In this document: piece after piece, positions 1-64,000 of the stretch
How positions within the stretch are numbered: the first letter of the stretch is position 1
How the letters are laid out: each line of letters begins with the position of its first letter
Assembly: GCA_964016885.1 (NCBI GenBank)
Contig: OZ024764.1
Span: forward strand, 23,374,001-23,438,000
Length of the DNA stretch: 64,000 nt
Origin: Eledone cirrhosa
Taxonomy: Eukaryota
Direction: 5' to 3'
Made by a program: the position numbers and the translations under genes
Notes under the pieces: generated by a model
The model's database searches: none
What the model was told of the DNA's origin: nothing
What the model saw: only the letters and a program-made list of their open reading frames with translations

Positions 1-336
1 CGTGAGGCTCACACCAGCAGCTAGCCACCTCAGCACCTATGGTGGTATATTTATTATATTATTTATTCTTTACCATTAACATTAATATAAAAGATAATTA
101 TATATTTTTAGAGAAGAACCTCTAATTTTATATAGCTTAGGGCTTCAGTAGGTAAAAGTCTGGCCCTGCTTGTCTTGTATTTTTTAGGGGAGAAGTTAGG
201 GAATACGGTTATTGTGTGAAAGTTTTCTAAATCTTCAGCCACTAACATGGAGAAGATATTTCAGTAAAAAGGTTCACATCCTGACATCTATAGCTGTTAA
301 CAATGAGATTGGAATTCATTATTAAACAAATGTTAT

Positions 337-540
337 ATCATCATCACTGTTTAACAACAGTTTTTTCACGCTGGCATGGGTTAGACAAGTTATCCTGTTG
401 TAAGCAATGCCAGGTCAGGTGATCACGTGTTGCTCCTACAGAACAAATTTTGGATTGGTTTCTACAGCTGGATGCCCTTCCTAGCACCAACCTTATTTAC
501 ATTGAGTACTGGGTGCATTTTACCATCTCACCATCACGAC
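337..540 (-). mobile_element. SINE 3' portion with (TGA)n tail (other minus copies at ~4055, 7595, 22113, 59893, 61483)
   Basis: atcatcatca...cacgctggcatgggttagac...tttctacagctggatgcccttcctagcaccaacc is the reverse complement of the plus-strand copy at 59105-59377. Confidence 0.75.
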
Positions 541-1105
541 CACTTTACAGTGTGGGCTGGGTGCTTTTTGTTGTGACACCTATATGACCACTTTACAGTG
601 TGGGCTGGGTGCTTTTTGTTGTGACACCTACATGACCACTTTAAAGTTTTGACTGTGTGCTTTTTGTCGTGACACCTACATGACCACTTTATAGTGTGGA
701 CTGGGTACTTTTTGTTGTGACATCAACATGACCACTTTAAAGTTTTGGCTGGGTACTTTTTGTTGTCACCTACATGACCACTTTACAGTGTGGGCTGGGT
801 GCTTTTTGCCGTGACACCTACGCAACCATTTTACAGTGTGGGCTGGTTTCTTTTTGTCATATCACCTACATAACCGCCTTATAGTGGTGTTGGCTGTGTG
901 TTCTTTGCAGTGTGGGCTGGTTTCTTTTTGTCATATCACCTACATGACCACCTTATAATGTTGACTGTGTGTTCTTTGCAGTGTGGGCTGGTTTCTTTTT
1001 GTCATATCACCTACATGACCACTTTATAATGTTGACTGTGTTCTTTACAGTGTGGGTTGGGTGCTTTTTGTCATATCACCTACCCAACCACTTTGCAGTG
1101 TGGGC
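535..1105. repeat. 48-bp minisatellite
   Basis: Unit atgaccactttacagtgtgggctgggtgctttttgttgtgacacctac; atgacca at 584 and 632 gives the period. Confidence 0.9.
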
Positions 1106-1149
1106 AGTGAAATATCAGTAATGCACCAGCTCCAATATTCAGTAATCAG

Positions 1150-1655
1150 AAGAAGGGAGGTAGGCATAAAAGCCAAATTTGCTGTCTTCAATTAGGTTTT
1201 TGTGCCAACCCTTACCTATGGTCACATATCTTGGGTAATGACTAAAAGAATATGATTGCGAATACAAGTGGCAGATATGGGATTCCTCTGAAGGGTCTTT
1301 GAAGGAATGTTTCTCAATAAAGTGCATAGCTCTGAGATCCGAGAGTCACTCCAGGTGGAGCTGTTACTTCTCCTAATTGAGAGATCACAGCTGCAATACT
1401 ATGGCCATTTGGTTAGAATGTCTGAGGAAAGAATCACTGGATAGATTTTACAGGCAAAACTAACCAGCAGGAGACCCAGGGGTAGACCTGAGCAAGATGG
1501 TCACATAACATCCATGAGCTTGGCTGGTCTCTCTGGGAGATCCAGCCAGATCAGTTGGAGTGGGTTGCTTCTGACAGGACCTGTTGGAGGGAGTGTTTGA
1601 GGACTCTGCCCCCAAGACCCTCTCTGGAATAAGAAGAGGTTGAGGTTACATAATC
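1150..1655 (+). mobile_element. RTE-clade LINE 3' fragment, decayed (copies ~4795-5190, ~39930-40455)
   Basis: Manual translation VPTLTYGHISWVMTKRI*LRIQVADMGFL*R...IERSQLQYYGHLVRMSEER...RRPRGRP matches RTE C-terminal motifs; in-frame stops. Confidence 0.8.
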
Positions 1656-1927
1656 AACATCAGATTTCCCTGCTAGCAAGGGTTTAATGAGTCTACTTCA
1701 ACCAAGTAAGTACTGAAATGAGGCTACTGATCTCCCAGACAGACCAAGGATCTGAGACTTATTACATAAGGTCTCATTTGCTACTGAGTGCACAGAAAAG
1801 GTTGTCATGTTTTTGTCATGATTGAAGGGTTCTCCAACACTATTGTCGGGCAAGCTTTCTATGGCTAGATGTCCTTCACATGACCAACCGCATTACAGCC
1901 TGTGTTGGGTGTGTTTATCATGTAGGT

Positions 1928-3577
1928 GAGGCATAACAAACTGAGGGTTCCCCAAGGGCCACATAGGTCACATGTGTTGTCTGAGGGTTGCACAGTGCAA
2001 CTAATTATGTACACAACAACTAATTAAAGTCATTTAATAAAATTTAATATAGAAAGATTTGTTACTTAAATTTAGAAACATACAATGTCCATACAAATGT
2101 TTTAGCAGCATTCATGAATACAAAGTAATGAAGTAGTTTGATAAAAAACTAAAATTTCACATGTCAACATATACTTGCAGATTGTAACAGCAACAAATAC
2201 ATTGTACACAAATAACAACAGTTGAAAACTGAACATTTATTTGCTACTATTCAACCATTTTTAGTGTTTTGTGCTGAGGCTTCACACTTATTTCTGTTGA
2301 CAATTTTTGGTATGTCTGGCTGAAATGTCTGTACAGTTTCAACTTTAATCAGAGATGACAAGTGTTGATCTGTCAGCCTTGTTCTCCGAGAAGTTTTTGT
2401 TAAGCTAAGTACAGACTCAGTATGGGCAGTGATTTTCAGCTCTTTGCACATAAGAAAATGAATTAAATTTTCATCTGACAACGGAGACTTCCATAAGCTA
2501 AGTTTTCTAATGAAGAACTTGATGTCATCATACAACTGAGTGATGGGTTTGTTTTTACCTTGTAATTTCAAATTAAGGTCAGTTAATTGTGCAGTAATAT
2601 CCACAAATAAAGCCAGATGTTGGAGCCAACTTTCATCTTTTATTTCATCTGTGTTTTGACTTTTCATCTCCAAAAACATAATTATTTCAGCACGTTGTGA
2701 CATGTCAACCAGCAGACTTCTGTGTAGAATGGAACAACGGTGAATTGATTATCCATATCTTCCAACAACTGGCTGAACTGACGGTGGTTGAGAGCATGGC
2801 CTCTGATTTAGTTCACTGTCTTTGTGACCAAGCTAAGCACATGATGCAATTTTAAAATCTTTGAACATAAATTTTGCTTATGAATAATACAGTGAAAATG
2901 TGCAAATGATGAATCTAGATATGAGTTTTCTATTTTTGTTTGTAACTTGGCAGCAACACCATTATGTCTACCAACCATATTTGCAGCACTGTCAGTAGAT
3001 AAACATGCAAGTTTACTCAGATCAAAACGATGCAGACCCTGCTTGACCTTCTCAAAGATGTCCTGGCTTGTTATAGTGTCATGCATGGGGACCTGTTCAA
3101 TCAGTTCTTCATAAATATTAAATTCACTGTCACAGGCCCTGATGAAGAATGCAAGCTGTACTATTCCAGTGATGTCAACAGTCTCTTCAATAGCAATAGA
3201 AACATGTTCAAACCTTGATGATACAGCCTTTAACTGTTGTTTCAGATCACCTGACATTTCATTAATCTGTTCAGCAACAGTGTTCCTGGTTAATGAAATG
3301 TCTTTGAATAACTCTGCTTTCTCCGGACAGTTTCAGCTGTTTTTACAAGACATTGCTTTACAAAATCTCCTTCACTGTAAGATTTCCCACTCATGGCAAT
3401 CATTCAACTGAGTTCATAGCTTGCAGTAACAGAAGTGACATTCTCTTCCTGAATTAACATAAAACAGGTCTGTTGCTGTGTCAAGTTAGACTTCAATTCC
3501 TTGAGTCTTGAAACACACATTGGGGCTTCATATTTCTCGTAAGATCGAGGGTTTGTTTCATAATGTCTTTTTAAATT
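1928..3577 (-). mobile_element. hAT (Buster/SPIN, GTF2IRD2-like) transposon, 5'-truncated and internally deleted
   Basis: ORFs 2808-3257 (SIAIEETVDIT...QLAFFIR; STDSAANMVG; HCIIH) and 2251-2703; homologous to the full element at 40712-43056. Confidence 0.9.
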
Positions 3578-4254
3578 TAAAAATTATTTTTAAATAACTT
3601 AAAAGATAATTTTAAGGCAACGTGACCCAACAGGTCCCGGGTGGTCTAGTTTGTTACTAAATACTAGATATTAGAGGGTCATGTTCTAGATGTGCTGGAA
3701 GAGCTATTCCATCTCGTGAGGCTCACACCAGCAGCTAGCCACCTCAGCACCTATGGTGGTATATTTATTATATTATTTATTCTTTATCATTAACATTAAT
3801 ATAAAAGATAATTATATATTTTTAGAGAAGAACCTCTAACTTCATATAGCTTAGGGCTTCAGTAGGTAAAAGTCTGGCCCTGCTTATCTTGTATTTTTTA
3901 GGGGAGAAGTTAGGAAATACGGTTATTGTGAGAAAGTTTTCTAAATCTTCTTCAGCCACTAACATGGAGAAGATATTTCAGTAAGAAGGTTCACATCCTG
4001 ACATCTATAGCTGTTAACAAGGAGATTGGAATTCATTATTAAACAAATGTTATATCATCATCACTGTTTAACAACAGTTTTTTCACGCTGGCATGGGTTA
4101 GACGAGTTATCCTGTTGTAAGCAAGGCCACATCAGGTGACCATGTCTGGCTCCTACAGAACAAATTTTGGATTGGTTTCTACAGCTGGATGCCCTTCCTA
4201 GCACCAACCTTATTTACATTGAGTACTGGGTGCATTTTACCATCTCACCATCAC

Positions 4255-4750
4255 GACTATTTTATACTGTGAGCTGGGTGCTTTTTGTTGTGACACCTAC
4301 ATGACCACTTTCCAGTGTGGGCTGGGTGCTTTTTGTTGTGACACCAACATGACCACTTTACAGTTTTGACTGGGTGCTTTTTGTCGTGACACCTACATGA
4401 CCACTTTATAGTGTGGACTGGGTACTTTTTGTTGTGACACCAACATGACCACTTTAAAGTTTTGGCTGGGTTCTTTTTGTTGTCACCTACATGACCACTT
4501 TACAGTGTGGGCTGGGTGCTTTTTGCCGTGACACCTACGAAACCGATTTACAGTGTGGGCTGGTTTCTTTTGGTCATATCACCTACATGACCGCCTTATA
4601 GTGTTGGCTGTGTGTTCTTTGCAGTGTGGGCTGGTTTCTTTTTGTCATATCACCTACATGACGACCTTATAATGTTGACTGTGTGTTCTTTACAGTGTGG
4701 GTTGGGTGCTTTTTGTCATATATCCTACCCAACCACTTTGCAGTGTGGGC
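4255..4750. repeat. 48-bp minisatellite
   Basis: Same unit as 535-1105. Confidence 0.9.
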
Positions 4751-5462
4751 AGTGAAATATCAGTACTGCACCAGTTCCAATATTCAGTAATCAGAAGAAG
4801 GGAGGTAGGGATAAAAGCCAAACTTGGTGTCTTCAATTAGGTTTTTGTGCCAGCCCTTACCTATGGTCACATATCTTGGGTAATGACCAAAAGAATATGA
4901 TTGCGAATACAAGTGGCAGATATGGGATTCGTCTGAAGGGTCTTTGAAGGAACGAATCACTGGATAGATTTTACAGGCAAAACTAACCAGCAAGGAGACC
5001 CAGGAGTACAATGGAGCAAGATGGTCACATAGCATCCATGAGCTTGGCTGGTCTCTCTGGGAGATCCAGCCAGATCAGTTGGAGTGGGTTGCTTCTGACA
5101 GGACCTGTTGAAGGGAGTGTTTGAGGACTCTGCCCCCAAGACCCTCTCTGGAATGTGGGTTAATAAGAAGAGGTTGAGGTTACATCATCAACATCAGATT
5201 TCCCTGCTAGCAAGGGTTTAATGAGTCTACTTCAACCAAGTAAGTACTGAAGTGAGGCTACTGATCTCCCAGACAGACCAAGGATCTGAGACTTATTTAC
5301 ATAAGGTCTCATTTGCTACTGAGTGCACAGAAAAGGTTGTCATGTCTTTGTCATGATTGAAGGGTTCTCCGACACTATTGTCGGGCAAGCTTTCTATGGC
5401 TAGATGTCCTTCACATGACCAACCACATTACAGCCTGTGTTGGGTGTGTTTATCATGTAGGT

Positions 5463-7120
5463 GAGACATAACAAACTGAGGGTTCCCCAAGGTCCACATA
5501 GGTCACATGTGTTGTCTGAGGGTTGCACACTACAACTAATTATGTACATTACAACTAATTAAAGTCATTTAATAAAATATATTGCAGAAAGATTTGTTAC
5601 TTAAATTTAGAAACATACAATGTACATACAAATGTTTTAGCAGCATTCATGAATACAAAGTAATGACAAAAAAATAAAATTTCACATGTCAACATATACT
5701 TGCAGATTGTAACAGCAACAAATACATTGTACACAAATAACAACAGTTGAAAACTGAACATTTATTTGCTACTATTCAACCATTTTTAGTGTTTTGTCCT
5801 GAGGCTTGACACTTCTTTCTGTTGACAATTTTTGGTATATCTGGCTGAAATGTCTGTACAGTTCCAACTTTAATCAGAGATGACAAGTGTTGATCTGTCA
5901 GCCTTGTTCTCTGAGAAGTTTTTGTTAAGCAAAGTACAGACTCAGTATGGGCAGTGATTTTCAGCTCTTTGCACATAAGAAAATGAATTAAATTTTCATC
6001 TGACAACGGAGACTTCCATAAGCTAAGTTTTTTAATGAAGAACTTGATGTCATCTTACAACTGAGTGATGGGTTTGTTTTTACCTTGTAATTTCAAATTA
6101 AGATCAGTTAATTGTGCAGTAATATCCACAAATAAAGCCAGATGTTGGAGCCAACTTTTATCTTTTATTTCATCTGTGTTTTGACCTTTCATCTCCAAAA
6201 ACATAATTATTTCAACAAATAGAATCTTTTCACCACTTTGTGACATGTCAACCAGCAGACTTCTGTGTAGAATGGAACATCGGTGAACTGATTATCCATA
6301 TCTTCCAACAACTGGCTGAACTGACGGTGGTTGAGAGCACGGCCTCTGATTTAGTTCACTGTCTTTGTGACCAAGCTAAGCACATGATGCAATTTTAAAA
6401 TCATTGAACATAAATTTTGCTTATGAATAATACAGTGAAAATGTGCAAATGATGAATCTAGATATGAGTTTTATATCTTTGTTTGTAACTTGGCAGCAAC
6501 ACCATTATGTCTACCAACCATATTTGCAGCACTGTCAGTAGATAAACATGCAAGTTTACTCAGATCAAAACGATGCAGACCCTGCTTGACCTTCTCAAAG
6601 ATGTCCTGGCTTGTTATAGTGTCATGCATGGGGACCAGTTCAATCAGTTCTTCATAAATATTAAATTCACTGTCACAGGCCCTGATGAAGAATGCAAGCT
6701 GTACTATTCCAGTGATGTCAACAGTCTCTTCAATAGCAATAGAAACATGTTCAAACCTTGATGATACAGCCTTTAACTGTTGTTTCAGATCACCTGACAT
6801 TTCATTAATCTGTTCAGCAACAGTGTTCCTGGTTAATGAAATGTCTTTGAATAACGCTGCTTTCTCCGGACAGTTTCAGCTGTTTTTACAAGACATTGCT
6901 TTACAAAATCTCCTTTACTGTAAGATTTCCCACTCATGGCAATTATTCAACTGAGTTCATAGCTTGCAGTAACGGAAGTGACATCCTCTTCCTGAATTAA
7001 CATAAAACAGGTCTGTTGCTGTGTCAAGTTAGACTTCAATTCCTTGAGTCTTGAAACACACATTGGGCCTTCATATTTATCGTAAGATCGATGGTTTGTT
7101 TCATAATGTCTTTTTAAATT
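5463..7120 (-). mobile_element. hAT transposon relic, second tandem copy
   Basis: ORFs 5776-6006, 6055-6246 and 6471-6800; same truncation point as 1928-3577. Confidence 0.9.
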
Positions 7121-7896
7121 TAAAAATTATTTTTAAATAACTTAAAAGATAATTTTAAGGCAACGTGACCCAACAGGTCTCGGGTGGTCTAGTTTGTTAC
7201 TAAATACTAGATATTAGAGGGTCTTGTTCTAGATGTGCTGGAAGAGCTATTCCATCTCGTGAGGCTCACACCAGCAGCTAGCCACCTCAGCACCTATGGT
7301 GGTATATTTATTATATTATTTATTCTTTATCATTAACATTAATATAAAAGATAATTATATATTTTTAGAGAAGAACCTCTAACTTGATATAGCTTAGGGC
7401 TTCAGTAGGTAAAAGTCTGGCCCTGCTTGTCTTGTATTTTTTAGGGGAGAAGTTAGGGAATACGGTTATTGTGTGAAAGTTTTCTTAATCTTCTTCAGCC
7501 ACTAACATGGAGAAGATATTTCAGTAAGAAGGTTCACATCCTGACATCTATAGCTGTTAACAATGAGATTGGAATTCATTATTAAACAAATGTTATATCA
7601 TCATCACTGTTTTACATCAGTTTTTCCACGCTGGCATGGGTTAGACGAGTTATCCTGTTATAAGCAATGCCAGGTCAGGTGACCATGTATGGCTCCTACA
7701 GAACAAATTTTGGTTTTGTTTCTACAGCTGGATGCCCTTCCTAGCACCAACCTTATTTACATTGAGTACTGGGTGCTTTTTGCCATGGCACCTACATGAC
7801 CACTTTACAGCATTAAGAAATCAGAAGATCGCTGTTTTCTATAATTTTATAATATACATATACACAAACATACAAACACACTCATATATATATATA

Positions 7897-9914
7897 CAGT
7901 GGTACCTTGACTTACGAGTGTCCCAAGTAAAGAGTTTTCGAGATACGAGCCGTCCCTCGGCTGATTTTTTGCGTTTTGTTCCAGTTCTCGTTGGCATAGC
8001 GACCGCCACAGGGAATACCATAACACCCGTCCAGCATCCCATGGCTTCGAAGAAAGTGAGGGCGAAGGACAGTTCTGAGAAGAAGAAGCAGATGATGTGT
8101 ATTGAATTAAAGAAAGAAATTATAGAAAAACATGACCAAGGTGTGTGTAGTGGACTTGGTGAAGTAGTACGAGCGTAGCACTTCTACGATATGTACCATA
8201 CTGAAGAAGAAGGACTTGATAAAGGCTATAACCCCAGCTAAGGGTGGTAAAATAATTTCTAAACAGCGGACATCTATCCATGAAAATGTGGAAAAGCTGC
8301 TGATGTGTGGTTGACGGAGAAGCAGGTCGCAAGAGATACCGTGATGAAGATTATAATATGTGAGAAGGCACGAGCTATTTAAGTTGATTTGCTGCAGCAG
8401 ACCCCAGGCACTTCTACGGACAAGCCAGCCATCGGCAAGCCCTTTAATGCCAGTCGGGGTTGGTTTGAGAATTTTAAAAAGAGGACCGGCATTCACTCCG
8501 TTGTCAGGCATGGTGAGGCAGCGAGCGCGGATATGAAGGCAGCTGAGGATTACCTCAAAACCTTTGCCGGAATTATAGCAGCCGAAGGATACATCCCTCA
8601 GCAAGTCTTTAACTGTGATGAAACAGGACTTTTTTGGAAGAAGATGCCAAGGAGGACTTATATAATGGCAGAGGAGAAGAGGATGCCTGGCCACAAACCC
8701 ATGAAGGATACGTTAACCCTCGCACTGTGCCAATGCGAGCGGTGACTGTAAGATTAAGCCGCTGCTCGTTTATCATTCGGAAAACTTTAAGTCGCATAAG
8801 ATTCTGAAAGAAAAATTGCAGGTTATGTGGAGGGCAAACCCGAGGGCATGGGTCACCAGGTAGTTCTTTGTGGAGTGGGTGAATTTGGTCTTTGGTCCTG
8901 ACGTTAAAAAATATCTCCAGGAAAATAACCTACCCCTGTAAACCCTTCTTGTCCTAGACAGTGCAACCGCTCATCCACCTAACCTCGAAGAGTTCAAGTT
9001 TATAAAGGTCCTCTACCTTTCACCAAACACCACCCCTAACCTACAGACCAAGGACCAGCAGGTACTTTCTAATTTCAAGAAGCTCTTCACCAAGCACCTG
9101 TTCAGTCGCTGCTTTGAAGTGACGGAGAGCACAAACTTCACCCTTGAGAGGTCTGGAAGGACCATTATAACATCGTGATATGCCTCAGAATTATCGATAT
9201 GACCTGGCAGGGTCTTACAAAGAGAACCTTGACCTCTACATGGAAGAAGCTGTGGCCTGAAGTTGTGTCTAAAACAGACTTTGAAAGACTCGAACCCGAA
9301 GCGGCAGTGGTGGAGGAGATTGTACCCCTCGGTAACTCCATGGGCCTGGACATGGATGAAGGTGACATCAACAAGCTCATCAAGGAGCACTCTGAGGAAA
9401 TGACAACGAAGGAATTAAAGGAGCTACAGACACAGCAATACACGGAGTTTTTGCAGGAAATAGGTGACACAGAGGAGGTTATCTCAACAAGTGAGATGAA
9501 ACAAACCTCATTAGACAGGTTTTTATTGAAAATCCCTGCAGATAAAAGTGAGGAAAGCGTGGCGAAAAGGGCAAAAATCAGCGAATAAGATTCAGTTATT
9601 CAGTTCATCCTTTCTCCTCCGTCAACATCCTCAAGTCGTCTGATCTCCAAGATAGATGCTGTACATTATACTTAATAAAACCAGTTTATTGTAGTACATT
9701 CTATTGTATTGTTTTTATATACAATATTTGTCATTTATAAGTACATTTTCTTATTTAAAAACACGTAACAAAACAAACTGTGGTTTTTTGGGGGGTCTGG
9801 AACGGATTAACGGCATTTTATTTTATTTCAGTGGGGAAAATTGATTTGACATACGAGTAATTTAAGTTACGAGGTCCTCCACGGAACAAATTAAACTCGT
9901 AAGTGAAGGTATCA

Positions 9915-9917
<3 letters not shown>
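7897..9917 (+). mobile_element. Tigger/pogo (TIGD1-like) DNA transposon with pseudogenised transposase
   Basis: TIRs cagtggtaccttgacttacgag / ctcgtaagtgaaggtatcacag flanked by TA; fragments IELKKEIIEKHD, ASRGWFENFKKR, QVFNCDETGLFWKKMP; stops and frameshifts. Confidence 0.93.
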
Positions 9918-9946
<29 letters not shown>

Positions 9947-9949
9947 GAA

Positions 9950-10118
9950 GAAACGATCGACTTTCGTCAAATCGGACCGAGGAAGCAATGTTTTCATTGG
10001 TCTTTCCAATTGCTAGTACTATCGGTCGCAACTCCAGGTAGAAGGAACAACGTGAAATAAAGTGTCTTGCTCAAGGTCATAACGCATCGCCTGGTCCAGG
10101 AATCGAACTTACAACCTC
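9950..10118 (-). mobile_element. tRNA-derived SINE, 5'-truncated (also 25214-25380)
   Basis: Reverse complement carries B-box gttcgattcc and ccttgagcaagacact; homologous to 43868-44078. Confidence 0.75.
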
Positions 10119-11039
10119 AAGATATATATATATATATATATATATAAATGAAGAATATAGAAATTATTGTAGCAAAAAGCCAACAGTATTCCATTATATA
10201 TATGTATATATGTATATATAGTATAAAAGAGAAAACACAGGTAAGCATTAAGAGAAGGATTTTATCCAGGTATTTACGACCGTTTCATTGGTAAGTGCAA
10301 CCTTATATTTCTATCCTGCAAATAACAGCCACTCAATTATAATTGTTGTTCACAGTCCAAATTTTCAAAATAGTAAGTTACTCTTGAAATAATTCTTAAT
10401 ATATAGAGAAAAACATTTATTTGGAATTGTATTTACTAGTATAGAGAGAGAGGAATCAGAAGGTGAGGGGACAGACGGAATAGTATAGAGAGAGAGGAAG
10501 GGGGAAGAGGTAGGAAGTAGAGTGACAAACTGAGATGGAGGGAGGGGTAGAGGTGGCAGGATTCTTTGGTCAGTTTTGACAGCAGACTTCATGTCGTGGA
10601 ATGTAGTGAGTTAAAGAGAATTAAATTGATCATTTTTGGAGGGATGGATATATATATATATAGTTAAATATTAGACAGGAACAAAAAACAGGCAGTGCAA
10701 ATGGTAGTTTATACCGAGAGAGAGACAGACAAACACATCTATACCCCTACTACAGTAAAACAAAACATATGTAAGGGGAGACAACTCTCGTTACATCTCC
10801 CCTTCTTTTTGACATACGTCCTTTACATACTTTGTTCAATGGAATCTGCTTTGTTTTGTGTCCTAAGTAGATTTCTGTTTAAGTATTTACGAGATTCACA
10901 ATGATTCACGTAACCAAGTTACTTACATAGAAATATATTTCACATAGAATCACAACAAATGAAAATATTAAGTCAACACTCTGTCAATCAGTCTCACGTC
11001 ACATGGGGTGCCGGAGTCTCCCTCTAATACTTTCTGAGA

Positions 11040-11200
11040 CAGTCTTACCACGAGTGATAGCAAGGCTAAGATGTTGGAACTACCAAACACCCTCATATGT
11101 ATCACCTGACACCTCGGTAAGGAGAGCTGCCAACGATAACAAGAACCTCGTTGTCAGGGACCTATCTCCTCCAAACTTCTCCAACACCACAGACTAGAAT
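11040..11200 (-). mobile_element. Fragment of CRE-type RLE retroelement 3' coding end (also ~26290-26450, ~44405-44565)
   Basis: Reverse complement aligns by eye with 14095-14245 (gaagtttggaggag...tgacaacgaggttc...gttccaacatcttagccttgctatcac). Confidence 0.6.
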
Positions 11201-11498
11201 ATTCTACTCTTTATTCCCTATTAAATATATTTCAGTCTAGTCATTTGTCTTGTATCTTGTATATGTATTTTCAAAACTGACTGTCACATTTGTGAGACCC
11301 CAGTTAGTGATGTTTTTGTCTCCCTCCCACATCCTACATGCTGTAGTAAAAGTGAGTGTCACTGCTTCTGTAGACGAACGAAATAAAAGCGTACTAAATA
11401 AAAGAGTACTAAGCTGTCCTATTTTAATTACATTTACTGATTTCAACTTTCATTTTCTTTATTACAAACTTTTCATAATTTAATTCGGTAAAAATATT

Positions 11499-11643
11499 TT
11501 ACGTCACAAAAAAACTTGACCTTTGACATTGAAGCATGCGCAGTGGTGCAGTTGTCGACTTCCTGTCCACGTGTTAGTCTTCCTACAACAACATTTAGAA
11601 AACATTTCTGTAAATACTAAACACCTGAGACTATAATGTAAGT
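11499..11643 (+). promoter_or_regulatory. Putative promoter and short non-coding first exon of ZNF gene 1
   Basis: TTACGTCA (CRE/ATF-like, 11499), GCATGCGCA (NRF1-like, 11534), ACTTCCTG (ETS, 11558), CACGTG (E-box, 11568), then donor aat|GTAAGT at 11638; conserved in all three cassettes. Confidence 0.6.
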
Positions 11644-12699
11644 ATTATGTCTATTAATATTGTAGATTTAAGCTCACTTTTCACATCACAAATATATATT
11701 TTCTTGTTTGTTTCATTACTGGAAATATAAAATGTTATCGTAATTATCTATATTTTACCTACCTCTAATTAATTAAAGTGAAAACTTTTGTTGTTGCTGA
11801 AAAATAAATTAACAAAACTAAATATTTAAATATTCTAAAGGTCGTTTTTATATTATGTGATGATATAATTAATATATTTTATTACAATTGTATAAATTTA
11901 CAGTAGAATAACGTTGTAAATATGTTTTAAATATATACATAAATAACGTGTGTAAATAACATTATAAATTGCTGGCAATTCCTTGAGAAAGACATTACAA
12001 ATATATTGTCTAAACTGTGTATAATAATATAATTTATTGAACAATAATGATAAAGGAAAGAAAAACACAGTGGGAGATGGCAATTAACCACCAAACGAGG
12101 TAAACATTTTCAACTTTCCCCTTTTTTTTGCTTTGTCCGAGACAACTCAAAATATTCTTCAAGGAACTGGATTTTCCATTCGGTTGGATCGAACGGATTT
12201 TACCATTTATAATCTACGGAGAGGAATAACAGATGTTCGGAGGAAAAAAGAATTGTTTGTGGCAACAACGTAGGGAACCAACCTGGAGCAATTGTATCAC
12301 ACAATTATACTTTCCTCCTTAACATACACTTACAATTTTTCAAAATCAAACCCCCCAAATATAAAATATAAATAATTATAAATGGCGAGGAACCATCCCA
12401 TCTCCCTCTTGAAATAACCTGAATCTATTTATAGTCAGGTGTGACTGAAAGGTCAATCCATACTTCCATTCTATTTCACAGAATTAGAAGTTTTGACCAC
12501 TTGATAGAATTCAGGTCCAGTAATGTAATCACTCCGTAATTGTAAACATCTTGTATCACTATCATTCAGGTTTTGATTTTACTTAAGTCTTGACAATGTT
12601 TTTTTTTTTTTTCTTTTTTTTTACACAAACTCACAATTTCGGTTTTTACTGCGGATTTACCCATGCGAACTATTACACAAACTCACAGCCTTAGACTTT

Positions 12700-14620
12700 G
12701 TATTTCTAGCGTTTTTATTTTCCTTCTCTTTGCATGTTCAGTGCTCTTTCTCTCCCACTGTATTTATCTGCCTCTCACATGACCACACTCCTCTCTACGT
12801 ACTCATCATCTTCTCACTCCTTCTCCACCTTCCAACGCTGGCCCTCTACTGCCGGCTGTTGCCAGCCCGCCACCTGATTGCGCCATCTGTGCCCGCACTA
12901 ACCAGTACTTAAAGACAATTTAAATGTCACCTATGCCACACAAGCTACCACAGAAGCATGTGTCAGCATCACCAAAGCTCAAGCCGAAAGGCTTCAACAC
13001 TGGACCTGTCATCGGTGCCACTTCAGCTCCGTCTATTCCGTGGTTTTGACCAACACTCTACCGACGACTTTGCCACAGCCCCCCAGGGCTTCTCCAAATC
13101 AAAGCTCCTTAGGAGCCCCGATCACAGACCTGGCCTTCGAGTCAACCATCCAATCGAAGATGGTTGGCCTTGAGCAGCTGCTGAGGAATATTGAAGATAT
13201 CGAACCCCATCAAAGTTTCTTCTTACTCAGGAACTACCTGTCTATTCCTAAGCTTCTGTATCTGCTCAGGGTCAGCCCCTCTCACAGATTTCCATCCTGC
13301 CTCCAACGCTTCGACGACCTAATCTTCGAGAGACTCGAGTGTCTGGTCAATGTTAGTAAGTGTTCGTCCCTCTCTCTCCCCTGCTTCCTTTCCTCCACCC
13401 AAGCTTGCAGCATCCTCTCCTCTCCAACATGGACTAGTTCCAACAGGGAGTTGTGTGAAGCTCTCCAGCAATGAAGTGAGTTGGGCTTGTCTCTTCCTGA
13501 GAAGGTGGAGGACAGTCGAAGTCAGTAGAACTTGGGACGGGATACGTTGGAATGCCACCTTCGACTCCCTCTTCGTCCTCTCAGATCAGTTTACAAGGTG
13601 CCGCTTACCATCTGCCAGCGCCAAATACTCCGGTGACTGGGTCGATGCCTTACCCGTGGCCAACGTTGGAGGCCTACTCAGCCTGGATGAACTTCGTGTC
13701 TCCATCACCCTCAGAGTGGGAGCTGACGTCTGCATGGGTTTGAGATGTTGCTAACTCCTCGACTCCACAGGCCTCCACGGTCTTTCTTGCTGCCTGAATG
13801 CCGGCCACTTCAGCCGTCACACGGAGCTAAACTTTATTCTGAAGAGAGCTTTGGCCCGGGCAAACATCTCCTCAGTCTTGGAACCATCTTGGTTGTCCAG
13901 AAGTGACGGCAAAAGACCTGACGGCCTTACCCTGTGCCCCTGGTCGAGAGGCAGGTGCTTAATCTGGGACGTCACTGTTAGTGACTCCTTTGCTCTTTCC
14001 CACATCCTTGATGCTGCGGTAAGGACGAGAGCCACAGCTTCGGCAGACAAGCGGAGTAAGACCCTCAAATACTCTGATCTGTCGGCCAGCTACATTTTTC
14101 AGCCTGTGGCTTTCGAGACGTTTGGGGGAGTCGGGCCGCTGACTGCGAGGTTCCTTTCCTCACTGGCGGCTCGCCTCATAGAGGTAACTGGCGAAATCGC
14201 GAGGGCGCTTGGCTGTTCCAGCACCTCAACCTCGCCATCACCCGAGGTAACACTGCCAGTGTGCTGGCTTGCCTCAAAACTCATTAGAGAGGTTTCCCAG
14301 TACCCCTCGTTGCTGTCTTTTGCTCTGGTGTTGGCTCCGTTGTCCACCCCTTCCTTTACATTTTCTTTAATATTGCAACATTGAAGGAATTTATCTTTCA
14401 TTGTATCATCCTTTATAGTGTTACCGAGGCATTTGTAATGTTATTTATATATTTAAAACATATTTCTTATGTTATTCTACTGTAAATTTATTTATATGCT
14501 CTGTTTATATATTCATTCTGAAGTAACTTATCCACTTGTGTTGATATAAGTGATTCTATGACTTTCCTCTAAGCATTGTGTCATTATATATGTTATTATA
14601 AACGTGAATAAATTGAATTT
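12700..14620 (+). mobile_element. Internally deleted non-LTR retrotransposon with restriction-like endonuclease (CRE clade-like)
   Basis: ORF 13851-14384 GKRPDGLTLCPWSRGRCLIWDVT...KY..L...YIFQPVAFETFG is a PD-(D/E)xK RLE; upstream GLHGLSC..RH zinc-knuckle relic; RT core absent; ends approximate. Confidence 0.8.
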
Positions 14621-14694
14621 ATAGTGTGATAATAACCCTAGGGGTTAACTACACACTTTGAGGCAAGCCAACACACTGGCAGCATTACAACGGG

Positions 14695-14860
14695 TGATGG
14701 TGAGGCTAAGGTGCTTAAATAACCAGGTACCCTCACGGGTATCACCTGACGCCTCTATAAGGTGAGGCTAAGGTGCTGAGATAACCAGGTACTCTTACGG
14801 ATATCACCTGACACCTCAGTAAGGTGAGGCTACGGTGCTGAAATAACCAGGTACCCTCAC
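14695..14860. repeat. ~62-bp tandem repeat (~3 units) derived from an RLE-element 3' end; also 49035-49200
   Basis: ggtgaggctaaggtgct...ataaccaggtaccctcacgg at 14700, 14761 and 14823. Confidence 0.8.
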
Positions 14861-15220
14861 GGAAACGACTAGATTTGTAGAAAAAGTAGGGTGAAAGTAT
14901 ACAAAGAGATGTAGTTTCACAGATCTACTCACACCTCACGTTGGGTGAGAATAATTATTTTTCTTAGAATTCTTGCTATACCCCTTTTCCAGTATTTTTT
15001 CTCTGGACCCCTTAGATACTTGCGATAGACGTTTTATTTCCCAGTATTAGGATTAGGGTTTCCGTTTTCAGGAAGAAAAGTCGATTGCAAACATCTAAGA
15101 GTTCGAGCAATAAAATTAAGGAAAGATAATTATTTCCCAGCCAACTGGAGAAGTGTGTAGCTCTTCTAAACTCCGATAATCCTGTCTCCCACTTCTTTAT
15201 CTACAAATCTAGTTGTTTCC
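14861..15220. mobile_element. MITE-like element with ~21-bp TIRs (also 49202-49561)
   Basis: ggaaacgactagatttgtaga ... tctacaaatctagt(t/c)gtttcc plus sub-terminal inverted segments; no TSD seen. Confidence 0.7.
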
Positions 15221-15239
15221 TGCTACTTTGTTCCCTGGG

Positions 15240-15620
15240 GTATGCCTTAGTATTTGACACTATCTATCTCTCTTACTGCCTAATTAGCAAGAAGTAAATC
15301 TGTCTCATGTGTTCACCTGATTGGTAGGTTATTAGGTGGTTGGTAGGTTTCTTGAAGTGTTGCAAATGGTTAGTTCACTTGCATCACAAAATACAAGAAG
15401 CCTCACTCCTTCATTTCTTGAGCCATAACCATGACCACCATGTACCCCAGTGTATCCATCCTGGAGCTGTCCAACATGACCATGGTAGTCCCCTGCTATT
15501 CTAACTAGGTCTCTGTCCTCTGACATTAAGGTTATCTCTACTTATTCCTTTTCTACATATGGAGCAGGGCCACTTTCCTGAATGGGTCAGGGTCTTCTCT
15601 CCTATCCATTACCACTTTAG
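15240..15620 (-). mobile_element. RTE-clade LINE endonuclease fragment
   Basis: ORF 15332-15526 GDYHGHVG...GVHGGHGYGSRNEG.RLL.FCDA.EL.ICNT, typical of an RTE APE domain. Confidence 0.8.
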
Positions 15621-15804
15621 CTATTGCATAGCACTCAGCAACGAGTTCTGCGCATTCCTTGATTGGTCACTTATACTTATGTTAAGGTATTGTTCTCAAT
15701 ATAAATAACATGAAAATCTCATAGATTTGATATTATGAGAGATAAAGCATTTACTGTGAAAATATAATAGTAAATATAAAGTAATGTGAATACTAAAGGG
15801 TTAA

Positions 15805-18326
15805 TCTAATGTCACTAATAACTACTTTTATCAGTCAGTATAATCTAATGTCACTAATAACTACTTTTATCAGTCAGTATAATCTAATGTCACTAATAAC
15901 TACTTTTATCAGTCAGTATAATCTAATGTCACTAATAACTACTTTTATCTGTCAGTATAATCTAATCTCACTAATAACTACTTTTATCTGTCAGTATAAT
16001 CTAATGTCACTAATAACTACTTTTATCAGTCAGTATAATCTAATGTCACTAATAACTACTTTTATCAGTCAGTATAATCTACTGCCACTAATAACTACTT
16101 TTATCAGTCAGTTTAATCTAATGTCACTAATAACTACTTTTATCAGTCAGTATAATCTAATCTCACTAATAACTACTTTTATCTGTCAGTATAATCTAAT
16201 GTCACTAATAACTACTTTTATCAGTCAGTTTAATCTAATGTCACTAATAACTACTTTTATCAGTCAGTTTAATCTAATATCACTAATAACTACTTTTATC
16301 AGTCAGTATAATCTAATGCCACTAATAACTACTTTTATCAGTCAGTTTAATCTAATGTCACTAATAACTACTTTTATCAGTCAGTTTAATCTAATGTCAC
16401 TAATAACTACTTTTATCAGTCAGTTTAATCTAATATCACTAATAACTACTTTTATCAGTCAGTATAATCTAATGTCACTAATAACTACTTTTATCTGTCA
16501 GTATAATCTAATCTCACTAATAACTACTTTTATCTGTCAGTATAATCTAATGTCACTAATAACTACTTTTATCAGTCAGTATAATCTAATGTCACTAATA
16601 ACTACTTTTATCAGTCAGTATAATCTACTGCCACTAATAACTACTTTTATCAGTCAGTTTAATCTAATGTCACTAATAACTACTTTTATCAGTCAGTATA
16701 ATCTAATCTCACTAATAACTACTTTTATCTGTCAGTATAATCTAATGTCACTAATAACTACTTTTATCAGTCAGTTTAATCTAATGTCACTAATAACTAC
16801 TTTTATCAGTCAGTTTAATCTAATATCACTAATAACTACTTTTATCAGTCAGTATAATCTAATGCCACTAATAACTACTTTTATCAGTCAGTTTAATCTA
16901 ATGTCACTAATAACTACTTTTATCAGTCAGTTTAATCTAATGTCACTAATAACTACTTTTATCAGTCAGTTTAATCTAATATCACTAATAACTACTTTTA
17001 TCAGTCAGTATAATCTAATGCCACTAATAACTACTTTTATCAGTCAGTTTAATCTAATGTCACTAATAACTACTTTTATCAGTCAGTTTAATCTAATGTC
17101 ACTAATAACTACTTTTATCAGTCAGTTTAATCTAATATCACTAATAACTACTTTTATCAGTCAGTATAATCTAATGCCACTAATAACTACTTTTATCAGT
17201 CAGTTTAATCTAATGCCACTAATAACTACTTTTATCAGTCAGTTTAATCTAATGTCACTAATAACTACTTTTATCAGTCAGTTTAATCTAATATCACTAA
17301 TAACTACTTTTATCAGTCAGTATAATCTAATGTCACTAATAACTACTTTTATCAGTCAGTTTAATCTAATATCACTAATAACTACTTTTATCAGTCAGTA
17401 TAATCTAATGTCACTAATAACTACTTTTATCTGTCAGTATAATCTAATCTCACTAATAACTACTTTTATCAGTCAGTATAATCTAATGCCACTAATAACT
17501 ACTTTTATCAGTCAGTTTAATCTAATGTCACTAATAACTACTTTTATCAGTCAGTTTAATCTAATGTCACTAATAACTACTTTTATCAGTCAGTATAATC
17601 TAATGTCACTAATAACTACTTTTATCAGTCAGTTTAATCTAATGTCACTAATAACTGCTTTTATCAGTCAGTATAATCTAATGTCACTAATAACTACTTT
17701 TATCAGTCAGTTTAATCTAATGTCACTAATAACTACTTTTATCAGTCAGTATAATCTAATGTCACTAATAACTACTTTTATCAGTCAGTTTAATCTAATG
17801 TCACTAATAACTACTTTTATCAGTCAGTATAATCTAATGTCACTAATAACTACTTTTATCAGTCAGTATAATCTAATGTCACTAATAACTACTTTTATCA
17901 GTCAGTATAATCTAATGTCACTAATAACTACTTTTATCAGTCAGTATAATCTAATGTCACTAATAACTACTTTTATCAGTCAGTATAATCTAAAGTCACT
18001 AATAACTACTTTTATTAGTCAGTTTAATCTAATGTCACTAATAACTACTTTTATCAGTCAGTATAATCTAATGTCACTAATAACTACTTTTATCAGTCAG
18101 TATAATCTAAAGTCACTAATAACTACTTTTATTAGTCAGTTTAATCTAATGTCACTAATAACTACTTTTATCAGTCAGTTTAATCTAATCTCACTAATAA
18201 CTACTTTTATTAGTCAGTTTAATATAATGTCACTAATAACTACTTTTATCAGTCAGTTTAATCTAATGTCACTAATAACTACTTTTATCAGTCAGTATAA
18301 TCTACTACCACTAATAACTAACCTAT
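15805..18326 (+). repeat. 39-bp satellite array 1 (~65 units)
   Basis: Unit tctaatgtcactaataactacttttatcagtcagtataa; produces the 840-aa MSLITTFISQYNL repeat ORF. Confidence 0.98.
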
Positions 18327-18447
18327 GTTAGGCAGCACATTCTTCACCAAAGAAGGCCTTAGTATTTATTACAGCCCATTTATCAATATAGAAATATTAT
18401 ATGAAATTTGTACTGATGTATTACAAGTTTCTGAGTATCTTATAATG

Positions 18448-18465
18448 TTCTTTTCTTATTTCAGA
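18448..18465 (+). promoter_or_regulatory. Putative splice acceptor of the ZNF exon (equivalents end at 35600 and 54244)
   Basis: ttcttttcttatttcAG|aatacc, pyrimidine tract plus AG, conserved in three cassettes. Confidence 0.55.
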
Positions 18466-19265
18466 ATACCAGAGGACATTGACATTAAAGAGCACGTTAC
18501 ATCAGACATGTCCTCAACATTAACCATTTCTAATGAAAGACACTACCCATCATTTTCAAATAATTTTGAAAACACTCAACACTTTGAAGGGATTTAATAA
18601 TATCACTAAATTTTTCAGTATTAAGCTGCTATTTGGGACATAACTTTGCCCAATCTCATGAAGTTACAATGGAAAGTTTTTAGATAAATATAAAGACTGG
18701 TATGAAAAGGATAAAACACTTTTATATCAGTTGTTTCATCAACAATATTATTTAAAGATTAAAGGAAGCTGTTATACAGTACAGATACAACCTTGTTTAT
18801 ATAAATCTATGGGAGAAATACTGTGAAATATTTCTTGTAAACTCAATAACCCTTCTATTCTTTGCTGTCTGGAATATGTAGAAGATACAAAATAAAGCAG
18901 AAGAAATTTACACATGATTTTGTAAGATCTTCATATATTGACAAAGATGATAGTTGATGGAACTACAGGAGTAGAAATATTTCCATTATTACAGGAATAA
19001 CTAATCAAATGAAAACTAGAAAAATTAGATTCTTCACTGTCTAGAATATGTACAAGATGATTTTATATGTATATTAAACTTGAAGACATCAACAAAACAG
19101 TTTGTATCATCTTTAAATATAAAGAAAGACCAAGTTGATGGAAATATATATCTGGAGGAATATGTTTTAGGAATAATATTATAAACATAAAGAAGAAAAA
19201 TATCCATATATTGCGAGGAGAAAAATATTAAAACTGTGAATTATGTGAGAAACTGAGGTAATTGA

Positions 19266-20315
<1,050 letters not shown>

Positions 20316-20889
20316 CTGTATCAATATCAAACTCATTACATCATACTACAACAACAACAACAACAATTGTGTAGATCCATCATCCTTGCTAAAACTGGGG
20401 ATAACCTTGTAGGTTTTACCTATGACAGGGATCATAAACACCAGGTTTCCATTTTTGAAGCAGTGTTTGAAGATTTTGTGTAAATTAAAGTTTTTCACAT
20501 TAAACTTTGATTTATTATACTTTAACAGGTAAGATATATATTTGTATTTTTAGTAAAGTTGGGAACTTCTGTAATTTAAACCTGCCAATAAAATGAAAAC
20601 TTTTGTTGTTGCTAGTCTGACATTGATATTAATTCTATTGTCCTGTACATTGTCTCAAATATCACAGATTAAACAGATTTTAACAATTTTAACAGGTCTT
20701 TTAGATTTCAACTTCTATCTACTGTACTATTCCATCACCAAGGCAACATTCATCTGGCTGGCAGCTTACATCAGCTACAGATCTCATCAGTGGTTCACAA
20801 CAGGCTGTCTGAAAGAAACTTCCAGATATCTTCTATGTCATAGCTATCAATCTCCTCCTCCTTATCATATGTATCATGTAGAACATCTC

Positions 20890-21060
20890 TGAATTTATAT
20901 TTAACAGGGAGATGTTTTACTGTCCCTACCCTTTTCTCTAGGTTGTCTTGTACCTCTCTCACAGTCCCTCTAGATCTTATATTTAACAGGGAGATCTTTT
21001 ACTCTCCAACCCTTCTATCTCCAGATAGTCTTGTATCTGTCAGTCCCTCTAGATATTACA
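20890..21060. repeat. 82-bp minisatellite (~2 units)
   Basis: tcttatatttaacagggagatcttttact...ttttctctaggttgtcttgtacctctctcacagtccctctaga. Confidence 0.8.
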
Positions 21061-21279
21061 CCTAGTATCTAGTCTATGTTGAGTGGTACGTCCTTCTCCA
21101 GTAAAGGAGTTAATATTCCCAACCATCTGTCTATCCTGTTTTCTGATGAGAATGAAGTCAATCTAGTTTATCTCTTCACCTGATTGAAGTAACTAGATCA
21201 AGTAACTAGGTGTTTTCCTGTAAGTTAGTGTTGCAGTGTTTGTGTCACCATGTAAGGTTTATATCTATTAATATAGAGA

Positions 21280-21705
21280 TGTAGTAAAGTTTTCACTGTT
21301 GTATCTCTATTTTCTAAATATCTTAATAATGTTTCTCTACTATTTCAGAATATCACATGACCTTGACAGAAAAGAGTCTTTTAAAGACAACAGAAAGATG
21401 TTACATTCAAGTGATATAAACTTGTTTAGTCTGTGGTGAATTATGGTGAAATATTTCTTCTGAATTGAGATAAATAACAACATTTTCCTTTTACACTGTG
21501 GAATATTTACAAGATGATTTTACGTTCTGATTAAACTTTGGATATTTACAAAGGAGTTTTCAAAATATTTGGATATTGACAAAGATGACATTTGATAAAA
21601 TTATGAACAATAGAAATATTTACATCAACATAGGAATATTTTCCAGAAGAGGTGGGAAAATCATTATACCACTAATATTTGTGGTAAAGTATTCTCTCTT
21701 CTTTA
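21280..21705 (+). pseudogene. Decayed ZNF exon relic
   Basis: Acceptor region resembles 18390-18470; contains tcattataccac-taatatttgtggtaaagtattctct, a broken YHCNICGKVFS half-finger. Confidence 0.55.
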
Positions 21706-22314
21706 TATGTAGAACATCTAACTAAACACTTGAACTAACAAACTATTGTGCTATAGAATTGACAAACTTGAGCAATGTTTAATAAATGTTACAGATTTCT
21801 CCAAACTGTCGTTTACTAACTTTAATTTGAAGCTATGTTATCTATATACTACTAAAACTCTGTGATTGTGTCTTGTCTGTAATACAGCTAAAACAGTGCA
21901 TAATGGGGAAATACTTTGAAAAGAATAAAACAAGTTTTGTATAAATTGGGGCACAGGTTCCCAAGAGACGGGGTTTTCTGGGTACCTTCATAAATATAGG
22001 GAGAGAAAGAGATAGTGGTTGTGAGAGAAGATATTTCAGTAAGAAGGTTCACATCCTGACATCTATAGCTGTTAACAAGGAGGTTGGAATTCATTATTAA
22101 ACAAATGTTATACCATCATCACTGTTTTACATCAGTTTTTCCACGCTGGCATGGGTTAGACGAGTTATCCTGTTGTAAGCAATGCCAGGTCAGGTGACCA
22201 CGTGTTGCTCCTACAGAACCAATTTTGGTTTGGTTTCTACAGCTGGATGACCTTCCTAGCACCAACCTTATTTACATTGATTACTGGGTGCTTTTTACTA
22301 TCTCACCAACTCGA

Positions 22315-23010
22315 CCACTTCACAGTGTGGGCTGGGTACTTTTTTACTTTTTGTCATGACACCTACATGACCACTTTACAGTGAGTACTGGGTACTTTTT
22401 GTTGTGACACCTACATGACCACTTTACAGTGAGTACTGGGTACTTTTTGTTGTGACACCTACATGAACACTTTACAGTGTCAATTGGGTACTTTTTGTCG
22501 TGACACCGACATGACCACTTCACAGTGTGGATTGGGTACTTTTTGCCATGACACCTACATGACCACTTTACAGTGTGGACTGGGTACTTTTTGTCATGAC
22601 ACCTATGTGACCACTTTACAGTGTGGACTGGGTACTTTTTGTTGTGACACCTACATGAACACTTTACAGTGTCAATTGGGTACTTTTTGTCGCAACACCG
22701 ACATGACCACTTTACAGTGTGGATTGGGTACTTTTTGCCATGACACCTACATGACCACTTTACAGTGAGTACTGGGTACTTTTTATTGTGACACCTACAT
22801 GACCACTTTACCGGGTGGACTGGGTACTTTTTGTTGTCACACTTACATGACCACTTTACAGTGTGGACTGGGTACTTTTTGTCATGACACCTATGTGACC
22901 ACTTTACAGTGTGGACTGGGTACTTTTTGTTGTGACACCTACATGACCACTTTACAGTGTGGACTGGCTACTTTTTGTCATGACACCTACACAACCTCTT
23001 TATAGTGTTG
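22315..23010. repeat. 48-bp minisatellite
   Basis: atgaccactttacagtgtggactgggtactttttgttgtgacacctac repeated ~14 times. Confidence 0.92.
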
Positions 23011-23104
23011 GCAGCGAAATCTAATGCACCAGCTTCAGTAATCAGAAGATACATAATATACATATATACACACACACACACAAACAAAAATATATATATA
23101 TATT

Positions 23105-25178
23105 CAGTGGTACCTTGACTTACAAGTGTCCCAACTAATAAGTTTTTCGAGATACGAGCCCTCTCTCGGCTGATTTTTTGCGTTGAGTTCCAGAGTAAAA
23201 TTCGGGTTACGAGTCAGCTTCAGATGCCCCACCACGAGTTGCCATAGTGACCGCCACAGGCAATACCGTAATACCCGCCCAGCATCCCATGGCTTCGAAG
23301 AAAGTGAGACGAAGGACAGTTCTGAGAAGAAGAAGCAGATGATGTGTATTGAATTAAAGAAAGAAATTATAGAAAAACATGACCAAGGTGTGTGTGTAGT
23401 GGACTTGGTGAAGTAGTACGAGGGTAGCACTTCTACGATATGTACCATACTGAAGTAGAAGGACTTGATAAAGGCTATAACCCCAGCTAAGGGTGGTAAA
23501 ATAATTTCTAAACAGCGGACATCTATCCATGAAAATGTGGAAAAGCTGCTGATGGTGTGGTTGAAGGAGAAGCAGCTCGCAAGAGATACTGTGATGAAGA
23601 TTATAATATGTGAGAAGGCACGAGCTATTTACGCTGATTTGCTGCAGCAGACCCCAAGTACTTCTACGGACGAGGCATCGGCAAGCCCTTTAATGCCAGT
23701 CAGTCGGGGTTGGTTTGAGAATTTTAAAAAGAGGACCGGCATTCACTCCGTTGTCAGGAATGGTGAGGCAGCGAGCGCGGATATGAAGGCAGCTGAGGAT
23801 TACCTCAAAACCTTTGCCGGAATTATAGCAGCCAAAGGATACATCCCTCAGCAAGTCTTTAACTGTGATGAAACAGGACTTTTTTGGAAGAAGATGCCAA
23901 GGAGGACTTATATAACGGCAGAGGAGAAGAGGATGCCTGGCCACAAACCCATGAAGGATAGGCTAACCCTCGCACTGTGTGCCACTGAGCGGCGAGTGTA
24001 AGATTAAGTTGCCACTCGTTTATCATTCAGAAAACTCCAGAACCTTTAAGTCACATAAGATTCTGAAAGAAAAACTGCAGGTTATGTGGAGGGAAAACCC
24101 GAGGTCATGGGTCACCAGGTAGTTCTTTGTGGAGTGGGTGAATTTGGTCTTTGGTCCTGACGTTAAAAAATATCTCCAGGAAAATAACCTACCCCTGTAA
24201 ACCCTTCTTGTCCTACATAATGCACCTGCTCACTCACCCACCCTCGAAGAGTTCAAGTTTATAAAGGTCCTCTACCTTCCACCAAACACCACCCCTATCC
24301 TACAGCCCAAGGACCAGCAGGTTCTTTCTAATTTCAAGAAGCTCTTCACCAAGCACCTGTTCAGTCGCTGCTTTGAAGTGACGGGGAGCACAAACTTCAC
24401 CCTTGAGAGGTCTGGAAGGACCATTATAACATCGTGATATGCCTCAGAATTATCGATATGACATGGCAGAGTCTTACAAAGAGGACCTTGACCTCTACAT
24501 GGAAGAAGCTGTGGCCTGAAGTTGTGTCTAAAACAGACTTTGAAAGACTCGAACCCGAAGCGGCAGTGGTGGAGGAGATTGTACCCCTCGGTAAGTCCAT
24601 GGGCCTGGACATGGATGAAGGTGACATCAACGAGCTCATCGAGGAGCACCCCGAGGAACTGACAACGAAGGAATTAAAGGAGCTACAGACACAGCAACAC
24701 ACGGAGTTTTTGCAGGAAATAGGTGACACAGAGGAGGTTATCTCAACAAGTGAGATGAAACAAACCTCATTAGACAGGTTTTTATCGAAAATCCCTGCAG
24801 ATAAAAGTGAGGAAAGCGTGGCGAAAAGGGGCAAAAATCAGCGAATAAGATTCAGTTATTCAGTTCATCCTTTCTCCTCCGTCAACATCCTCAAGTCGTC
24901 TGATCTCCAAGATAGATGCTGTACACTATACTTAATAAAACCAGTTTATTGTAGTACATTCTATTGTATTGTATTTTTATATACAATATTTGTCATTTAT
25001 AAGTACATTTTTCTTATTTAAAAACACGTAACAAAACAAACTGTGGTTTTTTGGGGGTCTGGAACGGATTAACGGCATTTTATTTTATTTCAGTGGGGAA
25101 AATTGATTTGAAATACGAGTAATTTAAGTTACGAGGTCCTCCACGGAACAAATTAAACTCGTAAGTCAAGGTACCACA

Positions 25179-25179
<1 letters not shown>
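23105..25179 (+). mobile_element. Tigger/pogo DNA transposon, pseudogenised
   Basis: TIRs cagtggtaccttgacttacaag / ctcgtaagtcaaggtaccacag; ORFs 23465-24001 and 24434-25021. Confidence 0.93.
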
Positions 25180-25210
<31 letters not shown>

Positions 25211-26679
25211 GAAGGAACGATCGACTTTCGTCAAATCGGACCGAGGAAGCAATGTTTCCATTGGTCTTTCCAATTGCTAGTACTATCGGTCGCAACTCCA
25301 GGTAGAAGGAACAACGTGAAATAAAGTGTCTTGCTCAAGGTCATAACGCATCGCCTGGTCCAGGAATCGAACTCACCTCAAGATATATATATATAAATGA
25401 AGAATATAGAAATTATCGTAGCAAAAAGCCAACAGTATTCCATTATATATATATATATATATATATATAGTATAAAAGAGAAAACACAGGTAAGCATTAA
25501 GAGAAGGATTTTATCCAGGTATTTACGACCGTTTCATTGGTAAGTGCAACCTTATATTTCTATCCTGCAAATAGCAGCCACTCAATTATAATTGTTGTTC
25601 TGTTCACAGTCCAAATTTTCAAAATAGTAAGTTACTCTTGAAATAATTCTTAATATATAGAGAAAAACATTTATTTGGAATTGAATTTACTAGTATAGAG
25701 AGAGAGGAATCAGAAGGTGAGGGGACAGACGGAATAGTATAGAGAGAGAGGAAGGGGGAAGAGGTAGGAAGTAGAGTGACAAACTGAGTTGGAGGGAGGG
25801 GTAGAGGTGGCAGGATTCTTTGGTCAGTTTTGATAGCAGACTTCATGTCGTGGAATGTAGTGAGTTAAAGAGAATTAAATTGATCATTTTTGGAGGGATG
25901 GATATATATATATATAGTTAAATATTAGACAGGAACAAAAAACAGGCAGTGCAAATGGTAGTTTATACCGAGAGACAGACAAACACATCTATACCCCTAC
26001 TACAGTAAAACAAAACATATGTAAGGGGAGACAACTCTCGTTACATCCCCCCTTCTTTTTGATATACGCCCTTTACATACTTTGTTCAATGGAATCTGCA
26101 TTATTTTGTGTCCTAAGTAGATTTCTGTTTAATTATTTACGAGATTCACAATGATTCACGTAACCAAGTTACTTACATAGAGATATATTTCACATAGAAT
26201 CACAACAAATGAAAATATTAAGTCAACACTCTGTCAATCAGTCTCACATCACATGGGGTGCCGGAGTCTCCCTCTAATACTTTCTGAGACAGTCTTACCT
26301 CGAGTGATAGCAAGGCTAAGATGTTGGAACTACCAAACAGCCTCATATGTATCATCTGACACCTCGGTAAGGAAAGCTGCCAACGATAACAAGAACCTCA
26401 TTGTCAGGGACCTATCTCCTCCAAACTTCTCCAACACCCCAGACTAGAATATTCTACTCTTTATTCCCTATCAAATATATTTCAGTCTAGTCATTTGTCT
26501 TGTATCTTGTATATATATTTTCAAAACTAACTGTCACACTTGTGAGACCCCAGTTAGTGATGTTTTCGTCTCCCTCCCACATCCTACATGCTGTAGTAAA
26601 AGTGAGGGTCACTGCTTCTGTAGACGAACGAAATAAAAGCTAAACTACCAGTAATTATCGGCAAAGTATTTATTCCAGT

Positions 26680-26930
26680 CTGTGATGTTTGAGAAGCTGG
26701 GCTGCTGACAACGAAGTTGTTGTCACTGTTGGCGGCTGGCTTTACCGAAGTACCCGATGACTCTTGTGAGGGTACTTAGCTGTTCTGGCGGTTTAGCCTC
26801 CACATGGCCCGATCATACCGAGATACCCGGTGATCTCTGTCAGGGTACTTAGCTTTTCTGGCAAATTAGCCCCCATATGACCCGATCTTACCAAAGTACC
26901 CGGTGATCTCTGTCAGCGTACTTAGCTGTT
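26680..26930 (+). repeat. ~65-70-bp tandem repeat derived from an RLE-element 3' end (also 44795-45110)
   Basis: taccga(a/g)(g/a)tacccggtgatctctgtcagggtacttagctgttctggc x3 here, x4 in cassette 3; absent in cassette 1. Confidence 0.75.
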
Positions 26931-27008
26931 CTATTTTAATTACATTTATTGATTTCAACTTCATTTTTTTATTACAAACTTTACATAATTTAATTCGGTA
27001 AAAATATT

Positions 27009-27142
27009 TTACGTCACAAAAAAAACATTGAAGCATGCGCAGTGGTGCAGTTGTCGACTTCCTGTCCACGTGTTAGTCTTCCTACAACATCATTTAGAAA
27101 ACATTTCTGTAATTACTAAACACCTGAGACTATAATGTAAGT
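27009..27142 (+). promoter_or_regulatory. Putative promoter and non-coding exon 1 of ZNF gene 2
   Basis: Same TTACGTCA / GCATGCGCA / ACTTCCTG / CACGTG cluster; donor GTAAGT at 27137. Confidence 0.6.
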
Positions 27143-28199
27143 ATTATGTCTATTAATATTCTAGATTTAAGCTCACTTTTCACATCACAAATATATATTT
27201 TCTTGTTTGTTTCATTACTGGAAATATAAAATGTTATCGTAATTATCTATATTTTACCTACCTCTAATTAATTAAAGTGAAAACTTTTGTTGTTGCTGAA
27301 AAATAAATTAACAAAACTAAATATTTAAATATTCTAAAGGTCGTTTTTATATTATGTGATGATATAATTAATATATTTTATTACAATTGTATAAATTTAC
27401 AGTAGAATAACGTTGTAAATATGTTTTAAATATATACATAAATAACACAAGTGTGTAAATAACATTATAAATTGCTGGCAATTCCTTGAGAAAGACATTA
27501 CAAATATATTGTCTAAACTGTGTATAATAATATAATTTATTGAACAATAATGATAAAGGAAAGAAAAACACAGTGGGAGATGGCAATTGACCACCAAACG
27601 AGGTAAACATTTTCAACTTTCCCCCTTTTTTTGCTTTGTCTGAGACAACTCAAAATATTCTTCAAGGAACTGGATTTTCCATTCGGTTGGATCGAACGGA
27701 TTTTACCATTTATAATCTACGGAGAGGAATAACAGATGTTCGGAGGAAAAAAGAATTGTTTGTGGCAACAACGTAGGGAACCAACCTGGAGCAATTGTAT
27801 CACACAATTATACTTTCCTCCTTAACATACACTTATAATTTTTTAAAATCAAACCCCCCAAATATAAAATATAAATAATTATAAATGGCGAGGAACCATC
27901 CCATCTCCCTCTTGAAATAACCTGAATCTATTTATAGTCAGGTGTGACTGAAAGGTCAATCCATACTTCCATTCTATTTCACAGTATTAGAAGCTTTGAC
28001 CACTTGATAGAATTCAGGTCCAGTAATGTAATCACTCCGTAATTGTAAACATCTTGTATCACTATCATTCAGGTTTTGATTTTACTCAAGTCTTGCCCAT
28101 GTTTTTTTTTTTTTTTCTTTTTTACACAAACTCACAATTTCGGTTTTTACTGCGGATTTACCCATGCGAACTATTACACAAACTCACAGCCTTAGATGT

Positions 28200-29885
28200 T
28201 GTACTTCTAGCGTTTTTATCTTCCTTCTCTTTGCATGTTCAGTGCTCTTTCTCTCCCACTGTATTTATCTGCCTCTCACATGACCACACTCCTCTCTACG
28301 TACTCATCATCTTCTCACTCCTTCTACACCTTCCAACGCTGGCCCTCTACTGCCGGCTGTTGCCAGCCCGCCACCTGATTGCGCCCTCTGTGCCCGCACT
28401 AACCAGTACTTAACGACAATTAAATGTCACCTATGCCACGCAAGCCAAAGCTCAAGCCGAAAGGCTTCAACACTGGACCTGTCATCGGTGCCACTTCAGC
28501 TCTGACTATTCCGTGGGGATGACCAACACTCTACCGACGACTTTGCCACAGCCCCCCAGGGCTTCTCCAAATCAAAGCTCCTTAGGAGCCCCGATCACAG
28601 ACCTGGCCTTCGAGTCAACCATCCAATCGAAGATGGTTGGCCTTGAGCAGCTGCTGAGGAATATTGAAGATATCGAACCTCATCAAAGTTTCTTCTTACT
28701 CAGGAACTACCTGTCTATTCCTAAGCTTCTGCATCTGCTCAGGGTCAGCCCCTCTCACAGATTTCCATCCTGCCTCGCTTCGACGACCTAATCTTCGAGA
28801 GACTCGAGTGTCTGGTCAATGTTAGTAAGTGTTCGTCCCTCTCTCTCCCCTGCTTCCTTTCCTCCACCCAAGCTTGCAGCATCCTCTCCTCTCCAACATG
28901 GACTAGTTCCAACAGGGAGTTGTGTGAAGCTCTCCAGCAATGGAGTGAGTTGGGCTTGTCTCTTCCTGAGAAGGTGGAGGACAGTCGAAGTCAGAGAACT
29001 TGGGACAGGATACGTTGGAATGCCACCTTCGACTCCCTCTTTGTCCTCTCAGATCAGTTTGCAAGGTGCCGCTTACCATCTGCCAGCGCCAAATACTCCG
29101 GTGACTGGGTCGATGCCTTACCCGTGGCCAACGTTGGAGGCCTACTCAGCCTGGATGAAGTTCGTGTCTCCATCACCCTCAGAGTGGGAGCTGACGTCTG
29201 CATGGGTTTGAGATGTGGCTAGCTCCTCGACTCCACAGGCCCCCATGGTCTTTCTTGCCGCCTGAATGCCGGCCACTTCGCCCGTCACACGGAGCTAAAC
29301 TTTATTCTGAAGAGAGCTTTGGCCCGGGCAAATATCCCCTCAGTCTTGGAACCATCTGGGTTGTCCAGAAGTGACGGCAAAAGACCTGACGGCCTTACCC
29401 TGTGCCCCTGGTCGAGAGGCAGGTGCTTAATCTGGGACGTCACTGTTAGTGACTCCTTTGCTCTTTCCCACATCCTTGATGCTGCGGTAAGGACGAGAGC
29501 CACAGCTTCGGCAGCCGAGCGGAGTAAGACCCTCAAATACTCTGATTTGTCGGCCAGCTACATTTTTCAGCCTGTGGCTTTCGAGACGTTTGGGGGAGTC
29601 GGGCCGCTGACTGTGAGGTTCCTTTCCTCACTGGCGGCTCGCCTTATAGAGGTAACTGGCGAAATCGCGAGGGCGCTTGGCTGTCCCAGCACCTCAGCCT
29701 CGCCATCACCCGAGGTAACACTGCCAGTGTGCTGGCTTGCCTCAAAACTCATTAGAGAGGTTTCCCTGTACCCCTCGTTGCTGTCTTTTGCTCTGGTGTT
29801 GGCTCCGTTGTCCACCCCTTCCTTTACATTTTCTTTAATATTGCAACATTGAAGGAATTTATCTTTCATTGTATCATCCTTTATC
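28200..29885 (+). mobile_element. CRE-like RLE retroelement relic, copy 2
   Basis: ORF 29319-29852 with RPDG..PW..G..LIWDVT; 3' end removed by a deletion. Confidence 0.8.
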
Positions 29886-29919
29886 TACAAATCGAGTCGT
29901 TTCCTGCTACTTTGTTCCC

Positions 29920-30543
29920 TGGGGTATGCCTTAGTATTTGACACCATCTATCTGTCTTACTCCCTAACTAGCAAGAAGTCAATCTGTCTCATGTGCTCAC
30001 CTGATTGGTAGGTTATTAGGTGGTTGGTAGGTTTCTTGAAGTGTTGCAAATGGTTAGTTCACTTGCATCACAAAATACAAGAAGCCTCACTCCTTCTTCA
30101 TTTCTTGAGCCATAACCATGACCACCATGTACCCCAGTGTATCCATCCTGGAGCTGTCCAACATGACCATTGAAGTCCCCTGCTATTATAACTAGGTCTC
30201 TGTCATTGTGGTTATCTCTACTTATTCCTTTTCTACATATGGAGCAGGGCCACTTTCCTGAAGGTGTCAGGGTCTTCTCTCCTATCCATTAGCACTTTAG
30301 TTTTGGCTAAGTATATTCTCAGAACTTACCATTTCAAATTCTATATCTATAGTTGGTCATCTACATAGAGAAGTTTCCATAGACTGCCAGTCTTAAACCT
30401 CTCTGTTATGGCTTGGAGAACTATGATGAACAACAGTGGGCTAAGAACTAAACCATGATGAACTCCTACCTGTACCTTCAATTCTTCACTAGACACACTT
30501 TACTGACAGCTTCTCACAAGCCATTCTTCTACACCTAATTTCC
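29920..30543 (-). mobile_element. RTE-clade LINE relic (APE and RT pieces); also ~49580-50200
   Basis: Reverse strand LRKLGVEEW...VGVHHGLVLSPLLFIIVLQAITERFKTG..W.LLYVDD plus the APE fragment. Confidence 0.8.
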
Positions 30544-30547
30544 TTAA

Positions 30548-32671
30548 CCCTTTAGTATATAAACTGGCCATATCTGGCCAGAATTCTCCCACATCTTTCT
30601 GTTCAAACTGGCCGTAATTAAATAATAATAATAATAATGAAATTATTGTGTACAGTGCTCAGGTGCACTACAACTCATCAAAGGTGCATGTATAGTACAT
30701 AGAATAATGTACAAATGTCAGGAAAATGAACAGTGCATGAGTCATGATATAATAACAATAATGAAATATTGTGTACAGTGCCCAGGTGCACCACAACTCA
30801 TCAAAAAAGTGCATGTACAGTACATAGGGCAATGCACAAACATCAGTAAAATGAACAGTGCACGAGTCATGATACACACGTGTGCATGTGTATGGAAGGG
30901 GTACATTAGGTGTAGTTTTGGCGTATTTCGGGAAGCTTGAGTGTCTTAAAGGATGCAGTGTCTCGGCAGCTAACAACTGACGCAGGCAGTTTGTTCCCTA
31001 CTTCAGCAACTCTGAGCGTGAAAAAATGTCTACGAAAGTCATGGGAGCTGTGCTGTTTTCTGATCTTGTAGGCATGTCCACATGTGTTAGACACATGGAG
31101 ATCAAAGAGGCGCTCAGGGTTGCAATTGGCGAGATGGTTAAAAACTTTGTGGGTATTCACCAAGTCCATTGCCAGACGTCAGAGCTTCAATGAATTCATG
31201 CCCAGGGAAGCAAGGCGTTCATAGTATGGTAGGTGTCTGATGGAGGGTATGTGCTTGGTTGCACGTCTCTGAACAATTTCCAGGAGGTCAATGTTCTGAG
31301 CAAGATAGGGGTTCCAGACTGATGATGCGAATTCCAAGTGTGGTCGTACCATAGCTGTATACAGTTTTAAATAGATGGCTGGAGAACGGCTAACAAAGGT
31401 CTTGCTGAGTGATGCCAAGACACCCTCGGCCTTCTTGACAATCTTAGAGACATGCTTTGTCCAACGCAAATCGTTGCTGACAGTAATGCCCAGGTCACGT
31501 TCACAAGAGGACTTTTTGATATCAGTGTTGTGGAGGGAGTATGTGGACGCTGGATTTTTCCTTCCAAAATGCATGGTGGTACACTTGTCCACAGCCAGCT
31601 TCAGTTGCCAGTCTGTGATCCATTGCTGCATTGTGTCCAGGTCTGATTGTAGGAAAGAGTTGTAAATTTCAGGATCAGTCCTTTTGATTTCAAGGTACAG
31701 CTTGATGTCATCTGCATATTTCAGTACCGTGGCATTCTGTAAGTTGGCATCTATGTCATTAATATATGCCACAAACAAAAGAGGACCAAGAACAGATCCC
31801 TGTGGTAGACCAGATGACATCTCATATGGTGAAGAATGCTGTCCTAGAACCGTGACTACTTCCTTTCGGCTGAGAATGAAGGATTTCAGCCAGTCGAAAA
31901 GATCATCCGTCACACCCATTGCAGAGAGTTTTGCCATAAGTCTTTTGTGTGGCACAGAATTAAAAGCCTTAGCAAAGTCAAGGTAAACAACATCCACCCA
32001 TGAGCCGCTGTCAGTGATCTGGGTGATGTCCTCAAGGAACTCGATAAGCTGATCACAGCAGCTGGAGTTAGGGATAAATCCAAACTGTGAGGACCGGATG
32101 AGGCTGTGAGAGCTCCAGAAGTTCCAAAGTGTTTCTCTGACACAGGATTCCATCAGTTTGGCCTTACAGCTAGTAAGACTGACTGGACGATAGTTGACAG
32201 GTGACATGCGGTTGCCCTTTTTGAACAGGGGAATGACACTGGCAGTTTTCCACTGCTCCGGAGTAGCACCATTGTTGAGACAGTATTGAAAGAAGAAAGA
32301 AAGCTGGCGCAAAAGGAAATACCCGCCACATTTGAGAAGCAGGTATGTCACACCATCAAGACCAGGGGAGGCATAGTTGCGCTTATTCTTAAGGTGACGT
32401 CGCAACATTGCAGGTGTAAATTCCATAGTTGTTATGGAATTTGATGTTAGAGATGGTGGAGATGGTACATTCTGGTTTTCAACAGTAAAAATACTTACAT
32501 AGCACTCAGCAACGAGTTCTGCGCATTACTTGATTGGTCACTTGTACTTATGTTAAGGTATTGTTCTCAAAATAAATAACATGAAAATCTCATAGATTTG
32601 ATATTATGAGAGATAAAGCATTTACTGTGAAAATATAATAGTAAATATAAAGTAATGTGAATACTAAAGGG
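30548..32671. mobile_element. piggyBac-type MITE split by a CR1 insertion
   Basis: TTAA|ccctttagtat at 30544 and atactaaaggg|TTAA at 32661-32675. Confidence 0.7.
30620..32547 (-). mobile_element. CR1-group LINE, 5'-truncated, RT domain (ORF 31179-32426)
   Basis: DVVYLDFAKAFNSVPH, GLPQGSVLGPLLF, YADD, ERDLGI, VRPHLEFASSVWNPY; (ATT)n tail at ~30620-30640; one CGA>TGA stop at 31179. Confidence 0.92.
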
Positions 32672-32675
32672 TTAA

Positions 32676-35080
32676 TCTAATGTCACTAATAACTACTTTT
32701 ATCTGTCAGTATAATCTACTGCCACTAATAACTACTTTTATCAGTCAGTATAATCTAATGTCACTAATAACTACTTTTATCAGTCAGTATAATCTAATGT
32801 CACTAATAACTACTTTTATCAGTCAGTTTAATCTGAAGTCACTAATAACTACTTTTATCAGTCAGTATAATCTACTGCCACTAATAACTACTTTTATCTG
32901 TCAGTATAATCTAATGTCACTAATAACTACTTTTATCAGTCAGTATAATCTAATGTCACTAATAACTACTTTTATCTGTCAGTATAATCTAATGTCACTA
33001 ATAACTACTTTTATCAGTCAGTATAATCTAATGTCACTAATAACTACTTTTATCAGTCAGTTTAATCTGAAGTCACTAATAACTACTTTTATCAGTCAGT
33101 ATAATCTACTGCCACTAATAACTACTTTTATCAGTCAGTATAATCTAATGTCACTAATAACTACTTTTATCAGTCAGTATAATCTAATGTCACTAATAAC
33201 TACTTTTATCAGTCAGTTTAATCTGAAGTCACTAATAACTACTTTTATCAGTCAGTATAATCTACTGCCACTAATAACTACTTTTATCAGTCAGTATAAT
33301 CTAATGTCACTAATAACTACTTTTATCAGTCAGTTTAATCTAATGTCACTAATAACTACTTTTATCAGTCAGTATAATCTAATGTCACTAATAACTACTT
33401 TTATCAGTCAGTTTAATCTAATGTCACTAATAACTACTTTTATCTGTCAGTATAATCTAATGTCACTAATAACTACTTTTATCAGTCAGTTTAATCTAAT
33501 GTCACTAATAACTACTTTTATCTGTCAGTATAATCTAATGTCACTAATAACTACTTTTATCAGTCAGTTTAATCTAATGTCACTAATAACTACTTTTATC
33601 AGTCAGTTTAATCTAATGTCACTAATAACTACTTTTATCTGTCAGTATAATCTAATGTCACTAATAACTACTTTTATCAGTCAGTTTAATCTAATGTCAC
33701 TAATAACTACTTTTATCAGTCAGTTTAATCTAATGTCACTAATAACTACTTTTATCAGTCAGTATAATCTAATGTCACTAATAACTACTTTTATCAGTCA
33801 GTTTAATCTAATGTCACTAATAACTACTTTTATCTGTCAGTATAATCTAATGTCACTAATAACTACTTTTATCAGTCAGTTTAATCTAATGTCACTAATA
33901 ACTACTTTTATCAGTCAGTTTAATCTAATGTCACTAATAACTACTTTTATCAGTCAGTATAATCTAATGTCACTAATAACTACTTTTATCAGTCAGTATA
34001 ATCTAATGTCACTAATAACTACTTTTATCAGTCAGTTTAATCTAATGTCACTAATAACTACTTTTATCAGTCAGTATAATCTAATGTCACTAATAACTAC
34101 TTTTATCAGTCAGTTTAATCTAATGTCACTAATAACTACTTTTATCAGTCAGTATAATCTAATGTCACTAATAACTACTTTTATCAGTCAGTTTAATCTA
34201 ATGTCACTAATAACTACTTTTATCAGTCAGTTTAATCTAATGTCACTAATAACTACTTTTATCAGTCAGTATAATCTAATGTCACTAATAACTACTTTTA
34301 TCAGTCAGTTTAATCTAATGTCACTAATAACTACTTTTATCTGTCAGTATAATCTAATGTCACTAATAACTACTTTTATCAGTCAGTTTAATCTAATGTC
34401 ACTAATAACTACTTTTATCAGTCAGTTTAATCTAATGTCACTAATAACTACTTTTATCAGTCAGTATAATCTAATGTCACTAATAACTACTTTTATCAGT
34501 CAGTATAATCTAATGTCACTAATAACTACTTTTATCAGTCAGTATAATCTAATGTCACTAATAACTACTTTTATCAGTCAGTATAATCTAATGTCACTAA
34601 TAACTACTTTTATCAGTCAGTTTAATCTAATGTCACTAATAACTACTTTTATCAGTCAGTTTAATCTAATGTCACTAATAACTACTTTTATCAGTCAGTT
34701 TAATCTAATGTCACTAATAACTACTTTTATCAGTCAGTATAATCTAATGTCACTAATAACTACTTTTATCAGTCAGTTTAATCTGAAGTCACTAATAACT
34801 ACTTTTATCAGTCAGTATAATCTAATGTCACTAATAACTACTTTTATCAGTCAGTTTTATCTACTGCCACTACTAACTACTTTTATCAGTCAGTTTTATC
34901 TACTGCCACTACTAACTACTTTTATCAGTCAGTTTAATCTAATGTCACTACTAACTACTTTTATCAGTCAGTTTAATCTAATGTCACTAATAACTACTTT
35001 TATCAGTCAGTTTAATCTACTGCCACTAATAACTACTTTTATCAGTCAGTATAATCTACTACCACTAATAACTAACCTAT
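32676..35080 (+). repeat. 39-bp satellite array 2 (~62 units)
   Basis: Same unit; 801-aa repeat ORF. Confidence 0.98.
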
Positions 35081-35148
35081 GTTAGTCAGCACATTCTTCA
35101 CCAAGGAAGGCCTTAGTATTTATTACAGTCCATTTATCAATATAGAAA

Positions 35149-35520
35149 CAGACACCCGGATGTGGCGCATGCGCAAACTGAGCACACAACACACACACAG
35201 AAACAAAATGGCGTAGGACAGAAGAAAGGAAAGGCACAGAAACAAAGAAGGAATCCCCAGTCACTGAAGAGGTCACAGAGTGTGTGACGAAAGGACTATG
35301 ACTATATATAAACAACTATCTGGTTGTGGAACCAACCAACCAGAATTTATAAGTTTGTAGATTTGTAAATTTATAAATTTATAAATATATAATAAATTGA
35401 AGTGAAAGCAACTGGTGCGTGTGTTTCTTATTGGCAACATGACCCTCCCAAAGTATAACAATATCGGTTTCAACACACGATTTAAGATAAAGAAACTTGC
35501 TAAACAAATTCAGAAAACGA
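35149..35520 (+). mobile_element. 372-bp insertion unique to cassette 2, LTR-like
   Basis: Flanked by aatatagaaa (35139-35148, 35521-35530); single copy of this 10-mer at the empty site near 18385. Confidence 0.7.
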
Positions 35521-36417
35521 AATATAGAAATATTATATGAAATTTGTACTGATGTATTACAAGTTTCTGAGTATCTTATAATGTTCTTTTATTATTTCAG
35601 AATACCAGAGGACATTGGCATTAAAGAGCACGTTACATCAGACATATCCTCAACATTAACCATTTCTAATGAAAGACACTACCCATCAATTTCAAATAAT
35701 TTTGAAAACACTCAACACTTTGAAGGGATTTAGTAATATAACTAAATTTCTCAGTATTAAGCTACTCTTTGGAACATAACTTTGCACAATTTCATGAATT
35801 TATGATGGAAAGTTTTTAGATACATATAAAGACTGGTATGAAAAGGATAAAACACTTTTATATCAGGTGTTTCATCAACACCATTATTTAAAGATTAAAA
35901 GAAGCTGTTATACAGAACAGATACAACCTTGTTTATATAAATCTATGGGAGAAATACTGGGAAATATTTCTTCTAAACTCAATAACACTTCTATTCTTTG
36001 CTGTCTGGAATATGTAGAAGATACAAAATAAAGCTGAAGAAATTTATACATGATTTTGTAAGATCTTCATATATTGACAAAGATGATAGTAGATGGAACT
36101 ACAGGAGTAGAAATATTTCCATTATTACAGGAATAACTAATCAAATAAAAACCAGAAAAATTAGATTCTTCACTGTCTGGAATATGTACAAGATGATTTT
36201 ATATGTATATTAAACGTGAAGACATCTACAAAACAGTTTGTATCATCTTTAATTATAAAGAAAGACCAAGTTGATGGAAATATATCTGGAGGAATATGTT
36301 TCAGGAATAATATTATAAACATAAAGAAGAAAAATATCCATATATTGACAGAAGAAAAATATTAAAACTGTGAATTATGTGAGAAACTGAGGTCATTGAT
36401 ATCTTTTAGTAGGAGTT

Positions 36418-37113
36418 ATGTCGAAAAATATAGTAAAATCACCATTCCACTGTGATATCTGTGGTAAATCATTCTCTCGTAGTAATCAGCTAACTACTCC
36501 CAAACGTATTCATACAGGAGAGAAGCCTTATCACTGTGAAATCTGTGGTAAATCATTCAGTTACAGTAGTAGCATCAGAGTTCACAAGCAAATTCATACA
36601 GGAGAGAAGCCACATCACTGTGACATCTGTAGTAAATCATTCTCTTGCAGAGATAGCTTAACTAATCACAAACGTATTCATGCAGCAGCGAAGCCACATC
36701 ACTGTGACATCTGTGGTAAATCATTCTCTTGCAGAGATAGCTTAACTAATCACAAACGTATTCATACAGGAGAGAAGCCACATCACTGTGACATCTGTGG
36801 TAATTCATTCTCTCATAGTAATAACCTAACTCTCCACAAACGTACTCATACAGGAGAGAAGCCATATCACTGTGACATCTGTGGTAAATCATTCGCTGAC
36901 AGAAGTTGCTTAGCTACCCACAGACGTACTCATACAGGAGAGAAGCCATATCACTGTGACATCTGTGGTAAATCATTCTCTCATAGTAATCACCTAACTC
37001 TCCACAAACGTACTCATACAGGAGAGAAGCCATATCACTGTGACATCTGTGGTAAATCATTCTCTCAAAGTGGTAACTTAACCAAGCATGTGCGTATTCA
37101 TACAGAAGTTTAG
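36418..37113 (+). CDS. C2H2 zinc-finger protein, 8 fingers (finger 1 has His>Pro)
   Basis: 231-aa intact ORF with TGEKP linkers; one AAAKP linker. Confidence 0.9.
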
Positions 37114-37739
37114 CTGTATCAATATCAAACTCATTACATCATACTACAACAACAACAATTGTGTAGATCCATCATCCTTGCTAAAACTGGGGTCAACCTT
37201 GTAGGTTTTACCTAGGACAGGGATCATAAAACCAGGTTTCCATTTTTGAAGCAGTGTTTGAAGATTTTGTGTAAATTAAAGTTTTTCACATTAAACTTTG
37301 ATTTATTATACTTTAACAGGTAAGATATATATTTGTATTTTCAGTAAAGGTTGGGAACTTCTGTAATTTAAACCTGCCAATAAAATGAAAACTTTTGTTG
37401 TTGCTAGTCAGACATTGATATTAATTCTATTGTCCTGTGCATTGTCTCAAATATCACAGATTAAACAGATTTTAACAATATCAACAGAAATCAATAACTT
37501 GTAAGCCTAATATCTAGCTTCCATTTTAACTCTTTGATATTGTTGTTCCCCTCCTGTCTCTTCAGGTCTTTTAGATTTCAACTTCTATCTACTGTACTAT
37601 TCCATCACCAAGGCAACATTCATCTGGCTGGCAGCTTACATCAACTACAGATCTCATCAGTGGTTCACAACAGGCTGTCTGAAAGAAACTTCCAGATATC
37701 TTCTATATCATAGCTATCAATCTCCTCCTCCTTATCATA

Positions 37740-38175
37740 TGTACCACTCTCACAGTCCCTCTAGATCTTATATTTAACAGGGAGATCTTTTACTATCCCT
37801 ACTCTTTTCTCTAGATAGTTTTGTACCACTCTCACAGTCCCTATAGATCTTATATTTAACAGGGAGATTCTTTACTGTCTCTACCCTTTTCTCTAGGTTG
37901 TCTTATACCTCTCTCACAGTCCCTATATATATCTTATATTTAACAGGGAGATCTTTTACTATCCCTACCCTTTTCTCTAGGTTGTCTTGTATCTCTCTCA
38001 CAGTCCCTCTAGATCTTATATTTAACAGGGAGATCTTTTACTCTCCAACCCTTTTCTCTAGGTCGTCTTGCACCTCCCTCACAATCCCTGTAGATCTTAT
38101 ATTTAACAGGGAGATCTTTTACTCTCCAACCCTTCTACAGATAGTCTTGTATATGTCATTCCCTCTAGATCTTAC
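37740..38175. repeat. 82-bp minisatellite (~5 units)
   Basis: tttaacaggga recurs about every 82 bp. Confidence 0.9.
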
Positions 38176-38389
38176 ACCTCGTATCTTGTCTATGTTGAGT
38201 GGTACGTCCTTCTCCAGTAAAGGAGTTAATATTCCCAACCATCTGTCTATCCTGTTTTCTGATGAGAATGAAGTCAATCTAGTTTATCTCTTCACCTGAT
38301 TGAAGTAACTAGATCAAGTAACTAGATGGTTTCCTGTAAGTTAGTGTTGCAGTGTTTGTGTCACCATGTAAGGTTTATATCTATTAATA

Positions 38390-38820
38390 TAGAGATGTAG
38401 TAAAGTTTTCACTGTTGTATCTCTACTTTCTAAATATCTTTATAATGTTTCTCTACTATTTCAGAATATCACATGACCTTGACAGAAAAGAGTCTTTTAA
38501 AGACAACAGAAAGATGTTAAATTCAAGTGATATAAACTTGTTTAGTCTGTGGTGAATTATGGTGAAATATTTCTTCTGAATTCAGATAAATATTTTCCTT
38601 TTTCACTGTCTGGAATATTTACAAGATGATTTTACATTCTGATTAAACTTTAGATATTTACAAAGAGTTTTCAAAATATTTGGATATTGACAAAGATCAC
38701 ATTTGGTAAAAATTATGAACAATAGAAATATTTACATTAACATAGGAATATTTTCCAGTAGAGATGGGAAAATCATTATACCACTGTAATATTTGTGGTA
38801 AAGTATTCTCTCTTCTTTAT
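38390..38820 (+). pseudogene. Decayed ZNF exon relic
   Basis: ttt cca gta gag atg gga aaa tca tta tac cac tgt aat att tgt ggt aaa gta ttc tct = FPVEMGKSLYHCNICGKVFS, then no His pair. Confidence 0.6.
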
Positions 38821-39474
38821 ATGTAGAACATCTAACTAAACACTTTAACTAACAAACTATTGTGCTATAGAATTGACAAACTTGAGCAATGTTTAATAAA
38901 TGTTACAGATTTCTCCAAACTGTCGTTTACTAACTTTAATTTGAAGCTATGTTATCTATATACTACTAAAACTCTGTGATTGTGTCTTGTCTAATTTAAT
39001 ACAGCTAAAACAGTGCATAATGGGGAAATACTTTGAAAGGAATAAAACAATTTTTGTATAAATTGGAGCACAGGTTCCCAAGATACGGGGATTTCTGGGT
39101 ACCTTGATATATATAGGGAGAGAAAGAGATAGTGGCTGTGAGAGTGAGGAGACAGATGGAAGAGAGAGAGAGAGCTGGTGGTGTTGTTTAATAAAATGTG
39201 TGTTTGTGTATATATATATATATATACGTATGTGTATATTTTAACTATTTAAAAATCATTTTTAAATGACTTTTAAAAAATAATTTTAAGGGAACGTGAC
39301 CCAACAGGTCCCGGGTGGTCTAGTTTGCTACTAAATACTAGATATTAGAGGGTCATGTTGTTCTAGATGTGCTGGAAGAGCCATTCCATCTCGTGAGGTT
39401 CACCAGCAGCTAGCCACCTCAGCACCTATGGTGGTATATTTATTATATTATTTATTCTTTATCATTAACATTAA

Positions 39475-39890
39475 TAGTGTAGGCTGGGTGCTTTTTGTTG
39501 TGACACCTACATGACCACTTTATAGTGTGGACTGGGTACTTTTTGTTGTGACACCTACACGACCCCTTTAAAGTTTCGGCTGGGTACTTTTTGTTGTCAC
39601 CTACATGACCACTTTACAGTGTGGACTGGTTTCTTTTTGTCATATTACCTACATGACCACCTTATAGTGTTGGCTGTGAGTTCTTTGCAGTGTGGGCTGG
39701 TTTCTTTTTGTTATATCACCTACATGACCACCTTATAGTGTTGGCTGTGTGTTCTTTGCAGTGTGGGCTGGTTTCTTTTTGTCATATCACCTACATGACC
39801 ACCTTATAATGTTGACTGTGTATTCTCTATAGTGTGGGTTGGGTGCTTTTTGTCATATCTCCTACCCAACCACTTTGCAGTGTGGGCAGT
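39475..39890. repeat. 48-bp minisatellite
   Basis: Same unit family. Confidence 0.88.
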
Positions 39891-40711
39891 GAAAAATCAG
39901 TAATGCACCAGCTCCAATATTCAGTAATCAGAAGAAGGGAGGTAGGCATAAAAGCCAAACTTGCTGTCTTCAATTAGGTTTTTGTGCCAACCCTTACCTA
40001 TGGTCACATATCTTGGGTAATGACCAAAAGAATATGATTGGGAATACAAATGGCAGATATGGGATTCCTCTGAAGGGTCTTTGAAGGAACGTTTCTCAAT
40101 AAAGTGCATAGCTCTGAAATCAGAGAGTCACTCCAGGTGGAGCTGTTACTTCTCCGAATTGAGAGATCACAGCTGCAATACTATGGCCATGTGGTTAGAA
40201 TGTCTGAGGAAAGAATCACTGGATAGATTTTACAGGCAAAACTAATCGGCAGGAGACCCAGGGGTAGACCTGAGCAAGATGGTCACATAACATCCATGAG
40301 CTTGGCTGGTCTCTCTGGGAGATCCAGCCAGATCAGTTGGAGTGGGTTGCTTCTGACAGGACCTGTTGGAGGGAGTGTTTGAGGACTCTGCCCCCAAGAC
40401 CCTCTCTGGAATGACTGGATTAATAAGAAGAGGTTGAGGTTACATCATCAACATCAGATTTCCCTGCTAGCAAGGATTTAATGAGTCTACTTCAACCAAG
40501 TAAGTACTGAAGTGAGGCTACTGATCTCCCAGACAGACCAAGGATCTGAGACTTATTTACATAAGGTCTCATATGCTACTGAGTGCACAGAAAAGGTTGT
40601 CATGATTGAAGGGTTCTCCGACACTATTGTCGGGCAAGCTTTCTATGGCTAGATGTCCTTCACATGACCAACCACATTACAGCCTGTGTTGGGTGTGTTT
40701 ATCATGTAGGT

Positions 40712-43056
40712 GAGGCATAACAAACTGAGGGTTCCCCAAGGGCCACATAGGTCACATGTGTTGTCTGAGGGTTGCACACTACAACTAATTATGTACATTA
40801 CAACTAATTAAAGTCATTTAATAAAATATATTGCAGAAAGATTTGTTACTTAAATTTAGAAACATACAATGTACATACAAATGTTTTAGCAGCATTCATG
40901 AATACAAAGTAATGAAGTAGTTTGACAAAAAACTAAAATTTAACATGTCAACATATACTTGCAGATTGTAACAGCAACAAATACATTGTACACAAATAAC
41001 AACAGTTGAAAACTGAACATTTATTTGCTACTATTCAACCATTTTTAGTGTTTTGTCCTGAGGCTTGACACTTCTTTCTGTTGACAATGTTTGGTATGTC
41101 TGGCTGAAATGTTTGTACAGTTCCAACTTTGATCAGATGACAAGTGATGATCAGTCAGCCTTGTTCTCTGAGAAGTTTTTGTTAATTTCATGAAGGAAAA
41201 TAACTGTCCACTCACATAGGTAGAACCAAACATTGCCATAATCTTTGTGACAAACTTTCTGATGTTAATAAACTTTTCAGGAAGGTATGAAAAGAAACCA
41301 GGTATCCCCACTACAAGATACTTTGTTCTGAGTGTAGAATCTGACTGCATTTCCAATAGTTCCATCTGCAGGCATTCTTCTGCCTTCATCAAAGGTGAAT
41401 GGTGCTGAGAATAATGTAAACTGATGTTCAAAAAATGAGAAATCACAAAATCTTTCTTGAAATTTCTTTAACAACAATTCCAGGTGACTGTCATACTTAA
41501 CTAAGCTAAATACAGACTCAGTATTGGCAGTGTTTTTCAGTTCTTTGCACATAGGAAAATGAACTAAATTTTCATCTGACGACGGAGATTTCCATAAGCT
41601 TAGTTTTCTAATGAAGCACTTGATGTCATCATTCAACTGATTGATGGGTTTGTTTTAACCTTGTAATTTCAAATTAAGATCAGTTAATTGTGCAGTAATA
41701 TCCACAACAAAAGCCAGATGTTGGAGCCAACTTTCATCTTTTATTTCATCTGTGTTTTAACCTTTTCTCTCCAAAGACATAAATCTTTTCAGCACTTTGT
41801 GACATGTCAACCAGCAGACTTCTGTGTAGAATGGAACATCAGTGAACTGATTATCCATATCTTCCAACAACTGGCTGAACTGACGGTGGTTGAGAGCATG
41901 GCCTCTGATTTAGTTCACTGTGTTTGTGACCAAGCTAAGCACATGATGCAATTTTAAAATCTTTGAACATAAATTTTGTTGATGAATAATAGTGAAAATG
42001 TGCAAATGATGAATGTAGATATGAGTTTTCTATTTTTGTTTGTAACTTGGCAGCAACACCATTATGTCTACCAACCATATTTGCAGCACTGTCAGTAGAT
42101 AAACATGAAAGTTTACTCAGATCAAAACCATGCAGACCCTGCTTGACCTTCTCAAAGATGTCCTGGCTTGTTATAGTGTCATGCATGGGGACCAGTTCAA
42201 TCAGTCCTTCATAAATATTAAATTCACAGTCACAGGTCCTGGTGAAGAATGCAAGCTGTACTATTCCAGTGATGTCAACAGTCTCATCAATAGCAATAGA
42301 AACATGTTCAAACCTTGATGATACAGCCTTTAACTGTTGTTTCAGATCACCTGACATTTCATTAATCTGTTCAGCAACATTTTTCCTGGTTAATGAAATG
42401 TCTTTGAATAACTCTGCTTTCTCTGGACAATTTCAGCTGTTTTTACAAGACATTGCTTTACAAAATCTCCTTCACTGTAAGATTTCCCACTCATGGCAAT
42501 CATTTGACTGAGTTCATAGCTTGCAGTAACGGAAGTGACATCCTCTTCCTGAATTAACATAAAACAGGTCTATTGCTGTGTCAAGTTAGACTTCAATTCC
42601 TTGAGTCTTGAACCACACATTGGGCCTTCATATTTATCGTAAGATCGAGGGTTTGTTTCATAATGTCTTTTTAAATTGTACTCTTTTGGCGTGGCAATGT
42701 AGTTGTTGCAAATTAAACAGTGTATCTTTCTGTTCGCCGTTGGGCAAAAATACTGTAATTCCCACTTTTCTTGAAACACTTGCCCTTCTTCGTTCAATTT
42801 CCTTTTTCTCTTAGCTGGAGGAGCACTAACCATTTCAAAAACGAAATCTTATGAAATTTTGAAAGAAAGTTTTCTGTTAATGAGCTGCACGTGATTAATG
42901 GAAGTTAAAAGTAGTTGACAAAATTTGCAAAAAAAAAATAATTGTATCGAAAATGTTTTAAATTTTATATTACGAAAATGAAACATGCTCGCACTGTAAA
43001 ACCCTTAGTGTGGGCCGTAGGTTTGCTTGCCAAGGGCCGCATGTTTGACATGTCTG
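40712..43056 (-). mobile_element. Full-extent hAT (Buster/SPIN-like) transposon with pseudogenised transposase
   Basis: 8-bp TSD atgtaggt at 40704-40711 and 43057-43064; imperfect TIRs gaggcataacaaac / gtttgacatgtctg; ORF pieces 42570-42833 (FQEKWE.QYF...CLIC...KEYNLKRHY), 41935-42357, 41045-41636 (MFGSTY). Confidence 0.93.
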
Positions 43057-43149
43057 ATGTAGGTTACGAACACTAGGGAGGGCAGCATGTCCTTCAGTGT
43101 GTTCTGCTACATTAACTACCAGGAGGTCACCACATGTGACAAAGACAAC

Positions 43150-43560
43150 ATTTCAAAGAAGGGTCATAAAAGAACTAAATACGAAAGTACCCACATCAAA
43201 AAGCAAATAATTGAGCTTTGGGTCTAGGTCAAGGGGCAGAAGTGCTGTACCCTGTGGATAAGACTGGAAAAGTATTCGCCCCGGACGATGGACAGTGACA
43301 CCCACTGCAACAGCCACCCCAACCTCATGGGGCTCCCTCTTCAGAAGAGCCACCAACGTTCTGATCTTACAGAGGAGCTTGGCAGTACGGGGTCCAAGTA
43401 CTTCTGAGGTCTCCATGGTGACTGGTGTGAAGAGACCTACAATTGATGTCATCCCAGTTATGTTGGACTGTAATATACTGGGGTATAGAGAGGCCTTAGC
43501 CTGTCTCAGCCGAGCCACCCAGGGTTGTGTCATCTAGGTACCAGACAGGGGTAACTAGAC
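43150..43560 (-). mobile_element. Diverged RLE-type retroelement 3' fragment
   Basis: ORF 43153-43533 FTPVTMETSEVLGPRTAKLL..I...EPHE resembles the F.PVA.ET.G..G RLE motif. Confidence 0.5.
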
Positions 43561-43867
43561 CATGTTGTCAACTGTCAACACCAATAGGAGTGAGGCGAGT
43601 GGGTCCCCTTGCTAGACACCATATATAAAACGTATTTGCTAATTACTTTAATGAATAATTTGTTTCATACGTAATTATTACTTTTAACACGATAGGATTT
43701 TGTACACGTGTTTGTTTGAAAACATCTTTCAAAGAAGTATGAGACAGTCTTTTGTAGTGTTTATTATAATAAATTACTGTATGTTGAGCTGTTTTAACTT
43801 CTCCACCTTCTATTATTTGATATTGTTTTTGTAAAAAAACGATATCTTTTTCATATATATATATGAA

Positions 43868-44078
43868 TGCGTGTGGCTGAGTAGTTAGAGAATTGGATTC
43901 GGAATTGTGAGGTTGTGAGTTCGATTCTCAGACTGGGCTATGCGTTATGTCCTTGAGCAAGACATTTTATTTCACGTTGCTCCTTCTACCTGGAGTTGCG
44001 ACCGATAGATAGTATTAGCAATTGGAAAGACCAATGGAAACATTGTTTCCTCGGTCCGATTTGACGAAAAGTCGATCA
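43868..44078 (+). mobile_element. tRNA-derived SINE
   Basis: A-box tggctgagtagttag, B-box gttcgattct, then tgtccttgagcaagaca. Confidence 0.8.
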
Positions 44079-45112
44079 TAAAAAATATATATAGAGAGAG
44101 AGAAACACACAAACGCACACTACTGTATTACATATGTCAGGGGAGACAACTCTCGTTACATCCCCCCTTCTTTTTGATATACGTCCTTTAAATACTTTGT
44201 TCAATGGAATCTACTTTATTTTGTGTCCTAAGTAGATTTCTGTTTAAGTATTTACGAGATTCACAATGATTCACGTAACCAAGTTACTTACATAGAGATA
44301 TATTTCACATAGAATCACAACAAATGAAAATATTAAGTCAACACTCTGTCAATCAGTCTCACATCACATGGGGTGCCGGAGTCTCCCTCTAATACTTTCT
44401 GAGACAGTCTTACCTCGAGTGATAGCAAGGCTAAGATGTTGGAACTACCAAACAGCCTCATATGTATCATCTGACACCTCGGTAAGGAGAGCTGCCAACG
44501 ATAACAAGAACCTCGTTGTCAGGGACCTATCTCCTCCAAACTTCTCCAACACCACAGACTAGAATATTCTACTGTTTATTCCCTATCAAATATATTTCAG
44601 TCTAGTCATTTATCTTGTATCTTGTATATGTATTTTCAAAACTAACTGTCACATTTGTGAGACCCCACTTAGTGATGTTTTTCTCTCCCTCCCACATCCT
44701 ACATGCTGTAGTAAAAGTGAGGGTCACTGCTTCTGTAGACGAACGAAATAAAAGTTAAACTACCAGTAATTATCGGCAAAGTATTTATTCCAGTCTGTGA
44801 TGTTTGAGAAGCTGGGCTGTGACAACGAAGTTGTTGTCACTGTTGGCGGCTGGCTTTACCGAAGTACCCGATGACTCTTGTGAGGGTACTTAGCTGTTCT
44901 GGCGGTTTAGCCTCCATGACATGATTTTACTGAGATACCCGGTGATCTCTGTCAGGGTACTTAGCTGTTCTGGCGGTTTAGCCTCCATATGACCCGATCT
45001 TACCGAGATACCCGGTGATCTCTGTCAGGGTACTTAGCTGTTCTGGCAACTTAGCCCCCATATGACCCGATTTACCGAAGTACCCGGTCATCTCTGTAAT
45101 AGTACTTAGCTG

Positions 45113-45762
45113 GGCATAGGTTAAGTTTTACGTCCTCGAAAATGAAACTAGGTTTTCTGACATGTGAATGTGTTTTTTTTTTTTTACAATGAAATTTACG
45201 ATACACTCTTTTGTTTATTTACAACAGGTCTCTATAGTGATATGGTGTTAATTAGTATTGCGTGTGTGATTATTTTCTCTTATATATATATGTGTGGGTG
45301 TGTATATGTGTGTATATATATGTGTGTCTGTATGTATATATATATATGTGTTTTGTATATATATATGTGTTTGTGTCATCATCATCGTTTACATGTTTTT
45401 ACCCAAATCCCTTATCATTCTCTGTCCTTCCTATGACCCGGCCTTAATTTGTTTATAGTTGGTGCCAACTTTGGCAAGATATTACAAAAACATCTAAACG
45501 ATGATGATGACACAAACACATATATATATACAAACACACACATATATATATATACATACAGACACACATATACACAGCCACACATATATATATAAGAAAT
45601 AATAATCACACACGCAATACTAATTAACACCATATCACTATAGAGACCTGTTGTAAATAAACAAAGAGTGTATCGTAAATTTCATTGTAAAAAAACAAAA
45701 AACACATTCACTTGTCAGAAAACCTAGTTTCATTTTCGAGGCCGTAAAACTTAACCTATGCC
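45113..45762. mobile_element. Foldback MITE with ~285-bp inverted arms (Merlin-like parse)
   Basis: ggcataggttaagttttacg... / ...cgtaaaacttaacctatgcc; TSD cttagctg (45105-45112, 45763-45770); empty site at ~26921. Confidence 0.9.
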
Positions 45763-45851
45763 CTTAGCTGTTCTATTTTAATTACATTTACTGATTTCAA
45801 CTTTCATTTTTTTATTACAAACTTTACATAATTTAATTCCGTAAAAATATT

Positions 45852-45984
45852 TTACGTCACAAAAAAATCATGAAGCATGCGCAGTGGTGCAGTTGTCGAC
45901 TTCCTGTCCACGTGTTAGTCTTCCTACAACAACATTTAGACAACATTTCTGTAAATACTAAACACCTGAGACTATAATGTAAGT
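45852..45984 (+). promoter_or_regulatory. Putative promoter and non-coding exon 1 of ZNF gene 3
   Basis: Same motif cluster; donor GTAAGT at 45979. Confidence 0.6.
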
Positions 45985-47049
45985 ATTATGTCTATTAATA
46001 TTGTAGATTTAAGCTCACTTTTCACATCACAAATATATATTTTCTTGTTTGTTTCATTACTGGAAATATAAAATGTTATCGTAATTATCTATATTTTACC
46101 TACCTCTAATTAATTAAAGTGAAAACTTTTGTTGTTGCTGAAAAATAAATTAACAAAACTAAATATTTAAATATTCTAAAGGTCGTTTTTATATTATGTG
46201 ATGATATAATTAATATATTTTATTACAATTGTATAAATTTACAGTAGAATAACGTTGTAAATATGTTTTAAATATATACATAAATAACATAAGTGTGTAA
46301 ATAACATTATAAATTGCTGGCAATTCCTTGAGAAAGACATTACAAATATATTGTCTAAACTGTGTATAATAATATAATTTATTGAACAATAATGATAAAG
46401 GAAAGAAAAACACAGTGGGAGATGGCAATTCACCACCAAACGAGGTAAACATTTTCAACTTACCCCTTTTTTTGCTTTGTCCGAGACAACTCAAAATATT
46501 CTTCAAGGAACTGGATTTTCCATTCGGTTGGATCGAACGGATTTTACCATTTATAATCTACGGAGAGGAATAACAGATGTTCGGAGGAAAAAAGAATTGT
46601 TTGTGGCAACAACGTAGGGAACCAACCTGGAGCAATTGTATCACACAATTATACTTTCCTCCTTAACATACACTTACAATTTTTCAAAATCAAACCCCCC
46701 AAATATAAAATATAAATAATTATAAATGGCGAGGAACCATCCCATCTCCCTCTTGAAATAACCTGAATCTATTTATAGTCAGGTGTGACTGAAAGGTCAA
46801 TCCATACTTCCATTCTATTTCACAGAATTAGAAGCTTTGACCACTTGATAGAATTCAGGTCCAGTAATGTAATCACTCCGTAATTGTAAACATCTTGTAT
46901 CACTATCATTCAGGTTTTGATTTTACTTAAGTCTTGACAATGTTTTTTTTCTTTTTTCTTTTTTACACCAACTCACAATTTCGGTTTTTACTGCGGATTT
47001 ACCCATGCGAACTATTACACAAACTCACAGCCTTAGATTTTGTATTTCT

Positions 47050-48960
47050 AGCGTTTTTATTTTCCTTCTCTTTGCATGTTCAGTGCTCTTTCTCTCCCAC
47101 TGTATTTATCTGCCTCTCACATGACCACACTCCTCTCCACGTACTCATCATCTTCTCACTCCTTCTACACCTTCCAACGCTGGCCCTCTACTGCCGGCTG
47201 TTGCCAGCCCGCCACCTGATTGCGCCATCTGTGCCCGCACTAACCAGTACTTAAAGACAATTAAATGTCACCTATGCCACACAAGCTACCACAGAAGCAT
47301 GTGTCAGCATCACCAAAGCTCAAGCCGAAAGGCTTCAACACTGGACCTGTCATCGGTGCCACTTCAGCTCTGACTATTCCGTGGGGATGATCAACACTCT
47401 ACCGACGACTTTGCCACAGCCCCCCTGGGCTTCTCCAAATCAAAGCTCCTTAGGAGTCCCGATCACAGACCTGGCCTTCGAGTCAACCATCCAATCGAAG
47501 ATGGTTGGCCTTGAGCAGCTGCTGAGGAATATTGAAGATATCGAACCCCATCAAAGTTTCTTCTTACTCAGGAACTACCTGTCTATTCCTAAGCTTCTGT
47601 ATCTGCTCAGGGTCAGCCCCTCTCACAGATTTCCATCCTGCCTCCAACGCTTCGACGACCTAATCTTCGAGAGACTCGAGTGTCTGGTCAATGTTAGTAA
47701 GTGTTCGTCCCTCTCTCTCCCCTGCTTCCTTTCCTCCACCCAAGCTTGCAGCATCCTCTCCTCTCCAACATGGACTAGTTCCAACAGGGAGTTGTGTGAA
47801 GCTCTCCAGCAATGAAGTGAGTTGGGCTTGTCTCTTCCTGAGAAGGTGGAGGACAGTCGAAGTCAGTAGAACTTGGGACGGGATACGTTGGAATGCCACC
47901 TTCGACTCCCTCTTCGTCCTCTCAGATCAGTTTACAAGGTGCCGCTTACCATCTGCCAGCGCCAAATACTCCGGTGACTGGGTCGATGCCTTACCCGTAG
48001 CCAACGTTGGAGGCCTACTCAGCCTGGATGAAGTTCGTGTCTCCATCACCCTCAGAGTGGGAGCTGACGTCTGCATGGGTTTGAGATGTGGCTAACTCCT
48101 CGACTCCACAGGCCTCCACGGTCTTTCTTGCTGCCTGAATGCCGGCCTCTTCGCCCGTCACACGGAGCTAAACTTTATTCTGAAGAGAGCTTTGGCCCGG
48201 GCAAACATCTCCTCAGTCTTGGAACCATCTTGGTTGTCCAGAAGTGACGGCAAAAGACCTGACGGCCTTACCCTGTGCCCCTGGTCGAGAGGCAGGTGCT
48301 TAATCTGGGACGTCACTGTTAGTGACTCCTTTGCTCTTTCCCACATCCTTGATGCTGCGGTAAGGACGAGAGCCACAGTTTCGGCAGACAAGCGGAGTAA
48401 GACCCTCAAATACTCTGATCTGTCGGCCAGCTACATTTTTCAGCCTGTGGCTTTCGAGACGTTTGGGGGAGTCGGGCCGCTGACTGCGAGGTTCCTTTCC
48501 TCACTGGCGGCTCGCCTTATAGAGGTAACTGGCGAAATCGCGAGGGCGCTTGGCTGTTCCAGCACCTCAACCTCGCCATCACCCGAGGTAACACTGCCAG
48601 TGTGCTGGCTTGCCTCAAAACTCATTAGAGAGGTTTCCCAGTACCCCTCGTTGCTGTCTTTTGCTCTGGTGTTGGCTCCGTTGTCCACCCCTTCCTTTAC
48701 ATTTTCTTTAATATTGCAACATTGAAGGAATTTATCTTTCATTGTATCATCCTTTATAGTGTTACCGAGGCATTTGTAATGTTATTTATATATTTAAAAC
48801 ATATTTCTTATGTTATTCTACTGTAAATTTATTTATATGCTCTGTTTATATATTCATTCTGAAGTAACTTATCCACTTGTGTTGATATAAGTGATTCTAT
48901 GACTTTCCTCTAAGCATTGTGTCATTATATATGTTATTATAAACGTGAATAAATTGAATT
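47050..48960 (+). mobile_element. CRE-like RLE retroelement relic, copy 3
   Basis: ORF 48192-48725 with RLE motifs; nearly identical to copy 1. Confidence 0.8.
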
Positions 48961-50204
48961 TATAGTGTGATAATAACCCTAGGGGTTAACTACACACTTT
49001 GAGGCAAGCCAACACACTGGCAGCATTACAACGGGTGATGGTGAGGCTAAGGTGCTTAAATAACCAGGTACCCTCACGGGTATCACCTGACGCCTCTATA
49101 AGGTGAGGCTAAGGTGCTGAGATAACCAGGTACTCTTACGGATATCACCTGACACCTCAGTAAGGTGAGGCTACGGTGCTGAAATAACCAGGTACCCTCA
49201 CGGAAACGACTAGATTTGTAGAAAAAGTAGGGTGAAAGTATACAAAGAGATGTAGTTTCACAGATCTACTCACACCTCACGTTGGGTGAGAATAATTATT
49301 TATCTTAGAATTCTTGCTATACCCCTTTTCCAGTATTTTTTCTCTGGACCCCTTAGATACTTGCGATAGACGTTTTATTCCCCAGTATTAGGATTAGGGT
49401 TTCCGTTTTCAGGAAGAAAAGTCGATTGCAAACATCTAAGAGTTCGAGCAATAAAATTAAGGAAAGATAATTATTTCCCAGCCAACTGGAGAAGTGTGTA
49501 GCTCTTCTAAACTCCGATAATCCTGTCTCCCACTTCTTTATCTACAAATCTAGTCGTTTCCTGCTACTTTGTTCCCTGGGGTATGCCTTAGTATTTGACA
49601 CCATCTATCTGTCTTACTCCCTAACTAGAAAGAAGTCAATCTGTCTCATGTGCTCACCTGATTGGTAGGTTATTAGGTGGTTGGTAGGTTTCTTGAAGTG
49701 TTGCAAATGGTTAGTTCACTTGCATCACAAAATACAAGAAGCCTCACTCCTCCTTCATTTCTTGAGCCATAACCATGACCACCATGTACCCCAGTGTATC
49801 CATCCTGGAGCTGTCCAACATGACCATGGTAGTCCCCTGCTATTATAATTAGGTCTCTGTCATTGTGGTTATCTCTACTTATTCCTTTTCTACATATGGA
49901 GCAGGGCCACTTTCCTGAAGGTGTCAGGGTCTTCTCTCCTATCCATTAGCACTTTAGTTTTGGCTAAGTATATTCTCAGAACTTACCATTTCAAATTCTA
50001 TATCTATAGCTGGTCATCTACATAGAGAAGTTTCCATAGACAGCCAGTCTTAAACCTCTCTGTTATGGCTTGGAGAACTATGATGAACAACAGTGGGCTA
50101 AGAACTAAACCATGATGAACTCCTACCTGTACCTTCAATTCTTCACTAGACACACTTTACTGACAGCTTCTCACAAGGCATTCTTCTACACCTAATTTCC
50201 TTAA

Positions 50205-52204
50205 CCCTTTAGTATATAAACTGGCCATATCTGGCCAGAATTCTCCCACATCTTTCTGTTCAAACTGGCCATAATTAAATAATAATAACAATAATGAAAT
50301 ATTGTGTACAGTGCCCAGGTGCACCACAATTCATCAAAAAAGTGCATGTACAGTACATAGGGCAATGCACAAACATCAGTAAAATGAACGGTGCACGAGT
50401 CATGATACACACGTGTGCATGTGTATGGAAGGGGTACATCAGGTGTAGTTTTGGCATATTTCGGGAAGCATGAGTGTCTTAAAGGATGCAGTGTCTCGGC
50501 AGATAACAACTGACGCAGGCAGTTTGTTCCCTACTTCAGCAACTCTGAACGTGAAAAAATGTCTACGAAAGTCATGGGAGCTGTGCTGTTTTCTGATCTT
50601 GTAGGCATGTCCACGTGTGTTAGACACATGGAGATCAAAGAGGTGCTCAGGGTTGCAATTGGCGAGATGGTTAAAAACTTTGTGGGCATTCACCAAGTCC
50701 ATTGCCAGACGTCGGAGCTTCAATGAATTCATGCTCAGGGAAGCAAGGCGTTCAGAGTATGGTAGGTGTCTGATGGAGGGTATGCGCTTGGTTGCACGTC
50801 TCTGAACAGTTTCCAGGAGGTCAATGTTCTGAGCAAGATAGGGGTTCTAGACTGATGATGTGAATTCCAAGTGTGGTCGTACCATAGCTGTATACAGTTT
50901 TAAATAGATGGCTGGAGAGCGGCTAACAAAGGTCTTGCTGAGTGATGCCAAGACACCCTCGGCCTTCTTGACAATCTTAGAGACATGCTTTGTCCAACGC
51001 AAATCGTTGCTGACAGTAATGCCCAGGTCACGTTCACAAGAGGAATTTTTGATATCAGTGTTGTGGAGGGAGTATGTGGACGCTGGATTTTTCCTTCCAA
51101 AATGCATGGTGGTACACTTGTCCACAGCCAGCTTCAGTTGCCAGTCTGTGATCCATTGCTGCATTGTGTCCAGGTCTGATTGTAGGAAAGAGTTGTAAAT
51201 TTCAGGATCAGTCCTTTTGATTTCAAGGTACAGCTTGATGTCATCTGCATATTTCAGTACCGTGGCATTCTGTAAGTTGGCATCTATGTCATTAATATAT
51301 GCCACAAACAAAAGAGGACCAAGAACAGATCCCTGTGATACACCAGATGACATCTCATATGGTGAAGAATGCTGACCTAGAACCGTGACTACTTCTTTTC
51401 TGCTGAGAATGAAGGATTTCAACCAGTCGAAAAGATCATCCCTCACACCCATTGCAGAGAGTTTTGCCATAAGTCTTTTGTGTGGCACAGAATTAAAAGC
51501 CTTAGCAAAGTCAAGGTAAACAACATACACCCATGAGCTGCTGTCAGTGATCCGGGTGATGTCCTCAAGGAACTCGATAAGCTGATCACAGCAGCTGGAG
51601 TTAGGGATAAATCCAAACTGTGAGGGCCGGATGAGGCTGTGAGAGCTCCAGAAGTTCCAAAGTGTTTCTCTGACACAGGATTCCATCAGTTTGGCCATAC
51701 AGCTAGTAAGACTGACTGGACGATAGTTGACAGGTGACATGCCGTTGCTCTTTTTGAACAGGGGAATGACACTGGCAGTTTTCCACTGCTCCGGAGTAGC
51801 ACCATTGTCGAGACAGTATTGAAAGAAGAAAGAAAGCTGGCGCAAAAGGAAATCCCCGCCACGTTTGAGAAGCAGGTATGTCACACCATCAAGACCAGGG
51901 GGGGCATAGTTGCGCTTATTCTTAAGGTGACGTCACAACATTGCAGGTGTAAATTCCATAGTTGTTATGGAATTTGATGTTAGAGATGGTGGAGATGGTA
52001 CATTCTGGTTTTCAACAGTAAAAATACTTGCATAGCACTCAGCAACGAGTTCTGCGCATTACTTGATTGGTCACTTATACTTATGTTAAGGTATTGTTCT
52101 CAATATAAATAACATGAAAATCTCATAGATTTGATATTATGAGAGATAAAGCATTTACTGTGAAAATATAATAGTAAATATAAAGTAATGTGAATACTAA
52201 AGGG
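50205..52204. mobile_element. piggyBac-type MITE split by CR1, copy in cassette 3
   Basis: TTAA|ccctttagtat at 50201; atactaaaggg|TTAA ending at 52208. Confidence 0.7.
50275..52078 (-). mobile_element. CR1-group LINE, 5'-truncated (ORFs 50847-51884, 50439-50732)
   Basis: RT motifs as in 31179-32426; TGG>TAG stop at 50847. Confidence 0.92.
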
Positions 52205-52208
52205 TTAA

Positions 52209-54106
52209 TCTAATGTCACTAATAACTACTTTTATCAGTCAGTTTAATCTAATGTCACTAATAACTACTTTTATCTGTCAGTATAATCTAATGTCACTAA
52301 TAACTACTTTTATCTGTCAGTTTAATCTAATGTCACTAATAACTACTTTTATCTGTCAGTATAATCTAATGTCACTAATAACTACTTTTATCAGTCAGTA
52401 TAATCTAATCTCACTAATAACTACTTTTATCAGTCAGTATAATCTAATGTCACTAATAACTACTTTTATCTGTCAGTTTAATCTAATGTCACTAATAACT
52501 ACTTTTATCAGTCAGTATAATCTAATCTCACTAATAACTACTTTTATCAGTCAGTATAATCTAATGTCACTAATAACTACTTTTATCAGTCAGTATAATC
52601 TAATCTCACTAATAACTACTTTTATCAGTCAGTATAATCTAATGTCACTAATAACTACTTTTATCAGTCAGTATAATCTAATCTCACTAATAACTACTTT
52701 TATCAGTCAGTATAATCTAATCTCACTAATAACTACTTTTATCAGTCAGTATAATCTAATCTCACTAATAACTACTTTTATCAGTCAGTATAATCTAATC
52801 TCACTAATAACTACTTTTATCAGTCAGTATAATCTAATCTCACTAATAACTACTTTTATCTGTCAGTATAATCTAATGTCACTAATAACTACTTTTATCA
52901 GTCAGTATAATCTAATCTCACTAATAACTACTTTTATCAGTCAGTATAATCTAATGTCACTAATAACTACTTTTATCTGTCAGTTTAATCTAATGTCACT
53001 AATAACTACTTTTATCAGTCAGTATAATCTAATCTCACTAATAACTACTTTTATCAGTCAGTATAATCTAATCTCACTAATAACTACTTTTATCAGTCAG
53101 TATAATCTAATCTCACTAATAACTACTTTTATCTGTCAGTTTAATCTAATGTCACTAATAACTACTTTTATCTGTCAGTATAATCTAATGTCACTAATAA
53201 CTACTTTTATCAGTCAGTATAATCTAATCTCACTAATAACTACTTTTATCTGTCAGTTTAATCTAATGTCACTAATAACTACTTTTATCTGTCAGTATAA
53301 TCTAATGTCACTAATAACTACTTTTATCAGTCAGTATAATCTAATCTCACTAATAACTACTTTTATCAGTCAGTATAATCTAATCTCACTAATAACTACT
53401 TTTATCAGTCAGTATAATCTAATCTCACTAATAACTACTTTTATCAGTCAGTATAATCTAATCTCACTAATAACTACTTTTATCAGTCAGTATAATCTAA
53501 TCTCACTAATAACTACTTTTATCTGTCAGTATAATCTAATGTCACTAATAACTACTTTTATCTGTCAGTATAATCTAATGTCACTAATAACTACTTTTAT
53601 CAGTCAGTATAATCTAATGTCACTAATAACTACTTTTATCTGTCAGTATAATCTAATGTCACTAATAACTACTTTTATCAGTCAGTATAATCTACTGCCA
53701 CTAATAACTACTTTTATCAGTCAGTTTAATCTAATGTCACTAATAACTACTTTTATCTGTCAGTATAATCTAATGTCACTAATAACTACTTTTATCAGTC
53801 AGTTTAATCTAATGTCACTAATAACTACTTTTATCAGTCAGTTTAATCTAATGCCACTAATAACTACTTTTATCAGTCAGTTTAATCTAATGTCACTAAT
53901 AACTACTTTTATCTGTCAGTATAATCTAATGTCACTAATAACTACTTTTATCAGTCAGTTTAATCTAATGTCACTAATAACTACTTTTATCTGTCAGTAT
54001 AATCTAATGTCACTAATAACTACTTTTATCAGTCAGTATAATCTAATGCCACTAATAACTACTTTTATCAGTCAATTTAATCTACTGTCACTAATAACTA
54101 ACCTAT
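52209..54106 (+). repeat. 39-bp satellite array 3 (~49 units)
   Basis: Same unit; 652-aa repeat ORF. Confidence 0.98.
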
Positions 54107-55058
54107 GTCAGTCAGCACATTCTTCACCAAAGAAGGCCTTAGTATTTATTACAGTCCATTTATATATATAGAAATATTATATGAAATTTGTACTGATGTA
54201 TTACAAGTTTCTGAGTATCTTATAATGTTCTTTTATTATTTCAGAATACCAGAGGACATTGGCATTAAAGAGCACATTACATCAGACATATCCTCAACAT
54301 TAACCATTTCTAATGAAAGACACTATCCATCATTTTCAAATAATTTTGAAAACACTCAACACTTTGAAGGGATTTAGTAATATAACTAAATTTCTCAGTA
54401 TTAAGCTGCTATTTGGAACATAACTTTGCACAATTTCATGAAGTTATAATGGAAAGTTTTTAGATACATATAAAGACTGGTATGAAAAGGATAAAACACT
54501 TTTATATCAGTTGTTTCATCAACACCATTATTTAAAGATTAAAGGAAGCTGTTATACAGAACAGATACAACCTTGTTTATATAAATCTATGGGAGAAATA
54601 CTGTGAAATATTTCTTGTAAACTCAATAACACTTCTATTCTTTGCTGTCTGGAATATGTAGAAGATACAAAATAAAGCAGAAGAAATTTACAAATGATTT
54701 TGTAAGATCTTCATATATTGACAAAGATGATAGTAGATGGAACTACAGGAGTAGAAATATTTCCATTATTACAGGAATAACTAATCAAATAAAAACCAGA
54801 AAAATTAGATTCTTCACTGTCTGGAATATGTACAAGATGATTTTATATGTATATTAAACTTGAAGACATCTACAAAACAGTTTGTATCATCTTTAAATAT
54901 AAAGAAAGACCAAGTTGATGGAAATATATCTGGAGGAATATATTTTAGGAATAATATTATAAACATAAAGAAGAAAAATATCCATATATTGCGAGGAGAA
55001 AAATATTAAAACTGTGAATTATGTGAGAAACTGAGGTAATTGATATCTTTTAGGAGAT

Positions 55059-56594
55059 ATGTCGAAAAATATAGTAAAATCACCATTCCACTGTGATATC
55101 TGTGGCAAATCATTCTCTCATAGTAATCACCTAACTACTCACAAACGTATTCATACAGGAGAGAAGCCTTATAAGTGTGATATCTGTAACAAATCATTCA
55201 GTCACAGTAGTAGCGTCAGAGTTCACAAACGTATTCATACAGGAGAAGAGCCATTCCACTGTGACATCTGTGGTAAATCATTCACTTATAGTCATCAACT
55301 AACTACTCACAAACATATTCATACAGGAGAGAAACCATATCACTGTGACATCTGTGGTAAATCATTCTCTCAGAGTCATCACCTAACTACTCACAAACCT
55401 ATTCATACAGGAGAGAAGCCTTATCACTGTGATGTCTGTGATAAATCATTCAGCCAAAGTAGTAGCTTAACTCATCACAAACGTCTTCATACAGGAGAGA
55501 AGCCATATCACTGTGACATCTGTGGTAAATCATTCTCTAAATGTGGTAACTTAACTACCCACAAACGTATTCATACAGGAGAGAAGCCACATCACTGTGA
55601 CATCTGTGGTAAATCATTCAGTCACAGAAATACCTTAACTAAACACCAACGTATTCATACAGGAGAGAAGCCATATCACTGTGATATCTGTGGTAAATCA
55701 TTGTCTCGTAGTGATACCTTAACTACCCACAAACGTACTCATACAGGAGAGAAACCATATCACTGTGACATCTGTAGTAAATCATTATCTGACAGAAGTA
55801 GCTTTGTTAAACACCATCGTATTCATACAGGAGAGAAGCCATATCACTGTGATATCTGCGGTATTTCATTCTCTCAGAGAAATCACCGAATGGCTCACGA
55901 ACGTATTCATACAGGAGAAAAACCATATCACTGTGATATCTGTGGTAAAACATTCTCTGTAAATCATAATCTAACTACTCACAAACGTATTCATACAGGA
56001 GAGAAGCCATATCATTGTGACATCTGTGGTAAATCATTTTCTCGTAGTCACCTAACTACTCACAAACGTATTCATACAGGAGAGAAGCCATATCACTGTG
56101 ATATCTGTGATAAATCATTCTCTCATAGTAAAACCTTAACTACCCACAAATGTACTCATACAGGAGAGAAGCCATATCATTGTGACATCTGTGGTAAATC
56201 ATTCGCTGACAGAACTAGCTTAGCTACCCACAAACGTACTCATACAGGAGAGAAGCCATATCACTGTGACATCTGTGGTAAATCATTCTCTCATAGTAAT
56301 ACCTTAGCTATCCACAAACGTACTCATACAGGAGAGAAGCCATATCATTGTGACATCTGTGGTAAATCATTCGCTGACAGAACTAGCTTAGCTACCCACA
56401 AACGTACTCATACAGGAGCGAAGCCATATCACTGTGACATCTGTGGTAAATCATTCTCTCATAGTAATACCTTAGCTACCCACAAACGTACTCATACAGG
56501 CGAGAAGCCATATCCCTGTGACATCTGTGGTAAATCATTCAGTCACCGTAGTAACTTAACTACCCACAAACGTACTCATACAGGAGTACTCTGA
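55059..56594 (+). CDS. C2H2 zinc-finger protein, 18 fingers
   Basis: 511-aa ORF; finger 12 has a one-residue deletion; ends TGVL* after a deletion in the ancestral last finger. Confidence 0.93.
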
Positions 56595-57289
56595 CAGTAG
56601 TACCTTAACCAAGCATGTGTGTATTCATACAGAAGTTTAGCTGTATCAATATCAAACTCATTACATCATACTACAACAACAACAACAATTGTGTAGATCC
56701 ATCATCCTGGCTAAAACTGGGGATAACCTTGTAGGTTTTACCTATGACAGGGATCATAAACACCAGGTTTCCATTTTTGAAGCAGTGTTTGAAGATTTTG
56801 TGTAAATTAAAGTTTTTCACATTAAACTTTGATTTATTATACTTTAACAGGTAAGATATATATTTGTATTTTTAGTAAATGTTGGGAACTTCTGTAACTT
56901 AAACCTGCCAATAAAATGAAAACTTTTGTTGTTGCTAGTCAGACATTGATATTAATTCTATTGTCCTGTACATTGTCTCAAATATCACAGATTAAACAGA
57001 TTTTAACAATAACAACAGAAATCAATAACTTGTAAGCCTAATATCTAGCTTCCATTTTAACTATTTGATATTGTTGTTCCTCTCCTATCTCTTCAGGTCT
57101 TTTAGATTTCAACTTCTATCTACTGTACTATTCCATCACCAAGGCAACATTCATCTGGCTGGCAGCTTACATCAACTACAGATCTCATCAGTGGTTCACA
57201 ACAGGCTGTCTGAAAGAAACTTCCAGATATCTTCTATGTCAGAACTATCAATCTCCTCCTCCTTATCATATGTATCATGTAGAACATCT

Positions 57290-57945
57290 CTGAATTTGTA
57301 TTTAACAGGGAGATCTTTTACTGTCCCTACCCTTTTCTCTAGGTTGTCTTGTACCTCTCTCACAGTCCCTCTAGATCTTATATTTAACAGGGAGATCTTT
57401 TACTGTCCCTACCCTTTTCTCTAGGTTGTCTTGAGCCTCTCACAGTCCCTCTAGATTTTATATTTAACAGGGAGATCTTTTACTATCCCTACCCTTTATT
57501 CAGGTTGTCTTGTACCTCTCTCACAGTCCTTCTAGATCTTATATTTAACAGGAAGATCTTTTATTATCTCTACCCTTTATTTAGGTTGCCTTGTACCTCT
57601 CTCACAGTCCCTCTAGATCTTATATTTAACAGGGAGATATTTTACTATCTCTACCCTTTTCTCTAGGTTGTCTTGTACCTCTCTCACAGTCCCTCTAGAT
57701 CTTATATTTAACAGGGAGATATTTTACTATCTCTACCCTTTTCTCTAGGTTGCCTTGTACCTCTCTCACAGTCCCTCTAGATCTTATATTTAACAGGGAG
57801 ATGTTTTACTGTCCCTACCCTTTTCTCTAGGTTGTCTTGTACCTCTCACAGTCCCTGTAGATCTTATATTTAACAGGGAGATCTTTTACTCTCCAACCCT
57901 TCTATCTCCAGATAATCTTGTATCTGTCAGTCCCTCTAGATCTTA
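57290..57945. repeat. 82-bp minisatellite (~8 units)
   Basis: tttaacag at 57301, 57383 and onward. Confidence 0.92.
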
Positions 57946-58159
57946 CACCTAGTATCTAGTCTATGTTGAGTGGTACGTCCTTCTCCAGTAAAGGAGTTAA
58001 TATTCCCAACCATCTGTCTATCCTGTTTTCTGATGAGAATGAAGTCAATCTAGTTTATCTCTTCACCTGATTGAAGTAACTAGATCAAGTAACTACATGG
58101 TTTCCTGTAAGTTAGTGTTGCAGTGTTTGAGTCACCATGTAAGGTTTATATCTATTAAT

Positions 58160-58595
58160 ATAGAGATGTAGTAAAGTTTTCACTGTTGTATCTCTACTTT
58201 CTAAATATCTTAATAATGTTTCTCTACTATTTCAGCATATCACATGACCTTGACAGAAAAGAGTCTTTTAAAGACAACAGAAAGATGTTACATACAAGTG
58301 ATATAAACTTGTTTAGTCTGTGGTGAATTATGGTGAAATATTTCTTCTGAATTGAGATAAATAACAACATTTTCCTTTTTCACTGTCTGGAATATTTACA
58401 AGATGATTTTACATTCTGATTAAACTTTGGATATTTACAAAGGAGTTTTCAAAATGTTTGGATATTGACAAAGATCACGTTTGGTAAAATTATGAACAAT
58501 AGAAATATCTAGATCAACATAGGAATATTTTCCAGAAGAGATGGGAAAATCATTATACCACTGTAATATTTGTGGTAAAGTATTCTCTCTTCTTT
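58160..58595 (+). pseudogene. Decayed ZNF exon relic (partial extra copy at 60810-60975)
   Basis: FPEEMGKSLYHCNICGKVFS at ~58528-58590. Confidence 0.6.
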
Positions 58596-58934
58596 ATATG
58601 TAGAACATCTAACTAAACACTTTAACTAACAAACTATTGTGCTATAGAATTGACAAACTTGAAGAATGTTTAATAAATGTTACAGATTTCTCCAAACTGT
58701 CGTTTACTAACTTTAATTTGAAGCTATATTATCTATATACTACTAAAACTCTGTGATTGTGTCTTGTCCGTAATTTAATACAGCTAAAACAGTGCATAAT
58801 GGGGAAATACTTTGAAAGGAATAAAACAAGTTTTGTATAAATTGGAGCACAGGTTCCCAAGATACGGGGTTTTCTGGGTACCTTCATAAATATAGGGAGA
58901 GAAAGAGATAGTGGTTGTGAGAGAGTGGGAGCTG

Positions 58935-59076
58935 GTGGTGTTAAATAAAATGTATGTGTGTGTATATATATATATATATATACGTATCTATATATATATA
59001 CGTATGTGCATATATATGTATCTATATATATATACGTATGTGCATATATATGTATCTATATATATATATACGTATG
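58935..59076. repeat. Compound TA/TG microsatellite with a ~34-bp higher period
   Basis: tatatatacgtatgtgcatatatatgtatc repeated. Confidence 0.85.
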
Positions 59077-59104
59077 AAGCATATAGACAATATGCCCCCA
59101 CACC

Positions 59105-59377
59105 CTCCGACTGCAAGGTGGTCGTGGAGGTGCCGCTGCAAAAAAGCACCGAGCCCACACTGTAAAATGGACATGTAGGCGCCACGAAAAAGCACCCAGC
59201 ACTCACTGTAAATGAGGTTGGTGTTAGGAAGGGCATCCAGCTGTAGAAATCGAGCCAAATCAGTTCCTGTATGAGCAAGGCATGGTCAGCCGACCAGACG
59301 CTGCCCACAACAGGACAACCCGTCTAACCCATGCTAGCGTGGAAGAACGGACATAAAACGGTGATGATGATGATGAT
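59105..59377 (+). mobile_element. SINE 3' portion with (TGA)n tail
   Basis: aaaaagcacccagcactcactgtaaatgaggttggtgttaggaagggcatccagctgtagaaa...cccatgctagcgtggaa...tgatgatgatgat. Confidence 0.8.
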
Positions 59378-60089
59378 ATATATATATACGTATGTGTATA
59401 TTTTAACTGTTTAAAAATTATTTTAAATGACTTTTAAAAAATAGTGATAAAGGAACGTGACCCAACAGGTCGCGGGTGGTCTAGTTTGTTACTAAATACT
59501 AGATATTAGAGGGTCATGTTGTTCTAGATGTGCTGGAAGAGCCATTCCATCTTGTGAGGCTCACACCAGCAGCTAGCCACCTCAGCACCTATGGTGGTAT
59601 ATTTATTATATTATTTATTCTTTATCATTAACATTAATATAAAAGATAATTATATATTTTTAGAGAAGAACCTCTAACTTCATATAGCTTAGGGCTTCAG
59701 TAGGTAAAAGTCTGGCCCTGCTTGTCTTGTATTTTTTAGGGGAGAAGTTAGGGAATACTGTTATTGTGTGAAAGTTTTCTAAATCTTCTTCAGCCACTAA
59801 CATGGAGAAGATATTTCAGTAAGAAGGTTCACATCCTGACATCTATAGCTGTTAACAATGAGATTGGAATTCATTATTAAACAAATGTTATATCATCATC
59901 ACTGTTTTACATCAGTTTTTTCATGCTGGCATGGGTTAGACGAGTTATCCTGTTGTAAGCATTGCCAGGTCAGGTGATCACGTGTTGCTCCTACAGAACA
60001 AATTTTGGATTGGTTTCTACAGCTGGATGCCCTTCCTAGCACCAACCTTATTTACATTGAGTACTGGGTGCATTTTACCATCTCACCAT

Positions 60090-60705
60090 CACGACCTCTT
60101 TACAGTGTGGGCTGGGTGCTTTTTGTTGTGACACCTATATGACCTCTTTACAGTGTGGGCTGGGTGCTTTTTGTTGTGACACCTATATGACCACTTTATA
60201 GTGTGGACTGGGTACTTTTTGTTGTGACACCAACATGACCATTTTAAAGTTTTGGCTGGGTACTTTTTGTTGTCACCTACATGACCACTTTACAGTGTGG
60301 GCTGGGTGCTTTTTGCCGTGACACCTACATGACCAGTTTATAGTGTTGGCTGTGTGTTCTTTGCAGTGTGGGCTGGTTTCTTTTTGTCATATCACCTCCA
60401 TGACCACCTTATAGTGTTGGCTGTGTGTTCTTTACAGTGTGGGCTGGTTTCTTTTTGTTATATCACCTACATGACCGCCTTATAATGTTGACTGTGTGTT
60501 CTTTGCAGTGTGGGCTGGTTTCTTTTTGTCATATCACCTACATGACCACCTTATAATTTTGACTGTGTGTTCTTTGCAGTGTGGGCTAGTTTCTTTTTGT
60601 CATATCACCTACATGACCACCTTATAATGTTGACTGTGTTCTTTACAGTGTGGGTTGGGTGCTTTTTGTCATATCTCCTACCCAACCACTTTGCAGTGTG
60701 GGCAG
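60090..60705. repeat. 48-bp minisatellite
   Basis: Same unit family. Confidence 0.9.
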
Positions 60706-61684
60706 TGAAATATCAGTAATGCACCAGCTCCAATATTCAGTAATCAGAAGAAGGGAGGTAGGCATAAAAGCCAAACTTGCTGTCTTCAATTAGGTTTTTG
60801 TGCCAACCCTTTGGATATTTACAAAGGAGTTTTCAAAATATTTGGATATTGACAAAGATCACATTTGGTAAAATTATGAACAATAGAAATATTTACATCA
60901 ACATAGGAATATTTTCCAGAAGAGATGGGAAAATCATTATACCACTAATATTTGTGGTAAAGTATTCTCTCTTTATATGTAGAATATCTAACTAAACACT
61001 TTAACTAACAAACTATTGTGCTATAGAATTGACAAACTTGAACAATGTTTAATAAATGTTACAGATTTCTCCAAACTGTCGTTTACTAACTTTAATTTGA
61101 AGCTATATTATCTATATACTACTAAAACTCTGTGATTGTGTCTTGTCTGTAATTTAATACAGCTAAAACAGTGCATAATGGGGAAATACTTTGAAAAGAA
61201 TAAAACAAGATTTGTATAAATTGGAGCACAGGTTCCCAAGATACGGGGTTTTCTGGGTACCTTCATAAATATAGGGAGAGACAGTGGTGGTGAGAGAGTG
61301 GGCGCTGGTGGTGTTGTTTAATAAATTGTGTGTGTATATATATATATACGTTTATTGTGTGAAAGTTTTCTAAATCTTCTTCAGCCACTAATATGGAGAA
61401 GATATTTCAGTAAGAAGGTTCACATCCTGACATCTATAGCTGTTAACAATGAGATTGGAATTCATTATTAAACAAATGTTATATCATCATCACTGTTTTA
61501 CATCAGTTTTTCCACGCTGGCATGGGTTAGACGAGTTATCCTGTTGTAAGCAATGCCAGGTCAGGTGACCACGTCTGGCTCCTACAGAACCAATTTTGAT
61601 TTTGTTTCTACAGCTGGATGACCTTCCTAGCACCAACCTTATTTACATTGAGTACTGGGTGATTTTTACTATCTCACCAACTCG

Positions 61685-61950
61685 ACCACTTCACAGTGTG
61701 GGCTGGGTACTTTTTTACTTTTTGTCATGACACCTACATGACCACTTTACAGTGAGTACTGGGTACTTTTTATCGTGACACCTACAATACCACTTTACAG
61801 GGTGGACTGGGTACTTTTTGCCATGACACCAATGTGACCACTTTACAGTGTGGATTGGGTACTTTTTGTCGTGACACCTACATGACCACTTTACAGTGTG
61901 GATTGGGTACTTTTTGTCATGACACCTACACAACCTCTTTACAGTGTTGG
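61685..61950. repeat. 48-bp minisatellite
   Basis: Same variant as 22315-23010, with fewer units. Confidence 0.88.
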
Positions 61951-62032
61951 CAGTGAAATCTAATGCACCAGCTTCAGTAATCAGAATATACATATACACA
62001 CACACAAACACAAATATATATATATATATATT

Positions 62033-64000
62033 CAGTGGTACCTTGACTTACAAGTGTCCCAACTAATAAGTTTTTCGAGATACGAGCCCTCTCTCGGCTG
62101 ATTTTTTGCGTTGAGTTCCAGAGTAAAATTCGGGTTACGAGTCAGCTTCAGATGCCCCGCCACTAGTTGGCATAGTGACCGCCACAGGCAATACCGTAAC
62201 ACCCGCCCGGCATCCCATGGCTTCGAAGAAAGTGAGGGCGAAGGACAGTTCTGAGAAGAAAAAGCAGATGATGTGTATTGAATTAAAGAAAGAAATTATA
62301 GAAAAACATGACCAAGGTGTGTGTGTAGTGGACTTGGTGAAGTAGTACGAGCATAGCACTTCTATGATATGTACCATACTGAAGTAGAAGGACTTGATAA
62401 AGGCTATAACCCCAGCTAAGGGTGGTAAAATAATTTCTAAATAGCGGACCTCTATCCATGAAAATATGGAAAAGCTGCTGATGGTGTGGTTGACGGAGAA
62501 GCAGCTCGCAAGAGATACCGTGATGAAGATTATAATATGTGAGAAGGCACGAGCTATTTAAGCTGATTTGCTGCAGCAGACCCCAAGTACTTCTACGGAC
62601 GAGCCATCGGCAAGCCCTTTAATGCCAGTCGGGGTTGGTTTGAGAATTTTAAAAGAGGACCGGCATTCACTCAGTTGTCAGGCATGGTGAGGCAGCGAGC
62701 GCGGATATGAAGGCAGCTGAGGATTACCTCAAAACCTTTGCCTGAATTATAGCAGCCAAAGGATACATCCCTCAGCAAGTCGTTAACTGTGATGAAACAG
62801 GACTTTTTTGGAAGAAGATGCCAAGGAGGACTTATATAACGGCAGAGGAGAAGAGGATGCCTGGCCACAAACCCATGAAGGATAGGCTAACCCTCGCACT
62901 GTGTGCCACTGAGCGGCGAGTGTAAGATTAAGTCGCTGCTCGTTTATCATTCAGAAAACTCCAGAACCTTTAAGTCACATAAGATTCTGAAAGAAAAACT
63001 GCAGGTTTTGTGGAGGGCAAACCCGAGGTCATGGGTCACCAGGTAGTTCTTTGTGGAGTGGGTGAATTTGGTCTTTGGTCCTGACGTTAAAAAATATCTC
63101 CTTGAAAATAACCTACCCCTGTAAACCCTTCTTATCCTACATAATGCACCTGCTCACCCACCCACCCTCGAAGAGTTAAAGTTTATAAAGGTCCTCTACC
63201 TTCCACCAAACACCACCCCTATCCTACAGCCCAAGGACCAGCAGGTACTTTCTAATTTCAAGAAGCTCTTCACCAAGCACCTGTTCAGTCGCTGCTTTGA
63301 AGTGACGGAGAGCACAAACTTCACCCTTGAGAGGTCTGGAAGGACCATTATAACATCGTGATATGCCTCAGAATTATCGATATGACATGGCAGAGTCTTA
63401 CAAAGAGGACCTTGACCTCTACATGGAAGAAGCTGTTGCCTGAGGTTGTGTCTAAAACAGACTTTGAAAGACTCGAACCCGAAGCGGCAGTGGTGGAGGA
63501 GATTGTACCCCTCGGTAAGTCCATGGGCCTGGACATGGATGAAGGTGACATCAACGAGCTCATCGAGGAGCACCCCGAGGAAATGACAACGAAGGAATTA
63601 AAGGAGCTACAGACACAGCAACACACGGAGTTTTTGCAGGAAATAGGTGACACAGAGGAGGTTATCTCAACAAGTGAGATGAAACAAACCTTATTAGACA
63701 GGTTTTTATTGAAAATCCCTGCAGATAAAAGTGAGGAAAGCGTGGCGAAAAGGGCAAAAATCAGATTAAGATTCGGTTATTCAGTTCATCCTTTCTCCTC
63801 CGTCAACATCCTCAAGTCGTCTGATCTCCAAGATAGATGCTGTACATTATACTTATTAAAACCAGTTTATTGTAGTACATTCTATTGTATTGTTTTTTAT
63901 ATACAATATTTATTATTTATAAGTACATTTTTCTTATTTAAAAACACGTAACAAAACAAACTGTGGTTTTTTTTTTGGGGGGGGGGGTCTGGAACGGATT
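62033..64000 (+). mobile_element. Tigger/pogo transposon relic, copy 3 (runs off the window)
   Basis: Left TIR cagtggtaccttgacttacaag; collinear with 23105-25179. Confidence 0.92.

Follow-up and report, generated by a model that had tools for sequence, protein, structure and literature searches.

Introduction

Coleoid cephalopods hold C2H2 zinc-finger (ZNF) genes in multi-megabase clusters attributed to lineage-specific tandem duplication (Albertin 2022, PMC9068888; Holzinger 2025, PMC12513265; PMC9795677), and recently duplicated cephalopod C2H2 families, with their binding sites, are named as the next step in Holzinger 2025 (PMC12513265). Binding of transposable elements by octopus ZNFs is predicted in Wells 2023 (PMC10547256), and a regulatory role for satellite arrays in ZNF clusters has already been proposed (PMC3018141). 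The locus described here, from Eledone cirrhosa, resembles the coleoid clusters in consisting of tandem-duplicated C2H2 paralogues across megabases. The coleoid papers, in the portions that treat these clusters, deal with gene counts, trees and expression, whereas we describe the anatomy of the duplicated unit, selection at the level of single fingers and intronic satellites. Squid C2H2 genes are presented in Albertin 2022 (PMC9068888) as lacking phylogenetic subclusters, in contrast to this array, which is one family within 3%. We assign a probability of roughly 75% to the reading that a tandem array of ~200 finger-only genes grows and is reshuffled by unequal recombination, that selection favours new contact residues, and that the 39-bp satellite in these genes is a passenger.

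Results

The window genes belong to an array of about 200 copies

The window (the whole stretch of 64,000 nucleotides that was analysed) contains three ZNF genes, A, B and C, with the following features.

11526-11637, + strand: non-coding exon 1 of gene A with approximate start; followed by the donor GTAAGT (11638), its end is the equivalent of the spliced exon end of locus L086
11638-18464, + strand: gene A intron, 6.8 kb, holding a retroelement fragment, 62-mer, MITE remnant and 39-mer
12902-14384, + strand: broken non-LTR retroelement fragment, duplicated along with the cassette; no Pfam match
15664-15805, no strand: MITE of ~200 bp (TTAA ends, 11-bp inverted repeats), of which this is the right part; left boundary of the 39-mer
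15802-18320, + strand: 39-bp VNTR of A, probably intronic, 64.6 units; open frame incidental
18465-19283, + strand: 819-nt leader of gene A exon 2, containing 17 upstream ATGs
19284-20315, + strand: ZNF ORF A, 343 aa, with 12 C2H2 fingers and no further domain in Pfam
20895-21058, + strand: 82-bp repeat of A, ~2 units (BLAST; one full unit match)
21349-21730, + strand: paralogue of the exon-2 leader in decayed form, bearing an acceptor-like site and a finger remnant; counterparts at 38465 and 58236
22345-23008, + strand: 48-bp VNTR in spacer, genome-wide family
23104-25021, + strand: broken Tc5/pogo-type transposase in spacer (PF03221); copies also near 8100-9600 and 62100-64000
27025-27136, + strand: gene B exon 1, start approximate
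31179-32525, - strand: reverse-transcriptase fragment in the intron of B (PF00078); in C too at 50439-51932, absent from A
32673-35074, + strand: 39-bp VNTR of B, 61.6 units
35138-35520, no strand: ~382-bp dispersed-element insertion in B, between array and acceptor, common to L066, L069 and L073
36418-37113, + strand: ZNF ORF B, 231 aa, 8 fingers, in an exon 2 that begins at 35601
37740-38134, + strand: 82-bp VNTR of B, 4.8 units
45867-45978, + strand: gene C exon 1, start approximate
52206-54115, + strand: 39-bp VNTR of C, 48.9 units
55059-56594, + strand: ZNF ORF C, 511 aa, 18 fingers, in an exon 2 that begins at 54245
57299-57945, + strand: 82-bp VNTR of C, 8.0 units
61346-64000, + strand: spacer before the next gene, with 48-mer and pogo-type element; next exon 1 outside the window

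Promoter-like motifs just upstream of gene A exon 1 are taken by us to be CRE-, NRF1- and ETS-like; the retroelement fragment at 12902-14384 is presumably of endonuclease type, and the MITE at 15664-15805 presumably of piggyBac type. Along 318 nt the decayed leader paralogue is still 74% identical (score 169, shuffled maximum 82). Finger 1 of ORF B carries a His-to-Pro change and finger 12 of ORF C lacks one codon.

An earlier note had described a triplicated cassette with three independently varying tandem arrays in each copy. The three cassettes are real, with shared order and near-identical scaffold, as are the ORF starts (19284, 36418 and 55059, with 12, 8 and 18 fingers); the 39-bp arrays, put at ~65, 62 and 49 units, gave TRF-type calls of 64.6, 61.6 and 48.9, and the 82-bp arrays, put at ~2, 5 and 8 units, measured 4.8 in B, 8.0 in C and roughly 2 in A (~160 bp by BLAST, no TRF call). 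All three arrays per cassette exist, but further variable arrays of 48, 62, 71, 73 and 125 bp accompany them, and the additional cassette placed at ~61350 turned out to be transposon spacer between genes (61346-64000), the next gene having its exon 1 ~1.5 kb and a 14-finger ORF ~7.6 kb past the window edge.

What did not stand was the number three. The window genes are three of ~200 near-identical finger-only C2H2-ZNF copies on contig C25, and this copy number rules out a triplication: an exact splice-acceptor pattern gave 200 matches and an exact donor pattern 181, within ~4.8 Mb (C25:19.13-23.9 Mb). The copy counts are not due to chance, because reversed-pattern controls, which covered the acceptor, donor and 39-mer searches among others, gave 0 matches. 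In a UTR search, 40 of 40 scored matches lay on C25 at 96-100% identity. Cassette counts leave aside L020 (without acceptor) and L064 (which matched the decayed acceptor). Separately, a search pattern carrying a SNP of cassette A matched only 2 copies.

The duplicated unit measures 15-25 kb and has been copied ~200 times, singly and as multi-gene blocks, with inversions present. Scaffold divergence averages 2.8% array-wide (A-B 3.0%, A-C 2.3% and B-C 2.5% in the window) and is unrelated to the distance between copies (rho 0.03); nearest relatives are separated by 15 kb to 1.85 Mb, with recurrent offsets of ~216 kb and 1.23 Mb. Adjoining the array is a 48-mer block that extends over at least 670 kb. 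VNTRs are background on C25, since a tandem array longer than 200 bp is present in 13 of the 16 spots sampled on other parts of this contig, and an array of 82-bp period at C25:18.1 Mb bears no relation to the cassette 82-mer. Albertin 2015 reportedly found octopus C2H2 scaffolds to be enriched for a 70-90-bp tandem repeat and compared them with human 19p12. The 82-mer would fit that size.

The genes encode fingers only

A splice joint at L086:4993-9160 (GT..AG), carried by one contig of run X2, connects exon 1 to the finger exon and skips the 39-mer; the same joint was absent from run X1. The support for splicing and expression is this one contig, with a short side of 30 letters, from a run that is not registered as RNA. 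The 39-mer satellite is probably intronic, and each gene would comprise a non-coding exon 1 spliced to a single exon with leader and fingers, as seen in one paralogue. A minor coding exon may lie inside the intron, but no upstream coding exon with an N-terminal effector domain was found, exon 1 joining the finger exon directly in the spliced form.

In-frame stops precede the ATG of the finger ORF, and the exon-2 leader was rejected as a coding N-terminal spacer: its frame is closed after 43 codons, and it gave no homologue in a weak search and no Pfam match. Leaders carry 14-17 upstream ATGs, a poor translation context that counts against our main reading, and leader deletions of 80-610 bp occur among copies. 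Pfam on the ZNF ORFs returned finger models only (PF00096, PF13465), and with at least five C2H2 fingers and TGEKP-type linkers in one exon the genes are of Kruppel type. Among the best 120 of 3,821 protein matches, identity was at most 61% and no cephalopod name occurred.

Finger arrays vary among close copies and contact codons change in excess

Full-length ORFs were present in 59 of the 75 copies sampled (leaving aside L005, L014, L017, L019, L045 and L054, acceptor loci without a start match), with 8-25 fingers and 52 distinct fingerprint arrays; the remaining 16 end early, which counts against our main reading. Finger number and order vary even among copies less than 1% apart: fingerprints differ in 13 of 20 such pairs (which are not independent), some by early stops and others by finger number, with protein lengths of 627 versus 315 aa in L056/L074 and 399 versus 315 aa in L043/L077. 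Exchange that is out of alignment by whole 84-bp units, both inside one paralogue and from one paralogue to another, would change finger number and order in this manner. Identical fingers between genes 2-3% apart (157 of 1602 pairs) are no more frequent than common descent predicts, and exchange between paralogues is therefore not separable from gain and loss in the ancestral array.

Zinc ligands and core are conserved and contact codons show an excess of change. When 560 unique fingers were joined in a spanning tree, pN/pS was 1.4-1.9 at contact and 0.11-0.13 at zinc/core positions, and 29 of 242 changes were synonymous against 18% expected (p 0.006). A codon model on the full set gave omega 3.2 for contact and 0.23 for core positions (2dlnL ~49 versus omega 1), so that dN/dS over both methods spans 1.4-3.2 at base-contacting and 0.11-0.23 at zinc/core codons, values to be read with the caveat that recombination between fingers can inflate omega and that the tree was built from the same data. 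Linker omega was ~0.5-0.6, and positions outside contact and core gave ~1. These estimates leave aside L035 (a duplicate of L034, also left out of the linkage set) and 52 fingers other than full 84-bp units. The signal of positive selection, subject to the same recombination caveat, lies at helix positions -1, 2, 3 and 6. One subfamily has up to 14 near-identical K-T-K-R fingers in succession. The encoded proteins are predicted to bind DNA, selection may retain their new specificities, and young repeats would be their likeliest targets.

The array might instead be mostly neutral: runaway segmental duplication would then have swept decaying copies along, in chromatin that is rich in repeats and lies next to a large block of satellite. 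Such a history would sit well with the truncated ORFs, the omega of ~1 at non-structural positions, the upstream ATGs, the tolerated leader deletions and the adjoining 48-mer block, but we judge it unlikely in view of the constraint on core and linker codons, the contact omega above 1, the majority of ORFs that are full-length and the existence of a spliced form (one contig, run X2).

The length of the 39-bp satellite does not track finger number

Genome-wide mapping confines the 39-mer to this array, all 38 rare-variant matches falling inside it, and so bears out its co-location with ZNF genes; a match on C10, considered as an orphan satellite, is only a MITE end, a dispersed copy with 0 39-mer units. 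Of 81 acceptors sampled, 75 have the repeat, in most copies with 168 bp between the two, and one of the six without it has a full ORF. The MITE left repeat occurs in 42 of 73 sampled cassettes. The usual length is ~13 units, and the range among near-identical genes runs from 0 to ~4,000, full ORFs being found at array sizes of 0, of 1-3 and of over 1,500 units. Four copies hold giant blocks of 59-166 kb in predicted introns of 71-172 kb, as against 3-9 kb in near-identical paralogues; the blocks are 78-98% satellite (sampled, not end to end), show variant spectra of their own and in three of four cases are bracketed by listed donors and acceptors. Sisters of giant copies already possess long arrays, one sister pair being window gene A (65 units) and L120 (~1,650 units). 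The 39-mer may have arisen once, in the founder's intron, and its length would then drift neutrally, long arrays growing fastest, and growth to 59-166 kb would have happened independently three times or more.

The earlier note had seen in the locus a recombination-driven generator of binding specificities. The duplicated array, the many finger arrays and the excess of contact-position change are in keeping with that idea; its satellite component, in which the repeats are exchange hotspots driving finger shuffling or binding arrays for the encoded proteins, found no support, and we hold it to be a shade less probable than neutrality. The 39-mer is indeed private and mostly at a fixed distance from the acceptor, a human ZNF cluster is likewise interspersed with satellite, and among the 63 closest SNP pairs across the 39-mer 81% fail the four-gamete test, versus ~63% without the array, a difference that only three SNPs underlie. 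Mean r2, however, was 0.049-0.055 across the 39-mer (1-2.5 kb) versus 0.047-0.052 without the array (0.1-1 kb), a comparison of low power with r2 near the floor everywhere, and this lack of a linkage step gives the hotspot role no support. The distance-matrix correlation across the 39-mer (0.30) was no lower than between plain scaffold halves (0.07-0.24), and 39-mer length did not track finger number (rho 0.14, p 0.30, n=56). Full ORFs occur with or without the repeat, other VNTRs share the cassette, and units sharing 15-25 kb at 97% suffice for unequal exchange without a satellite. As for binding, fingerprint arrays of 52 different kinds cannot have an invariant 39-mer as their common target. 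A self-binding scan (rough one-to-one code, 250 four-finger windows) equalled shuffles (3.45 versus 2.97-3.85), with the same outcome for 39-mer and 82-mer, but is too coarse to weigh against binding.

Marginally more doubtful again is a bolder proposal, that the array forms a self-regulating library of ~200 effector-less DNA binders in which the private intronic satellites (1 to ~4,000 units, introns 3-172 kb) would act as expression dials, some members, such as the K-T-K-R subfamily, would bind tandem repeats, possibly the array's own, and satellite growth and finger evolution would feed back on each other.

We think it very improbable that assembly error has inflated the copy number or the giant blocks. 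L009 and L010 are identical and 15 kb apart, L034 and L035 encode the same protein, and the giant blocks, known from samples, are longer than ordinary accurate reads; against this, 72 of 75 proteins are distinct, copies diverge by 2.8% on average, the giant blocks have their own variant spectra, and 9,893 exact 35-mers were counted where sampled densities give ~10,300-11,100.

That the 39-mer encodes a 13-residue repeat protein, as three long + strand open frames (656-844 codons) and the lack of a stop in 174 window units might suggest, has next to no credibility and is refuted for a conserved frame, given that only 5 of 117 single changes create a stop, that all five are found in other copies (stops in 46 of 3,418 units), that 74/75-bp spacings break the frame 169 times and that the spliced form skips the array.

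Discussion

To call the locus an undescribed system, as the earlier note did, is an overstatement, satellite-interspersed ZNF clusters and fast-diverging fingerprint arrays having been published for mammals. Our literature search gave neither an account of this array nor one of a satellite inside an intron of clustered cephalopod ZNF genes; supplements and Albertin 2015 lay outside it and may bear on this. The array is a recently duplicated C2H2 family resolved copy by copy, with ~200 paralogues within 3%, and the idea of an arms race with transposons becomes directly testable here, because finger arrays differ and contact codons are under apparent positive selection. It also offers a natural series for the birth of a satellite, one intronic 39-mer at 0 to ~4,000 units in near-identical genes.

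As in the young KRAB-ZFP clusters of mouse Chr4, described in Bruno 2025 (PMC12575710), large segmental duplications carry transposons, there are dozens of distinct fingerprint arrays (38-47 per mouse strain) and coding genes are mixed with pseudogenes. Unlike those clusters, the array has no KRAB exon, ~200 copies and a private intronic minisatellite; the word 'satellite' has 0 occurrences in the main text of Bruno 2025 (PMC12575710). The interleaving of ZNF genes and tandem-repeat blocks recalls human 19p12 KRAB-ZNF genes and beta-satellite (Eichler 1998, cited in PMC3018141), and tandem-repeat blocks recur with the ZNF genes here, but the 39-mer is probably intronic, confined to the array and variable from 0 to ~4,000 units among paralogues.

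The zebrafish FiNZ-ZNF genes of Chr4q, as presented in Wells 2023 (PMC10547256), likewise have two exons, form clusters of hundreds of young paralogues and show positive selection at base-contacting residues; their exon 1 encodes the FiNZ domain, whereas exon 1 here is non-coding and the frame before the fingers is closed. The homogeneous 84-bp units, varying at contact codons and in copy number, match the PRDM9 finger minisatellite (PMC3890296), with the difference that diversity lies among paralogues in one assembly and not among alleles. Identity with PRDM9 is ruled out by the absence of PR/SET from C25, none of the 14 PR/SET (PF21549) matches among 21 scored candidates being on that contig. 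Introns made mostly of satellite DNA are also described for Drosophila Y-loop genes (PMC6508621), where they reach megabases; the putative giant introns here measure 71-172 kb and have near-identical paralogues with introns of 3-9 kb. Overall, the array behaves like the young KZFP clusters of mouse and like human 19p12 with its interspersed satellite, minus the effector domain.

The three cassettes belong to a large array on C25

The three zinc-finger (ZNF) cassettes described in the earlier note were all recovered, with their repeats, open reading frames (ORFs) and near-identical scaffolds (the conserved non-coding cassette sequence), which differ among the three by 2.3-3.0%. The ORFs of genes A, B and C (window 19284, 36418 and 55059) encode 12, 8 and 18 C2H2 fingers, respectively, and no other domain. 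Tandem Repeats Finder returned 64.6, 61.6 and 48.9 units for the 39-bp arrays in A, B and C, and 4.8 and 8.0 units for the 82-bp arrays in B and C (A has ~2 units); further arrays of 48-, 62-, 71-, 73- and 125-bp units also vary in copy number. Broken transposons in the cassettes include a Tc5/pogo-type transposase and a reverse-transcriptase fragment that is present in B and C and absent from A. At window 1-7810, a spacer of ~3.5-3.7 kb is duplicated in tandem, with 48/71-mer arrays and a broken transposase that had no Pfam match and that we take to be hAT-like.

The same note had called the locus a triplication, a description that we reject: exact splice-site patterns of 23-27 nt count 200 acceptors (exon 2) and 181 donors (exon 1) in the genome, the 100 acceptors and 100 donors among the matches listed all lie on C25 (contig OZ024764.1), and the three cassettes are part of an array of ~200 copies. 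When the leader of gene A (the exon-2 stretch upstream of the finger ORF) was used as query, 40/40 scored matches fell on C25 with 96-100% identity. Left junctions of the satellite number 97, of which 96 lie at C25:19.19-23.88 Mb; the remaining one, on C10, proved to be merely a dispersed MITE end without 39-mers. The window covers C25:23374001-23438000. Spot samples place the array edges at ~19.125 and 23.9 Mb, and array blocks are present in both orientations.

From the ~200 acceptor loci, 81 were sampled. Mean scaffold divergence is 2.8%, independent of distance, and the nearest relative of a copy is found 15 kb to 1.85 Mb away. Offsets of ~216 kb or 1.23 Mb recur in several pairs, suggesting that blocks of several genes were copied together. 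Two sets of neighbouring copies, L009/L010 and L034/L035, have identical proteins and satellite counts, which could stem from duplication in the very recent past or from errors in the local assembly. Five copies (L005, L014, L017, L045, L054) are truncated to the acceptor and a partial leader, without satellite or finger start, and the next exon 1 follows within 3-4 kb. Gaps in the array at C25:19.87-19.93 and 20.41-20.48 Mb (samples L105-L107, L110, L111, L154-L158) hold unrelated 32-, 262-, 40- and 19-bp repeats and an older, ~82% similar 22-finger ZNF like that at the right edge (L129).

Gene structure

Four sequencing runs were compared with L086, a paralogue having a one-unit satellite. 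One contig of run X2, a run not recorded as RNA, connects L086 positions 4993 and 9160, skipping 4,166 bases that start with GT and end with AG; this single-contig joint is not in run X1 despite deep coverage of that stretch. Because position 9160 is the acceptor already predicted from sequence and the donor GTAAGT site recurs in A, B and C (window 11637, 27136 and 45978), every gene most likely consists of a short non-coding exon 1, a 3-9 kb intron and a single leader/finger exon. In this structure the 39-mer lies in the intron, between a TTAA-flanked MITE and the final 168 bases. Stops interrupt the reading frame upstream of the ATG, and the genes accordingly lack a KRAB- or FiNZ-like domain; C25 also yielded no match to a PR/SET domain. 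Membership in the KRAB, FiNZ and PRDM9 families was rejected on these grounds.

The usual 817-nt leader contains 14-17 upstream ATGs, most of which are removed in a 210-nt form (two ATGs) found in 15/75 genes. The leader (window 18465-19283 and paralogues) recurs in deletion forms of 817, 729, 653, 466 and 210 nt, and at least one deletion falls between short internal repeats. A decayed second exon is 74% similar to the leader. Directly before the ATG, window 19268-19283 holds a possible second acceptor (CTTTTAG-TAG) that would bypass the upstream ATGs; among the joints listed, none leads to this site.

Finger diversity and selection

ORFs with a start number 75, and the 59 that reach the standard C-terminus carry 8-25 fingers (median 14) and encode 58 distinct proteins with 52 distinct arrays of fingerprints (the base-contacting residues at -1, 2, 3 and 6); 191 fingerprints occur among 916 fingers. 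Fingerprint arrays were unlike in 13/20 pairs <1% apart, through early stops in some and whole-finger gain or loss in several. The closest paralogue of gene A (L120), 2.6 Mb off and 99.1% identical around the leader, has one finger more and two contact residues changed.

Along a spanning tree that joins 560 unique fingers, pN/pS was 1.4-1.9 at positions -1, 2, 3 and 6, 0.11-0.13 at zinc ligands/core and ~0.5 in linkers. A codon model gave omega of 3.2 at contact, 0.23 at zinc/core, ~0.6 at linker and ~1 at remaining positions. Both sets of values can be inflated by recombination. The excess of change at contact positions was significant (binomial p 0.006). Exchange of fingers between paralogues is suggested because fingers 10 and 11 of A have their nearest neighbours (2-3 nt apart) in fingers 15 and 17 of C and 76/169 shared fingers occupy different array positions; at 2-3% divergence, finger sharing was not above expectation from common descent.

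One subfamily (L041, L114, L047, L057, L068, L012, L032, L050) has an N-terminal half of up to 14 near-identical SKNTKLTRH fingers with fingerprint KTKR and altered linkers, which by the recognition code would presumably read a trinucleotide-type repeat. Of the four giant satellite blocks listed below, two are followed by such a gene.

Distribution, length and possible role of the satellites

Genome-wide mapping bore out the association of satellites and ZNF genes for the 39-mer, which is private to the array (9,893 exact 35-nt matches; a rare-variant pattern had 38/38 matches within the array), and for most of the 82-mer, which occurs elsewhere as 38 copies at C25:7.47 Mb and, with two units apiece, on C2 and C4. 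Next to the 38 copies (L121, C25:7.466-7.476 Mb, 11.6 Mb from the array) lie the remains of a finger array, together with an acceptor that resembles the second one of the cassette. The 48-mer, with 11,161 matches, is dispersed across C1, C2 and other contigs, and the array is bordered on its left by a block of this repeat at least 670 kb long. Each inner sample of this block (C25:18.45-19.124 Mb; L133-L136, L139-L149, L159, L176-L178) is wholly 48-mer, and short 48-mer arrays lie in every cassette spacer too. Further along C25, 13/16 spot samples contained a tandem array >200 bp. A long open frame in the 39-mer was dismissed as incidental.

Unit numbers in the 39-mer arrays that were sampled range over 1-120 (median 12.5); four copies have giant blocks.

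Giant 39-mer blocks on C25
C25 ~19.43-19.52 Mb, at least 81 kb
C25:20.50-20.56 Mb, 59 kb
C25:20.74-20.81 Mb, 64 kb
C25:21.41-21.57 Mb, ~166 kb

Samples within these blocks are 78-98% satellite, an open finger ORF lies downstream of each, and among the matches listed for donors and acceptors three of the genes have introns of 90, 71 and 172 kb. The four genes represent three lineages, and the observations fit length-dependent runaway growth of the 39-mer, because the sister of each likewise already has a long array.

The earlier interpretation held up for the copied genes, with their 52 fingerprint arrays and contact-codon excess, and was not supported for the satellites as working parts, either exchange hotspots or binding arrays, a role that we consider very improbable. 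First, satellite lengths were uncorrelated with finger number or each other (rho 0.14, 0.02, -0.04; n 56). Second, SNP linkage was low across the whole unit with no step at the 39-mer, finger array or 82-mer, in a test of little power in which one small bin across the 39-mer points the opposite way. Third, the 39-mer is missing at 6/81 acceptors, including L059 with its full ORF. Finally, matches to the 39-mer or 82-mer were not in excess under a crude recognition code.

Proposed mechanism and comparison with known systems

We favour, with a probability of about 0.75, a young ZNF array grown by birth-and-death, with fingers diversifying under selection and passive VNTRs. Copy number, anatomy, diversity and substitution patterns are direct observations; the recombination route is one that we infer, and the genes would presumably be translated and bind DNA targets. 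Growth would proceed by unequal recombination between units whose 15-25 kb are 97% identical, and fingers would be gained, lost and exchanged in 84-bp register. The fold would be under purifying and the contact residues under diversifying selection, and VNTR length change would be passive and heavy-tailed.

A 70-90-bp repeat was reportedly tied to octopus C2H2 scaffolds already by Albertin in 2015. The array would fit coleoid C2H2 clusters (PMC9068888, PMC12513265 and PMC9795677), although a protein search, judged on its best 120 of 3,821 matches, gave no confirmation of the taxon. Its workings parallel those of the young KZFP cluster on mouse Chr4 (PMC12575710) and of the zebrafish FiNZ-ZNFs (PMC10547256), and it resembles the human 19p12 cluster with beta-satellite (via PMC3018141); finger-number change is a topic of PMC2443715. 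What seems new is the combination of ~200 effector-less genes that lie within 3% of one another, selection at the level of fingers and a private intronic minisatellite, the length of which ranges over three orders of magnitude among paralogues.
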